Shown here: positions 1 through 64,000 of the stretch, one piece after another
Position numbering within the stretch: the stretch's first letter is position 1
Layout: each line of letters starts with the position of its first letter
Position numbers and translations under genes: made by a program
Notes under the pieces: generated by a model
The model's database searches: none
Told to the model about the DNA's origin: nothing
What the model saw: only the letters and a program-made list of their open reading frames with translations
NCBI GenBank assembly: GCA_030390025.1
Contig: CM059441.1
Span: 53,196,001 to 53,260,000, forward strand
DNA from: Squalus acanthias
Lineage: Eukaryota
Direction: 5' to 3'
Length of the DNA stretch: 64,000 bases

Positions 1-1050
1 TGTACCAGGATCAAGGTGTTAATCCTCCTGTTCCTATGTAGTCGGCTGGATTGGCTGAATGTGGCACCTCCTGTTCCCATGAAACAACCTTGAGTATCTG
101 AATGGCTTCCTCCTGATCCTATGTAGCGGGCTCAAGTGGACAGAATGGGAATCCTCATGTTCGTATGTTACATCCTCGAGGGAGCTGAATGGACCTCCTT
201 CTGTTCTTCTGCATCAGGCTCGAATGGTTGAATCGCCTCCTCTTTTTCCCATGTAACAGCCTCGAGGGGCAGAATGGCCTGTTCCTGTTCATATGTATCA
301 GGTTAAGGGGATAAATGGCCTCCTCCTGTTTCAATGCAACAGGCTCTAGGGGCTGAATGAGCCTTCTCCTGTTCCAATGTAAAAGTCTCAAGTGGGCTGA
401 ATGGTCTCCTCCTGTTTCTATGTAACCGACTCAAGGGGCTGACTGGCCCTACTCCTGCTCCTATGCAACCAGCTCGAGTGACTGAACAACTGCCTCCTGT
501 TACTAAGTTACAGACTCGAGTAGCTGAATGGTCCTGCTCCAGTTCCTATGTAACAGTATCGAGGGGCTGAATGGCCTCCTCCTTTTCCTATGTAACAGGC
601 TCAATGGGATAATTGGCCTTAACCTATTCCTATGCCAAAGGCCTCAGGGGCTTAATGGACTACTCCTGTTCCTGTGTAACAGGCTCGAGAGGCTGAATTG
701 CCTCCTATTATTCCTATGTAACAGGCTCGAGATGCTTATTGGGCCTACTCCTGTTCCTATACAACAGGCTCGAGATGCTTATTGGGCCTACTCCTGTTCC
801 TATACTACTGGCTCGAGAGGCTAAATGTCCTCCTCCTTTTGCTATGTAACATGCTCGAGGGGCTGAATAGCCTCCTCCTGCTCCAAAGTAGCAGGCTCAA
901 GGGGCTAATCAGCATCCTTCAGTTCCTATGTAACAGGCTTCAGGGGCTGAATGGGCCTCCTCCTGTTCGTATGCAACAGGCTCCAGCGGCTGAATGGGCC
1001 TCCTCCTGTTCCTATGCTACTTGCTCGAGGGGCTGAATGGCCTCCTCCTG

Positions 1051-3418
1051 TTTTTTTTTAAATTCGTTTATGGGATCGGGGTATCGCTGGCAATGCCAGC
1101 ATTTATTGCCCATCCCTAGTTGCCCTTGAGAATGTGGTGGTGAGCCGCCTTCATGAACCGCTGCAGTCCGTGTGGTGATGGTACTCCCACAGTGCTGTTA
1201 GGTAGGGAGTTCCAGGATTTTGACCCAGCGACGATGAAGGATCGGCGATATATTTCTAAGTCAGGATGGTGTGTGACTTGGAGGGCAACTTGGAGGTGGT
1301 GGTGTTCTCATGCGCCTGCTGCCCTTGTCCTTTTAGGTGGAAGAGATCGCGGGTTTGGGAGGTGCTGCCGAAGAAGCCTTGGCGAGTTGCTGCAGTGCAT
1401 CTTGTCGATGGTACACACTGCAGCCACGGTACGCCGGTGGTGGAGGCAGTGAATGTTTAAGATGTTGGATGGGGTGCCAATCAAGCGGGCACTTTGTCCT
1501 GGATGGTGTCGAGCTTCTTGAGTGTTGTTGGAGCTGCACTCATCCAGGCAAGTGGAGAATATTCCATCACACTCCTTACTTGTGACTTGTAGTTGGTCGA
1601 AAGGCTTTGGGGAGACAGGAGGTGAGACACTCGCCGCAGAATACCTAGCCTCTGACCTGCTCTTGTTGCCACAGTATTTATGTGGCTGGTCCAGTTAAGC
1701 TTCTGGTTAATGGTGACCCCCAGGATGTTGACAGTGCGGGATTCGGCGATGGTAATGCCATTGAATGTCAAGGGCAGGTGGTTAGACGCTCGCTTGTTGG
1801 AGATCGTCATTGCCTGGCACTTCTGTGGCGCGAATGTTACCTGCCACTTATCAACCCAAGCCTGATAGTCGTCCAGGTCTTGTTCCATGCAGGCATGGAC
1901 TGCTTCATTATCTGTGGAGTTGCGAATGGCGCTGAACACCGTGCAGTCATCAGCGAACATCCCCATTTCTGACCTTATGCTGGAGGGAAGGTCATTGATG
2001 AAGCAGCTGAAGATGGTTGGGCCTAGGACACTGCCCTGAGGAACTCCTGCATCGATGTCCTGAGGCTGTGATGATTGACCTTCAACCACCACAACCATCT
2101 TCCTTTGTGCTAGATATGAATCCAGCCAGTGGAGCGTTTTCCCCCTGATTCCCATTGACTTCAGCTTTAATAGGGCTCCTTGATGCCAGATTCGGTCAAA
2201 TGCTGCCTTGATGTCAAGGGCAGTCACTCTCACCTCACCTCTGGAATCCAGCTCCTTTGTCCATGCTTGGACCAAGGCTGTAATGAGGTCGGGAGCCGAG
2301 TGGTTTTGGCGGAACCCAAACTGGGCATCAGTGAGCAGGTTATTGGTGAGTAAGTGCTGCTTGATAGCACTGTTGAAGACCCCTTCCATCACTTTGCTGA
2401 TGATTGAGAGTAGACTGATGGGGTGGTAATTGACTGGGTTGGATTTGTCCTGCTTTTTGTGGCCAGGACAAACCTGGGCAGTTTTCCACATTGTCGGATA
2501 GATGCCAGTGTTGTAGCTGTACTGGATCAGCTTGGCTAGAGGCGCGGCTAGTTCTGGAGCACAAGTCTTCAGCACGATAGCCGGGATGTTGTCGGGGCCC
2601 ATAGCCTTTGCTGTATCCAGTGTGCTCAGCCGTTTCTTGATATCACGTGGAGTGAATCGAATTGGCTGAATAATGGCTTCTGTGATGTTGGGGACCTCGG
2701 GAGTAGGCCGATATGAATCATCCACTCGGCACTTCTGGCTGAAGTTGGTTGCAAACGCTTCAGCCTTGTCTTTTGCACTCACGTGCTGAGCTCCACCATC
2801 ATTGAGGATGGGGATAGTCTTGGAGCCTCCTCCTCCCGTTAGTTGTTAAATAGTCCACCACCATTCACGACTGGATGTGGCAGGACTGCAGAGCTTTGAT
2901 CTGATCCGTTGATTGTGGGATCGCTTAGCCCTGTCTGTAGCATGCTGCTTCCGCTTTTTAGCATGCATGTAGTCCTGTGTTGCAGCTTCCCCAGGTTGGC
3001 ACCTCATTTTTGGGAAAACCTGGTGCTGCTCCTGGCATGCTCTTCTATACTCGTTATTGAACCAGGGTTGGCCCCCTGGCTTGGTTGTAATGGTAGAGTG
3101 AGGGATATGCCGGGCCATGAGGTTACAGATTGTGGTGGAATACAATTCTGCTGCTGCTGATGGCCCACAGCGCCTCATGGATGCCCAGTTTTGAGCTGCT
3201 AGATCTGTTCTGAATCTATCCCATTTAGCACGGTGGTAGTGCCACACAACACGATGGATGGTGTTCTCAGTGTGAAGACGAGACTTCGTCTCCGCAATGA
3301 CTGTGCGGTGGTCACTGCTGTCAAAGCTATCATGGACAGATGCATCTGCAACAGGTAGATTGGTGAGGACGAGGTCAAGCAGGTTTTCCCTCTTGTTGGT
3401 TCATTCACCACCTGTCGC
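1051..3418 (-). mobile_element. 5'-truncated non-LTR retrotransposon of the CR1/L2 group ('family B'), RT region plus 3' UTR and poly(A)
   Basis: ORF 1481-2782(-) has RT motifs QFGFR, ALDIKAAFDRIWH, GVPQGSVLGP and FADD; upstream fragment PWFN at 2846-3247; poly-T at 1051-1059 on + strand is the poly(A) tail; AATAAA in the 3' UTR. Confidence 0.95.
1481..2782 (-). pseudogene. Reverse transcriptase domain of family B LINE ORF2 (433-aa open segment of a disrupted ORF)
   Basis: RT motifs are intact within the segment; stop codons and frameshifts on both sides; endonuclease domain missing. Confidence 0.9.
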
Positions 3419-4903
3419 CTTTTCCAATTCCTAAGCAACAGGCTCCAGCAGCTGAATGGCCTCCTCCTATGCCTTCGTAACAGTTTTGAGGGGCTGAATG
3501 ACCTTCTACTGTTCATATCTACCAGTTTCGAGGGGCTGAATGGGCACCTCGTGTTCCGATGGCACAGGCTCTAGGGGCTAAATAGCCTCCACTTGGTCCT
3601 ATGTAACAGGCTCGAGGGGCTGAATGGGCTCCTCCTGTTTCTATATAACCGGCTCAAGGGGCTGACTGGCGCTACTCCTGCTCCTATGCAAGCAGCTCGA
3701 GTGAATGAACAACTGCCTCCTGTTCCTAAGTTACAGACTCGAGGAGCTGTATGGTCCTCCTCCTGTTCCTATGTAACAGTCTCGAGGGTCTGAATGGCAT
3801 CCTTCTTTTCCTATGTAACAGGCTCAATGGGATAATTGGCCTACTCCTATTCCTATGCAACAGGCTCTCGGGGCTTAATGGCCTCCTCCTGTTCCTGTGT
3901 AATAGGCTTGAGGGGCTGAATCGCCTCCTCTTCGTCCTTTGTAACAGGCTCGAGGGCTGAATGGGCCTCCTCCTGTTCCTATGAAACAGGCTCAAGATGC
4001 TTATTGGGCCTACTCCTGTTCCTATACAACTGGCTCGAGAGGCTTAATGGCCTCCTTCTGTTCCTATGCAACATGCTCGAGGGGCTGAAAAGCCTCCTCC
4101 TGTTCCTAAGTAGCAGGCTCAAGGGGCTAATTGGCATCCTTCAGTTCCTGTGTAAATGGATTGAGGGGCTGAATGGGCCACCTCCTATTCCGATGCAATA
4201 GGCTTGAGGGGCTGAATGTCCTCCTCCTGATCTTTTCTAACAGGCTCGAGGGGTTGAATCAACTTCCACCTGTACCTATGCAACAGGCCTGAGGGGCTGA
4301 ATGGCCTCCTCCTATTCCTGTGTAATAGATTCGAGGGGCTAAATGGCCTCCTCCTGTTCATTTGCAACAGGCTCGAGGAACTGAATGGTCTCTTCATGTT
4401 CATATGTAATAGGCTTGAGGGGATAAATGGGCCACCTCCTGGTCATATGTAATAGGCTCGAGGGGCTGAATTACCTACTCCTGTTCCTATGCAATGGCCT
4501 CGAGGGGTTGATTGGCCTCCTCCTGTTCCTATCAACAGGCTTGAAGTTCAGAATTGTCTCCTCCTGTTGCTATTTATCAGGCTCGAGTCGCTGATGGCCG
4601 CCTCCTGTTCCTATGTAACAGGCTTGATGCGCTTAACAGCCTCCTCCTGTTCCTTCGTAACAGTCTCGATGAGCTGAATGGGCCTCCTCCTGTTCCAATA
4701 CAAAAGGCTCAAGTTACTGAATGGACGCCTCCTGTCGTTTTGTAACAGGTTTGAGGGGCTGAATGGCCCTCCTTCTGTTCCTATGTAACAGGCTCAAAGG
4801 GCTGAATGACATCCTGTTCCTATGCAGCAGCTTCGAGGGGCTGAATGGGCCTCCTCCTGCTCCAATGCAACAGGATCAAGGGGCTGAATGGACTCTTCTA
4901 GTT

Positions 4904-5907
4904 AAGAACATAAGAACATAAGAAATAGGAGCAGGAGTAGACCAATCTGCCCCTCGAGCCTGCTCCGCCATTCAATGAGATCATGGCTGATCTGATCCAA
5001 CCTCAACTCTAAAGAACACAAGAAGCAGGAGCAGGACCAGGCCACTCAGCCCTTGGGCCCGCTCCGCCACCCACAGGGCCTTGACCGATCCGAACTCAAA
5101 CTCATGTCCAATTTCCAGCCCGCTCCCCGTAACCCCTGATTCCCTTTACTTCTAGGAAACGGTCTATTTCTGTTTTAAATTTATTTAATGAAGTAGCTTC
5201 CACAGCTTCCTGGGGTAGCAAATTCCACAGACCCACTACCCTCTGAGTGAAAAAGTTTCTCCTCATCTCAGTTTTGAAAGAGGAGCCCCTTATTCTAAGA
5301 TTATGTCCCCTAGTTCTAGTTTCACCCATCATTGGGAACATCCTCACCGCGTCCACCCGATCAAGCCCCTTCACAATCTTATATGTTTCAATAAGATCGC
5401 CTCTCATTCTTCTGAACTCCAATGAGTAGAGTCCCAATCTACTCAACCTCTCCTCGTATGTCCACCCCCTCATCCCCGGAATTAACCGAGTGAACCTTCT
5501 TTGTACTGCCTCGAGAGCAAGTATGTCTTTTCTTAAGTATGGACACCAAAACTGTATGCAGTACTCCAGGTGCGGTCTCACCAATACCCTATACAACTGC
5601 AGCAATACCTCCCTGTTTTTATATTCTATCCCCCTAGCAATAAAAGCCAACATTCCATTGGCTTTCTTGATCACCTGCTGCACCTGCATACTAACTTTTT
5701 GATTTCCTTGCACCAAGACCCCCAGATCCCTTTGAACTGCAGTACTTTCCAGTTTCTCGCCATTAAGATAATAACTTGCTCTCTGATTTTTCCTGCCAAA
5801 GTGCATAACCTCACATTTTCCAATATTGTATTGCATCTGCCAAATCTCTGCCCACTCACCCAGCCTGTCTATATCCCCTTGTAGGTTTTTTATGTCCTCC
5901 TCACTCT
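4904..5907 (-). mobile_element. 5'-truncated CR1 LINE with a doubled 3' tail, inserted in the satellite
   Basis: ORF 5102-5836(-) is the CR1 ORF2 C-terminus (VRPHLEYCIQFW, LGLYSLEFRRMRGDLIETYKI, TRGH, FFTQRVVGLWN); tail aagaacataagaacataagaaataggagcagg; empty site cttctagttcctatgtaacagtctgcagg near 38780. Confidence 0.96.
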
Positions 5908-6361
5908 CTATGTAACAGTCTGCAGGGGCTGAATGGTCTCCTCCTGTTCCTTTGTAACAGTCTCAAGGGGATAAATGGCCTCCTCCTTTTCCTATGTAAT
6001 CGGCTTGAGGGGCTTAATGGTCCTACTCCTGATCCTTTGCCACCAGCTGGAGGGACTGAACAACCACCTCCTGTTCCTGTGTGACAGTCTCGACGAGATG
6101 AATGGTCCTCCTCCTGTTCCTATTCAACAGGCTTGAGGGGTGAATGGCATCCTCCTGTTCCTGTGTTACAGTCTCGAGGGGCTGAATGGCCTCCTCATGT
6201 TTCTATGTAACAGGCTCGAGGGGCTGAATGGTCTCTTCATGCATTTTGACCCTCTTTACTGTTGGCCTTTGTTTCTGCTCCCTACTAGTTTTGCTGACTA
6301 CTTTTCTAACTTGCACTTCCAGCTTTGTTTCTCTCTGTTCTGGGCCCACACTTAGGTTCCC

Positions 6362-8471
6362 CTTACGCCCCCACCTCAATGAATTTCGAGCTCGGCATGA
6401 TGCTGAGCTCTTTTTCCGCCGCCTTCGCCTCCGTGCCCACTTCTCTGTCCAGGAGTCTTGCCCCCGCACGGCTGACCCTTTCTCCCGCTTTCAGAATTCC
6501 CGTTCCACCTGGACCCCTCCCTCTGGCCTCTTACCCTCTCTAGATCTTTTCATTGCTAACTGCCGGCGTGACATCGGCCGTCTCAATTTCTCTGCTCCCC
6601 TCTCTCACTGCAACCTACCTCCCTCTGAACTTGCAGCACTCTATTCCCTCAGATCCAACCCCAACATTGTCATTAAACCTGCTGACAAGGGTCTTGCTGT
6701 TGTTGTTTGGCGTACCGACCTCTACCTAGCAGAAGCTGAACGGCAACTCTCCGGCACCTCCTCCTATCTCCTCCTGCACCATGACCCCACTACCGAACAT
6801 CAAACCACCATTTCCAAGACCGTCACTGACCTCATCTCCTCTGGAGATCTTCCCCCCACGGCCGCCAACCTCATAGTTCCCCAACCCCGCACAGCCCGCT
6901 TCTACCTCCTTCCCAAGATCCACAAACAGGACTGCCCCGGTAGACCCATTGTTTCAGCCTGTTCTTGCCCCACGGACCTTATCTCTTGCTATCTCGACTC
7001 TATTTTTTCTCCCCTTGTCCAGTCCCTTCCCACCTACATCCGCGACTCTTCCAACGCCCTCCGCCACTTTAACAGTTTCCAGTTTCCCGGCCCCAACCGC
7101 CTCCTTTTCAATATGGACGTACAATCCCTCTACACCTCCATTCCCCACCAGGATGGCCTGAGGGCGCTCCGCTTCTTCCTTGAACAGAGGCCCAACCAGT
7201 CCCCATCCACCACCACCCTCCTCCGCCTGGCTGAACTTGTTCTCACATTGAACAGCTTCTCCTTTGACTCCACCCATTTCCTCCAAATTAAAGGTGTTGC
7301 TATGGGTACCCGCATTGGTCCTAGCTATGCCTGCCTTTTCATGGGATATGTGGAACACTCTTTGTTCCAGTCCTACTCGGGTCCCCTCCCTCACCTCTTT
7401 TTCCGGTACATTGATGACTGTATCGGTGCCGTCTCCTGCTCTCGCCCTGAACTAGAACATTTCATTCACTATGCTTCCAATTTCCACCCTACCTTCACAT
7501 GGTCCATCTCCGACTCTTCCCTTCCCTTCCTCGACTTCTCCGTCTCCATCTCTGGGGATAGGTTATTGACTAACATTCACTACAAGCCCTCTGACTCCCA
7601 CAGCTACCTGGACTACACTTCCTCCCACCCCGCCTCCTGTAAGGACTCTATTCCATTCTCCCAGTTTCTCCGTCTCCGCTGCATCTGCTCTGACGATGCC
7701 ACCTTCCATACCAGTGCTTCCGACATGTCTTCCTTTTTCCTCAACCGAGGATTCCCCTCTACTGTGGTAGACACGGCCCTCGACCGTGTCCGTTCTATCT
7801 CCCGCACTTCTCCCCTCACCCCTGCCCCTCCCTCCTGGAACTACGATAGAGTTCCCCTTGTCCTCACCTTTCACTCCACCAGCCTCCACATTCAACGGAT
7901 CATCCTCTGCCATTTCCGCCACCTCCAGCGTGATCCCACCACCAAACGCATCTTCCCCTCACCTCCCCTTTCAGCATTCCGCAGGGACCGCTCTCTCCGT
8001 GACACCCTAGTCCACTCCTCTATCACCCCCAGCACCCCTTCCCCTTCGCCCGGCACCTTCCCGTGCAAGCGTAGGAGATGCAACACATGCCCTTATACAT
8101 CCCCCCTTCCCACTGTCCAGGGCCCCAAACACCCCTTCCAGGTGAAACAGCGATTTACTTGTACTTCCTGCAATTTAGTATACTGTATTCGCTGCTCACG
8201 ATGTGGTCTCATCTACATTGGGGAGACCAAACGCAGATTGGGTGACCGCTTTGCGGAACACCTCCGTTCAGTCCGTAAGGGGGACCCCGAGCTCCCGGTG
8301 GCCTGTCACTTTAATTCTCCGCTCCACTCCCACTCTGACCTCACCGTCCTCGGCCTATTACACTGTTCCACGGAAGCGCAGCATAAGCTTGAGGAACAGA
8401 ACCTCATCTTTCGTTTAGGCACTTTACAGCCTTCTGGACTCAATATCGAGTTCAACAATTTTAGATCATAA
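6362..8471 (+). CDS. Penelope-like RT-GIY-YIG endonuclease polyprotein; uninterrupted but lacking its native N-terminus
   Basis: Part of ORF 6228-8471 (747 aa); the first ~44 codons come from flanking satellite and antisense CR1 sequence. Confidence 0.85.
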
Positions 8472-8754
8472 CCTCAGCCCCTATCACAATTATATTTTAT
8501 TTTTTCATCCACCCTTTTGTTTGGCCCCCCTTCCCCCCGCCCCCCACTTTTTTTCCCCTCCCAGAAGCTGGCAGCTGTCCTTCATTCTGCCAGTGCATTT
8601 CACATTTCTTTTAGCCTCCACCTGTTACATCAACACCTCCTCTTGCCTTGATCATCTCTTAATGTCTCTCAATGTCTCTTAATCTCTCCTTTTGTTCTTT
8701 CATCCCCTCCCCCTTTTCCCAGCTTTATCCTTGCTTTAAATCTATTTCATTTCC

Positions 8755-8791
8755 AGTTCTGACGAAGGGTCTTCGACCTGAAACGTTAACT
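8755..8791 (+). ncRNA. Minimal type I hammerhead ribozyme motif (Penelope-associated)
   Basis: agtt-CTGACGA-a-gggtc(ttc)gacct-GAAAC-GT-T-aact: stem I agtt/aact, stem II gggtc/gacct, palindromic loopless stem III ACGT. Confidence 0.85.
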
Positions 8792-8861
8792 CTGTTTCTC
8801 TCTCCACGGATGCTGCCTGGCCTGCTGAGTTTTTCCAGCGTTTTCTGTTGTTATTTAGGTT

Positions 8862-9069
8862 ATGATGCGGAGATGCCGGTGTTGGACTGGGGTGGACAAA
8901 ATTGAGAGGTCGCACAACACCAGGTTATAGTCCAACAGTTTTATTTGAAATCACAAGCTTTCGGAGCTATCGATCGCCCCTACCTGAGGAAGGGGCGATC
9001 GATAGCTCCGAAAGCTTGTGATTTCAAATAAAACTGTTGGACTATAACCTGGTGTTGTGCGACCTCTCA
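8862..9069. mobile_element. 208-bp fold-back element, probably Penelope-derived and non-autonomous, with 12-bp TSD
   Basis: Perfect inverted arms 8903-8981 and 8991-9069 (79 bp) with a 9-nt loop; direct repeat gttatttaggtt at 8850-8861 and 9070-9081. Confidence 0.85.
8981..9020 (+). ncRNA. Minimal hammerhead ribozyme core at the apex of the fold-back element
   Basis: tac-CTGAGGA-a-ggggc(gatcgata)gctcc-GAAAG-CT-T-gtg: CUGANGA and GAAA core, stem II ggggc/gctcc, palindromic stem III AGCT, very short stem I. Confidence 0.7.
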
Positions 9070-9690
9070 GTTATTTAGGTTCCCAGCCCCCTGACAAACT
9101 CAGTTATATCCTTCCCAACAGCACTAGCAAACCCCCCTGCGAGGATATTGATCCCGGTTCTGCCGAGGTGTAACCCGTCCAGCTTGTACAGGTCCCACTT
9201 TCCCCAGGATTGGTCCCAATGCCTCAGGAACTTAAATCCCTCCCTCCTACACCATCTTTCCAGCCACGCATTCATCTGGTCTATTCTCCTATTTCTGCTC
9301 TCGCTAGCACGTGGCACTGGGAGTAATCCTCAGATTACTACTTTTGAGGTCCTGCTTTTTAATTTATTTCCAAGCTCCCTATATTCTGCTTGCAGGACCT
9401 CGTCCCTCTTTCTACCTATGTCGTTGGTATCGATATTCACCACGACCTCTGGCTGTTCACCCTCCCCCTTCAGAATGTCCTGCAGACACTCTTTTTCCAA
9501 CCCTCCTGTGCAGCTGAGCCAGTCGTATTGCCACGGACTTGGGTCTTGCTGAATTCCCCTGAGAAACCATCTCCCCCAGCAGTATCCAAAATGGAAAATC
9601 TGTTGAAGAGGGAGATAGGCCCAGGGGACTCCTGCACTACCTTCCTAGTTCTTTTACTCTGTCTGGCGGTCACCCATTCCCTTTCTGCGA

Positions 9691-9752
9691 CTGAGAGTGA
9701 ATGTGTGTGTGAGTGTTTGTGTGTGTGAGAGTGAGAGTGAGTGTATGTGTGC
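9691..9752. repeat. Imperfect (GT/GA)n microsatellite
   Basis: tgagagtgaatgtgtgtgtgagtgtttgtgtgtgtgagagtgagagtgagtgtatgtgtg. Confidence 0.85.
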
Positions 9753-10124
9753 GATGGGGGTCTCAGGATAATTCGCTGAGCAATTGACCCAATGTTAGTA
9801 AAACTGTGATCTGTTTAGTTCTCAGCTCTGAGCTGCAAACACAGGATCACAGGATAGTTACGGATCAGACATTCAGCCATCGAGAGAGATCCTACACTCC
9901 CGCCATTGCAGCCACCAGTCTTTTAGTAAATGATGCCAGGATTGTTTCCCCTACTCTATCCTTGAGTTCATTCCAAGTGTCGATCACCCATTGTGTAAAG
10001 AGTTTGCTGGCTTCAGTCCGAAATTTATCTTCTACCAGTTTGAACCTGTGTCCCCTTGTCTTTCTCTAACAATTCAATTTAAATGAACATTCCAGATTTC
10101 CTTTTCCATTCCCTGGTCAATCAT

Positions 10125-10193
10125 GGGAACAGGAGGAGGCCATTCAACCCTCGAGCCTGTTCTGACATTCAATTCGATCATGGGGGATCTGTA
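10125..10193 (-). mobile_element. Solo CR1 3' tail of the subfamily that matches the satellite monomer
   Basis: Reverse complement reads tacagatcccccatgatcgaattgaatgtcagaacaggctcgagggttgaatggcctcctcctgttccc. Confidence 0.8.
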
Positions 10194-10473
10194 ATCCAAG
10201 GAAGATTGAGAGAAGCACTTCATCAAACATTTCAATCTTTCTCCGCTTGCTACCAGGTACAATTGACTTTCTGAGCTGAATTCAGGAAATTGGATTCATT
10301 CTAGCCCTTGGATTGAGAGAGCTGCCACTTAATGAAAGGGAACAGATTTGTCCTTCAATCATAGAGTGAGCAGATATAGAATCATAGAATCATACAGCAC
10401 AGAAGGAGGGCATTCGGCCCATCGTGTCTTTTGAAAGTTAATATTGAATCTGCTACCACTTTTTTTATTTCAG

Positions 10474-10622
10474 TCTTGGGTGGAGATCTGGAGCAGATGA
10501 ATTGCTCCTTGAGGTTCAACAATCTCAGACCGGATGACAGTGCCGTGTATTACTGCTATGTGGATTGCCAGGGCTTCAAGGATCATACTTTCACAGACCC
10601 GTCCAGCTACAGGTTGTCCGTA
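10474..10622 (+). pseudogene. C-terminal half of an Ig V-set domain (exon or exon relic; Siglec-like or other immune-receptor-like)
   Basis: LGGDLEQMNCSLRFNNLRPDDSAVYYCYVD fits the V-set pattern SLxIxxLxxxDSAxYYC; ends RLSVS; preceded by ttttttatttcag and followed by GTAAGT at 10620. Confidence 0.7.
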
Positions 10623-10811
10623 AGTCGCAGTTTCTTTTATCTCGGTTGTTCGGTCACTTTGCTGGAACAGGTTGTGGGCCGTCAACGAGGGGAATGCAAA
10701 AAAAGTTTCCAAAACATCACTCTCGGCAAATGCATCAGGAACAGTCCTTCCCTTCTTGAGACACCCTAGGGTCAAGATTGACCAGAAGATGAAATAATCA
10801 TACACAGGTTA

Positions 10812-11277
10812 ATGGGCTTTATAAATAGAGGCACAGAGTACAAAAGCAAGGAAGTCATGCTAAACCCTTTGTATATCACTGGTTAGGCCCCAGCTGGAAT
10901 ATTGTGTCCAATTCTGGGCACCACACACTTTAGGAAGGATGCCAAGGCCTAAGAGAGGTGCAGAGGAGATTTACCAGAACGGTTCCAGCGAAGAGGGACT
11001 TCAGTTATGCGGAGAGACTCAGAGAAACTGGGATTGTTCTTCTTAGAGCAGAGAAGTTTAAAGGGAGATTTAATAGAGGTGTTCAAAATGATGGAGGGTG
11101 TTGATAGAGTAAATAAGGAGAAATTGTTTCCACTGGCATAGGGTCGGTCGGTAACCAGAGGACACAGATTTAAGGTCATTGGCAAAGGAACCAGGAGGAG
11201 AATTATTTTTCTGTGGCGAGTTGTTGTGATCTGGAATGCACTGCCCGAAAGGGTGTTGGAAGCAGATTCAATAGTAA
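10812..11277 (+). mobile_element. Degenerate CR1 ORF2 3' fragment
   Basis: ctggaatattgtgtccaattctgggcacca (LEYCVQFWAP) and ctgggattgttcttcttagagcagagaag; frameshifted. Confidence 0.88.
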
Positions 11278-11299
11278 TCTACCTTGGGTTCACTCTTTT

Positions 11300-11762
11300 C
11301 TTAACTTATTCTCGGGATGTGGGCATCGCTGGCAAGGCCGACATTTATTGCCCATCCCTAATTGCCCTTGAGATGGTGGTGGTGGGCCTTCTTCTTGAAC
11401 CGCTGCAGTCCGTGTGGTGATGATGCTCCCACAGTGCTGATAGATCGAGAGTTTCGGGACTTTGACCCAGCAACGATGAAGGAATGGACGATATATCTCC
11501 AAGTCGGGATGGTGTTTGCGACTCAGAGGGCAACTTGGAGATGATGGTGTTCCCACGCACCTGCTGCCCTTGTCTTTCAAGATTGGATGAGGTTGAGGAA
11601 TATTTCTGAAGCAGAATAGTAAGAACTTTAGTCCCTACCTGGCACTTTTCTCCCGATCTGACCACTTGCCTTTAAGTGATTTCAAGGTGCACTGGGAGGC
11701 AGATGTTCGGAGATTCCACCAGAGACAATGAGACTCACTGGTTGGAGGCAATGGTCTAAAAC
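11300..11762 (-). mobile_element. Composite SINE-like element: unique ~170-bp head plus family B LINE 3' tail (copy 1)
   Basis: Head (ccaaccagtgag...gtctctggtggaa...catctgcctcccagtgcac...gcaagtggtcagatcgggag...cttactattctgcttc) and its junction to gacaagggcagcagg are shared with 56530-56972. Confidence 0.75.
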
Positions 11763-11817
11763 TGCAAACTTTGAGTTCCTTCCATATTTCTGGCATTTGG
11801 TTGAACTTCAGTTGCCT

Positions 11818-12191
11818 CACAGGAACAGGAAGAGGCCCAATCAGCCGCTCGAGCCTGTTACCATAGCAACAAGAGGAGGCCATTCAGACCCTGGAAACTG
11901 TCAAAAGGAACAGGAAAAGGCCATTCAGCCCCTCGAGCCTGTTACATAGGAACAGGGTGAGGCCATTCATCCCCTTGAGCTTGTTACATAGGAAAAGGAG
12001 TAGGCCATTCAGCCCCTCGAGACTGTTGCATAGAAAAAGGAGGAGGCCATTCAGCCACTTGAGCCTGTTACACTGGAACAGGAGGAGGCCATTCAGATCC
12101 TTGAGCCTGTGACATAGGAACAGGAGGAGGCCATTCAGATCCTCGAGACTGTTAATAGTGACAGGAGGTGGCCATTCAGCCCCTCGAGCTG
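11818..12191 (-). repeat. Inverted block of ~9 satellite monomers
   Basis: Repeats of aggaacaggaggaggccattcagcccctcgagcctgttacat, the reverse complement of the main array monomer. Confidence 0.95.
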
Positions 12192-14293
12192 TTTTTTTTA
12201 TTCGTTCATGGGATGTGGGCATTGCTGGCAAGGTCAGCATTTATTGCCGATCCCAAGCTGCCCTTGAGAAGGTGGTGGTGAGCATCCTTCTTGAACCGCT
12301 GCAGTCCATGTGGTGAAGGTACGACCACATTTCTGTTGGGGAGGGATTTCCAGGATTTTAACCCAGCGGTGAAGGAACGGTGATATATTTCCAAGTCAGG
12401 ATGGTGTATGCCTTGGAGGGGAACTTGGAGGTGGTGGTGTTCCCATGCGCCTGTTGCTCTTGTCCTTCTAGGACGAAGAGGTCGCGGGTTTGGGAGGTGC
12501 TGCCGAAGAAGCCTTGGCGAGTTGCTGCAGTGCATCTTGTAGATGGTACACACTGCAGCCACAGTGCGCCGATGGTGGAGTGAGTGAATGATTAAGGTGG
12601 TAGATGGGGTGCAAATCAAGCAGGCCGCTTTGTCCTGGATGATGTCGAGCTTCTTGAGAGTTGTTGGAGCTAAACACATCCAGGCAAGTGGCGAGTATTC
12701 CATCACACTCCTGACTTGTGTCTTGTAGATGGTGGAAAAGGTTTTGGGGAGTCAGGAGGTGAGACACTCGCCACAGAATACCCAGCCTCTGACCTGCTCT
12801 TGTTACCACAGTATTAATGTGGCTGGTCCAGTTAATTTTCTGCTCAATGTTGCCCCCCCCCACCCCCACGAAATTGATGGTGGGGGATTCGGCGATGTTG
12901 AATGTCAATGGGCGGTGTTTAGACACTTGCTTGTTGGAGATAGTCATTGCCTGGCACTTGTGTGGCACGAATGTTACCTGCCACTTATCAGCCCAAGCCT
13001 GAATGTCATCCAGGTCTTGCTGCATGTGGGCATGGACTGCTTCATTATCTGAGGAGTTGCGAATGGCGCTGAACACTGTGCAGTCATCAGCGAACATTCC
13101 CACTTCTGACCTTATGCTGGAGGGAAGGTCATTGATGAAGCAGCTGATAATGTTTGGGCCTAGGACACTGCCCTGAGGAAGTCCTGCAGCGATGTCCTGG
13201 GGCTGTGATGATTGGCCTCCAACCAACAGAACCATCTTCCTTTGTGCTAGGTGTGACTCCAGCCAGTGGAGAGTTTTCCCCCAGATTCTCATTGACTTCA
13301 GTTTTACAAGGGCTCTTGATGCCACACTCGGTCAAATGCTGCCTTGATGTCAAGGGCATTCACTCTCACCTCACCTCTGGAATTCATCTCTTTTCTCCAT
13401 GTTTGGACTAGGTCTGTAATGAGGTCTGGAGCCGACTGGTCCTAGCGGAACCCAAACTGGCCATCAGTGAGCAGGTTATTGGTGAGTAAGTGCTGCTTGT
13501 TATCACTGTCGATGACACGTTCCATCACTTTGCTGATGATTGAGAGTAGACTGATGGGGCAGTAATTGGCTGGATTGGATTTGTCCTGTTTTTTGTTCAC
13601 AGGACATACCTGGGCAGTTTTTCACATTGTCGGATAGATGCCAGTGTTATAGCTGTACTGGAACAGCTTGGCTAGAGGCGGAGCTAGTTCTCCAGCACAA
13701 GTCTTTAGCACGACAGCCGGGATGTTGTCGGGTCCCACAGCCTTTGCTGTATCCATTGCGCTCAGCCGCTTCTTGACATCACATGGAGTGAATTGAATTG
13801 TCTGAAGACTGGCTTGTGTGGTGGTGGGGACATCGGGAGGAGACCGTTATAAATCATCCACTTGGCACTTCTAGCTGAAGATGGTTGCAAACGCTTCAGC
13901 TTTGTCTTTTGCACTCACGTGCTGGGCTCCACCATCATTGATGATGGGGATATTCATGGAGCCTCCCCCTCCTGTTAGTTGTTTAATGGTCCACCACCAT
14001 TCATGACTGGATGTGGCAGGACTGCAGAGATTTGATCTGGTCCGTTGATTGTGAGATCGCTTAGCCCTGTCTATAACATGCTGCTTCTGCGTTTAGCATG
14101 CATGTAGTCCTGTGTTGCAGCTTCCCCAGGTTGGCACTGCATTTTAATGTTTGCCTGGTGCTACTCCTCGCATACTCTTCTACACTCCTTATTGAACCAG
14201 GGTTGGTCCCCTGGCTTGATAGTAATGGTAGAGTGAGGGATATGCCGGGCCATGAGGTTACAGATTGTGGTGGAATACAATTCTGCTGCTGAT
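12192..14293 (-). mobile_element. Family B LINE, 5'-truncated and degenerate
   Basis: Colinear with 1051-3160; poly-T at 12192; ORF pieces 12468-13325 (PQGSVLGP, FADD) and 12206-12706. Confidence 0.93.
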
Positions 14294-14349
14294 AAATACT
14301 TATAGAGACACAGTATATGTAATAAGATTAATACAAAAGAAAAATAAGA

Positions 14350-15062
14350 TGTATCATCTGCGCTTTCACCTCCTCCCTTCCCACCATCTGGGGCCCCAAA
14401 CACTCCTCCCAGGTGAAACAGAGATTTACTTGTACTTCTTTCAATTTAGTATACTGTATTCACTGCTCACAATGCGGACTCCTCTACATTGGGGAGACAA
14501 ACCCAGATTGAGTGATCAGATTGCTGAACACCTCCGTTCAGTCCGCAAGCGTGACCCTGAGCTTCTGGTTGCTTACCATTTTAATTCTCCGTCCCACTCC
14601 CACTCTGACCTCTCTGTCCTCGGCCTCCTCCACTGTTCCAATGAAGCTCAACAGAAGTTCGAGGAACAGCACCTCATCTTTCGATTCAGCACTTTACAAC
14701 CTTCTGAACTCAAGATTGAGTTCAACAATTTCAGATCATAATCACTGCTCCCATTTATTCAGACAGCAGGTGCTGGTAATGGCTCTGCTGTTGCCATTTA
14801 TTGCTCCTCTAGACTCATCTTTTGTTGCCTTGCACCATCATCCCTTTTGTCATTTAATCATTCCTGCCTTCCACCCTATCACAGACCTTCCCTTTTGTTC
14901 TTTCCTCCCCTCCCCTTTCACTAACTCTGTACCTCCTTAAAACTGTCTCACTTTCTTCCAGTTCTGATGAAAGGTCATCGACCTGAAACATTAACACTGT
15001 TTCTCTCTCCACAGATGCTGCCTGACCTGCTGAGTATTTCCAGCATTTTCTGGTTTTATATT
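14350..15062 (+). mobile_element. 3' fragment of a Penelope-like element (GIY-YIG remnant plus 3' UTR)
   Basis: AEHLRSVRKRDPELLVAYHFNSPSHSHSDL...IEFNNFRS, homologous to 8100-8855. Confidence 0.92.
14960..14995 (+). ncRNA. Degenerate minimal hammerhead motif of the second Penelope copy
   Basis: agtt-CTGATGA-a-aggtc(atc)gacct-GAAAC-AT-T-aac; the stem III palindrome is broken (ACAT instead of ACGT). Confidence 0.7.
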
Positions 15063-15074
15063 TAGTAACACATT

Positions 15075-16310
15075 GTCAGGGACTTCGACTGAGCAAATGA
15101 ACCGGTTTTCAGTGCTGAATACCGGTGAGGGTGACAACACCTGGAAGGAGTCCAGTCCAGATCACATGGACAGCACCAGGGGACAAATGACTCCATGGGG
15201 GGCACAGTGAAGTGCAGGAATGCAGTGGTTGTCGGTGATTTAATAGTCAGGGGACAGACAGGCGTTTCTGCAACGGTCAACGTGTGTCTCACATGGTCTG
15301 TGGACTCTCTGGCGCCAGGGTAAATGATGTCACTGAACGGGTGCAGAACATTCCATGGGGGGAAGGGGAGCAGCCAGAAGTCATGGAACATGTTGGAATG
15401 AGGGAAGAAAAGGGTTGAGGTCCTGCAGTCCGAGTCTCAGGAGCTAGGGAGGAAGTTAAAGAGCAGGACCTCAAAGGTGGAAATCTTTGGATTACTCCCA
15501 GTGCCACGTGCTAGTGAGGGTGGGAACAGTAAGATAAGGCAGTATGATGGTGGCTGGAGAAATTGTGCAGGAGAGACGGCTTCACATTCCTCGGGGATTG
15601 GGACCAGTTCCGGGGCAGGAGCGACCTGTACAAAATGGACGGGTTGCACCTCAATCAGGCTCGGACCAATGACTTTGCGCGGAGGTTAACGAGTGCTGTG
15701 AGTGAGGATTTAAACTACTTTGGTGGGGGAGGGGCACCGAGATGAAGCAATGGATAGGAGAGACAAGATTCACAGAGGACTGGGAGTGGCAAACAGCATT
15801 AGAATAATGAGTAGCTCTGAAATAGGAGGGACCAGAGAAGGGGAAATGAGAGGCAGACAAGTTGGGATTCGGAGTACATGTGCGTAAATACACAGAAGGT
15901 GGTCAATAAGGTTGGTGAGCTGCAGGCACAAATTACCACATGGGATTATGATATAGTGGCAATAACGGAAGCCTGGCTCAAACAAGGGCAGGATTGGGAT
16001 GTGGGCCAGATGGGATCCAGGTTACTGAGGGAAGTAAGCGGGGAAATTGGGGAAGCTCTGGTCACTAGCTTCCAACCCTCCTGAGAAATGGGGATGGTGC
16101 CAGAGGACTGGAGTAGAGTAAATGTTATAACCCTGTTCAAAAAAGTGGAGAGGGATAAACCCTGTTATTACAGACCAGGCAGCCTAACGTCGGTGGTGGG
16201 GGAACTTTTAAAGACAATAATCCGGGACAAACTTAATTGGATTTGGAAAAGTATGGGCTAATAAATGAAAGTCAGCAAGGATTAGTTCAAGCAAAATCGT
16301 GTTTGACTAA
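15075..16310 (+). mobile_element. Degenerate, internally deleted CR1 (ORF1 esterase, ORF2 endonuclease start, RT fragment)
   Basis: CRRDGFTFLGDWDQFRGRSDLYKMDGLHLN; NKVGELQAQITTWDYDIVAITEAWL; gtgccagaggactggag (VPEDW). Confidence 0.88.
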
Positions 16311-16744
16311 TTGCACTGGTCGGGCAGGAATCCTGCCTCTGTTGTTGATGTTGTTTTGTACATTACTAAGCCTGGGGCAGTGAGGTCGATTGTACCAACC
16401 AACTTCTAACCTGATCCAGGCTGAGAACTGAACCAAAGACTGTGCATTTTGGGAAACTTCCTGTCGGGCCAGGAATTACATTTATCAACTGGCGTAAAGA
16501 ATAACCCCGCTTCCGTTATGACTCGTTTTCTGCTTTACTATATACCTGATATTTCTGATGCTTTACTTTATGCAGTTTATTTATTTTCCCGGACTCCAGC
16601 ACACAGTCCTGTCATAGCTCAAATTATTCGATCCCAGCACTGGATGCAGCAACAAAGCTGGAAATTTCACCCCGAACGCCATCAAACTGTCACTTTTGCC
16701 CCAATCCGGACGTATAATTTCCCTGTTTGTTTCCTTCCTTACAG

Positions 16745-17315
16745 TTAACTTCATGTCGATTGTGATCCTATCTCGGGGAAGTGCAATCTCTCCAACTGTG
16801 TCATTCACTATCTGGTGTCCATGGCAACGGCGGATCTACTGGTTGTTATCACCGATCTGATATTGAGGCACATTCAGATTGCCGCCCTGCTTTTCACAGT
16901 CACAGACTGTTCTGTCCGGTCCACAGTCTCTTTAATCTTTGATCGATTTGTGGCCGTTTGTTTCCAGAAGCTGAAAACAAAATATTGCACCGAGCAAATG
17001 GCAATTGTGGTTCTGGGAGCAGTAACTGTGCTGTGCTGTTTAAAGAACATTTTCAGGAATGTTTTGTGTACAAATGAATACACGCTTTATAATAATCCCT
17101 GGGTTTGTTATGTAACAGACAAAGTTCAGTTTCACAGTGTGGGCAGCAGTCAAATTTCTTTGCCATGTTCCTTTGATTATTTCTGATTCTGCTCAATGCT
17201 TTAAACCTCAGACACATTTCAGTGCCCGCAGGAGATTCCGGGGCCACAGCAGTGGGGAGAGTCCCAGTGACCCAGAGATGGAGAGCCGCAGGAAATCCAT
17301 CGGTTTACTTGTCCT
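16745..17315 (+). pseudogene. GPR139-like class A GPCR pseudogene (remnant of the large coding exon)
   Basis: Acceptor ttccttccttacag at 16744, then NFMSIVILSRG, a frameshift, then CNLSNCVIHYLVSMATADLLVVITDLILR, TDCSV..TV...FDRFVAVCFQKLKTKYCTE and RRRFRGHSSGESPSDPEMESRRKSI; internal deletions; truncated by CR1. Confidence 0.85.
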
Positions 17316-17324
17316 ACTAACAGG

Positions 17325-19146
17325 ATATCAGAACATAAGAAATAGGAGCAGGAGTCGGCCATACGGCCCCTCGAGCCTGCTCCACCATTCAATAAGATCA
17401 TGGCTGATCATCGACCTCAACTCCACTTTCCCACCCGATTCCCATATCCCTTGATTCCCCTCGAGTCCAAAAATCTTTCTATCTCAGCCTTGAATATACT
17501 CAAAGACTCAGCATCCACAGCCCTCTGGGGCAGAGAATTCCAAAGATTCACAACCCTCTGAGTGAAGAACTTCCTCCTCATCTTGGTCTTAAATAGCCTA
17601 CCCCTTCTCCTGAGACTATGCCCCCGAGTTCTAGACTCTCCAGCCAGGGGAAACAACCTCTCAGCATCTACCCTGTCAATCCCCTTCCGAATCTTGCATG
17701 TTTCAATAAGATCATCTCCCATTCTTCTAATCTCCAGAGAGTATAGGCCCATTCCACACTATCTCTCATCATAGGACAGCCCTCTCATCCCAGGAATCAA
17801 TCTAGTGAACCTTCAATGCACCACCTCCAAGGCAAGTATATCCTTCCTTAGATAAGGAAACCAAAACTGTGCACAGTACTCCAGGTGTGATCTCACCAAG
17901 GCCCTGTACAATTGTAGCAAGACTTCCTTACTCTTATACTCCAACCCCCTTGCAATAATGCCCAAAATGTAATTTGCCTTCCCTATTGCTTGCTGTACAT
18001 ACATGCCAGCTTTCTGTGCTTCTTGAACGAGGAGACCCAAGTCTCTCTCAGCACCAACATTTAAAAGTTTCTCACCATTTAAAAAATAATCTGTTTTTTA
18101 TTCTTCCTACCAAAAAAACTCTAATGAATTTGTCAAACATGATTTATATTTCATAAAACCATGTTGAGTCTGCCTAATCATATGGGCTCTGAATCTGCGG
18201 TCGGTGGCTTCCCGCAATGAATTACCTCTGATCCGCAAATAAAATGCCCGCGTACCTGGTGGTCCGGGAGGTTTGGAGATTCACGGTCCTGGGCTTCTCC
18301 GGGTACCCGCGGGCAGAGGCTCACATGTCTCAGGGGCGCACGTGGTTTGCAAGCACCCCTGGGATCACGTGGGCCAGCCCAATGAATGAAAGAATGGGAT
18401 CCCATTCATAATTAAGGGGATTTTGTATGTATGGAAACCCCATAAGCATGAATGGGGATACTCCCAAAAATACATCTACACATCAAATAAATAGAAAATG
18501 CATATTTAAAATTAATTAAAATGGCATTTATTTAAATATTTAAAACAAAAATTTAATTTTCTGAAAAATAAATTAATAAATGGGCTAAAAATAAACTTAC
18601 CTTATTGCACAGCATTTTTAATGTATAAATGATTGATAAAAAACAATTTTTATGCTTTTTTAAACTCTTACGCTGGTAAAAGCAGGCCTGATACCTGCTT
18701 ATAACAGGCATAAGAATTGCATGGGCTTTTGCTGGGCAGAAGTTGGGCAAATAGCCCAACTCTCCGCCCGTGGATGCCCTTTTCCTGGGGATGTGCTGGA
18801 TCTGTCAGGAAAATTCTTGACAGATCTCAATTTCTGGGTTTATCGTGCATGCGCTTAACGCGCGAAAACCCGGAATTTGCGCGGCCCTGAAGGGCGCGTG
18901 CGCACCTCGTACGTGCCCGTAGGGGTCGCAAATTACGGCCCATTATGATTTTCTAAATACTCTGTTACCAAATCCGGAATAATGGATTCCTGCATTTTCC
19001 CGATGACTGATGTCAGGCTGACTGGCTTGTAGTTCCTGCTTTCCTCTCTCCTTCCTTTCTTGAATAGCAGGGTTACATTTGCTATCTTCCAATCCGCTGG
19101 GACCTTTCCTCAATCTAGGGAATTTTGGAAGATCACAACCAATGTA
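17325..19146 (-). mobile_element. Degenerate CR1 (3' tail plus ORF2 fragments) interrupted by a TIR element
   Basis: Tail gaacataagaaataggagcaggagt; ORFs 17417-17752 and 17813-18040 (HLEYCAQFW); CR1 sequence resumes at 18942. Confidence 0.9.
18184..18941. mobile_element. Non-autonomous DNA transposon (MITE-like, 758 bp) with imperfect TIRs and an apparent AT target duplication
   Basis: Left end gggctctgaatctgcgg, right end cgcaaattacggccc; flanked by AT on both sides; removing it restores CR1 atcatattatgattttc; GC-rich ends with an AT-rich core. Confidence 0.65.
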
Positions 19147-19417
19147 TCTGGAGTACTGTGCCCAGTTTTGATTCCCTCCAGCCCCCGCTCCGCCCCCACA
19201 TGGTGGGTGATGTAGTGGCCTTAGAACAGGTCCACAGCAGAGCTACGAGGAGAACATCAGCTACTGGAATAGTCTCAAGGGCCTTGGTCTATTCAGTCTA
19301 GAGCAGCGTAGACTCAGAGATGACCTGATAGATGTCTATGAAATAATTAGAAGGCTGGAGAGCATGCCTATTGATAGACTACCTCAGTTTAACAGATCGG
19401 AACGGACCAGGGGCGTT
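19147..19417 (+). mobile_element. Old CR1 ORF2 C-terminal fragment abutting the start of the main satellite array
   Basis: gagtactgtgcccagttt (EYCAQF) and LGLFSLEQRRLRDDLIDVYEII...RTRG. Confidence 0.75.
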
Positions 19418-22400
19418 TCGAGTGGCTGAATGGCCTCCTCCTGTTCCTATGTAACAGCCTTGAGGGGCTGAATGGCCTTTTCCTATTCCTAATCAACAGG
19501 CTCCAGTGGCTGAATGGCCTCCTCCTGTTCCTTTGTAATAGTTTTGAGGGGCTGAATGGCCTTCTCCTGTTCCTATGTAACAGCCTTGAGGGGCTGAATG
19601 ACCTCCTCCTGTTTCTATGCAGCAGGCTCGAGCAGCTGAATGTTGCAGCTCGTGTTCCCAAGTAACAGGCTCGAGGTTTTGAATGGCATCCACCTGATCC
19701 TATGTAACAGGCTCAAGTGGATGGAATGGGACTTCTCGTGTTCGTATGTAGCATCCTCGAGGGGCTGAATGGTCCTAATCCTGTTCCTATGTAACAGGCT
19801 TGAGAGGCTGAATAGCCTCCTCCTGTTCCTATGCAACATGCTCGAGGGGCTGAATAGCCTCCTCTTGTTCCTAAGTAGCAGGCTCAAGGGGCTGCTTGGC
19901 ATCCTTCAGTTCCTATGTAACAGGCTTGAGTGGCTGAAAGGCCTTCTCCTGATTTTTTCCAACAGGCTCGAGGGGCTGAATCATCTTGCACCTGTTCCTA
20001 TGCAACAGGCCTGAGGGGCAGAATGGCCTACTACTGTTCCTATGTAACAGGCTTCAGGGGCTAAATGGGCCTCCTCCTATTCATGTGCAACAGGCTCAAG
20101 TGGCTGAATGGTCTCTTCATGTTCCTATGTAACATGCTCGAGTGGCTGAATAGCCTCCTACTGTTCCTAAGTAGCAGGCTCAAGGGGTTCATTGGTATCC
20201 TTCAGTTCCTATGTAACAGGCTTGAGTGACTGAATGGCCTCCACCTGATCTTTTCTAACAGGCTCGAGGGGCTGAATCAGCTTGCACCTGTTCCTATGCA
20301 ACAGGCCTGAGGTGCTGAATGGCCTCCTCCTGCTCCTGTGTACTAGCCTCGTGTGGCTGAATGGCCGACTACTGTTCCTATGTAACAGGCTTGAGAGGCT
20401 AAATGGGCCTCCTCCTATTCGTGTGCAACAGGCTCGAGGGTTAGAATGGCCGAATCATGTTCCTAAGTAACAGGCTCGAGGTTCTGAATGGCCTTCTCCT
20501 GTTCCTATGTAAGAGGCTTGAGGGTTTGAATGGCCAAATCATGTTCCTATGTAACAGGCTCAAGGGGATGAATGGCCTCCTCCTGTTCCTAAGTAACAGG
20601 TTTGAGGGGCTGAAAGGGCCTCCTCGTGTTCATATGCAAGAGGCTCAAGGGGCTGAATGGCCTACTCCTGTTTCTATGTAACGGCTCGATGAGCTAAATG
20701 GCCTCCTCCTGTTCCCATGTAACAGGCTCGAGGTTCTGAAAGGCCTCCTCCATTTCTTATGCAACAGGCTCAAGTGGCTGAATAGCCTCCTCCATTCCTA
20801 TGTAACAGGCTTGAGGGGCTGAAAGGGCCTCCTCCTTTTCCTATGTAACAGGCTGAAGTGGCTGAATGGCCTCCTCCTGTTCCTATGGAACAGGCTTGAG
20901 GGGCTGAATGGTCTCCTCCTGTTCATATGCAACAGGCTTGAGGGGCTGAAAGCTCCTCCTCGTGTTCGTATGCAAGAGGCTCAAGGGGTTGAATGGCCTC
21001 ATCCTGTTTCTTTGGAATGGCTCGATGTACTAATTGGCCTCCTCCTGTTCCTATGTACAGGCTCGAGGTTCTGAATGGCCTCCTCCTGATCCTATGTAAC
21101 AGGCTCAAGTGGACGGAATGGGAATCCTTGTGTTCGTATGTAACATCCACGAGTGAACTGAATGGTCATACTCCTGTTCCTTTGTAACAGGCTCGAGGGG
21201 CTGAATGGCCTGCTCCTGTTCTTATGTAACAGGCTTGAGGGGCTGAATGGGCCACCTTCTCTTCTTCTGCATCAGGCTCGAGGGGCTGAATGGCCTCCTC
21301 ATGTTCCTATGTAACAGGCTCGAGGGGCTGAATGGCCTGCTCCTGTTCTAATGTAACAGGCTCGAGGGGCTGAATGGCCTCCTCTTTTTCCCATGTAACA
21401 GCTTCGAGGGGCAGAATGGCCTGTTCCTGTTCATATGTACCAGGATCAAGGGGTTAATCCTCCTGTTCCTATGTAGTCGGCTCGATTGGCTGAATGTGGC
21501 ACCTCCTGTTCCCATGAAACAACCTTGAGTATCTGAATGGCTTCCTCCTGATCCTATGTAGCGGGCTCAAGTGGACAGAATGGGAATCCTCATGTTCGTA
21601 TGTTACATCCTCGAGGGAGCTGAATGGACCTCCTTCTGTTCTTCTGCATCAGGCTCGAATGGTTGAATCGCCTCCTCTTTTTCCCATGTAACAGCCTCGA
21701 GGGGCAGAATGGCCTGTTCCTGTTCATATGTATCAGGTTAAGGGGATAAATGGCCTCCTCCTGTTTCAATGCAACAGGCTCTAGGGGCTGAATGAGCCTT
21801 CTCCTGTTCCAATGTAAAAGTCTCAAGTGGGCTGAATGGTCTCCTCCTGTTTCTATGTAACCGACTCAAGGGGCTGACTGGCCCTACTCCTGCTCCTATG
21901 CAACCAGCTCGAGTGACTGAACAACTGCCTCCTGTTACTAAGTTACAGACTCGAGTAGCTGAATGGTCCTGCTCCAGTTCCTATGTAACAGTATCGAGGG
22001 GCTGAATGGCCTCCTCCTTTTCCTATGTAACAGGCTCAATGGGATAATTGGCCTTAACCTATTCCTATGCCAAAGGCTTTAGGGGCTTAATGGACTACTC
22101 CTGTTCCTGTGTAACAGGCTCGAGAGGCTGAATTGCCTCCTATTATTCCTATGTAACAGGCTCGAGATGCTTATTGGGCCTACTCCTGTTCCTATACAAC
22201 AGGCTCGAGATGCTTATTGGGCCTACTCCTGTTCCTATACTACTGGCTCGAGAGGCTAAATGTCCTCCTCCTTTTGCTATGTAACATGCTCGAGGGGCTG
22301 AATAGCCTCCTCCTGCTCCAAAGTAGCAGGCTCAAGGGGCTAATCAGCATCCTTCAGTTCCTATGTAACAGGCTTCAGGGGCTGAATGGGCCTCCTCCTG

Positions 22401-22485
22401 TTCGTATGCAACAGGCTCCAGCGGCTGAATGGGCCTCCTCCTGTTCCTATGCTACTTGCTCGAGGGGCTGAATGGCCTCCTCCTG

Positions 22486-24852
22486 TTTTTTTTTAATTCG
22501 TTTATGGGATCGGGGTATCGCTGGCAATGCCAGCATTTATTGCCCATCCCTAGTTGCCCTTGAGAAGGTGGTGGTGAGCCGCCTTCATGAACCGCTGCAG
22601 TCCGTGTGGTGATGGTACTCCCACAGTGCTGTTAGGTAGGGAGTTCCAGGATTTTGACCCAGCGACGATGAAGGATCGGCGATATATTTCTAAGTCAGGA
22701 TGGTGTGTGACTTGGAGGGCAACTTGGAGGTGGTGGTGTTCTCATGCGCCTGCTGCCCTTGTCCTTCTAGGTGGAAGAGATCGCGGGTTTGGGAGGTGCT
22801 GCCGAAGAAGCCTTGGCGAGTTGCTGCAGTGCATCTTGTCGATGGTACACACTGCAGCCACGGTACGCCGGTGGTGGAGGCAGTGAATGTTTAAGATGTT
22901 GGATGGGGTGCCAATCAAGCGGGCACTTTGTCCTGGATGGTGTCGAGCTTCTTGAGTGTTGTTGGAGCTGCACTCATCCAGGCAAGTGGAGAATATTCCA
23001 TCACACTCCTTACTTGTGACTTGTAGTTGGTCGAAAGGCTTTGGGGAGACAGGAGGTGAGACACTCGCCGCAGAATACCTAGCCTCTGACCTGCTCTTGT
23101 TGCCACAGTATTTATGTGGCTGGTCCAGTTAAGTTTCTGGTTAATGGTGACCCCCAGGATGTTGACAGTGCGGGATTCGGCGATGGTAATGCCATTGAAT
23201 GTCAAGGGCAGGTGGTTAGACGCTCGCTTGTTGGAGATAGTCATTGCCTGGCACTTCTGTGGCGCGAATGTTACCTGCCACTTATCAACCCAAGCCTGAT
23301 CGTCGTCCAGGTCTTGTTCCATGCAGGCATGGACTGCTTCATTATCTGTGGAGTTGCGAATGGCGCTGAACACCGTGCAGTCATCAGCGAACATCCCCAT
23401 TTCTGACCTTATGCTGGAGGGAAGGTCATTGATGAAGCAGCTGAAGATGGTTGGGCCTAGGACACTGCCCTGAGGAACTCCTGCATCGATGTCCTGAGGC
23501 TGTGATGATTGACCTTCAACCACCACAACCATCTTCCTTTGTGCTAGGTATGAATCCAGCCAGTGGAGCGTTTTCCCCCTGATTCCCATTGACTTCAGCT
23601 TTAATAGGGCTCCTTGATGCCAGATTCGGTCAAATGCTGCCTTGATGTCAAGGGCAGTCACTCTCACCTCACCTCTGGAATCCAGCTCCTTTGTCCATGC
23701 TTGGACCAAGGCTGTAATGAGGTCGGGAGCCGAGTGGTTTTGGCGGAACCCAAACTGGGCATCAGTGAGCAGGTTATTGGTGAGTAAGTGCTGCTTGATA
23801 GCACTGTTGAAGACCCCTTCCATCACTTTGCTGATGATTGAGAGTAGACTGATGGGGTGGTAATTGACTGGGTTGGATTTGTCCTGCTTTTTGTGGCCAG
23901 GACAAACCTGGGCAGTTTTCCACATTGTCGGATAGATGCCAGTGTTGTAGCTGTACTGGATCAGCTTGGCTAGAGGCGCGGCTAGTTCTGGAGCACAAGT
24001 CTTCAGCACGATAGCCGGGATGTTGTCGGGGCCCATAGCCTTTGCTGTATCCAGTGTGCTCAGCCGTTTCTTGATATCACGTGGAGTGAATCGAATTGGC
24101 TGAATAATGGCTTCTGTGATGTTGGGGACCTCGGGAGTAGGCCGATATGAATCATCCACTCGGCACTTCTGGCTGAAGTTGGTTGCAAACGCTTCAGCCT
24201 TGTCTTTTGCACTCACGTGCTGAGCTCCACCATCATTGAGGATGGGGATAGTCTTGGAGCCTCCTCCTCCCGTTAGTTGTTAAATAGTCCACCACCATTC
24301 ACGACTGGATGTGGCAGGACTGCAGAGCTTTGATCTGATCCGTTGATTGTGGGATCGCTTAGCCCTGTCTGTAGCATGCTGCTTCCGCTTTTTAGCATGC
24401 ATGTAGTCCTGTGTTGCAGCTTCCCCAGGTTGGCACCTCATTTTTGGGAAAACCTGGTGCTGCTCCTGGCATGCTCTTCTATACTCGTTATTGAACCAGG
24501 GTTGGCCCCCTGGCTTGGTTGTAATGGTAGAGTGAGGGATATGCCGGGCCATGAGGTTACAGATTGTGGTGGAATACAATTCTGCTGCTGCTGATGGCCC
24601 ACAGCGCCTCATGGATGCCCAGTTTTGAGCTGCTAGATCTGTTCTGAATCTATCCCATTTAGCACGGTGGTAGTGCCACACAACACGATGGATGGTGTTC
24701 TCAGTGTGAAGACGAGACTTCGTCTCCGCAATGACTGTGCGGTGGTCACTGCTGTCAAAGCTATCATGGACAGATGCATCTGCAACAGGTAGATTGGTGA
24801 GGACGAGGTCAAGCAGGTTTTCCCTCTTGTTGGTTCATTCACCACCTGTCGC
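22486..24852 (-). mobile_element. Family B LINE, duplicate of 1051-3418
   Basis: Same junctions, offset 21434; ORF 22915-24216 differs from 1481-2782 by one residue (DDDQ vs DDYQ). Confidence 0.95.
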
Positions 24853-27800
24853 CTTTTCCAATTCCTAAGCAACAGGCTCCAGCAGCTGAATGGCCTCCTC
24901 CTATGCCTTCGTAACAGTTTTGAGGGGCTGAATGACCTCCTACTGTTCATATCTACCAGTTTCGAGGGGCTGAATGGGCACCTCGTGTTCCGATGGCACA
25001 GGCTCTAGGGGCTAAATAGCCTCCACTTGGTCCTATGTAACAGGCTCGAGGGGCTGAATGGGCTCCTCCTGTTTCTATATAACCGGCTCAAGGGGCTGAC
25101 TGGCGCTACTCCTGCTCCTATGCAAGCAGCTCGAGTGAATGAACAACTGCCTCCTGTTCCTAAGTTACAGACTCGAGGAGCTGTATGGTCCTCCTCCTGT
25201 TCCTATGTAACAGTCTCGAGGGTCTGAATGGCATCCTTCTTTTCCTATGTAACAGGCTCAATGGGATAATTGGCCTACTCCTATTCCTATGCAACAGGCT
25301 CTCGGGGCTTAATGGCCTCCTCCTGTTCCTGTGTAATAGGCTTGAGGGGCTGAATCGCCTCCTCTTCGTCCTTTGTAACAGGCTCGAGGGCTGAATGGGC
25401 CTCCTCCTGTTCCTATGAAACAGGCTCAAGATGCTTATTGGGCCTACTCCTGTTCCTATACAACTGGCTCGAGAGGCTTAATGGCCTCCTTCTGTTCCTA
25501 TGCAACATGCTCGAGGGGCTGAAAAGCCTCCTCCTGTTCCTAAGTAGCAGGCTCAAGGGGCTAATTGGCATCCTTCAGTTCCTGTGTAAATGGATTGAGG
25601 GGCTGAATGGGCCACCTCCTATTCCGATGCAATAGGCTTGAGGGGCTGAATGTCCTCCTCCTGATCTTTTCTAACAGGCTCGAGGGGTTGAATCAACTTC
25701 CACCTGTACCTATGCAACAGGCCTGAGGGGCTGAATGGCCTCCTCCTATTCCTGTGTAATAGATTCGAGGGGCTAAATGGCCTCCTCCTGTTCATTTGCA
25801 ACAGGCTCGAGGGTATGAATGGCCTACTCCTGTTTCTATGTAAGAGGCTCCAGTGGCTTAATGGCCTCCTCCTGTTCCTTCGTAAAAGTTTTGAGGGGTT
25901 GAATGGGCCTCCTCCTGTAAAGATACAACTTGCTCGACGGGCTGAATGGACTCCTCCTGTTCCTATGTAACAGCCTTGAGGGGCTGAATGACCTTCTCCT
26001 GTTCATATCTACCAGTTTCGAGGGGCTGAATGGCCTCCTCCTGATCCTATTTAACAGGCTCAAGTGGACAGATTGGGACTCCTCGTGTTCATATGTAACA
26101 TCCTCGAGGGAGCTGAATGGTCCTACTCCTGTTCCTATGTAACAGGCTCGAGGGGCTGAATGGCCTCCTCCTGTTCCTATGTAACAGGCTTGAGGGGCTG
26201 AATGGACCTCCTTCTGTTCTTCGGCATCAGGCATGAGGGGCTGAATGGCCTCCTGTTGTTCCCATGTAACAGGCTCAAGGGGCAGAATGGCCTGCTCCTG
26301 TTCATATGTACCCGGTTCAAGGGGATAAATGGCCTCCTCCTGTTTCTATGCAACAGGCTCTAGGGGCTGAATGGGCCTTCTCCTGTTCCGATGTAAAAGC
26401 TTCAAGTGGGCTGAATCGGCTCCTCCTGTTTCTATGTAACCAGCTCAAGGGACTGACTGGCCCTACTCCTGCTCCTATGCAACCAGCTCGAGTGACTGAA
26501 CAACTGCCTCCTGTTCCTAAGTTACAGACTCGAGGAGCTGAATGGTCCTCCTCCTATTCCTATGCAACACGCTCTAGGGGCTTAATGGCCTCCTCCTGTT
26601 CCTGTACAACTGGCTCGAGAGGCTTAATGGCCTCCTCCTGTTCCTATGTAGCAGGCTCAAGGCACTAATTGGCATCCTTCAGTTTCTATGAAACAGGCTT
26701 GAGGGGCTGAATGGGCCACCTCCTCTTCCGATGCAACAGTCTCGAGGGACTGAATGGCCTCCTCATGATCTTTTCTAACAGGCTCCAGGGGCTGAATCAG
26801 CTTCCACCTGTTCCTATACAACAGGCCTGAGGGGCTGAATGGCCTCCTCCTGTTCCTGTGTAATAGCCTCGAGGGGTTGAATGGCCTACTACTGTTTCTA
26901 TGTAACAGGCTTGAGGGGCAGAAAGGATCTGCTTCTGTTCTTCTGCATCAGGCTCGAGGGGCTTAATTGCCTTCTCTTTTTCCCATGTAATAGGCTCAAG
27001 GGGCAGAATGGCCGACTCCTGTTCATATGTACCAGGTTCAAGGGGATAAATGGCATCCTCCTGTTTCTTTGCAACAGTCTCGAGGGGCTGAATGGCCTCC
27101 TCTTTGTCCTTTGAAACATCTTGAGGGGCTGAATGGGCCTTCTCCTGTTCCTATATAAAAGCCTCAAGTGGGCTGAATGGGTTCCTCCTGTTTCTATGTA
27201 ACCGGCTCAAGGGACTGACTGGCCCTACTCCTGATCTTAAGCAACCAGCACGAGTGACTGAACAACTGCCTCCTGTTCCTAAGTTACAGACTCGAGGAGT
27301 TGCATGGACCTCCTCCTGTTCCTATGCAACAGGCTCAAGGGGCGAAATGGCCTGCTCCTGTTCCTATGTAACAGTCTCGAGGGGATGAATGGCCTCCTCC
27401 TTTTCCTATGTAACAGGCTCGATGGGATAATTAGCCTAATCCTATTCCTATGCAACAGGCTCTAGGGGCTTAATGTCCTCCTCTTGTTTCTGTGTAACAG
27501 GCTCGAGGGGCTGAATTACCTCCTCTTGGTCCTATTAACAGGCTCGAGAGCTGAATGGGCCTCCTCCTATTCCTGTGCAATAGGCTCGGCATGCTTATTG
27601 GGCCTACTCCTGTTCCTGTACAACTGGCTCGAGAGGCTTAATGGGCTCCTCCTGTTCCTATGCAACATGCTCGAGGGCCTGAATAGCCTCCTCCTGTTCC
27701 TAAGTAGCAGGCTCAAGGGGCTAATTGGCATCCTTCAGTTCCTATGTAACAGGCTTGCGGGGCTGAATGGGCCACCTCCTATTCCGATGCAGCAGGCCTG

Positions 27801-28086
27801 AGGGGCTGAATGGCCTCCTCATGTTCCTGTGTAATAGCCTCGAGGGGTTGAATGGCCTACTATGGTTCCTATGTAACAGGCTTGGGGGGCTGAATGGGCC
27901 TCCTCCTGTACATATGCAACAGACACGAGGGGCTGCATGGCCTCTTCCTGTACCTATGTAACAGGCTTGAGGGGCTGAAAGGCCCTCCTCGTGTTAGTAT
28001 GCAAGAGGCTCAAGGGGCTGAATTGCCTACATCTGTTTCAATGTAACGGCTCAATGGGCTAAATGGCCTCCTCCTGTTCCTATGTA

Positions 28087-28241
28087 CTCTTTTGATGGGT
28101 ACCAAAACAAATATCTGTAAATCAGTAAAACTCTAAAGGAAACTTAACAAATCAAATTAAAATTTGGTAGTCCGGGGTGACGATGCACTCCAGTCCCCGC
28201 GGCGCCCACCGGTCGCGGAAAAACTCAAGCGTGCCGGCGGA
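28087..28241 (-). mobile_element. 155-bp insertion, probably the 3' end of a Tx1-clade LINE
   Basis: Minus strand reads AGTLEFFRDRWAPRGLECIVTPDYQILI* then a T-rich UTR, resembling Tx1 ORF2 C-termini; CpG-rich, unlike the array; cctgttcctatgta on both sides. Confidence 0.65.
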
Positions 28242-31200
28242 CCTGTTCCTATGTAACAGTCTCAAGTGGACAGATTGGGACTCCTCGTTTTCGTATGTAA
28301 CATCCTCGAGGGAGCTGAATGGTCCTGCTCCTGTTCCTATGTAACAAGCTTGAGGGGCTGAATGGACCTCCTGTTGTTCCCATGTAACAGGCTCAAGGGG
28401 CTGAATGGCCTGCTCCTGTTCATATGCAACAGGCTTGAGGGGCTGAATGGACCTCCTTCTGTTCTTCTGCATCAGGCTCGATGGGCTGAATGGTCTCCTC
28501 TTTTTCCCATGTAACAGCCTCGAGCGGCAGAATGGCCTGTTCCTGTTCATATGTACCAGGTTCAAGGGGTGAAATGGCCTCCTCCTGTTCCTATGCAACA
28601 GGCTCAAGGGGCGAAATGGCCTCCTCCTGTTCCTATGTAACAGTATCGATGGGATAATTTGCCTAATCCTATTCCTATGCAACATGCTCTGGGGGCTTAA
28701 TGGCCTCCTCCTGTTCCTGTCCAACTGTCTCGAGAGGCTTAATGGCCTCCTCCTGTTCCTGTCCAACGCGCTCTAGGGGCTTAATGGCCTCCTCCTGTTC
28801 CTGTCCAACGCGCTCTAGGGGCTTAATGGCCTCCTCCTGTTCCTGTCCAACTGTCTTGAGAGGCTTAATGGCCTCCTCCTGTTCCTATGCAACACGCTCT
28901 AGGGGCTTAATGGCCTCCTCCTATTCCTGCACAACTGGCTCGAGGGCCTGAATAGCCTCCTTCTGTTCCTTAGTAGCAGGCTCAAGGGGCTAATTGGCAT
29001 CCTTCAGTTCCTATGTAACAGGCTTGCGGGGCTGAATGGGCCACCTCCTATTCTGATGCAACAGTCTTGAGGAGCAGAATGGGCCTTCTCCTGTTCCTCT
29101 GTAAAAGCCTCAAGTGGGCTGAATGGGCTCCTCCTGTTTCTATGCAACCGGCTCAAGGGGCTGACTGGCCCTACTCTTGATCCTATGCAACCAGCTCGAG
29201 TGACAGACCAACTGCCTGTTGGTCCTAAGTTACAGACTCGAGGAGCTGAATGGTCCTCCTCCTGTTCATATGTACCAGGCTCAAGGGGCTAAATGGCCTC
29301 CTCCTGTTCCTGTGTAACACGCTCGAGGGGCTGAATGGCCTACTCCTATTCCTATGCAACAGGCTCTAGGGGCTAATTGCCAACTCCTGTTCCTACCAAC
29401 TGGCTCGAGGGGCTGAATCAGCCGACTCCTTTTCCTATTCTACAGGCTCGAGAGGCTTATTGGGCCTACTCCTGTTCCTATACAACTGGCTCAGGAGGCT
29501 TAATGGCCTCCTTCTGTTCCTATGCAACATGCTCGAGGGGCTGAATAGCCTCCTCCTGTTCCTAAGTAGCAGACTCAAGGGGCTAATTGGCATCCTTCAG
29601 TTCCTATGTAACAGGATTGAGGGGCTGAATGGGCCACCTCCTGTTCCGATGCAACAGGCTCGAGGGGCTGAATGGCCTCCTCCTGATCTTTTCAGACAGG
29701 CTCGAGGGGCAGTATCAGCTTCCACCTGTTCCTATGCAACAGGCCTGAGGGCTGAATGGTCTCCTCCTGTTCCTGTGTAACAGGTTCGAGGGGCTGAATG
29801 GACCTCCTTCTGTTACACATAACAGGCTCGAGGGACTGAATGGCCTCCTCCTGTTCCTATGCAACAGTCTTGAGCGGCTGAAAAGTCTTCTCTTGGTCCT
29901 TTGAAACAGTCTTGAGGAGCAGAATGGTCCTTCTCCTGTTCCTATGTAAAAGCCTCAAATGGGCTGTATGGGCTCCTCCTGTTTCTATGTAACCAGCTCA
30001 AGGGCTGACTGTCCCTACTCTTGATCCTATGCAACCAGCTCGAGTGACTGAACAACTGCCTGTTGGTCCTAAGTTACAGACTCGAGGAGCTGAATGTTCC
30101 TCCTCCTGTTCCTATGCAACAGGCTCAAGGGGATAAATGGCCTCCTCCTGTTCCTGTGTAACATGCTCGAGGGGCTGAATGGCCTCCTCCTATTCCTGTG
30201 TAACATGCTCGAGGGGCTGAATGGCTTCTTCTTGGTCCTATGTTACAGCTCGAGGGCTGAATGGACCTCCTCCTGATCCTATGCAACCGGCTCCAGTGAC
30301 TGAACAATCGCCACCAGTTTCTACGTAACATGCTCGAGGGGCTGAACAGTTCTCCTCCTGTTCCTATGTAACAGTTTCAAGGGGCTGAGTGGCCTCATCA
30401 TGTTCCTATGTAACTGGCTCAAGGGGGCTGCATGGGATCCTCATTTTTTGATGTAACGGGTTCGTGGGACTGAATGAGCCAACTCCTGTTCCTACCAACA
30501 GGCTCGAGGGGCTGAATCAGCCTACTCCTGTTCCTATTCTACAGGCTCGAGATGCTTATTGGGCCTACTCCTATTCCTATACAACTGGCTCGAGAGGCTT
30601 AATGGCCTCCTTCTGTTCCTATGCAACATGCTCGAGGGGCTGAAAAGCCTCCTCCTGTTGCTAAGTAGCAGGCTCAAGGGGCTAATTGGCATCCTTCAGT
30701 TCCTGTGTAAATGGATTGAGGGGCTGAATGGGCCATCTCCTATTCCGATGCAACAGGCTTGAGGGGCTGAATGTCCTCCTCCTGATCTTTTCTAACAGGC
30801 TCGAGGGGTTGAATCAACTTCCACCTGTACCTATGCAACAGGCCTGAGGGGCTGAATGGCCTCCTCCTATTCCTGTGTAATAGATTCGAGGGGCTAAATG
30901 GCCTCCTCCTGTTCATATGCAACAGGCTCGAGGGTATGAATGGCCTACTCCTGTTTCTATGTAAGAGGCTCCAGTGGCTTAATGGCCTCCTCCTGTTCCT
31001 TCGTAACAGTTTTGAGGGGTTGAATGGGCCTCCTCCTGTAAAGATGCAACTTGCTCGAGGGGCTGAATGGACTCCTCCTGTTCCTATGTAACAGCCTTGA
31101 GGGGCTGAATGACCTTCTCCTGTTCATATCTACCAGTTTCAAGGGGCTGAATGGCCTCCTCCTGATCCTATTTAACAGGCTCAAGTGGACAGATTGGGAC

Positions 31201-32404
31201 TCCTCGTGTTCGTATGTAACATCCTCGAGGGAGCTGAATGGTCCTACTCCTGTTCCTATGTAACAGGCTCGAGGGGCTGAATGGCCTCCTCCTGTTCCTA
31301 TGCAACAGGCTTGAGGGGCTGAATGGACCTCCTTCTGTTCTTCTGCATCAGGCTCGAGGGGCTGAATGGCCTCCTGTTGTTCCCATGTAACAGGCTCAAG
31401 GGGCAGAATGGCCTGCTCCTGTTCATATGTACCCGGTTCAAGGGGATAAATGGCCTCCTCCTGTTTCTATGCAACAGGCTCTAGGGGCTGAATGGGCCTT
31501 CTCCTGTTCCGATGTAAAAGCTTCAAGTGGGCTGAATCGGCTCCTCCTGTTTCTATGTAACCAGCTCAAGGGACTGACTGGCCCTACTCCTGCTCCTATG
31601 CAACCAGCTCGAGTGACTGAACAACTGCCTCCTGTTCCTAAGTTACAGACTCGAGGAGCTGAATGGTCCTCCTCCTGTTCCTATGCAACACGCTCTAGGG
31701 GCTTAATGGCCTCCTCCTGTTCCTGTACAACTGGCTCGAGAGGCTTAATGGCCTCCTCCTGTTCCTGTGCAACTGGCTCGAGAGGCTTAATGGCCTCCTC
31801 CTGTTCCTGTACAACTGGCTCGAGAGGCTTAATGGCCTCCTCCTGTTCCTATGTAGCAGGCTCAAGGCACTAATTGGCATCCTTCAGTTTCTATGAAACA
31901 GGCTTGAGGGGCTGAATGGGCCACCACCTCTTCCGATGCAACAGTCTCGAGGGACTGAATGGCCTCCTCATGATCTTTTCTAACAGGCTCCAGGGGCTAA
32001 ATCAGCTTCCACCTGTTCCTATACAACAGGCCTGAGGGGCTGAATGGCCTCCTCCTTTTCCTGTGTAATAGATTCTAGGGGCTAAATGGCCTCCTCCTGT
32101 TCATATGCAACAGGCTCGAGGGTATGAATGGCCTACTCCTGTTTCTATGTAAGAGGCTCCAGTGGCTTAATGGCCTCCTCCTGTTCCTTCGTAACAGTTT
32201 TGAGGGGTTGAATGGGCCTCCTCCTGTAAAGATGCAACTTGCTCGAGGGGCTGAATGGACTCCTCCTGTTCCAATGCAACAGGCTCGAGGTTCTGAATGG
32301 CCTCCTCCAGTTCAGATGTAACAGCGTCTTGGGGCTGAAGGGGCCTTCTGCTGTTCCTACACAACAGGCTCTAGGGGCTGATTGGCCTCCTCTTGTTCCT
32401 ATGT

Positions 32405-32877
32405 CACTATGTCCTGGACGCCATCCAGGACAATGCAGGCCGCTTGATTGGCACCCCATTCACCACCTTAAACATTCACTCCCTCCACCCCCAGTGTACC
32501 GTGGCTGCAGAGTGTACCATCTACAAGATGCGCTGCAACAACTCGTCAAGGCTTCTTCGGCAGCACCTCCCAAACCCGCAACCTCTTCCACCTACAAGGA
32601 CAAGGGCAGCAGGCGCATGCGAAATGCACCACCTCCAAGTTCCCCTCCAAGTCACACACCATCCTGACTTGGAAGTATATCGCCATTTCTTCATCGTCGC
32701 TGGGTCAAAATCCTGTAACTTCCTTCCATAACAGCACTGTGGGAGCACCTTCACCACACGGATTTCAGCGCTTAAAAAGGCGGCTCACCACCACATTCTC
32801 AAGGGCGATTAGGGATGGGCAATAAATGCTGGCCTTGCCAGTGATGCCAGATCCTATGAAGGAATAAAACAAAAAAA
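32405..32877 (+). mobile_element. Family B LINE 3' fragment, higher-order repeat marker copy 1
   Basis: cactatgtcctggacgccatccaggaca ... gggcaataaatgctggcc ... aaaacaaaaaaa. Confidence 0.93.
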
Positions 32878-33794
32878 TGTAACAGGCTCGATTCAGCTAA
32901 ATGGGCTCCTCCTTTATCTATGTTACAGGCTCAAGTTGCTGAATAGGCTCCTCCTGTTCATATGTATCATCCTCGAGGGGGCTGAATGGTCCTGTTCCTA
33001 TGCAAGAGGTGCGAGGTGCTGAACGGCCTCCTCCTGTTTCTGTGGAGAAGGCTCACGGGGCTAAATGGCCTCATCTTGTTCCTATGTAACAGGCTCACGG
33101 GTCTGAATGGGCCTCCTCCTGCTCCTATGCAACAGGCCCATGGGGTTGAATGGCTGACTCCTGTTTCTATGTAAAAGGCTCGATGGGCTAATTGGCCAAC
33201 TGCTGTTCCTATGTAACCAGCTTGAGGGGCTGAATGGCCATCTCCTGTTCCTTTGTAACAGCCTCGAGGAACTGAATGGTCTCTTCATGTTCATATGTAA
33301 TAGGCTTGAGGGGATAAATGGGCCACCTCCTGGTCGTATGTAATAGGCTCGAGGGGCTGAATTACCTACTCCTGTTCCTATGCAATGGCCTCGAGGGGTT
33401 GATTGGCCTCCTCCTGTTCCTATCAACAGGCTTGAAGTTCAGAATTGTCTCCTCCTGTTGCTATTTATCAGGCTCGAGTCGCTGATGGCCGCCTCCTGTT
33501 CCTATGTAACAGGCTTGATGCGCTTAACAGCCTCCTCCTGTTCCTTCGTAACAGTCTCGATGAGCTGAATGGGCCTCCTCCTGTTCCAATACAAAAGGCT
33601 CAAGGGGCTGAATGGACGCCTCCTGTCGTTTTGTAACAGGTTTGAGGGGCTGAATGGCCCTCCTTCTGTTCCTATGTAACAGGCTCAAAGGGCTGAATGA
33701 CATCCTGTTCCTATGCAGCAGCTTCGAGGGGCTGAATGGGCCTCCTCCTGCTCCAATGCAACAGGATCAAGGGGCTGAATGGACTCTTCTAGTT

Positions 33795-34798
33795 AAGAAC
33801 ATAAGAACATAAGAAATAGGAGCAGGAGTAGACCAATCTGCCCCTCGAGCCTGCTCCGCCATTCAATGAGATCATGGCTGATCTGATCCAACCTCAACTC
33901 TAAAGAACACAAGAAGCAGGAGCAGGACCAGGCCACTCGGCCCCTGGGCCCGCTCCGCCACCCACAGGGCCTTGACCGATCCGAACTCAAACTCATGTCC
34001 AATTTCCAGCCCGCTCCCCGTAACCCCTGATTCCCTTTACTTCTAGGAAACGGTCTATTTCTGTTTTAAATTTATTTAATGAAGTAGCTTCCACAGCTTC
34101 CTGGGGTAGCAAATTCCACAGACCCACTACCCTCTGAGTGAAAAAGTTTCTCCTCATCTCAGTTTTGAAAGAGGAGCCCCTTATTCTAAGATTATGTCCC
34201 CTAGTTCTAGTTTCACCCATCATTGGGAACATCCTCACCGCGTCCACCCGATCAAGCCCCTTCACAATCTTATATGTTTCAATAAGATCGCCTCTCATTC
34301 TTCTGAACTCCAATGAGTAGAGTCCCAATCTACTCAACCTCTCCTCGTATGTCCACCCCCTCATCCCCGGAATTAACCGAGTGAACCTTCTTTGTACTGC
34401 CTCGAGAGCAAGTATGTCTTTTCTTAAGTATGGACACCAAAACTGTATGCAGTACTCCAGGTGCGGTCTCACCAATACCCTATACAACTGCAGCAATACC
34501 TCCCTGTTTTTATATTCTATCCCCCTAGCAATAAAAGCCAACATTCCATTGGCTTTCTTGATCACCTGCTGCACCTGCATACTAACTTTTTGATTTCCTT
34601 GCACCAAGACCCCCAGATCCCTTTGAACTGCAGTACTTTCCAGTTTCTCGCCATTAAGATAATAACTTGCTCTCTGATTTTTCCTGCCAAAGTGCATAAC
34701 CTCACATTTTCCAATATTGTATTGCATCTGCCAAATCTCTGCCCACTCACCCAGCCTGTCTATATCCCCTTGTAGGTTTTTTATGTCCTCCTCACTCT
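33795..34798 (-). mobile_element. CR1 with doubled tail, duplicate of 4904-5907
   Basis: Offset 28891; identical 244-aa ORF (33993-34727) and identical junctions. Confidence 0.96.
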
Positions 34799-36685
34799 CT
34801 ATGTAACAGTCTGCAGGGGCTGAATGGTCTCCTCCTGTTCCTTTGTAACAGTCTCAAGAAAATGGCCTCCTCCTTTTCCTATGTAATCGGCTTGAGGGGC
34901 TTAATGGTCCTACTCCTGATCCTTTGCCACCAGCTGGAGGGACTGAACAACCACCTCCTGTTCCTGTGTGACAGTCTCGACGAGATGAATGGTCCTCCTC
35001 CTGTTCCTATTCAACAGGCTTGAGGGGCTGAAAGGCATCCTCCTGTTCCTGTGTTACAGTCTCGAGGGGCTGAATGGCCTCCTCATGTTTCTATGTAACA
35101 GGCTCGAGGGGCTGAATGGTCTCTTCATGTTTGTACTTAACAGGCTCAAGTGGCTGATTGGCATTCTCCTGTTCATATGCAGCAGGCCCAAATGGCAGAA
35201 TGGCCTGTTTAGCAGGCTCGATGGGATAAATGACCACCTCCTGGTCCTATGTAAAAGGCTCGAGTTGCTGAATGGCCTCTTCCTGTTGCAACATAACAGG
35301 CTTGACGGGCTCAATATCCTCCTCCTATTCCTATGTAACAGGCTCGAATGGCCTTTTTGGCCTCGTCCTGTTCCTTTGTAACATTCTAGATGGGATGAAT
35401 GGCTTCCTCCTGTTTCTATGTAAAAAGTTTGAGGGCCTGAATGGCCTCCTCCTGTTCCTATGCAGCAGGCACAAAGGGCTGAATGGCCTACTCCTGTTCC
35501 AATGCAACAAGCTCGAGGGACTGTATGGGCCTCCACCTTTTCCAATGCATCAGGCTCAAGGAAAAGTATGTACTCCTCCTGTACCTTTGTAACAGTCTTG
35601 AGGGCATTAAAGGCCTCCTCCTGTTCCTAAGTAACAAATGCGAGGGGCTGAATGGGCCTTCTTCTGTTCCTATGTAACAGGCTCAAAGGGCTGAATGACA
35701 TCCTGTTTGTATGCAGCACGTTCGAGGGCTGAATGGGCCTCCTCCTGTTCCAATGCAACCAGAATAAGGGGCTGAATGAACTCTAATAGTTCCTATGTAA
35801 CAGTCTGGAGGGGCTGAATGGTCTCCTCCTGTTCCTTTGTAACAGTCTCGAGATGCTTATTGGGCCTACTCCTGTTCCTATACAACTGACTCGAGAGGCT
35901 TATTGGCCCCCGCCTGATCATGAGTACCAGGCTCGAAGGGCTGAATGGGCCTTCTCCTTTTCCGATGCAACAGGCCCGAGGGGCTGAATGGCCTTCTCCT
36001 GTTCCTTTGTAACAGGCTCGATGTGCTAAATGGTCACCTCCTGTTCTTATGTACAGGCTCGAGGGTTTGAATGGCCTCCTCCTGTTTATATGTAACGGGC
36101 TCGAGGGGTTGAATGGGCCAACACCTGTTTCTATGCAACAGGCACTAGGGGCTGAATGGCCTGTTCCTGCCCCTTTGTAACATTCTCGATGGGCTGAATT
36201 GCTTTCTCCTCTTCCTGTGTAACAGGCTTGAGGGGCTGAATTGCCTCCTCCTCATTCTATGTAACAGTCTCAAGGGGATAAATAGCCTCCTCCTGTTCCT
36301 ATGTAACATCTCGAGGGGGCTGAATGGCCTCCTCCTGTTTCGATGTAATCGGCTTGAGGGGCTAAATGGGCATATTCCTGATCCTTTGCCACCAGCTCGG
36401 TGGACTGAACAACCGCCTCCTGTTCCAGAGTGACAGTCTCGACGAGATGAATGGTCCTCCTCCTGTTCCTATACAACAGCCTTGAGGAGCTCAATGGCCT
36501 CCTCTTGTTCCTATGTAATAGGCTTGCTGGGCTGAATGGGCTCCTCGTGTTCCTTTGTAACAGGCTCGAGGTTCTGAATGGCCTCCTCCAGTTCAGATGT
36601 AACAGCGTCTTGGGGCTGAAGGGGCCTTCTGCTGTTCCTACACAACAGGCTCCAGGGGCTGATTGGCCTCCTCTTGTTCCTATGT

Positions 36686-37158
36686 CACTATGTCCTGGAC
36701 GCCATCCAGGACAATGCAGGACGTTTAATTGGCACCCCAACCACCACCTTAAACAGTCACTCCCTCCACCCCCAGTGTACCGTGGCTGCAGTGTGTACCA
36801 TCTACAAGATGCGCTGCAACAACTCGTCAAGGCTTCTTCGGCAGCACCACCAAACCCGCAACCTCTTCCACCTACAAGGACAAGTGCAGCAGGCCGCATG
36901 CGAAATGCACCACCTCCAAGTTCCCCTCCAAGTCACACGAAATCCTGACTTGGAAGTATATCGCCGTTTCTTCATCGTCGCTGGGTCAAAATCCTGTAAC
37001 TTCCTTCCGTAACAGCACTGTGGGAGCACCTTCACCACACGGACTTCAGCGCTTAAAAAGGCGGCTCACCACCACATTCTCAAGGGCAATTAGGGATGGG
37101 CAATAAATGCTGGCCGTGCCAGCGACGCCAGATCCTATGAACGAATAAAACAAAAAAA
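36686..37158 (+). mobile_element. Family B LINE 3' fragment, marker copy 2
   Basis: Same 5' and 3' junctions as copy 1. Confidence 0.93.
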
Positions 37159-40100
37159 TGTAACAGGCTCGATTCAGCTAAATGGGCTCCTCCTTTATCT
37201 ATGTAACAGACTCAAGTTGCTGAATAGCCTCCTCCTGTTCATATGTATCATCATCGAAGGGGCTGAATGGTCCTGTTCCTATGTAAGAGGCGCGAGGGGC
37301 TGAACGGCCTCCTCCTGTTTCTGTGGAGAAGGCTCGATGGGCTAATTGGCCAACTGCTGTTCCTATGCAACAGTCTCGAGGGATATAATGGCCTCCTCCT
37401 GTTCCTTTGTAACAGCCTCGAGGAACTGAATGGTCTCTTCATGTTCATATGTAATAGGCTCAAGGGGATAAATGGGCCACCTCCTGGTCCTATGTAAAAG
37501 GCTCGAGGGGCTGAATTGCCTACTCCTGGTCCTATGCAATGGCCTCAAGGGGTTGATTGGCCTCCTCCTGTTCCTATGTAACAGGCTCAAGATGCTGAAT
37601 GGTCTCCTCCTGGTCATCTGTAACAGAGTCAAGGGTGCGGAATGGGCCTCCTCCAGTTCATATGTAACATCCTCGAGGGGGCTGAATGGACTCCTCCTGA
37701 TAATCTGTAACAGAGTCAAGGGGGCGGAATAGGCCTCCTCCTGTTATTATGCAACATCTTCGAGGGGTCTGAATGTCCTCCTTCTGTTCCTCTGTAACAG
37801 GCTCTAGTAGCTGAATTGCCTACTCCTGTTCATAATCAAAAGCCTCGAGGGACTGAGTGGTTTGTTCCTGTGCAACAGGTTCGACGGGCTGTGTGGCCTC
37901 CTCCTGATCCTTTGTAACAGTCTCAAGGGGTTAAATGGCCTGCTGCTGTTCCTATGTAAAAGGCTCGAGGGGGCTGATTGGCCTCCTCCTGTATCTATGT
38001 AATTGGCTCAAGGGGCTAAATGGGCATTCTCCTGTTCCTACGAAGCAGGTTCAATGTGCTGAATGACATCCTGTTCCTATGCAACAGGCTCGAGGTTCTG
38101 AATGGGCCTCCTCCTATTCCTATGCAACAGGCCCATGGGGCTGAATGGCCTACTCCTGTTTCTATGTAACCGGCTCGAGGGGCTGAATGGCCTAATCATG
38201 TTCCTATGCAAGAAGCTTGAGGGCTTTAATGGCCTCCTTCTGTTCCTTTGTAACAGTCTCAAGGAACTGAATGGTCTCTTCATGTTTGTATGTAACTGGC
38301 TCGAGGGGTTAATTGGCCTACTCCTGTACCTAAGCAACAGCCTTGCGGCAGTTGAATGGCCTCCTCCTGTTTCTATGTCACGGATTTAAGGGGATGAATG
38401 GACCTACTCCTGTTCCTATCAACAGGCTTGAAGTTCAGAATTGTCTCCTCCTGTTGCTATGTATCAGGCTCGAGTCACTGATGGCCTCCTCCTGTTCCTA
38501 TGTAACAGGCTTGATGCGCTTAACGGCCTCCTCCTGTTCCTTCGTAACAGTCTCGATGGGCTGAATGGGCCTCCTCCTGTTCCAATACAAAAGGCTCAAG
38601 GGGCTGAATGGACGCCTCCTGTCGTTTTGTAACAGGTTTGAGGGGCTGAATGGTCCTCCTTCTGTTCCTATTTAACAGGCTCAAAGGGCTGAATGACATC
38701 CTGTTCCTATGCAGCAGCTTCGAGGGGCTGAATGGGCCTCCTCCTGCTCCAATGCAACAGGATCAAGGGGCTGAATGGACTCTTCTAGTTCCTATGTAAC
38801 AGTCTGCAGGGGCTGAATGGTCTCCTCCTGTTCCTTTGTAACAGTCTCAAGGGGATAAATGGCCTCCTCCTTTTTCTATATAATCGGCGTGAGGGGCTTA
38901 ATGGTCCTATTCCTGATCCTTTGCCACCAGCTGGAGGGACTGAACAACCGCCTCCTGTTCCTGTGTGACAGTCTCGACGAGATGAATGGTCCTCCTCCTG
39001 TTCCTGTACAACAGGCTTGAGGGGCTGAATGGCCTCCTCCTGCTCCTGTGTTACAGTCTCAAGGAACTGAATGGTCTCTTCATGTTTGTACTTAACAGGC
39101 TCAAGCGGCTGATTGGCATTCTCCTGTTCATATGCAGCAGGCCCAAATGGCAGAATGGCCTGTTTAGCAGGCTCGATGGGATAAATGACCACCTCCTGGT
39201 CCTATGTAAAAGGCTCGAGGTGCTGAATGGCCTTTTCCTGTTTCAACATAATAGGCTTGACGGGCTGAATAGCCTCCTCCTATTCCTATGTAACAGGCTC
39301 GAATGGCCTTATTCGCCTCGTATGTTCCTATGTAACATTCTAGAGGGGATGAATGGCTTCCTCTTGTTTCTATGTAAAAAGTTTGAGGGCCTGAATGGCC
39401 TCCTCCTGTTCCTGTGCAACAAGCTCGAGGGAATCTATGGGCCTCCACCTTTTCCAATGCATCAGGCTCAAGGGAAAGTATGTACTCCTCCTGTCCCTTT
39501 GTAACAGTCTTGAGGGCATTAAAGGCCTCCTCCTGTTCCTAAGTAACAAGTTCGAGGGGCTGAATGGGCCTTCTTCTGTTCCTATGTAACAGGCTCAAAG
39601 GGCTGAATGACATCCTGTTTGTATGCAGCACGTTCGAGTGCTGAATGGGCCTCCTCCTGTTCCAATGCAACCGGATCAAGGGGCTGATTGAACTCTTATA
39701 GTTCCTATGTAAAAGTCTGGAGGGGCTGAATGGTCTCCTCCTGTTCCTTTGTAACAGTCTCGAGATGCTTATTGGGCCTACTCCTGTTCCTATACAACTG
39801 ACTCGAGAGGCTTATTGGCCCCCTCCTGATCATGAGTACCAGGCTCGAAGAGCTGAATGGGCCTCCTCCTTTTCCGATGCAACAGGCCCGAGGGGCTGAA
39901 TGGCCATCTCCTGTTCCTATGTAACAGGCTCGATGGGCTAAATGGTCACCTCCTGTTCTTATGTACAGGCGCGAGGGGTTGAATGGCCTCCTCCTGTTTA
40001 TATGTAACGGGCTCGAGGGGTTGAATGGGCCAACACCTGTTTCTATGCAACAGGCACTAGGGGCTGAATGGCCTGTTCCTGCCCCTTTGTAACATTCTCG

Positions 40101-40597
40101 ATGGGCTGAATTGCTTTCTCCTGTTCCTGTGTAACAGGCTTGAGGGGCTGAATTGCCTCCTCCTCATTCTATGTAACAGTCTCAAGGGGATAAATAGCCT
40201 CCTCCTGTTCCTATGTAACATCTCGAGGGGGCTGAATGGCCTCCTCCTGTTTCGATGTAATCGGCTTGAGGGGCTAAATGGGCATATTCCTGATCCTTTG
40301 CCACCAGCTCGGTGGACTGAACAACCGCCTCCTGTTCCAGAGTGACAGTCTCGACGAGATGAATGGTCCTCCTCCTGTTCCTATACAACAGCCTTGAGGA
40401 GCTCAATGGCCTCCTCTTGTTCCTATGTAACAGGCTTGCGGGGCTGAATGGGCTCCTTGTGTTCCTTTGCAACAGGCTCGAGGTTCTGAATGACCTCCTC
40501 CAGTTCAGATGTAACAGCGTCTTGGGGCTGAAGGGGCCTTCTGCTGTTCCTACACAACAGGCTCTAGGGGCTGATTGGCCTCCTCTTGTTCCTATGT

Positions 40598-41071
40598 CAC
40601 TATGTCCTGGACACCATCCAGGACAATGCAGGCCGCTTGATTGGCACCCCATCTACCACCTTAAACATTCACTCCCTCCACGCCCAGCGTACCGTGGCTG
40701 CAGTGTGTACCATCTACAAGATGCGCTGCAACAACTCGTCAATGCTTCTTCGGCAGCACCTCCCAAACCCGCAACCTCTTCCACCTACAAGGACAAGGGC
40801 AGCAGGCGCATGCGAAATGCACCACCTCCAAGTTCCCCTCCAAGTCACACACCATCCTGACTTGGAAGTATATCGCCGTTTCTTCATCGTCGCTGGGTCA
40901 AAATCCTGTAACATACTTCCGTTACAGCACTGTGGGAGCTCCTTCACCACACGGACTTCAGCGGTTCAAGAAGGCGGCTCACCACCACATTCTCAAGGGC
41001 AATTAGGGATGGGCAATAAATGCTGGCCTTGCCAGTGATGCCAGATCCTATGAAGGAATAAAGCAAAAAAA
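40598..41071 (+). mobile_element. Family B LINE 3' fragment, marker copy 3
   Basis: Same junctions as copy 1. Confidence 0.93.
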
Positions 41072-44000
41072 TGTAACAGGCTCGATTCAGCTAAATGGGC
41101 TCCTCCTTTATCTATGTTACAGGCTCAAGTTGCTGAATAGGTTCCTCCTGTTCATATGTATCATCCTCGAGGGGGCTGAATGGTCCTGTTCCTATGTAAG
41201 AGATGCGAGGGGCTGAACGGCCTCCTCCTGTTTCTGTGGAGAAGGCTCACGGGGCTAAATGGCCTCATCTTGTTCCTATGTAACAGGCTCACGGGTCTGA
41301 ATGGGCCTCCTCCTGCTCCTATGCAACAGGCCCATGGGGTTGAATGGCTGACTCCTGTTTCTATGTAAAAGGCTCGATGGGCTAATTGGCCAACTGCTGT
41401 TCCTATGTAACCAGCTTGAGGGGCTGAATGGCCATCTCCTGTTCCTTTGTAACAGCCTCGAGGAACTGAATGGTCTCTTCATGTTCATATGTAATAGGCT
41501 CGAGGGGATAAATGGGCCACCTCCTGGTCGTATGTAATAGGCTCGAGGGGCTGAATTACCTACTCCTGTTCCTATGCAATGGCCTCGAGGGGTTGATTGG
41601 CCTCCTCCTGTTCCTATGTAACAGGCTCAAGATGCTGAATGGTCTCCTCCTGGGCATCTGTAACAGAGTCAAGGGTGCGGAATGGGCCTCCTCCAGTTCA
41701 TATGTAACATCCTCGAGGGGGCTGAATGGACTCCTCCTGTTCATCTGTAACAGAGTCAAGGGGGCGGAATAGGCCTCCTCCTGTTATTATGCAACATCCT
41801 CGAGGGGTCTGAATGTGCTCCTTCTGTTCCTCTGTAACATGCTCAAGTAGCTGAATTGCCTACTCCAGTTCGTATGCAAAAGGCTCGAGGGGCTGAATGG
41901 GCTCCTCCTGTATCTATGTAATTGGCTCGAGGGGCTGAATGGCCTAATCATGTTCCTATGCAAGAAGCTTGAGGGATTTAATGGCCTCCTTCTGTTCCTT
42001 TGTAACAGTCTCAAGGAACTGAATGGTCTCTTCATGTTTGTATGTAACTGGCTCGAGGGGTTAATTGGCCTACTCCTGTACCTAAGCAACAGCCTTGCGG
42101 CAGTTGAATGGCCTCCTCCTGTTTCTATGTGACAGATTTAAGGGGATGAATGGACCTACTCCTGTTCCTGTGCAACAGGCTTGAAGTTCAGAATTGTCAC
42201 ATCCTGTTGCTATGTATCAGGCTCGAGTCGCTGATGGCCTCCTCCTGTTCCTATGTAACATGCTTGATGCGCTTAACAGCCTGCTCCTGTTCCTTCGTAA
42301 CAGTCTCGATGGGCTGAATGGGCCTCCTCCTGTTCCAATACAAAAAGCTCAAGGGGCTGAATGGCCGCCTCCTGTCGTTTTGTAACAGGTTTGAGGGGCT
42401 GAATGGCCCTCCTTCTGTTCCTATGTAACAGGCTCAAAGGGCTGAATGACATCCTGTTCCGAAGCAGCAGCTTCGAGGGGCTGAATGGGCCTCCTCCTGC
42501 TCCAATGCAACAGGATCAAGGGGCTGAATGTACTCTTCTAGTTCCTATGTAACAGTCTGCCTGACATCCTGTCGATGCAGCAGCTTCGAGGGGCTGAATG
42601 GGCCTCCTCCTGCTCCAATGCAACAGGATCAAGGGGCTGAATGGACTCTTCTAGTTCCTATGTAACAGTCTGCAGGGGCTGAATGGTCTCCTCCTGTTCC
42701 TTTGTAACAGTCTCAAGGGGATAAATGGCCTCCTCCTTTTCCTATGTAATCGGCTTGAGGGGCTTAATGGTCCTATTCCTGATCCTTTGCCACCAGCTGG
42801 AGGGACTGAACAACCACCTCCTGTTCCTGTGTGACATTCTCGACGAGATGAATGGTCCTCCTCCTGTTCCTATACAACAGGCTTGAGGGGCTGAATGGCA
42901 TCCTCCTGTTCCTGTGTTACAGTCTCGAGGGGCTGAATGGCCTCCTCATGTTCCTATGTAACAGGCTCGAGGGGCTGAATGGCCTCCTCATGTTCCTATG
43001 TAACAGGCTCGAGGGGCTGAATGGCCTCCAACAGTTAGTATGTTACAGCCTCAAAGGGCTGAATGTGAAGACTTATTTTCCTATGCAACAGGCACGAGGT
43101 TCTGAATGGCCTTCTCCTGTTCATATGTAACAGCCTCGTGGGGCTGAATGGCCTCCGCCTGTTCCTTTGCCACAGCTTCGAGGGGCTGAATGGCCTGTTC
43201 ATTTAACTTTGCAACAGGTTTGAGAGGCTGAATGGCCTCCTCCTATTCCTTTGTAACAGTGTCGAGGGGCTGAATTGCCTTCTCCTCTTCCTGTGTTACC
43301 GTGTCGAGGGGCTGAATTGCCTTCTCCTCTTCCTGTGTAACAGTTTCGAGGGGCTGAATTGCCTTCTCCTCTTACTGTGTAACAGGCCTGAGGGGCTGAA
43401 TTGCCTCCTCATCATCCTATGTAACAGGCTCATGGGGATAAATGGCCTCCTCCTGTTCCTATGTAACAACTCGAGAGGTCTGAATAGCCTCCTCCTGTCT
43501 CTATGTAAACGGCTTGAGGGGCTAAATGGGCCTACTCCTGGTCCTTGCCAGCTCGAGGGACTGAACAACTGCCTCCTGTTCCTGTGTGACAGTCTCGACG
43601 AGATGAATGGTCCTCCTCCTGTTCCTATACAACAGGCTTGAGGGGCTGAATGGCCTCCTCCTGCTCCTGTGTTACAGTCTCAAGGAACTGAATGGTCTCT
43701 TCATGTTTGTTCTTAACAGGCTCAAGCGGCTGATTGGCATTCTCCTGTTCATATGCAGCAGTCCCAAATGGCAGAATAGCCTGTTTAGCAGGCTCGATGG
43801 GATAAATGGCCACCTCCTGGTCCTATGTAAAAGGCTCGAGTTGCTGAATGGCCTCTTCCTGTTTCAACATAATGGGCTTGACGGGCTGAATAGCCTCCTC
43901 CTATTCCTATGTAACAGGCTCGAATGGCCTTATGGGCCTCGTCCTGTTCCTTTGTAACATTCTAGAGGGGATGAATGGCTTCCTCCTGTTTCTATGTAAA

Positions 44001-45260
44001 AAGTTTGAGGGCCTGAATGGCCTCCTCCTGTTCCTATGCAACAGGCACAAAGGGCTGAATGGACTACTCCTGTTCCAATGCAACAGGCTCGAGGGACTTT
44101 ATTGGCCTCCACCTTTTCCAATGCATCAGGCTCAAGGGAAAGTATGTACTCCTCCTGTCCCTTTGTAACAGTCTTGAGGGCTTGAAAGACCTCCTCCTGT
44201 TCCTAAGTAACAAGTGCGAGGGGCTGAATGGGCCTTCTTCTGTTCCTATGTAACAGGCTCAAAGGGCTGAATGACATCCTGTTTGTATGCAGCACGTTCG
44301 AGGGCTGAATGGGCCTCCTCCTGTTCCAATGCAACCAGATCAAGGGGCTGAATGAACTCTTATAGTTCCTATGTAACAGTCTGGAGGGGCTGAATGGTCT
44401 CCTCCTGTTCCTTTGTAACAGTCTCGAGATGCTTATTGGGCCTACTCCTGTTCCTATACAATTGGCTCGAGAGGCTTATAGGCCCCCGCCTGATCATGAG
44501 TACCAGGCTCAAAGGCTGAATGGGCCTCCTCCTTTTCCAATGCAACAGGCCCGAGGGGCTGAATGGCCTTCTCCTGTTCCTATGTAACAGGCTCGATGGG
44601 CTAAATGGTCACCTCCTGTTCTTATGTACAGGCTCGAGGGGTTGAATGGCCTCCTGCTGTTTATATGTAACGGGCTCGAGGGGTTGAATGGGCCGTCACC
44701 TGTTTCTATGCAACAGGCACTAGGGGCTGAATGGCCTGTTCCTGTCCCTTTGTAACATTCTCGAGGGGCTGAATTGCTTTCTCCTCTTCCTGTGTAACAG
44801 GCTTGAGGGGCTGAATTGCCTCCTCCTCATTCTATGTAACAGTCTCAAGGGGATAAATGGCCTCCTCCTGTTCCTATGTAACATCTCGAGGGGGCTGAAT
44901 GGCCTCCTCCTGTTTCTATGTAATCAGCTTGAAGGGCTAAATGGCCCTACTCCTCATCCTTTGCCAACAGCTCGATGGACTGAACAACCGCCTCCTGTAC
45001 CTGTGTGACAGACTCGACGAGATGAATGGTCCTCCTCCTGTTCCTATACAACAGGCTTGAGGAGCTCAATGGCCTCCTCTTGTTCCTATGTAACAGGCTT
45101 GCGGGGCTGAATGGGCTCCTCGTGTTCCTTTGTAACTGGCTCGAGGTTGTGAATGGCCTCCTCCAGTTCAGATGTAACAGCGTCTTGGGACTGAAGGGGT
45201 CTTCTGCTGTTCCTACGCAACAGGCTCTAGTGGCTGATTGGCCTCCTCTTGTTCCTATGT

Positions 45261-45432
45261 CACTATGTCCTGGACACCATCCAGGACAATGCAGGCCGCT
45301 TGATTGGCATCCCATCCACCACCTGAAACATTCACTCCCTCCACCCCCAGCATACCGTGGCTGCAGTGTGTTCCATCTACAAGATACGCTGCAACAACTC
45401 GTCAAGGCTTCTTCGGCAGCACCTCCCAAACC
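45261..45432 (+). mobile_element. Family B LINE 3' fragment, marker copy 4 (3' part deleted)
   Basis: Same 5' junction; ends at cacctcccaaacc and rejoins the satellite. Confidence 0.9.
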
Positions 45433-48400
45433 TTCTCTTCATGTTCATATGTAACAGTCTCGAGGGGCTGAATGGGCCTTCTCCTGTTCCTATGTAACAG
45501 GCCCAAATGGCAGAATGGCCTGTTTAGCAGGCTCGGTGGGCTAAATGACCAGCTCCTGGTCCTATGTAAAAGGCTTGAGGGGCTGAATTGCCTACTCCTG
45601 TTCCTATGCAACAGCCTCGAGCGGTTGATTGGCCTGCTCCTGTTCCTATGTAACAGGCTCAAGATGCAGAATGGTCTCTTCCTGGTCATCTGTAACAGAG
45701 TCATGGTTGTCCCCTGTTTCAATGTAACTGGCTCGAGCGGCTGAATCAGCCTACTTCTGTTCCTATGCAACAGGCTCGAGGGGCTGAATCAGCCTACTTC
45801 TGTTCCAATGCAACAGGATCAAGGGGCTGAATGGACCCTTCTCGTTCCTTTGTAACAGCCTGGAGGGGCTGAATGGTCTCCTCCTGTTTCTTTCTAACAT
45901 TCTCGAGATGCTTATTGGGCCTACTCCTGTTCCTAAAGAACTGGCTCGAGAGACTTAATGGCCCCCTCCTGATCATGTCTACCAGGCCCGAAGGCCTGAA
46001 TGGGCCTCCTCCTTTTCCGATGCAACAGTCCCGAGGGGCTGGATGGCCTTCTCCTTTTCCAATGTAACAGGCTCGATGCGCTAAATGGTCACCTCCTCTT
46101 CTTATGTACAGGCTTGAGGGGTTGAATGGCCTCCTCCTGTTTCAATGTAACGGGCTCAATGGGCCTACACGTGGTCCTATGCAACAGGTTCTCAGGGCTG
46201 AATGGCCTCCTCCTGTCCCTTTGTAACAGTCTTGAGGCGCTGAATGGCCTCCTCTTTGTTCCTATGTAACAGGCTCAAGCGGCTGAATTGGGCGCCTGCT
46301 ACTTGTATGCATCAGGCCCTAAGGGCTGAATGGCCTGTGTAACTGGATCAAAGGTATGAATGGCCACCTCCTGTTCCGATGTAAAATGTTTGAGGAGCTG
46401 AATGGCCTCCTCCTGTTCATATGCCACAGCTTCGAGGGGCTGAATGGCCTGTTACTTTTCCTATGCAACAGGTTCGAGGGGCTGATTGGCCTCCTCCTGT
46501 TCCTATGCAACAGGCTCAAGATGCTGAATGGTCTCCTCCTGGGCATCTGTAACAGAGTCAAGGGTGTGGAATGGGCCTCCTCCAGTTCATATGTAACATC
46601 CTCGAGGGTGCTGAATGGCCTCCTCCTGTTCCTCTGTAACAGAGTCAAGGGGGCAGAATAGGCCTCCTCCTGTTATTATGCAACATCCTCGAGGGGTCTG
46701 AATGTCCTCCTTCTGTTCCTCTGTAACAGGCTCAAGTAGCTGAATTGCCTACTCCTGTTCTTATGCAAAAGCCTCGATGGGCTGAGTGGTCTGTTACTGT
46801 GCAACAGGTTCGACGGGCTGTATGGCCTCCTCCTGATCCTTTGTAACAGTCTCAAGGGGTTAAATGGCCTCCTGCTGTTCCTATGTAAATGGCTCGAGTG
46901 GGGCTGAATGGCCTCCTCCTATATCTATGTAATTGGCTCGAGGGGCTAAATGGCATTCTCCTGTTCCTACAAAGCAGGCTCAATGTGCTGAATGACATCC
47001 TGTTCCTATGCAACAGGCTCAAGATTCTGAATGGGCCTCCTCCTATTTCTATGCAACAGGCCCATGGGGCTGAATGGCCTACTCCTGTTTCTATGTAACA
47101 GGCTCGAGGGGCTGAATGGCCTAATCATGTTCCTATGTAAGAAGCTCGGGGGATTTAATGGCCTCCTCCTGTTCCTTTGTAGCATTCTCGAGGAACTGAA
47201 TGGTCTCTTCATGTTCGTATGTAACAGGCTCGAGGGGTTAATTGGCCTCCTCCTTTTCCTAAGCAACAGGCTTGCAGTAGCTGAATGGCCTCTTCCTGTT
47301 TCTATGTGACAGATTTAAGAGGATGAATCGAACTACTCCTGTTCCTATGCAAAAGGATTGAAGTTCAGAATTGTCTCCTCCTGTTGCTATGCATCAGGCT
47401 CGTGTCGCTGATGGCCTCCTCCTGTTCCTATGTAACAGGCTTGATGCGCTGAACGGCCTCCTCCTGTTCCTCTGTAACAGTCTCGAAGGGTTGAATGGGC
47501 CTCCTCCTGTTCCAATGCAACAGGATCAAGGGGCTGAATGGACTCTTCAAGTTCCTATGTAACAGTCTGCAGGGGCTGAATGGTCTCCTCCTGTTCCTTT
47601 GTAACAGTCTCAAGGGGATAAATGGCCTCCTCCTGTTCCTATACAACTGGCTCGAGAGGCTTATTGGCCCCCTCCTGATCATGAGTACCAGGCTCGAAGG
47701 GCTGAATGGGCCTCCTCCTTTTCCAATGCAACAGGCCCGAGGGGCTGAATTGCCTTCTCCTGTTCCTATGTAACAGACTCGATGGGCTAAATGGCCAACT
47801 CTTGTTCTTATGTACAGGCTCAAGGGGTTGATTGGCCTCCTCCTGTTCCTATGGAACAGGCTTGAGGCGCAGAACGGCCTCCTCATTTTCCTTCGTAACA
47901 GTCTCGAGGGGCTGAATGCGCCTCCTCCTGTTCCAATACAACAGGCTCAAGGGGCTGAATGGACTCCTCCTGTCGCTTTGTAACAGTCTTGATGGCCTGA
48001 AAGGCCTCCTCCTGTTCTAAAGTAACAGGTTGGAGGAGCTGAATGGGCCTTCTTCTGTTCCTATGTAACAGGCTCAAAGAGCTGAATGCCATCCTGTTCC
48101 GATGCAGCAGGTTCGAGGGGTTGAATGGGCCTCCTCCTGTTCCAATGCAACAGGATCAAGGGGCTGAATGGACCCTTCTCGTTCCTTTGTAACAGCTTGG
48201 AGGGGCTGAATGGTCTCCTCCTGTTTCTTTCTAACATTCTCGAGATGCTTATTGGGCCTACTCCTGTTCCTCAAGAACTGGCTCGAGAGACTTAATGGCC
48301 CCCTCCTGATCATGTGTACCAGGCCCGAAGGCCTGAATGGGCCTCCTCCTTTTCCGATGCAACAGTCCCGAGGGGCTGGATGGCCTTCTCCTTTTCCAAT

Positions 48401-49181
48401 GTAACAGGCTCGATGCGCTAAATGGTCACCTCCTCTTCTTATGTACAGGCTTGAGGGGTTGAATGGCCTCCTCCTGTTTCAATGTAACGGGCTCAATGGG
48501 CCTACACGTGGTCCTATGCAACAGGTTCTCAGGGCTGAATGGCCTCCTCCTGTCCCTTTGTAACAGTCTTGAGGCGCTGAATGGCCTCCTCTTTGTTCCT
48601 ATGTAACAGGCTCAAGCGGCTGAATGGGGCGCCTGCTACTTGTATGCATCAGGCCCTACGGGCTGAATGGCCTGTGTAACTGGATCAAAGGTATGAATGG
48701 CCACCTCCTGTTCCGATGTAAAATGTTCGAGGAGCTGAATGGCCTCCTCCTGTTCATATGCCACAGCTTCGAGGGGCTGAATGGCCTGTTACTTTTCCTA
48801 TGCAACAGGTTCGAGGGGCTGATTGGCCTCCTCCTGTTTCTATATAATCGGCTTGAGGGGCTAAATGAGCCTACTCCTGATCCTTTGCAACCAGCTCGAG
48901 GGTCTGAACAACCACCTCCTGTTCGTGTGTGACAGTCTCGACGAGATGAATGGTCCTCCTGTTCCTATACAACAGGCTTGAGGGGCTGAATGGGCTCCTC
49001 GTGTTCCTATGCAATAGTCTCGAGGGGCTGAATGGCCTCCTCCTGTTCCTTTGTAACAGGCCCGAGTTTCTGAATGGCCTCCTCCAGTTCAGATGTAACA
49101 GCGTCGTGGGGCTGAAGGGGCCGTCTCCTGTTCCTACGCAACTGGCTCAAGGGGCTGATTGGCCCCCACTTGTTCCTATGT

Positions 49182-49651
49182 CACTATGTCCTGGACACCA
49201 TCCAGGACAATACAGCCTGCTTGATTGGCACCCCATTCACCACCTTAAATACTCACTCCCTCCACCACCAGTGTACCGTGCCTGCAGTGTGTACCATCTA
49301 CAAGATGCGCTGCAGCAACTCGTCAAGGATTCTTCGGCAGCACCTCCCAAACCCACGACCTCTACCACCTAGGACAAGGGCAGCAGGCGCATGGGAACAC
49401 CACCACCTCCAAGTTCCCCTCCAAGTCACACACCATCCTGACTTGGAAGTATATCGCTGTTCCTTCATCGTCGCTGGGTCAAAATTCTGTAACTCCCTCC
49501 ATAGCAGCACTGTGGGAGTACCTTCACCACATGGACTTCAGCGCTTCAAGAAGGTGGCTCACCACCATCTTCTCAAGGGCAATTAGGGATGGGCAATAAA
49601 TGCTGGCCTTGCCAGCGATGCCAGATCCCATGAACAAATAAAACAAAAAAA
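49182..49651 (+). mobile_element. Family B LINE 3' fragment, marker copy 5
   Basis: Same junctions; keeps ancestral gcatgggaacaccaccacc (WEHHH). Confidence 0.93.
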
Positions 49652-50115
49652 TGTTTCAGGCTCGAGTCAACTAAAGGAGCTCCTCCTGTTCCTATGAAAC
49701 AGACTCAAGTTGCTGAATGGTCTCCTCCTGTTCATCTGTAACATCCTCGAGGTGGCTGAATGGTCCTGCTCCTGTTCTGATGTAAGAGGCGCGAGGTGCT
49801 GAACGGCTTCCTCTTGTTTCTGTGGAGCAGGCTCACGGAGCTAAATGGCCTCATCTTGTTCCTATGTAACAGGCGCGAGGGTCTGAATGGCCTACTCCTG
49901 TTCCTGTGCAACAGGCCCATGGGGCTGAATGGCCTAATCATGTTCCTATGTAACAAGCTCGAGGGAGTTAATGGCCTCCACCTGTTCCATTGTAACAGTC
50001 TCGAGGAACTGAATGGTCTCTTCATGTTCGTATGTAACAGGCTCGAGGGGCTGAATGGCCTTCTCTTGTTCCTATGCAACAGGCTTGAGGGGCTGAATGG
50101 GTCTCCTCCTGTTCC

Positions 50116-50449
50116 TTGGCTAGAGGCGCGGCTAGTTCTGGAGCACAAGTCTTCAGCACGACAGCTGGGATGTTGTCGGGGCCCACAGCCTTTGCTGTAT
50201 CCAGTGTGCTCTGCCATTTCTTGATATCATGTGGAGTGAATTGAAATGGCTGAAGACTGGCTTCTGTGGTGGTGGGGACTTCAGGAGGAGGCCAATATGG
50301 ATCATCTACTTGGTATTTCTGGTTGCAAACGCTTCAGCTTTGTCTTTTGCTGGGCTCCACCATCATTGTGGATGGAGATATTCATGGAGCCTCCTCCTCC
50401 CGTTTGTTCTTTAATGGTCCACCATCATTCACGACTGGATGTGGCAGGA
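50116..50449 (-). mobile_element. Internal fragment of family B ORF2 embedded in the satellite
   Basis: ttggctagaggcgcggctagttctggagcacaagtcttcagcacg...ggatgtggcagga matches 2532-2885. Confidence 0.9.
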
Positions 50450-52079
50450 ACAATGTGTTGAATGGCCACCTCTTGTTCCTATGTAGCAGGCTAAAGGGGC
50501 TAAACAGTCTCCTCTTGTTTCTATGTTGCTATACAACAGGCCCGAGGGGCTGAATGGGCCTACTCCTGTTCCTATGCAACAGGATCAAGGAGGTGAATGG
50601 CCTCCTCTTGTTACTATGTAGCAGATTTAAGGGGCTAAATGGTCTCCTCTTGTTTCTATGTAACAGATTCAAGGGGCTAAATGGCCGAATCATGTTCCTA
50701 TGCAACAGTCACGAGATGCTTATTGGGCCTCCTCTTGTACCTTTGTAACAGGTTCAAGGAGCTAAATGGCCTCCTCCTGTTCCTATGTAACATGCTCGAG
50801 GGACTGATGAGCCTTCTCCTGTTCCTATATAACAGGCCCGAGGGGCTGAATGGACTACTCCTGTTTCTATGTTACAGGCTTGATGATTGGCCAACAGCTG
50901 TTCCTTTGTAACAGGCTCGAGGGGCTGAATGCACTAATCATGTTCCTATGTAACAGGCTCGAGGAGGCTGAATGGCCTACTCTTGTTCCTGTGCAACAGG
51001 CTCAAGGGTCTGAATGGCCTCCTCCTGTTCCTTTATAACAGTCTCGAGGGACTGAATGGGCCTCCTCCTGTTCTTATGCCACAGGCCCGAAGGGCTGAAT
51101 GGCCTGTGTAATAGGCTCAATTGGCTAAACGGCCACCTCCTGTTCCTATGTAAAAGGCTCGAGGGGCTGTATGGCCTCCTCCTGTTCTTCTGTAACAGTC
51201 TAGAGACGGTTAATTGCCTCCTCCTGTTCCTATGCAACAGCCTCGAGAGGCTGAATTTTCTGTTCCTATGCAACAGGTTCGAGGGGCTGAATGGCCTTCC
51301 CCTCTTCCAGTGTATCAGGCTCGAGGGACTGAATGGCTTCCTCCTTATCCTATGTAACAGGCTCAAAGGGATAAATGGCCACCTCCTGTTTCTATGAAAC
51401 TGGCTCGAGGAGCTAAATGGGCCTACTCCTGATCCTATGCAACAGGCTCGAGGGACTGAACAACCGCCTCCTGTTCCTATGTTATAGACTCGACGAGATG
51501 AATAGCCCTTCTCCTGTTCCTATGTTATAGACTCGACGAGATGAATAGCCCTTCTCCTGTTCCTATGCAACAGGTTCGAGGGTATGAATGGGCTCTTCTT
51601 GTTCCTATGTAGCAGGTTCAAGATGCTGAATGTGAAGCCTCCTGTTCCCATGCAACAGGTTTGAGGCTCTGAATGGATTCCTGCTGTCCTTATGCAACAG
51701 GCTCAAGGCAGCTGAATGGCCTCCTCCTGTTTCTACGTTAACAGGCTTGAGGGGCTGAATGGCCTCCTCCTTTTCCTATGTACAGGCTCGAGGGGCTGAA
51801 TGGCTTAACATGTTCCTATGCAGCAGGCTCGATGGGCTGAATAGCCTCCTCCTGTTTCTATGTAACGGGCTCAAGGGGCTGAATGGGCCTACTACTGTTC
51901 CTATGCAACAGGCTTGAGATGCTTATTGGGCCTCCTCCTGTTGCTATGTAACAGCCTCGAGAGGGCTGAATGGGCCTCCTCCTGTTCCTAAGTAAAGAAG
52001 GACTGAAATACTTGCATTTGGATAACACCTTGCATTCCTATAGGACCCTGAAATGAGCTTCCGACCGCATAACAACGAC

Positions 52080-53105
52080 CGCCTATTTCCACCTCCCTAA
52101 CATCGCCTGTCTCCGCCCTTGTCTCAGCTCATCCGCTGCTGAAATCCCCATCCATGCCTTTGTTACCTCTACCCTACGTAAACTTGAGGTCATCCAAAAC
52201 TCGGCTGCCAGTGTACTAACTCGCACCAAGTCCCGTTCGCCCATCACTCCTGTGCTCGCTGACCTACATTGGCTCCCGGTTAAGCAGCACCTCGATTTCA
52301 AAATTCTTATTGTTTTCAAATTCCTCCATGGCCTCGCCCCTCCCTATCTCTGTAATCTCCTTAAGCCCCACAACCCCCAGCCTCTCCTTAAGCACCACAA
52401 CACTGCCCCCCCCCCACACAAGATATCTGTTCTCCTCTAATTCTGCCCTCTTGAGTATCCCTCATTATAATCGCTCAGCCATTGGTGTCTGTGCCTTCTG
52501 TTGCCTCGGCTCTAAGCTCTGGAATTCCCTGCCTAAGCCTCTCTGCCTCGCTCCCTCTCTTTCCTCCTTTAAGACGCTTCTTAAAACCTACCTCATTGAC
52601 TGAAGTAATTAAATTTTATATTTAATATTATTAAGTGTTAGTTATACGACCGAGATAAAGGGGAAATGTGTATTCAGTAAGTAAAGTATGTAATGTGGGA
52701 ATCGTAAAATGGCTGACTGCTAAAAGCCGTTGGGAAAGTCTCACAGTCACTGATAACAGAAATCTGCTTGCTTTGCAGAAGTAACTTGAGCCTGCTACGA
52801 AAACAGGGACTGTTACCTCAAGAAAACATATTACTGAACAAACCATCTGGCCAGAGACAAAGGGCTGTGCCTTCTGTTGCCTCGGCTCGAAGCTCTGGAA
52901 TTCCCTGCCTAAACCTCTCTGCCTCGCTCCCTCTCTTTCCTCCTTTAAGACGCTTCTTAAAACCTACCTCGTTGACCAAGCTTTTGGTCACCTGCCCTAA
53001 TTTCTCTTTACGTGGCTCGGTGTCAAATTTTTTGTCTTATAATATTCCTGTGCAACACCTTGGGACGTTTTACTACATAAAAGGTGCCATACAAATTGTT
53101 GTTGT
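52080..53105 (+). mobile_element. L2-type LINE 3' fragment with an internal 112-bp direct duplication
   Basis: KLEVIQNSAA..LT...PITPVLADLHWLPVKQHLDFKIL; LWNSLP; FKTLLKTYL; tail ending ttgttgttgt. Confidence 0.85.
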
Positions 53106-53535
53106 CGCACCTTTCACGACCACTGGATGTCCCAAAGCGCATTCCAGCCAATGAAGTACTTTTTGAAGTTTAGTCACTGTTTTAATGTAGGAAACGTAGC
53201 AGACAATTTGCGCACAGCAAGCTCCCATTAACGGCCATGTGATAATAACCAGATTATCTGTTTTAGTGATGTTGATTGAGGGATAAATACTGGCCCGGAC
53301 ACCGGGATAACTCCCCTGCTCTCCTTCGAAATAGTGCCATGGGATCTTTTACCGCCACCTGAGAGAGCAGACGGCCCTCGGTTTAACGTCTCCTAATAAA
53401 GACGGCACCTTGGACAGTGCAGCACTCCCTCAGCACTGCAGTGGACTCTCAGCCTAGATTTTCCTGCTCAAGTCCCTGGAGTGAGACTCGAGCCCACAAC
53501 CTTCTGCCTCAGAGGCGAGGCTGCTGCCCACTGAG
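53106..53535 (-). mobile_element. SacSINE1-like tRNA-derived DeuSINE
   Basis: Deu core in reverse complement (gacggcacc..gacagtgcagcactccctcagcactgca; cctcggtttaacgtctc), tRNA-like head and L2-like tail. Confidence 0.85.
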
Positions 53536-53619
53536 GCAGGGCTGGAACAGGCTCCAGGGGCTAAACGGCTTCCTGCTGTTCCTGTGAGGCAACTAAAGTG
53601 TCGGCAAAAGCCAGAAATC

Positions 53620-54070
53620 TGTGAGGATCTGCAGTTTGCCGGATGTTCGATGCTGAAGCAGACAACGGAAACTCTGTCCCCCTGAGCTGCGCGCGCGGCC
53701 GCGCACTGAAACAAAGGGTCCGCACGCGCGCTCCCGCGGCTCACCGAAGCTTCGCGCCGGGGCCGCTGGCTCGAGGCCGGCAGCTGCGCGGTAACCGACC
53801 CTCACTGGCAGCCGTCTGATTGGCAGGCCTGGCCAGCCACTGAGGTGTGTCTGCAGGCTTTCTCATCCAGGCTTTATGGCCAATCACTGCAAAGAGAAGG
53901 CGGGACCCTCGCGACGCACGTCAGTGGCTGGACTCGCCTGCCAATCACACCGGCCTGCCAATCAGACGGCGAGCAGTGAGGTGCGGTTACCGCCCAGCTG
54001 CCGCCTCCAATCAGACAGTCAAAGAAAGGCCAGTCAGTCAGTACCCCAGCAACCCGAGTGCTGTCAGCAC
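53620..54070. promoter_or_regulatory. CpG island with clustered CCAAT boxes; candidate promoter, possibly bidirectional
   Basis: Dense CpG; CCAAT/ATTGG at 53819, 53880, 53941, 53958 and 54007; CRE-like cacgtca at 53917; GCGC runs resembling NRF1 sites; splice donors on both sides. Confidence 0.7.
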
Positions 54071-54644
54071 GCAATTATGGCCAGGAACAAGCGCAGTGCT
54101 AAGTTAAAGAAACATTATTTTGCTAATCTGCAGGGCTATCGGCCACACTGGTAAGTCTCCTGGAAGTCCTTTGCAGAGGCCAGAAATTGTATCAGGACGT
54201 GGATCCAACAGATTGAAACTAGTTTGTTGGTAGTTTCTGTGGGGACTTGTTTGAGACACAACTTCCATCTGCCCCAAAAATGGCCCCTGATGTCAGGAAT
54301 TTCCTCATTCTCAGCCTGGTTTATGCAAAGCAGCCAGTATACCTGCATTAACCAGCCAAACAAGCCATGAGCCTGAGGGCCCAGGCATGAGTGTTAGCCA
54401 GAAATGCAAGCATTACCAGAACATCAGTCCCCCTTTACAAGGGACCCGATTGGCCCTTTTTAAAAATAACCATTGTGCCAGTGATGTCAGTGATTCTGCA
54501 GTACTTACCCCAAATATAACTGCTACCCTTTGTTTATAGCTCACATGCTTTTGCATCAACTGTTTGATTTGACACCAGTTTTTGGGCCATTCACTTTGGG
54601 CCCCAATTTTAACATGCAGAGGCTGAAACACTTTGCTTAAAAAT

Positions 54645-55235
54645 CATAAGAATTAGGAGCAGGAGTTGGCCATACGGTCCTCAGAGCCTGCTCCACCATT
54701 CAATGAGATCATGGCTCATCTTCGACCTCAACTCCACTTTCCTGCCCTATCCCCATATCCCTCGATTCCCTTAGAATCCACAAATCTATCTATCTCAGCC
54801 TTGAATATATTCAATGACTGAGCATCCACAGCCCTCTGGGATAGAGAATTCCAAAGATTCACAACCCTTTGAGTAAAGAAAATCTTCCTCATCTCAGTAC
54901 TAAATGGCTGCTCCCTTATCCTGAGACTTTGACTCCTGTTTCTAGACTCTCCAGCCAGGGGAAACAGCCTCTCAGCATCTACTCTGTCAATCCCCTTCAG
55001 AATCTTTTATGTTTCAATGCAATTACCTCTCATTCTCCTGAACTCCGGAGAGTATAGGCCCAATCTAATCAATCTCTCCTCATAGGACAATCCTCTTGCC
55101 CCATGGATCAATCTAGTTGCACTGCCTCGGAGGCAAGTTTATCCTTCCTCGGATAAGGCGACCAAAACTGTGTACAGTATCCAGATGTGGTCTCGCCAAA
55201 GCCCTGTACAATCGTAGTAAGGCTTCCTTACTCTT
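54645..55235 (-). mobile_element. Degenerate CR1 3' fragment
   Basis: cataagaattaggagcaggagttggccat tail; homologous to 17330-17935. Confidence 0.9.
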
Positions 55236-55984
55236 AAGAGCAGGGATTAATATTGTGGAGAATATTTGAGAGCAAAGCATTAGAAGCGAAATTTGTAAGT
55301 TAACATCTTTACGTCACCATACTAGTAAACATTTCCAAGTCAGTCTGATTGGTTCTTCTGTCCATGAAGAAAGATGAATATTTATTTCTGTTAAATCATA
55401 GCTTTTCCTGCTTTTTGTTTTAAATTCAGAAAGACAAATTGTGTATGTGTTTTTCTGCACTTGTGAATAAGTGCTGCATTTCTGATGTGCTGCATGGGAG
55501 GTGGGCTAGTTCAAGAAGACAACGTTTATTAATGGAAGTGATTGAAGTTGAAAATACCCGTTTTTGTTCAATTCTTTTTAATACTGTGAACTGAAGAACT
55601 ACAGCAGTTTATATGTGTTGGGTGTCTGGTTTGATTGTGAATAATCTAATTACTTATGTGGACGTCCAGCACGTCAGCACCATAGGAAAGCTGCTGCTCC
55701 TGCTGCTTGTGCAGTCACTGCTACAGTGACATGAGGGATGGGCTAATTCATTGAAAACTTCAAAATGAATACAAATTGCACGAATAGATATGCTTCTTAC
55801 AGCTCACATTGGGCTTTTGGATTGTTTGTCGATGCACAACCGTGTAACTGAGTAACACTTCAGAAACGTCAATGCATTTTTATGCAGTTCTTTTATAACC
55901 CAGTCATTTCGGACAAGTAATTTTTTTTAAATAGAGTTTGTAAATGTTTGTAACAGCTTTTAATTAATTCAACTGTAAACAAAC

Positions 55985-56265
55985 TTGCAGAATGGGCATG
56001 TAAATGACAAATTAATTTCAATATAGATAAGTGTGAGGTGGTGCATTTTGGAAGGAGGAATAAGGAGGCCACCTACTCCTTGGAAAATAAGAATCTAAAT
56101 GGAGTAGAACTGCAAATGGATCAAGGGGGAAAGATTCACAAATCATTAAAAGTAGCAACCCAGGTTAACAAAGCCATGAAAGTGCAAATAAAGCACTGGG
56201 GTTAATTTCTAGAGGAATGGGATTCAAAAGCAGAGAAGTTATGTTAAACTTGTATAGAACCTTGT
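55985..56265 (+). mobile_element. Old CR1 ORF2 fragment
   Basis: ttcaatatagataagtgtgaggtggtgcattttgga (FNIDKCEVVHFG). Confidence 0.8.
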
Positions 56266-56529
56266 CTGATTGTATCATGATTTGAGACGGTGAGGTGGCA
56301 ATATGGCATTACTGTATACATGCTTTTAAGTGGTTGCTGTTACTGCTGTTGTTGTGCTAACATTTGCCCACGGCCAAAAAGGTTGCGCTCAAAGGAGTTC
56401 GTGGTCCGCTCAGTACAAAAAGAAATTAGAATGTAAACCCACAGATCTCAACAACAGGAGAAACAATAACAGTCCTTGTTGTAATGAGCTCACTGTGCTC
56501 ATTTCACACATTGTAAAATCCCTCTCGTC

Positions 56530-56972
56530 CATTTTACACCCTCGCCACCAACCAGTGAGGCGCCTAGTCTCTGGTGGAACATCCGGACATCTGCCTCCCA
56601 GTGCACTTCCAGATCACTGAAGAGCAAGTGGTCAGATCGGGAGTAAAGCTCTTACTATTCTGCTTCGGGAATGTTCCTTAACTTCACCCAACCGAGAAGG
56701 ACAAGGGCAGCAGGCGCACGGGAACAACATCACCTCCAAGTTCCCCTCCGAGTCGCGCACGCACCATTCCAACTTGGTGATATATCAGCCGTTCCTTCGT
56801 CGCTGGGTCAAAATCCCGGAACTCCCTACCTAACGGCTCTATGGGAGCACCTTCATCACACGGACTCCAGCGGTTCAAGAAGAAGGCCCACCACCACCTT
56901 CTCAACTAGTGATGGGCAATAAATGCCGGCCTTGCCAGCGACGTCCACATCCCGAGAATGAATTGAAGAAAA
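56530..56972 (+). mobile_element. Composite SINE-like element: unique head plus family B tail (copy 2)
   Basis: Homologous to 11300-11762 across the head-tail junction; ends gaatgaattgaagaaaaa. Confidence 0.75.
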
Positions 56973-57789
56973 ACCCAAGAAGAGCAATCTTGTCTTGTGC
57001 CAACCCAATTGTATTGGCGTCACAATCAATCTTTGTGACCTCTCGGAGGCAAGTCGCCAATTGGAGCCACTCGATGCCCAAATGGGGACTGTTGTGTATG
57101 GATTTAATGTCATCAGTAACCTCGTGGATAGAAATTCTGCTTCACCACTCCTGGTGCACTCCAGGAGTGCTCTGTTTCCAATGTTGCGCACACGAAGCAA
57201 ACATAGAAGGTTTTCCCGAGCTTTATTCTCAACTCGATTGGACATCTATCCATTCCCGTGATATTCTGCTACAATAGCCACCCTGTTTCTGTGTACATCT
57301 TAGTTACATTAGTATTCTCCTGCTCTTCAGGCAGTGACTGATGTTTCGGTCCAGTTCCACAGTTGCAGCAGCGCACGGTGCCTAAACCAGGCAGCCAAAC
57401 TACACGTGTCGGCGGACAAACTGGCTGTTTGACCATGAAGGGCAGCACCTCTGAACCCAAATCTGTCTTCACTCAACCCACGTTTAACAGAGGGATTCAC
57501 CGGTTACAGATTAAGAGCAGGAGTGTTACTATTTCCCACTCCTTGACCCAAGCACCTGGTTGAGGTTATTTAACCTAACACAGACCAGAACCAGGATCTA
57601 GGCCCTTGGCCTCTGTATTCTGTTTCATACAACATGGTTCCACCCATCCACTGAGCCATGAGGGTCGATGCTAATTGTACTTTCAAAGACTGAAATACTA
57701 AAATAGTTGTTTATTGTAGCTGTAGTTCATTTATGTAATCAAAGCTGTTTCATTCATTTTTGATATTAAAAAATCTTACATCTGCAAGC

Positions 57790-57976
57790 AATACCATGTT
57801 GAACACCACTTGGAAGAAGCACTGAGAGTAGCAAGGGCACAGAATGTACTCTGGGTGGGGGAATTCAATGTCCATCACCAACTGTGGCTCGGTAGCACCA
57901 CCACTGACCGAGCTGGCCGAGTCCTGAAGGTCATAACTGCCAGTCTGGGCCTGCGACAGGTGGTGAGAGAACCAAC
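57790..57976 (+). mobile_element. Family B AP-endonuclease fragment
   Basis: LEEALRVARAQNVLWVGEFNVHH...LRQVVREPT (GDFN-type motif). Confidence 0.85.
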
Positions 57977-58156
57977 ATGCAGTTTTCGTAAATGTCATGA
58001 TTTTGATATCGATTAATGCGGCGATTAGATTTGATTACCTGGTCCTCCTCCTCTTTCTTCTGTAATAGAAAAGAAAATGAGCAGAGTGACAATCAGCATC
58101 ATCTGTATTTGGTATCTTTGAATCCAATTAGAAAATTCCACCCCCAATTGGTGCCA

Positions 58157-58593
58157 TTGATTATTGATATTGAACAGTGTTGGGTTTGATTATTGATATT
58201 GAACAGTGTTGGGTTTGATTATTGATATTGAACAGTGTTGGGTTTGATTATTGATATTGAACAGTGTTGGGTTTGATTATTGATATTGAACAGTGTTGGG
58301 TTTGATTATTGATATTGAACAGTGTTGGGTTTGATTATTGATATTGAATGGGTTTGATTATTGATATTGAACAGTGTTGGGTTTGATTATTGATATTGAA
58401 CAGTGTTGGGTTTGATTATTGATATTGAACAGTGTTGGGTTTGATTATTGATATTGAACAGTGTTGGGTTTGATTATTGATATTGAACAGTGTTGGGTTT
58501 GATTATTGATATTGAACAGTGTTGGGTTTGATTATTGATATTGAACAGTGTTGGGTTTGATTGTTGATATTGAACAGTGTTGGGTTTGATTAT
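58157..58593. repeat. 29-bp minisatellite, ~15 near-perfect copies
   Basis: (ttgattattgatattgaacagtgttgggt)n, with one unit carrying a 7-bp deletion and one an a>g change. Confidence 0.97.
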
Positions 58594-58607
58594 GTGATTT
58601 ATCCCTG

Positions 58608-59082
58608 TCAGCCTTGGCTCTTTGGTTTTCGCTCTCTCTCTCTCACCTCAGAATCAGAATGTCATGAATTCAGTTTCCATTCCAGAGGCTTGAGCACAAA
58701 AGTCTAGGCTGACACTCCAGTGTAGTGCTGAGGGAGTGCTACACTGTCGAAGGTGCCATTTTTCGAATGTGATGTTAAACCGAGGCCCCGTCTGCCCTCT
58801 CAGGTGGACGGAAAAGTACTTGAGGCACTATTTCGAAGAAGAGCAGGGGAGCTCACCCCGGTCTCCTGGGCCAATATTTATCCCTCAACCAACATCAAGA
58901 ACAGATTGTCTGGCCATTTATCATACTGCTGTTTATGGGAGTCTGCTGTGTCCAAATTGGCTGCTGCGTTTCCTACATCACAATCGTGACTACACTTCAA
59001 AAGCACTTCATTGGCTGTAAAGCGCTTTGGGATGTCGAAAGGTGGTGAAAGGAGCAGTGTATCAATGGGAGTTCTTTCTTTC
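58608..59082 (+). mobile_element. SacSINE1-like DeuSINE
   Basis: gtgctgagggagtgctacactgtcgaaggtgccatttttcg..gttaaaccgaggccccgtctgccctctcaggtgg; tail ttggctgtaaagcgctttgggatg. Confidence 0.85.
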
Positions 59083-59149
59083 GGTTTCTGTTGGTACCAA
59101 GCAGTGTCAGGTTCGATTACGTGTGTTTAACGTGCTTACGTTGTTTTTT

Positions 59150-60105
59150 GGACTGGAGGAAGGTATACAGTGGTGTTCCCCAGGGGTCGGTACCTGGACC
59201 ACTGCTTTTCTTGATATATATTAATGACTTGGAGTTGGGAGTACAGGGCACAATTTCAAAATTTGCAGATGATACAAAACTTGGAAGTATAGTAAACAGT
59301 AAGGAGGATAGTGATAGGCTTCAAGAAGACATAGACAAGTTTGTGAAATGGGTGTACACGTGGCAGATGAAATTTAATGCAGAAAAGTGTGAAGTGATAG
59401 ATTTGGTAGGAAGAAAGAGGAGAGGCAAGATAAAGTAAAGGGTACAATCCTAAAGGGGATGCATGAACTGAGAGACCTCGGGGTATATGTGCACGAATCG
59501 TTAAAGGTGGCAGGGTAGGTTGAGAACGCGTTTGAAAAAGCTTACAAGATACTGGGCTTCATAAATAGAGGAATAGAGTACAACATCAAGGAGGTTCTGA
59601 TGAAACTTTATAAAACATTGGTCTGACCTCAACTGGAGTATTGTGTCCAATTCTGGGCACCGCAACTTAGGAAGGATCTGAAAGCCTTCGAGACGTTGCA
59701 GAAAAGACTTACGAGAACGATTCAAGGATGAGGGACTTCAGTTGCGTGGATAGACTAGAGAAGCTGGGGTTGTTCTCCTTAGAGCAGAGAAGGTTGAGAG
59801 GAGATATGATAGAGGAGTTCAAAATCACGAGGGGTCTAGACAGAGTTGATAGAGAGAAACAGTTCCGATTGGTGGAAGGGTCGAGAACTGGAGGAATCAT
59901 ATTAAAGGTGATTGGCAAAAGAACCAAAGGCGACATGAAGAAAAACTTTTTTACACAGCGAGTGATTAGGATCTGGAAGGCACTGCCTGAAAGGGTGGTG
60001 GAGGCAGATTTAATCGTGGCTTTCGACAGGGAATTGGATAAGTACCTGAAGGAGAATAAAATTGCAGGGCTACAGGGAAAGGGCCGGGGAGTGATTCTAT
60101 GATTG
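59150..60105 (+). mobile_element. Degenerate CR1 ORF2 (RT and C-terminus)
   Basis: SGVPQGSVPGPLLFLIYINDL, KFADDTKLG, LGLFSLEQRRLRGD, FFTQRV. Confidence 0.93.
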
Positions 60106-60289
60106 TATGATAATGTGTGATTTCTGATGCCGTATCTAGAGAGGTGGGAAGGCGCCACACAATCGTACGTCTTTCTTTGGCTGTAAAGTGCTTTGGGACG
60201 TCCTGAGGTGGTGTATTAAAGGGAGTTGGCGCCTTGTACTCTGTCTATGTGACGAAGGATTAATTGCGACTCTATGAAAAACAATAATA

Positions 60290-61270
60290 AGAATAAAACC
60301 GGACGGACTACCCGGCATCGACCTCGGCCCTCGACATGACAAAGGCACACCCAGCCCAGTTGACCCTGCAAAGTCCTTCTCACTAACATCTGGGGACTTT
60401 TGCCAAAATTGGGAAAACTGTCCACAGTCTAGTCAAGGAACAACCTGACGTAGTCAAACTCATGGAATCATACCTTTCAGCAAACATCCCAGAATCCTCC
60501 ATCACCTTCCCTGGGTATGTCCTGTCCCACCGGCAGGACAGATCCACCAGAGGTGGCAGCACAGTGGGAAACAGTCGGGAGGGAGCGGCCCTGGGGGTAC
60601 TCAACGTTGACTCCGGACCCCATGAAGTCTCATGGCATCAGGTCAAACATGGGCAAGGAAACCTCCTGCTGATTACCAGCTACCGCCCTGCTTCAGCTAA
60701 TGAATCAGTACCCCTCATGCTGAACACCACTTGGAAGAAGCACTGAGGGTAGCAAGGGCACAGAATGTACTCTGGGTGGGGGACTTCAATGCCCATCACC
60801 AAGAGTGGCTCACTAGCACCAATACTGACTGAGCTGGCCAAGTCATCCAGGACAAAGCAAAGGATTGGCACCCCATCCACCACCTTAAACATTCACTCCC
60901 TCCACCATCGGCGCACCGTGGCTGCAGTGTGTACCATCTTCAAGATACATTGCAGGAGCTCACCAAGGCTTCTTCGTCAGCACCTCGAAAACCCGCGACC
61001 TCTACCACCTAGAAGGACAAGTGCAGCAGGCGGATGGGAACACCATCACCTCCAAGTCACACACCATCCTGACTTGGAACTATGTCACCATTCCTTCATT
61101 GTTGCTGTGTCAAAATCCTGGAAGTCCCTCGCTATCAGCACTGTGGGAGTACCTTCACCACGCGGACTGAAGCGGTTCAGGAAGGCAGCTCGCCACCAAC
61201 TTCTCAAAGGCAATTAGGGATAGGCAATAAAGGTGGGCCTTGCTAGTGTCGCTCATATCCCATGAACGGA
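60290..61270 (+). mobile_element. Internally deleted family B LINE (endonuclease N-terminus fused to the 3' end)
   Basis: ESYLS..ITFPGYVLSHRQDRSTRGGS and ggggacttcaat (GDFN), then a jump at ~60843 to catccaggacaaagc and the 3' UTR with aataaa. Confidence 0.88.
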
Positions 61271-61754
61271 AGGAAAACGTCACTCAAGTAGACAGTTGTT
61301 ATCTGGGCCATTTTGGGCAGTGCAGGGAGCATTTTAGCGTATTTCTCCCTCTTCTGTTTTGGACTCATCGACCGTATTTCAGACTGGTCCTCTGACACTG
61401 GCGCTTCTGCCCTATCGTCTCATTTCCAGCTGGTCTAACAACATATTTTAAGACAAACTTACAAGCACCGGAAATAATGAAAGATTCTGGTTGGAATGAC
61501 TGGAATTGACGGCTGATTATAATCTTTGGACCGCATTTTAACCATTGTACCTGGCACACTGTCTGAAATCTAGCCCATTTTATCACTTCAAAAGCGAGCT
61601 GAGGATAATGAACATGGTTAACTGTGAAGAGGGCTTTTGGGACTTCAGAAGAACAGAGACAGACTGGGAGATTGGGCAGAGGGATGACATTTAATGCAGA
61701 GAAGTGTGAGGTGATACATTTTAGGAGGAGTAATAAGGAGAGGAAACAGGGGCT

Positions 61755-62272
61755 AAATCATAGTATCTTACAGCACAGAAGGAGCCCATTTGGCCCATCG
61801 TGCTTGTGCCGCCTCTTTGAACAAGCTATCTAATTAGTCCCACTCCCTGCTCTGTCCCCATAGCCCTGCAAATTTCTTCCCTTCAAGTATTTGTCCAATT
61901 CCCTTTTGAAAGTTACTATTGAATCTGCTTCCACCGCCCTTTCAAGCAGCGCATTCCAGATCACAACTCGCTGTGTAAAAAACAATTCTCCTCATTTTCC
62001 CCTCTGGTTCTTTAGCCAATTATCATAAGTCAGTGTCCTCTGGTTTCCGGCCGTCCTGCCAGTGGGAACAATTTCTCCTTATTGACTCGATCAAAACCAT
62101 TGAGGATTTTTAACACCTTGAGGAAATCTCCTCTTAACCTTCTCTGTTACAAGGAGAACAATTCCAACTTCTCTATTTTCTCTACATAACTGAAGTCCCT
62201 CATCCCTGGAACCATTCTGGTAAATCTCCTCTGCACCCTCTCCAAGGCCTTGATAGCCTTCCTAAAGTGTAA
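61755..62272 (-). mobile_element. Degenerate CR1 3' fragment
   Basis: atcatag..tacagcacagaagg..ccatttggcccatcg tail; ctcctcttaaccttctctg; tccctcatccctggaaccattctggtaaatctcctctgcaccctctcc. Confidence 0.85.
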
Positions 62273-62625
62273 TGGTTTAACAGGAGTAGAGGAACAGAGA
62301 AACTTAGTGATTCTGAAATAGGCACATGTTCAAAAGTGGGTGGACAAGCTGTAAGAGAAAAACTTTTGGTGGCAGATATCTAACTTGCTGCATCAAGAAT
62401 CGTAAATCAGGCGGTTTCCATAATGGGCAACTGATCCCAAAGAGTGGCGAGGGAGTTCTCCCCGGTGACCTGGGGCCGATAAATATCCCTCAACCAACAT
62501 CGCTCAAAAAAAAATGAGATTATCTGGTCATTGCTGTTTGTGGGATCTTGCCATGTGCAAATGTGGCGATCCCATTACCACAGTGACCATCCTTCAACAA
62601 AAAAGTACTTAGTTGGCTGTGAAGT

Positions 62626-62760
62626 GTCAGCCATAGCTCAGTGGGTTTAGCACTCTCGCCTCTGAGTCAGAAGGTTGAAGTCCCACTCCAGAGACTTGAG
62701 CAGAAAAATCTAAGCTGATGCTCCCGGTGCAGTACTGAGAGCACTGCACTATTGGAGAGG
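62626..62760 (+). mobile_element. DeuSINE tRNA-like head running into a minisatellite
   Basis: tagctcagtgggtttagcactctcgcctctgagtcagaaggttg..agtcccactccagagacttgagc; same head as 58608 and 53535(-). Confidence 0.8.
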
Positions 62761-63172
62761 CAGTACTGAGGGATCGCAGAACTATTGGAGCGGCAGTACT
62801 GAGAGAGCGCTGCACTGTCAGAAGGGCTATACCGAGGGGCAGTACTGAGGGATCGCTGCACTGTCGGAGGGGCTGTACCGAGGAGCAGTACTGAGGGAGC
62901 GCTGCACTGTCGGAGGAGCTGTACTGAGGGAGCGCTGCACTGTCGGAGGGGCAGTACTGAGGGATCGCTGCACTGTCGGAGGGGCTGAACTGAGGGATCG
63001 CTGCACTGTCGGAGGGGCTGAACTGAGGGATCGCTGCACTGTCGGAGGGGCTGTCCTGAGGGATCGCTGCACTGTCGGAGGGGCTGTCCTGAGGGATCAC
63101 TGCACTGTCGGAGGGGCTGTACTGAGGGAGCGCTGCACTGTCGGAGGATCTGTACTGAGGGATCGCTGCGCT
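62729..63172 (+). repeat. 33-bp minisatellite derived from the start of the SINE Deu core (~13 units)
   Basis: (gtactgagggatcgctgcactgtcggaggggct)n versus SINE gtgctgagggagtgctacactgtcgaaggtgcc at 58725. Confidence 0.92.
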
Positions 63173-63399
63173 GTGTCTTGTAGACCCTGCCTGATCCAGT
63201 CACCCCGATGCTCCTTCCTGGCAAATGCCACTTGAACTCATCTGATGAGTTGGATTGGACAACACAAAGGCAGGTCACGTTGGTCAGATACCGCGTGCAT
63301 TTCGACTCTGACAGAATGACTGCATCATCTGTAAGATGTGATTTGAGGAAAAAGGCCCATTAAATTATCCAGTTTCAGTAGACAGGTACATGAAAGCAA

Positions 63400-63967
63400 T
63401 CGAACATTGGCCTTTATCTCGAGGGTTGGAATACAAAGGGGAGGAAGTTCTGCTGAGCCTTGTACAGAGCCTTGGTCAGACCGTATCTGGAGTATTTCCT
63501 TCAGTTCTGGGCACCGTACCTGAGGAAGGATATATTGGCCTTGGAGGAGTTGCAGCACAGATTCACCAGAATGATACCAGGGCTTAAATTATGAGAACAG
63601 GTTGCATAGACTAGGCTTGTATTTTCTCGAGAATAGAAGATTAGTGGTTTATCTAATCGAGGTGTTGAAGATGATTAAAGGAATTGATCGGGTAGATAGA
63701 GAAAACCTATTTCTTCTGGTGGGGGGAATCCAGAACAAGGGGACACAATCTTCAAATTGGAGCTAGGCCGTTCAGTGGTGATGTCAGGAGGCAGTTCTTC
63801 ACACAAAGGGTGGTGGAAATCTGGAAATCTCCCTAAAATGCTGTGGATCAATTGGAGCTTTCAAGATTGAGATCGATAGATTTGTTGGTAAGGGTATCAA
63901 GGGATATGGAGCAAAGGCAGGTTAATGGAGTTGAGGTACAGATCAGACATGATCTAATTGAATGGCT
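63400..63967 (+). mobile_element. Degenerate CR1 3' fragment, ending just before the terminal stem-loop
   Basis: SRGLEYK..VLLSL; ttcttcacacaaagggtggtggaaatctggaa; gagttgaggtacagatcagacatgatctaattgaatggc. Confidence 0.88.
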
Positions 63968-64000
63968 TGATTGACTGGCTAATTGAATGACTGGGAGTGC

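What the first reader, a model, noticed from the sequence alone, without database searches (positions are those of the whole stretch)
8850..9081. 208-bp fold-back element with a hammerhead core at its apex and a 12-bp TSD
Seen: perfect 79-bp inverted arms (8903-8981 and 8991-9069), a 41-bp unpaired left extension, and the direct repeat gttatttaggtt on both sides. The loop acctgagga supplies CUGANGA, followed by stem II ggggc/gctcc, then GAAA and palindromic AGCT. The + strand therefore has a complete minimal hammerhead core, while the - strand copy is broken exactly at CUGANGA. Established: Penelope-like elements carry minimal hammerheads with palindromic stem III and often have inverted terminal segments. 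Inference: a tiny non-coding parasite, or an extremely truncated insertion, of a second Penelope family whose inversion point coincides with the ribozyme 5' boundary. The transcript could fold either as a long rod-like hairpin (a dsRNA substrate) or as the ribozyme, but not both. Mismatch-free arms imply a recent insertion.
Basis: partly seen in the sequence, partly recalled or inferred. Interest (0 to 1): 0.8.

Follow-up and report, generated by a model that had tools for sequence, protein, structure and literature searches.

The report
Miniature head-to-head Penelope-type retro-insertion
This is a 208-base hairpin-shaped scrap made of two opposed copies of the tail end of a Penelope-like jumping gene, inserted in one event; its ribozyme remnant is incomplete, and the structure is an ordinary by-product of how these elements integrate.

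Summary
A 208-bp insert (8862-9069) has 79-nt perfect inverted arms, 83 nt with one mismatch. A 41-nt extension sits on the left only, and an exact 12-bp direct repeat flanks the insert. The apex carries the CUGANGA / helix II / GAAA boxes, with the traits published for Penelope-like-element (PLE) minimal hammerheads.

It is not a self-contained parasite or a working ribozyme switch. Contigs from four public runs show the arms belong to a very abundant repeat family. Other copies invert at many different points. The parental sequence continues upstream of the core, so this copy lacks the 5' strand of helix I. The rod fold beats any hammerhead-compatible fold by about 42 kcal/mol.

Each arm holds parental sequence that the other lacks: 9 nt against 41 nt. 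This fits reverse transcription primed at both nicked target strands from two RT start sites, as shown in vitro for an Anolis PLE. The 41 nt would then be the known one-sided PLE "tail".

First-stage notes record similar mini fold-backs elsewhere in this genome; these are unchecked. Verdict: ordinary, a new member of a known kind.

The parts
8850..8861 (.). Left copy of the 12-bp target-site duplication GTTATTTAGGTT. About its first 7 nt are the short 3' end of the upstream Penelope element and the last 5 nt are flank.
   Evidence: D3, 100% identical. Homology with the sister Penelope copy and with family contigs ends at about 8854-8856.
8862..8981 (-). Antisense arm: 120 nt of the family-2 3' module, whose sense reads on the - strand. 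It runs from the base of helix II to the long (distal) 3' end.
   Evidence: Contigs of other copies cross the 8902/8903 boundary: those covering 8908 reach 28-38 letters or more to either side (table 3).
8862..8902 (-). 41-nt 'tail', present at this end only. In sense it is C-rich (17 C, 9 A, 10 T, 5 G).
   Evidence: The published one-sided 30-40-bp PLE tail is the stretch between two RT start sites (PMC8557442; PMC3846280; PMC11167929).
8982..9069 (+). Sense arm: 88 nt of the same module, from 2 nt upstream of the hammerhead core to the short (proximal) 3' end, without tail.
   Evidence: Positions 8982, 8986 and 8990 all read as the parental sense sequence seen in other copies (tables 5c and 7).
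8984..9017 (+). Hammerhead remnant: CUGAGGA (8984-8990), extra A (8991), helix II (8992-9009), GAAA (9010-9013), GCUU (9014-9017). Predicted scissile bond is 9017|9018. The 5' strand of helix I is missing.
   Evidence: own descriptor; published traits; parental upstream sequence.
9070..9081 (.). Right copy of the 12-bp target-site duplication.
6242..8856 (+). Context: a 5'-truncated Penelope-like element ('family 1'). Its RT + C-terminal GIY-YIG ORF is listed as 6228-8471, it has its own minimal hammerhead at 8759-8787, and its short 3' end forms part of the target.

Best explanation
A single retrotransposition event of a Penelope-type (PLE) family left a miniature head-to-head insertion. The endonuclease nicked both strands of an AT-rich target 12 bp apart. 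That target is the junction between the short 3' end of an older Penelope copy and its flank. The top-strand 3' end primed cDNA at the distal RT start site of the element RNA, giving the 120-nt antisense arm with the 41-nt tail. The bottom-strand 3' end primed cDNA at the proximal start site, giving the 88-nt sense arm without tail. Both cDNAs stopped within 9 nt of each other at the hammerhead (base of helix II, and 2 nt before C3). They were joined there, at or beside the natural CCUGAGG near-palindrome, and gap repair duplicated the 12 bp. The hammerhead boxes at the apex are a truncated passenger. The 5' strand of helix I is absent, and any transcript would fold as an 83-bp rod. Shown: the anatomy, family membership of the arms, variable inversion points in other copies, the missing helix I strand, and the rod energetics. 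Inferred: priming at both nicks, the order of events, and that the family's master copy encodes RT + GIY-YIG.
For: laid contigs of 4 runs at >=85% likeness. Contigs fitting two places of the stretch, i.e. both arms, numbered 6224 of 48263 laid (X1), 6233 of 34537 (X5), 1305 of 7092 (X8) and 63 of 640 (X17), so the arms are a high-copy family in at least three coded organisms. Of the 15 joints shown (144 in all), 14 link a left-arm position (8894-8967) to 8982-9026 at different points. Loose ends before 8982 (9 contigs in X8, 3 in X17, agreement 0.94/0.98) and the letters between joint 8932>9004 show that the parental sequence runs on upstream of ACCUGAGGA. The 9 nt at 8982-8990 read sense at all three discriminating positions, and the 41-nt tail exists only in the other arm. 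Neither arm is therefore a plain copy-back of the other. The literature describes inverted 5'-truncated copies and a 30-40-bp tail at only one end (PMC8557442). It describes an inverted pLTR plus a 31-bp tail on one inverted pLTR, 8-10-bp TSDs, and palindromes at inverted junctions (PMC3846280). An Anolis PLE protein cleaves and extends both strands, prefers AT-rich DNA, and starts RT at two internal sites, with the tail being the stretch between them; its hammerhead is dispensable for insertion (PMC11167929). The hammerhead has all the published PLE min-HHR traits except helix I. The proximal end lies in a loop closed by a perfect 9-bp stem formed with the tail; 17 of 1000 shuffles reach such a stem.
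Against: That the family is a PLE rests on structure alone. No listed contig spans the whole insert (table 8), so this particular palindrome has no independent confirmation, and no empty site was seen. The joints have short sides (20-29 letters) at an 85% threshold, and the tool warns that such joints come from repeats. I read them as other copies on that basis, but each single joint is weak. Rfam gives no hammerhead hit. The 41-nt tail is just above the published 30-40 bp. The 120-nt sense module as a whole folds no better than shuffles (z -0.02). The nick contexts are AT-rich but are not cleanly the ATT motif reported for the Anolis enzyme. The order could be reversed, with the older element inserting next to the fold-back by 7-nt microhomology.
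Confidence: 0.8

Rival explanations
1. Snap-back, self-primed insertion. One cDNA was made from one nick, folded back on itself (or the RT switched to the nascent cDNA), and copied itself to form the second arm. This is the self-priming idea raised for PLE inverted junctions.
For: PMC3846280 (passage) infers self-priming from palindromes at inverted junctions. The junction here lies in a near-palindrome, CCUGAGG. Some other copies are exactly symmetric about the same axis: joints 8946>9026 and 8967>9005, the latter at the helix II loop. Both arms share G/C at 8908/9064, where most family contigs read A at 8908 (table 3).
Against: Each arm has parental sequence that the other lacks: 41 nt of tail in one, and 9 nt reading sense at 8982, 8986 and 8990 in the other. 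A copy-back product cannot be longer than its template at both ends. An intramolecular fold at CCU-G-AGG would have a 1-nt loop.
Confidence: 0.12
2. One reading: a self-contained tiny non-coding mobile element (fold-back, MITE-like or retrozyme-like) that propagates as this unit, with a functional hammerhead / dsRNA conformational switch.
For: There are terminal inverted repeats plus a TSD and complete conserved core boxes on one strand. First-stage notes mention 'families' of mini fold-backs in this genome (unchecked).
Against: The ends are unequal, with 41 nt on one side only. Inversion points differ among copies. The arm sequence occurs nowhere else in the 64-kb window. The 5' strand of helix I is missing. 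The rod is about 42 kcal/mol more stable than a core-compatible fold. Published PLE minimal hammerheads show no monomer cleavage and low dimer cleavage. Non-LTR retrozymes are tandem arrays (abstract), and this is a single inverted pair.
Confidence: 0.04
3. Assembly or sequencing artefact, such as a chimeric fold-back read or a collapsed hairpin.
For: Palindromes are a known artefact class, and PLE structures are known to trouble assemblies (PMC8557442 passage). No listed contig spans the insert.
Against: An exact 12-bp TSD and continuous, distinct flanks on both sides are not expected of an artefact. The asymmetric tail matches a known biological signature. Short-read contigs from two samples of the same coded organism hold other inverted junctions of the same family.
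Confidence: 0.03

Closest known systems
Canonical endonuclease-positive Penelope-like element insertions with an inverted pLTR and a one-sided 'tail' (e.g. Pen2a_Av of Adineta vaga; Penelope/Poseidon clade)
   Same: Both have a head-to-head inverted arrangement of 5'-truncated copies, a short extension at the 3' end of only one of the inverted copies, a short TSD, a small palindrome at the inverted junction, and a hammerhead motif in the terminal repeat (PMC3846280; PMC8557442).
   Different: Here nothing but the last 88-120 nt of the element was inserted: no ORF and no direct pLTR. The TSD is 12 bp against 8-10 bp in the rotifer examples, and the tail is 41 nt against 30-40/31. No RT/GIY-YIG master copy of this family was seen here.
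Poseidon PAc of Anolis carolinensis, in vitro integration (Frangieh et al. 2024, PMC11167929)
   Same: The enzyme cleaves and extends both target strands. Two adjacent internal RT start sites lie in an AC-rich stem-loop about 110 nt downstream of the hammerhead, and the tail is the stretch between them. It prefers an AT-rich target, and the hammerhead is not needed for insertion. Here the two outer ends are 41 nt apart. The long end is 119 nt from the start of helix II. The short end lies in a loop closed by a 9-bp stem with the C-rich tail.
   Different: That is an in vitro result for a different family in a lizard, whose start sites lie inside the ORF. Here the module has stop codons by my own reading, and no enzyme was tested. 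Its supplementary figures mapping tails were not available to me.
PLE minimal hammerhead ribozymes (Cervera and de la Pena 2014, PMC4209133)
   Same: [quoted passage not shown] The neighbouring Penelope hammerheads at 8759 and 14964 have the same layout.
   Different: Helix I is 4-5 bp in the published motifs and 4 bp (UCAC/GUGA) in the parental sequence. It is cut to 2 pairs plus a wobble here. The helix II loop is 8 nt. No Rfam hammerhead model scores it, or the neighbouring Penelope hammerhead.
Animal non-LTR retrozymes (tandem hammerhead repeats, non-autonomous PLE derivatives)
   Same: They are hammerhead-bearing, non-coding and related to PLE pLTRs (abstract and passages of bioRxiv 10.64898/2026.07.22.740005).
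   Different: Retrozymes are head-to-tail tandem units thought to circularise. This is a single inverted pair with only one core.
MITEs / fold-back DNA transposons
   Same: They have terminal inverted repeats flanked by a TSD.
   Different: Here the ends are unequal, the inner junction varies among relatives, the arms are the 3' end of a retroelement module, and a 12-bp TSD is atypical (that last point is from my own knowledge).

Membership tests
Penelope-like element (PLE) insertion | Family encodes an RT with a GIY-YIG endonuclease in one ORF | not testable with these tools
   No other copy of family 2 is in the window. Only the neighbouring family-1 element shows RVT_1 (E 1.5e-5) plus C-terminal GIY-YIG (E 5.3e-4), both below Pfam's cut-offs.
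Penelope-like element (PLE) insertion | Inverted (head-to-head) 5'-truncated copies forming inverted repeats | tested here: met
   The sense arm is 8982-9069 and the antisense arm 8862-8981, with both 3' ends facing outward.
Penelope-like element (PLE) insertion | Optional 30-40-bp 'tail' at only one end of the insertion | tested here: met
   A 41-nt extension at 8862-8902 is absent from the other arm. It is contiguous with the arm in many contigs of other copies (table 3, place 8908).
Penelope-like element (PLE) insertion | Short target-site duplication at an AT-rich target | tested here: met
   There is an exact 12-bp repeat, 9 of whose 12 letters are A/T. Published examples are 8-10 bp.
Penelope-like element (PLE) insertion | Hammerhead motif in the terminal repeat | tested here: met
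   the motif is at 8984-9013. The same box is seen in another copy's contig (table 5c).
PLE minimal hammerhead ribozyme | Conserved core: CUGANGA, GAAA, G10.1-C11.1, a nucleotide between 9 and 10.1, palindromic 15.2-16.2, U16.1 followed by H17 | tested here: met
   against the traits listed in PMC4209133.
PLE minimal hammerhead ribozyme | Helix I of 4-5 bp directly 5' of C3 | tested here: not met
   In this copy only G9018-C8983 and U9019-A8982 pair, plus a G9020-U8981 wobble. The parental UUC preceding 8982 is seen in loose ends and is replaced here by the other arm.
PLE minimal hammerhead ribozyme | Self-cleavage (as a dimer) | not testable with these tools
   This needs a bench assay. Energetics argue against a core-compatible fold (-123.3 vs -165.0 kcal/mol).
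Rfam hammerhead families | Score at or above the gathering threshold of a hammerhead covariance model | tested here: inconclusive
   There were 0 matches at gathering in the window and no hammerhead among 12 matches at E<=10 in 8700-9250. That stretch also holds the neighbouring Penelope hammerhead, which is missed as well, so the models do not see loop-less helix III motifs.
Non-LTR retrozyme | Head-to-tail tandem repeats, each with a hammerhead | tested here: not met
   This is a single inverted pair with one core box only.
MITE / fold-back DNA transposon | Equal terminal inverted repeats and a constant unit in all copies | tested here: not met
   There is a 41-nt one-sided extension. Fourteen different arm-to-arm joints are shown for other copies.

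The most novel reading that the evidence does not exclude
Mini fold-backs like this one are in-vivo footprints of a symmetric integration mechanism. A dimeric PLE enzyme nicks both strands about 12 bp apart and primes cDNA at both. It regularly uses the distal RT start site at one nick and the proximal site at the other, which explains the 'tail at one end only'. Both syntheses abort at the protein-bound hammerhead. Genome-wide, such abortive events would seed thousands of perfect hairpins that could feed small-RNA silencing of the family.
Probability: 0.3. Interest if true: 0.55.

Novelty: new member of a known kind. Interest (0 to 1): 0.25.

Why it matters
As a single locus it matters little: it is a dead, non-coding by-product. 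Its value is as a clean, minimal natural example. Each arm carries sequence the other lacks, and the two outer ends match the with-tail and without-tail termini. This is the pattern expected if the two-strand cleavage and two RT start sites seen in vitro for an Anolis PLE also operate in vivo, here in what is probably a cartilaginous fish. A genome-wide census of such mini insertions could test that model without any biochemistry. Practically, these perfect hairpins are assembly hazards and can mimic miRNA precursors; one sub-threshold Rfam miRNA match appeared here.

Tried and rejected
- **Rfam.** There were no matches at gathering thresholds on the whole window. At E<=10 on 8700-9250 there was no hammerhead among 12 matches. 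The best were hairpin-shaped miRNA families, such as mir-1597 at 48.9 bits against a gathering score of 93. I treat these as shape matches, and the negative hammerhead result as insensitivity, because the neighbouring Penelope hammerhead is missed too.
- **More copies in the window.** None were found.
- **More copies in public collections.** There were 0 hits in metagenome contigs and 0 in genome contigs.
- **Findings look-up.** The look-up by sequence was blank. One word query was also blank.
- **Copy-back of one arm from the other.** Rejected as the sole mechanism, because each arm has unique sequence.
- **Cis 'double hammerhead' using the left arm's AAGCUU as partner.** Rejected: the strand that would follow it cannot pair with the nucleotides 5' of C3.
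- **Dating from mismatch-free arms.** I did not date the insertion; 79 shared positions give only a loose bound.
- **Depth.** The tool warns that contig depth cannot rank parts, so I used contig counts and placements instead.
- **Literature.** Three searches found no paper on such mini fold-backs in cartilaginous fish. Only one review holds 'Penelope', 'shark' and 'hammerhead ribozyme' (listing only). This is not proof that none exists. I did not ask for supplementary files. The supplements of PMC11167929 (tail mapping) and PMC4209133 (hammerhead families) may bear on the tail and family claims.

Full report
**What is there**

- A 208-bp insert (8862-9069) sits between two exact copies of GTTATTTAGGTT (8850-8861 and 9070-9081).
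- 8903-8981 pairs perfectly with 8991-9069 (79 nt). Pairing continues through CCT/AGG around a centre at 8986, with one A/A mismatch at 8982/8990.
- The tool's 86-nt arms (98% complementary) include three outer positions that run into the right direct repeat.
- 8862-8902 (41 nt) has no partner on the right.
- The window has no N. The arm occurs nowhere else in it.
- As RNA the + strand folds into a rod of -165 kcal/mol. Shuffles give -56.2 +/- 4.5, z is -24.4, and 0 of 200 shuffles reach it. The - strand gives -158.4 kcal/mol.

**Surroundings**

- Upstream lies a 5'-truncated Penelope-like element, which I call family 1.
  - The ORF is listed as 6228-8471 (747 aa). [quoted passage not shown]
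  - The search scored 8000 candidates and found 670 relatives at E<=1e-10. The closest named ones are elasmobranch proteins at 62-71% identity. The genome is therefore probably that of a cartilaginous fish.
  - The ORF's first codons lie in a roughly 42-bp-period satellite that fills much of the window.
- Its homology with a sister copy (14347-15064) ends at about 8854-8856.
- Contigs of other family-1 copies run on past 8856 with a shared sequence (loose ends 'behind 8856'). Both copies in this window therefore stop at a short end, without tail.
- The 12-bp repeat is thus about 7 nt of the older element's end plus 5 nt of flank. The simplest reading is that the fold-back was inserted into that junction. 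The reverse order, through 7-nt microhomology, cannot be excluded.

**The hammerhead**

I wrote a descriptor: CUGANGA, 0-1 extra nt, a helix II of at least 4 bp, then GAAA.
- It finds three sites in the window, all on the + strand: 8759 and 14964 (family 1) and 8984 (this element).
- 200 random Markov sequences give a mean of 0.22 sites and a maximum of 3.
- All three sites have one nucleotide between A9 and helix II, a 5-bp helix II opening with G-C, G-U or A-U, and GAAA followed by a four-letter NG/CN-UU. This places a palindrome (AACGUU or AAGCUU) where helix III should be.
- Those are the traits listed for PLE minimal hammerheads (passages of PMC4209133): a nucleotide between 9 and 10.1, G10.1-C11.1, palindromic 15.2-16.2, and a helix I of 4-5 bp. 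That paper reports no monomer cleavage and low dimer cleavage.
- Rfam gives no hammerhead hit at gathering thresholds or at E<=10. It also misses the family-1 motif in the same stretch, so this negative says little.

**What other copies show**

I laid Logan contigs of four runs at >=85% likeness: two samples of coded organism A, one of B and one of F.
- Thousands of contigs lie on the stretch. Those that fit two places of it, i.e. both arms, number 6224 of 48263 (X1), 6233 of 34537 (X5), 1305 of 7092 (X8) and 63 of 640 (X17).
- The arms and the tail therefore belong to a high-copy family shared by several species.
- Contigs covering 8908 reach well to both sides of the 8902/8903 boundary, so the tail is contiguous with the arm in other copies.
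- Of 144 joints, 15 are shown. Fourteen of these link a left-arm position (8894-8967) to a position between 8982 and 9026, at different points. Two are exactly symmetric (8946>9026 and 8967>9005, the latter at the helix II loop).
- I read these as other head-to-head copies with other inversion points. The caveat is that their shorter sides are only 20-29 letters.
- One such contig, present in both samples of organism A, carries TTC followed by ACCTGAGGAA between its two sides.
- Contigs in X8 (9) and X17 (3) that align from 8982 rightwards continue leftwards with a consistent sequence ending in TTC.
- The CUGAGGA box is therefore parental, not created by the junction. The parental RNA has UCAC before the core, which pairs with GUGA after the predicted cleavage site to give a 4-bp helix I.
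- In this copy only two of those pairs plus a wobble survive.
- A fold that keeps helix II and leaves the core unpaired costs about 42 kcal/mol relative to the rod (-123.3 vs -165.0).
- The ribozyme remnant is thus incomplete and would be out-competed.
- No listed contig spans the whole insert, so this particular palindrome has no independent confirmation.

**How it arose**

- The 9 nt at 8982-8990 differ from their own reverse complement at three positions (8982, 8986, 8990). All three read as parental sense.
- The sense arm is therefore 8982-9069 (88 nt) and the antisense arm 8862-8981 (120 nt).
- Each arm holds parental sequence the other lacks: 9 nt at the inner end of one, and 41 nt at the outer end of the other.
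- A simple snap-back of one cDNA cannot produce that. Two cDNAs primed separately can.
- This matches published knowledge.
  - PLE insertions are often head-to-head, with a 30-40-bp tail at only one end (PMC8557442 passages).
  - A rotifer example has an inverted pLTR, a 31-bp tail on one of the inverted pLTRs, TSDs of 8-10 bp, and palindromes at inverted junctions (PMC3846280 passages).
  - A purified Anolis PLE protein cleaves and extends both strands of AT-rich DNA. It starts reverse transcription at two internal sites in an AC-rich stem-loop, and the tail is the stretch between them. The hammerhead is not needed for insertion (PMC11167929, main text read).
- Here the 12-mer target is 9/12 A/T. 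The tail is C-rich in sense (17 C and 9 A of 41).
- The short end lies in a loop closed by a perfect 9-bp stem between the arm and the tail; 17 of 1000 shuffles reach such a stem. The module as a whole folds no better than shuffles (z -0.02).
- Both cDNAs ended within 9 nt of each other, at the base of helix II and 2 nt before C3. Whether this reflects a pause at a structured or protein-bound hammerhead, or is chance, I cannot say. Other copies show it is not a rule.

**Rivals**

- Snap-back self-priming is the main mechanistic rival (0.12). Symmetric relatives favour it, and the unique sequence in each arm disfavours it here.
- A self-mobile fold-back or retrozyme-like unit with a working ribozyme/dsRNA switch (0.04) is contradicted by the unequal ends, the variable junctions, the missing helix I and the energetics.
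- An assembly artefact (0.03) does not explain the exact TSD or the distinct flanks.

**Comparison and novelty**

Every structural feature has a published counterpart in PLEs. What is particular is the extreme truncation (no ORF and no direct repeat) and the clean asymmetry.
- I file it as a new member of a known kind. Its membership in PLEs is met on four structural features and is untested on the defining one, an RT/GIY-YIG master copy.
- First-stage notes list similar mini fold-backs with 11-13-bp TSDs and a 'fixed asymmetric geometry' on other pieces of this genome. These are unchecked leads, not support.
- Three literature searches found no description of such structures in cartilaginous fish.

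**Limits**

- There is no family consensus, no ORF linkage, no empty site, no long reads and no RNA evidence.
- Supplementary files were not requested. Those of PMC11167929 and PMC4209133 may hold tail maps or vertebrate hammerhead families relevant here.
- The following come from my own knowledge and not from a call: that an extra nucleotide after A9 is tolerated in some viroid hammerheads, that non-LTR RTs can jump between template ends, and that a 12-bp TSD is unusual for DNA transposons.

Noticed in passing
window 8808-8856, plus loose ends 'behind 8856': In family 1 the consensus that continues past the short end (seen only as loose-end consensus, agreement 0.4-0.7) contains an 8-nt stretch complementary to GGATGCTG at 8808-8815. 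In both families the tail seems to pair back and close a loop that holds the short 3' end.
   Followed up: partly
window 8759-8787 and 14964-14992: The two family-1 minimal hammerheads differ in helix II (GGGUC..GACCU versus AGGUC..GACCU: G-U becomes A-U) and in its loop, while keeping the core. Both copies end at the same short terminus.
   Followed up: partly
window 5890-6241 and hundreds of other places (e.g. 19400-22500, 24860-33800, 34780-51990): A satellite with a period of about 42 bp fills a large part of the window. The stretch 6000-6241 matches hundreds of places at 70-99% identity. The Penelope element is inserted at its edge, and the listed ORF start at 6228 lies in the satellite.
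   Followed up: no
window 9104-9484 and 15342-15713: The sequence right of the insert is another repeat, 72% identical to 15342-15713 in the opposite orientation. I suspect from recall only that it is a LINE ORF1-type fragment; I did not identify it.
   Followed up: no
window 8946-9026: There is a sub-threshold Rfam match of the hairpin to the miRNA precursor family mir-1597 on both strands (48.9 and 48.6 bits, gathering score 93). Such PLE hairpins could be mistaken for miRNA precursors.
   Followed up: no
window 1481-2782 / 22915-24216 and 5102-5836 / 33993-34727: Pairs of ORFs have identical length and strand (433 aa and 244 aa). This suggests large duplicated segments within the window.
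   Followed up: no
protein P0078: A ray protein named 'divergent protein kinase domain 1C isoform X2' matches the Penelope ORF at 65% identity over 60% of the query. It is probably a gene model that swallowed a PLE fragment.
   Followed up: no

What the first reader, a model, noticed from the sequence alone, without database searches (positions are those of the whole stretch)
19418..51995. A satellite built from the CR1 LINE 3' recognition stem-loop
Seen: the 42-bp monomer aacaggctcgaggggctgaatggcctcctcctgttcctatgt aligns with CR1 tails in this window. The reverse complement of 4904-4965 reads agcaggctcgaggggcagattggtctactcctgctcctattt. The solo tail at 10125-10193(-) has the monomer form itself (gaacaggctcgagggttgaatggcctcctcctgttcc) behind normal CR1 3' UTR. 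Each monomer keeps a hairpin whose outer stem covaries with the LINE (aacagg/cctgtt vs agcagg/cctgct). The window contains n=1 (10125, 53540), n=2 (4904-5101), n~9 (11818-12191) and n=hundreds. Established: CR1/L2 reverse transcriptases recognise a 3' stem-loop and initiate at the terminal repeats, and SINEs hijack that tail. Inference: the array was seeded by reiterated reverse transcription or slippage on the tail and then expanded by unequal exchange. Any sense transcript would be a polymer of RT-binding sites, so it could act as a retro-mobile satellite or as an ORF2p decoy.
Basis: partly seen in the sequence, partly recalled or inferred. Interest (0 to 1): 0.85.

Follow-up and report, generated by a model that had tools for sequence, protein, structure and literature searches.

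The report
Shark satellite made from CR1 tail hairpin
A 42-letter repeat that fills almost half of this cartilaginous-fish window is an amplified copy of the hairpin at the 3' end of the resident CR1 jumping gene, an ordinary route to satellite DNA that here shows no sign of a retained function.

Summary
The 42-bp satellite is real. There are about 700 monomers covering about 29.5 kb of the 64-kb window. All are on the + strand except one 9-copy array.

The monomer matches the 3' hairpin tails of CR1 LINEs in the window. All 8 tails tested beat 1000 shuffles, and the best is 38/40 identical. Public contigs of the same organism run from CR1 3' UTR straight into the monomer form. Derivation from the CR1 tail is well supported.

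The main array abuts, in sense orientation, a CR1 ORF2 fragment on its 5' side. It ends at a unit end. This fits in-situ amplification of one CR1 copy's tail, but it is only one case.

The array later grew by multi-kb DNA duplications that carry TE insertions as passengers.

The hairpin is not maintained. Only 96 of 495 distinct monomers keep the outer stem, and pairing and compensation are no better than shuffles. The A-U/G-C "covariation" lies between CR1 subfamilies, not within the satellite.

The decoy and retro-mobile ideas are untested and disfavoured. This is a new member of the known kind "TE-derived satellite". Earlier unchecked notes of this scan report the same satellite on other DNA of this genome.

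The parts
19418..22487 (+). 42-bp satellite, first block of the main array (about 73 monomers). It starts at monomer position about 8.
   Evidence: TRF; sequence
24862..49181 (+). 42-bp satellite, main body (about 578 TRF copies). It is interrupted by insertions at 28088-28243, 32405-32923, 33795-34798, 36686-37204, 40598-41117 and 45261-45525. It holds multi-kb internal duplications.
49680..50116 (+). 42-bp satellite block (10 copies)
50524..51995 (+). 42-bp satellite, last block (35 copies). The array ends at a unit end, that is, hairpin plus six bases.
23..6235 (+). Second copy of part of the array (satellite at 23-1052, 3428-4895 and 5908-6235) with the same two LINE insertions. It is 94.6-99.8% identical to 21436-26336 plus 32877-35129.
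11818..12193 (-). Separate short array of about 9 monomers on the other strand. A LINE-X 3' end abuts its 5' side. Its 3' side ends at a unit end.
19148..19414 (+). CR1 ORF2 C-terminal fragment in the same sense as the array, ending 3 bases before the first monomer. Residues 178-244 of the ORF and the 3' UTR are missing.
   Evidence: translation; tblastn E 1e-08
4904..5907 (-). 5'-truncated CR1 inserted into the array, antisense to it. It has an intact 244-aa ORF2 C-terminus (5102-5836) and two 3' UTR-tail units of about 98 bp (4904-5101). The duplicate lies at 33795-34798.
10121..10193 (-). Solo, heavily 5'-truncated CR1 3' end whose hairpin is 38/40 identical to the satellite monomer.
17340..18097 (-). 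CR1 copy with a G-C stem tail and terminal octamer repeat
54651..55235 (-). CR1 copy with a G-C stem tail
61767..62269 (-). CR1 copy of another subfamily. Its tail is still 32/40 identical to the monomer.
10391..10432 (-). CR1 tail of that other subfamily with two terminal octamers. The ORF2 end is joined directly to the hairpin by an internal deletion.
53546..53587 (+). Single monomer-like unit (35/41) with no CR1 UTR before it. It shares about 50 nt of 3' flank with the 9-mer array.
22488..24870 (-). Unrelated non-LTR element ('LINE-X', RVT_1, A-rich tail) inserted into the array. Copies lie at 1053-3436 and 12192-14291. Its 3' pieces on the + strand at 32405-32923, 36686-37204, 40598-41117, 45261-45432 and 49182-49697 mark a higher-order unit of about 4 kb.

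Best explanation
The 42-bp repeat is a satellite DNA that descends from the 3' terminal module of a CR1-clade LINE. That module is the 37-nt hairpin plus the first five bases of the terminal microsatellite. The source was a subfamily whose outer stem carries A-U where other subfamilies carry G-C.

Most likely (inferred), one 5'-truncated CR1 copy, of which 19148-19414 is the remnant, had its tail duplicated in place. The array then grew at the DNA level by unequal exchange and multi-kb segmental duplication. Along the way it picked up insertions of CR1, another LINE and other elements.

The monomers now drift without constraint on the hairpin. The array is best read as neutral, probably methylated, repetitive DNA rather than as a working polymer of RT-binding sites.

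Shown: homology to CR1 tails; DNA-level duplication with passengers; lack of stem maintenance.
Inferred: which copy was the founder, and how the first duplication arose.
For: Homology:
- The monomer matches 8 of 8 tails, and 0 of 1000 dinucleotide shuffles reach any observed score. Identities are 38/40 (10121), 35/41, 33/38, 33/38, 30/36, 27/33, 32/40 and 32/41.
- Outside the arrays, 9 of the 10 hits at 24/42 or better lie at CR1 3' ends. Seven of these are independent copies.

CR1 identity:
- The ORF at 5102-5836(-) finds 1506 proteins among 2066 candidates. They include elasmobranch RT or 'jockey'-named proteins at 66-74% identity and bird and turtle RT proteins at 47-53%.
- The tails carry an 8-bp stem and terminal octamer repeats, as described for CR1 (PMC8665684 passages).

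The tail is the older sequence: it is shared by diverged CR1 subfamilies.

Public contigs: contigs that match a monomer continue upstream into CR1 3' UTR. Counts are 112 in X1, 24 and 9 in X6, and 28 in X20 (table 7).

Array edges:
- A sense CR1 ORF2 fragment ends at 19414.
- Sense CR1 C-terminal sequence covers only about 6% of the non-satellite bases (2217 bases).
- Both independent arrays end at a unit end.

DNA-level growth: there are duplications of 1.5-4.9 kb at 92-97% identity. TE passengers are copied at 89-99.8%.

Neutral decay:
- Mean identity to the consensus is 76%.
- The CpG in the monomer is its most transition-prone dinucleotide: C to T in 21% and G to A in 22% of monomers.
- Stem cells are paired in 78.8% against 78.7% in shuffles.
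Against: - The founder reading rests on one junction. About 200 bp of ORF and the whole UTR are missing between the CR1 fragment and the first monomer.
- The CR1 fragment is only 42% identical in protein to the CR1 copy used as query. It may belong to another subfamily than the tail.
- The 9-copy array has no CR1 body next to it.
- The only complete CR1 3' end touching the array is antisense and is an insertion.
- The nearly identical copy at 1-6241 could be an assembly duplication.
- No genome-wide count of array edges could be made.
- Whether the array is transcribed is unknown.
Confidence: 0.78

Rival explanations
1. The array was seeded by the CR1 reverse transcriptase itself. This could be repeated priming or template jumping on the tail during target-primed reverse transcription, or successive insertions of extremely 5'-truncated copies into the previous copy's microsatellite. 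DNA-level slippage would then not be the first step. Later growth by unequal exchange is the same as in the best explanation.
For: - The unit is exactly the module at which CR1 is thought to start reverse transcription (PMC8665684).
- The arrays end at a unit end, like a retrotransposed 3' terminus.
- One CR1 copy carries two complete tail units in tandem, about 98 bp each and of different divergence. This looks like tail-onto-tail addition.
- The linker keeps a microsatellite-like sequence.
Against: - No intermediate with two or three 42-bp units behind a CR1 UTR was seen in the window.
- The tandem tail in the CR1 copy has a different period.
- The same end products arise from replication slippage.
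- Old, diverged monomers keep no trace of the first step.
Confidence: 0.2
2. The CR1 fragment beside the array is not the founder. The adjacency would be chance, or it would come from CR1 inserting by preference into an existing array whose linker resembles its own microsatellite.
For: - CR1 is dense here: 5.3 kb of C-terminal ORF2 matches lie in about 34 kb of non-satellite DNA.
- Four of four independent TE insertions into the array hit the linker, monomer positions 31-43. The array therefore attracts LINE endonucleases.
- The fragment lacks its own 3' end.
Against: - A fresh insertion would bring an intact 3' tail, and this one has none.
- Sense orientation, the exact abutment and the unit-end finish at the far side together have a chance of roughly 0.06 x 0.15. 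This is my estimate.
Confidence: 0.35
3. Functional reading of the first reader: sense transcripts of the array act as a polymer of RT-binding hairpins. They would either titrate CR1 ORF2p (decoy) or be reverse-transcribed in trans, which would make the satellite retro-mobile.
For: - The consensus monomer folds into the CR1-type hairpin at -14.5 kcal/mol.
- LINEs of the stringent type recognise their 3' end, and shark SINEs borrow CR1-type tails (PMC3747384 passages and table).
- A run guessed to be RNA holds contigs with monomer-monomer joints (table 5c).
- Unchecked notes of this scan report the satellite on other pieces of the genome.
Against: - The outer stem is intact in only 96 of 495 distinct monomers, fewer than the 106.6 +/- 6.1 of column-permuted sets.
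- Mean folding energy is no better than permuted sets, -9.03 against -9.19.
- Compensatory cells number 70 against 62 +/- 6.7, and 67 of 500 shuffles reach that.
- Growth is by DNA segments with TE passengers.
- No holder of the stretch is on record as RNA.
- The short array shows no target-site duplication that could be read.
Confidence: 0.05
4. The likeness runs the other way or is convergent: a CR1 lineage captured its tail from the satellite, or both merely share a GC-rich palindrome.
For: None specific. LINEs are known to exchange 3' ends (general knowledge, not checked here).
Against: - The tail is shared, with the same upstream UTR, by at least three diverged CR1 subfamilies and follows a CR1 ORF2 in each.
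- The hairpin plus octamer is the conserved CR1 hallmark in amniotes too.
- The match extends over 38-41 bases, far above shuffles.
Confidence: 0.03

Closest known systems
CR1 LINE 3' structure (hairpin plus 8-bp microsatellite), as described for amniote CR1 (Suh 2015, cited in PMC8665684; passages read)
   Same: The tails in this window follow a CR1-type ORF2 end. They have an 8-bp stem with compensatory change between subfamilies and end in octamer repeats. One subfamily ends in two copies of the same octamer that the paper gives for birds.
   Different: The host is a cartilaginous fish. The satellite keeps only the hairpin and five linker bases, not the UTR or the repeated octamer.
Chicken HinfI repeat containing CR1 3' UTR and part of ORF2 (Li and Leung 2006; seen only as cited in the review PMC9659126, passages and table)
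   Same: It is a tandem repeat whose unit derives from the 3' region of a CR1 element.
   Different: By the review's description that unit embeds a larger CR1 piece, including coding sequence. Here the unit is 42 bp and equals the terminal hairpin module alone. The original paper was not read.
Common cetacean satellite related to the L1 3' terminal part, and other TE-derived satellites (review PMC9659126)
   Same: It is a satellite born from the 3' end of a LINE and then amplified by DNA-level mechanisms.
   Different: It comes from a different LINE clade. L1 is of the 'relaxed' poly(A) type, so its 3' end is not a specific RT recognition hairpin (PMC3747384).
SINEs that borrow CR1-type LINE tails in sharks and rays (HE1/HER1, SacSINE1; table in PMC3747384)
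   Same: The same LINE module is reused by a non-autonomous sequence.
   Different: SINEs carry a promoter-bearing head and a single tail and disperse by retroposition. Here there is no head, there are hundreds of tails in tandem, and the growth is by DNA duplication.
Chicken CNM / PO41 41-42-bp satellites with dyad symmetry and higher-order repeats (PMC9974502 passages; probe sequence printed in bioRxiv 10.64898/2026.03.19.712899)
   Same: The unit length is nearly the same. Both have an internal dyad, divergent monomers and multi-kb higher-order structure.
   Different: By eye the printed 27-nt CNM probe shows no likeness to the shark monomer. No alignment was run, because that sequence is not from this window. 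I treat the likeness in length as coincidence.

Membership tests
CR1-clade LINE 3' end (for the dispersed tails) | Lies directly 3' of an ORF2 with a CR1-type C-terminus | tested here: met
   tblastn with the 244-aa ORF finds CR1 C-terminal matches upstream of the tails at 4923, 17340, 54651 and 61767. The ORF matches elasmobranch, bird and turtle RT proteins. The tails at 10121 and 10391 keep only UTR or a deleted ORF end.
CR1-clade LINE 3' end (for the dispersed tails) | Inverted repeat forming a hairpin just before the terminus | tested here: met
   Across 9 sequences, 88.9% of cells in the 8-bp outer helix are paired. Whole-structure pairing is 83.5% against 47-59% in slid controls. One pair reads A-U in 5 and G-C in 4, with none broken.
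CR1-clade LINE 3' end (for the dispersed tails) | Terminal microsatellite, typically an octamer | tested here: met
   Two to three octamer repeats follow the hairpin at 4904(-), 17340(-) and 10391(-). The octamer is described in PMC8665684.
CR1-clade LINE 3' end (for the dispersed tails) | Recognition of the tail by the element's reverse transcriptase | not testable with these tools
TE-derived satellite DNA | Long head-to-tail arrays of a defined monomer | tested here: met
   TRF finds 42-bp arrays with 578, 73, 35, 35, 24, 10, 9 and 8 copies. Spacing between monomers is 42 in 427 cases and 43 in 160.
TE-derived satellite DNA | Monomer homologous to a segment of a dispersed TE beyond chance | tested here: met
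   8 of 8 tails score above all 1000 shuffles.
TE-derived satellite DNA | The TE segment is the older state | tested here: met
   The tail is shared by diverged CR1 subfamilies with a common UTR. Many CR1 UTR-to-hairpin contigs occur in public runs. No rooted tree was made.
TE-derived satellite DNA | Physical continuity between an array and its parent element | tested here: inconclusive
   A sense CR1 ORF2 fragment ends 3 bases before the array, but about 200 bp of ORF and the UTR are missing. This holds for one of two independent arrays.
SINE-like retro-mobile element using a LINE tail | Promoter-bearing head and dispersed copies flanked by insertion hallmarks | tested here: inconclusive
   No head is seen at either array. 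The 9-copy array has a LINE inserted at one end, so flanks cannot be compared. Its 3' flank is shared with the solo unit at 53546 for about 50 nt. That points to a larger repeated unit rather than an insertion boundary.
RT decoy / sponge RNA | The binding structure is kept under selection in the repeats | tested here: not met
   96 of 495 outer stems are intact, against 106.6 +/- 6.1 in permuted sets. Pairing is 78.8% against 78.7%.
RT decoy / sponge RNA | Sense-strand transcription | not testable with these tools
   No holder is on record as RNA. Contigs cannot show strand or level.

The most novel reading that the evidence does not exclude
CR1 reverse transcriptase itself concatenates its recognition hairpin at insertion. 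The resulting arrays, when transcribed in sense, would be taken up again by the enzyme. The satellite would then spread between chromosomes as a retro-mobile tandem repeat and at the same time soak up ORF2p. If so, a LINE would generate its own competitor, and several CR1-derived satellites noted in this genome would share that origin.
Probability: 0.06. Interest if true: 0.8.

Novelty: new member of a known kind. Interest (0 to 1): 0.4.

Why it matters
This is a clean, sequence-level example of a satellite whose unit is the terminal recognition module of a 'stringent' LINE and nothing else. A plausible parent copy is still attached to it.

It helps repeat annotation of large elasmobranch genomes. 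Such arrays will otherwise be masked as thousands of CR1 fragments or left unclassified.

It also gives a testable case for how LINE tails seed tandem repeats, and it shows that LINE endonucleases keep hitting the linker of the derived satellite. It does not, on present evidence, reveal a new function.

Tried and rejected
- Rfam at gathering thresholds on the whole window gave 0 matches, so no curated LINE 3' element model fits.
- Pfam on the CR1 C-terminal ORF found nothing. The identification came from the protein search instead.
- I looked for selection on the hairpin inside the array in three ways: pair counts with shuffles, compensatory cells, and folding energy against column-permuted sets. 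All were negative.
- I tested whether the 9-copy array and the solo unit at 53546 are paralogous sites of a large duplication. Only about 100 bp align at 77%, so this stays unexplained.
- I tested whether the 33-bp tandem repeat at 62744-63174 derives from the neighbouring tRNA-type SINE. The score was 14 against a shuffle maximum of 16, so I rejected it.
- I considered that the avian 41-bp CNM repeat might be a CR1-hairpin satellite too. The probe printed in a preprint shows no likeness by eye, so I dropped the idea. No alignment was run.
- A shift-identity profile for higher-order periods gave only weak long-range peaks. blastn self-comparison was more useful.
- The LINE that is inserted in the array ('LINE-X') could be named no closer than 'non-LTR RT'.
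- Searches for a published description of this satellite returned none: CR1 + satellite DNA + shark; satellite DNA, elasmobranch, tandem repeat and LINE, at least 3 of the 4 terms; shark + satellite + 42 bp. The library lacks most subscription journals. Supplements were closed and I did not open them. The satellite unit tables of shark genome papers, for example the supplementary tables and figures of PMC11406177, might list this repeat.
- A by-sequence look-up in the scan's own notes was blank.

Full report
**What is in the window.** Tandem Repeats Finder reports 42-bp arrays at 19418-22487 (72.7 copies), 24862-49181 (578 copies), 49680-50116 (10 copies) and 50524-51995 (35 copies).

An ungapped scan with the consensus gives 625 forward hits at 24/42 or better. 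Of these, 565 lie in 19418-51995, one at its edge, 58 in 1-6250 and one at 53546. There are 18 reverse hits. A shuffled window reaches at most 23/42. Neighbouring monomers are 42 bases apart in 427 cases and 43 in 160. The 635 monomers of 40-45 nt are on average 76% identical to the consensus. By my sum of the TRF spans minus the insertions, the satellite takes about 29.5 kb of the 64 kb. The window has no N.

**The tails really are CR1 tails.** The 1-kb element at 4904-5907 on the minus strand carries an open 244-codon frame. Pfam does not name it. A search of 5.8 billion proteins gave 1506 hits at E of 0.001 or better among 2066 candidates. They include RT-domain and 'jockey'-named proteins of skates, rays and sharks at 66-74% identity, and RT proteins of ducks, geese, plovers and a soft-shell turtle at 47-53% over more than 90% of the query. 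These are lineages whose abundant LINE is CR1, which is general knowledge and is also stated in the abstract of PMC4316615 (listing).

tblastn with this ORF finds further C-terminal ORF2 pieces on both strands. Behind four of them (4923, 17340, 54651, 61767, all minus) lies the same arrangement. A short UTR with a conserved motif comes first; that motif has 6 matches against 0.74 expected. Then comes an 8-bp-stem hairpin, and then octamer repeats. This is the 3' structure described for CR1: a hairpin plus an 8-bp microsatellite, proposed to be the RT recognition site (PMC8665684, passages).

Across nine tails, 83.5% of stem cells pair, against 47-59% when the partner is slid. One pair reads A-U in five sequences and G-C in four with none broken. 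The covariation score exceeds all but 11 of 500 shuffles. RNAalifold predicts the same outer helix.

**Monomer against tails.** Local alignment of the consensus to eight tails gave these identities:
- 38/40 (10121)
- 35/41 (53546)
- 33/38 (4923)
- 33/38 (17340)
- 30/36 (54651)
- 27/33 (inner unit at 5023)
- 32/40 (61767)
- 32/41 (10391)

None of 1000 dinucleotide shuffles of the monomer reached any of these scores. The nearest tail, 10121-10193(-), is a genuine CR1 3' end, because the 40 nt before its hairpin align with the UTR of the other copies. The monomer covers the hairpin from its base and five further bases. Those five correspond to the first bases after the hairpin in the tails. Because the tail, with its UTR, is shared by CR1 subfamilies that have diverged from each other, the LINE tail is the older state and the satellite the derived one.

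**Evidence from public runs.** The stretch 17800-21000 is held by DNA runs of a coded organism A (share 0.57-0.60) and, in part, by runs labelled with other organisms. I laid contigs of four runs on it. The commonest 'loose end' in front of a monomer is CR1 3' UTR running into the A-U form of the hairpin. This was seen in 112 contigs in X1 at one place, 24 and 9 in X6, and 28 in X20 (table 7). CR1 3' ends with the monomer-form hairpin are therefore numerous in the genome.

Contigs that join non-adjacent monomers show that the repeat is tandem elsewhere as well, in X1 and X6, with one case in X8 (table 5). Contigs of X6 and X8 cover parts of the CR1 fragment left of the array with 6-12 differences (table 8). 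Whether the array follows there cannot be read from short contigs. X20 is only guessed to be RNA, and contigs show neither strand nor level, so transcription remains open.

**Architecture and history.**
- The main array starts at 19418 at monomer position about 8.
- Directly before it, on the same strand, lies a CR1 ORF2 fragment. Residues 126-177 of the 244-aa query align to 19259-19414 (42% identity, E 1e-08), and the frame can be followed back to 19148. The remaining 67 codons and the UTR are absent.
- Sense-strand CR1 C-terminal sequence covers 2217 bases of about 34.5 kb of non-satellite DNA. A chance abutment therefore has a probability of about 6%.
- The far end of the array, at 51995, falls at a unit end. 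So does the 3' end of the separate 9-copy array.
- An ORF2-to-hairpin deletion junction also exists in an ordinary CR1 copy at 10391(-), between two short direct repeats. Such deletions do happen here.
- Taken together this fits one CR1 copy whose tail was amplified in place. It is one locus, though, and I give the founder reading about even odds.

**Growth.** The array holds passengers:
- A non-LTR element with an RVT_1 domain and an A-rich tail ('LINE-X') lies at 22488-24870.
- The antisense CR1 lies at 33795-34798.
- A 155-bp insert with a 13-bp target duplication lies at 28088-28243.
- A 0.5-kb LINE-X 3' piece is present five times (32405, 36686, 40598, 45261, 49182) at 89-96% mutual identity and 3.9-4.7 kb spacing.

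Segments of 1.5-2.1 kb recur at 92% identity. The first 6.2 kb of the window repeat 21436-26336 plus 32877-35129 at 94.6-97%, with both LINE insertions at 99.7-99.8% and about 6.5 kb less satellite between them. This is the signature of unequal exchange and segmental duplication of DNA, not of reverse transcription. An assembly duplication cannot be excluded for the youngest copy.

**The hairpin in the satellite.** The consensus folds at -14.5 kcal/mol into the CR1-type hairpin. The individual monomers do not maintain it. Among 495 distinct monomers:
- 78.8% of stem cells pair, against 78.7 +/- 0.2% when partners are shuffled (140 of 500 shuffles reach the observed value).
- Double changes that keep a pair number 70, against 62 +/- 6.7 (67 of 500 shuffles reach that).
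- All six outer pairs are intact in 96 monomers, against 106.6 +/- 6.1 in column-permuted sets.
- Mean folding energy is -9.03 against -9.19 +/- 0.08 kcal/mol.

The single CpG in the monomer is its most transition-prone dinucleotide (C to T in 21%, G to A in 22%), as expected for methylated, unconstrained DNA. The satellite inherited one state.

- n=1 at 10121 is a true solo CR1 tail.
- n=1 at 53546 is a lone unit without CR1 UTR. It is abutted by the head of a tRNA-type SINE on the other strand (my reading). It shares about 50 nt of 3' flank with the 9-copy array, which I cannot explain.
- n=2 at 4904-5101 is two copies of the whole UTR-plus-tail unit of about 98 bp, the inner one more diverged. 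It lies in an element that is an antisense insertion into the array.
- n of about 9 is a real 42-bp array whose 5' side is occupied by a LINE-X insertion.
- The series is therefore not a growth series.

**Mechanism and rivals.** Shown: homology to the CR1 tail, DNA-level amplification and neutral decay. Inferred: in-situ origin at the CR1 copy at 19148-19414, after a deletion that may have used the likeness between the ORF sequence at the junction and the 5' arm of the hairpin (by eye).

The first duplication could equally have been made by the reverse transcriptase, through re-priming or template jumping on the tail. The tandem 98-bp tails hint that tail-onto-tail addition occurs. I found no 42-bp intermediate and give this 0.2.

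The decoy or retro-mobile reading gets 0.05. Nothing supports selection on the structure, and no RNA evidence is available.

The reverse direction, a LINE capturing a satellite, gets 0.03.

**Comparison with what is known.** Satellites born from TEs are well documented. They include one from the 3' part of L1 in cetaceans and a chicken repeat that embeds CR1 3' UTR and part of ORF2 (review PMC9659126, passages and table; the original papers were not read). Stringent 3'-end recognition by LINEs and tail-sharing SINEs in sharks and rays are reviewed in PMC3747384 (passages and table). My three searches for this satellite in print found nothing, with the limits stated under Tried and rejected. 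I file it as a new member of a known kind. Its particular feature is that the unit equals the terminal recognition module alone.

**Earlier notes of this scan.** Unchecked first-reader notes report the same idea 33 kb upstream of this window. They also report a 42-bp macrosatellite alternating with CR1 3' fragments on another piece, and several other CR1-derived satellites in this genome. I could not test them. If true, they mean that the phenomenon is recurrent in this genome, and that the scan has found this before on other DNA.

**Limits.**
- Only one window was available.
- The species is not known to me beyond 'cartilaginous fish, probably an elasmobranch'.

Noticed in passing
window 1053, 4904, 28088-28243, 40598-41075 (and their duplicates): All four independent TE insertions into the satellite sit in the same 13-nt linker part of the monomer (consensus positions 31-43). 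One has a 13-bp target duplication and one a 4-6-bp target duplication. The uniform chance is about 0.009. The AT-richer linker, a remnant of the CR1 microsatellite, seems to be a preferred endonuclease target.
   Followed up: partly
window 10391-10460 (-) compared with 61767-61900 (-): In one CR1 copy the end of ORF2 is joined straight to the tail hairpin. About 100 nt are missing between two short direct repeats, which is a microhomology deletion inside a CR1 3' region.
   Followed up: partly
window 11764-11823 (-) and 53581-53640 (+): The 9-copy array and the solo unit share about 50 nt of sequence directly after the last unit. A 19-nt pattern from this shared flank matches both sites with no mismatch, against 0.08 expected matches. 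The larger repeat that would contain both was not identified.
   Followed up: partly
window 6228-8471 (+): A 747-aa open frame has weak RVT_1 and GIY-YIG matches (both below the Pfam cut-offs). It is a Penelope-like element that starts where the first satellite copy breaks off. Other notes of the scan mention hammerhead motifs just downstream (8755-9081).
   Followed up: no
window about 10470-10620 (+): A short exon-like stretch reads like the end of an immunoglobulin V-type domain (by eye). A scan note mentions an Ig-superfamily receptor system elsewhere in this genome.
   Followed up: no
window 58157-58598: A young 29-bp tandem repeat with 15 copies at 96% matches, unrelated to the 42-bp satellite.
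   Followed up: no
window 62744-63174: A 33-bp tandem repeat (13 copies, 82% matches). A suspected origin from the tRNA-type SINE at 53100-53545 was not above shuffles.
   Followed up: yes
window 1-6241 versus 21436-26336 and 32877-35129: A near-identical second copy of part of the array (94.6-99.8%) has about 6.5 kb less satellite. It is either a very recent segmental duplication or an assembly duplication.
   Followed up: partly
window 52060-53090 (+): An L2-type LINE 3' region (C-terminal motif read by eye) directly follows the end of the main array.
   Followed up: no
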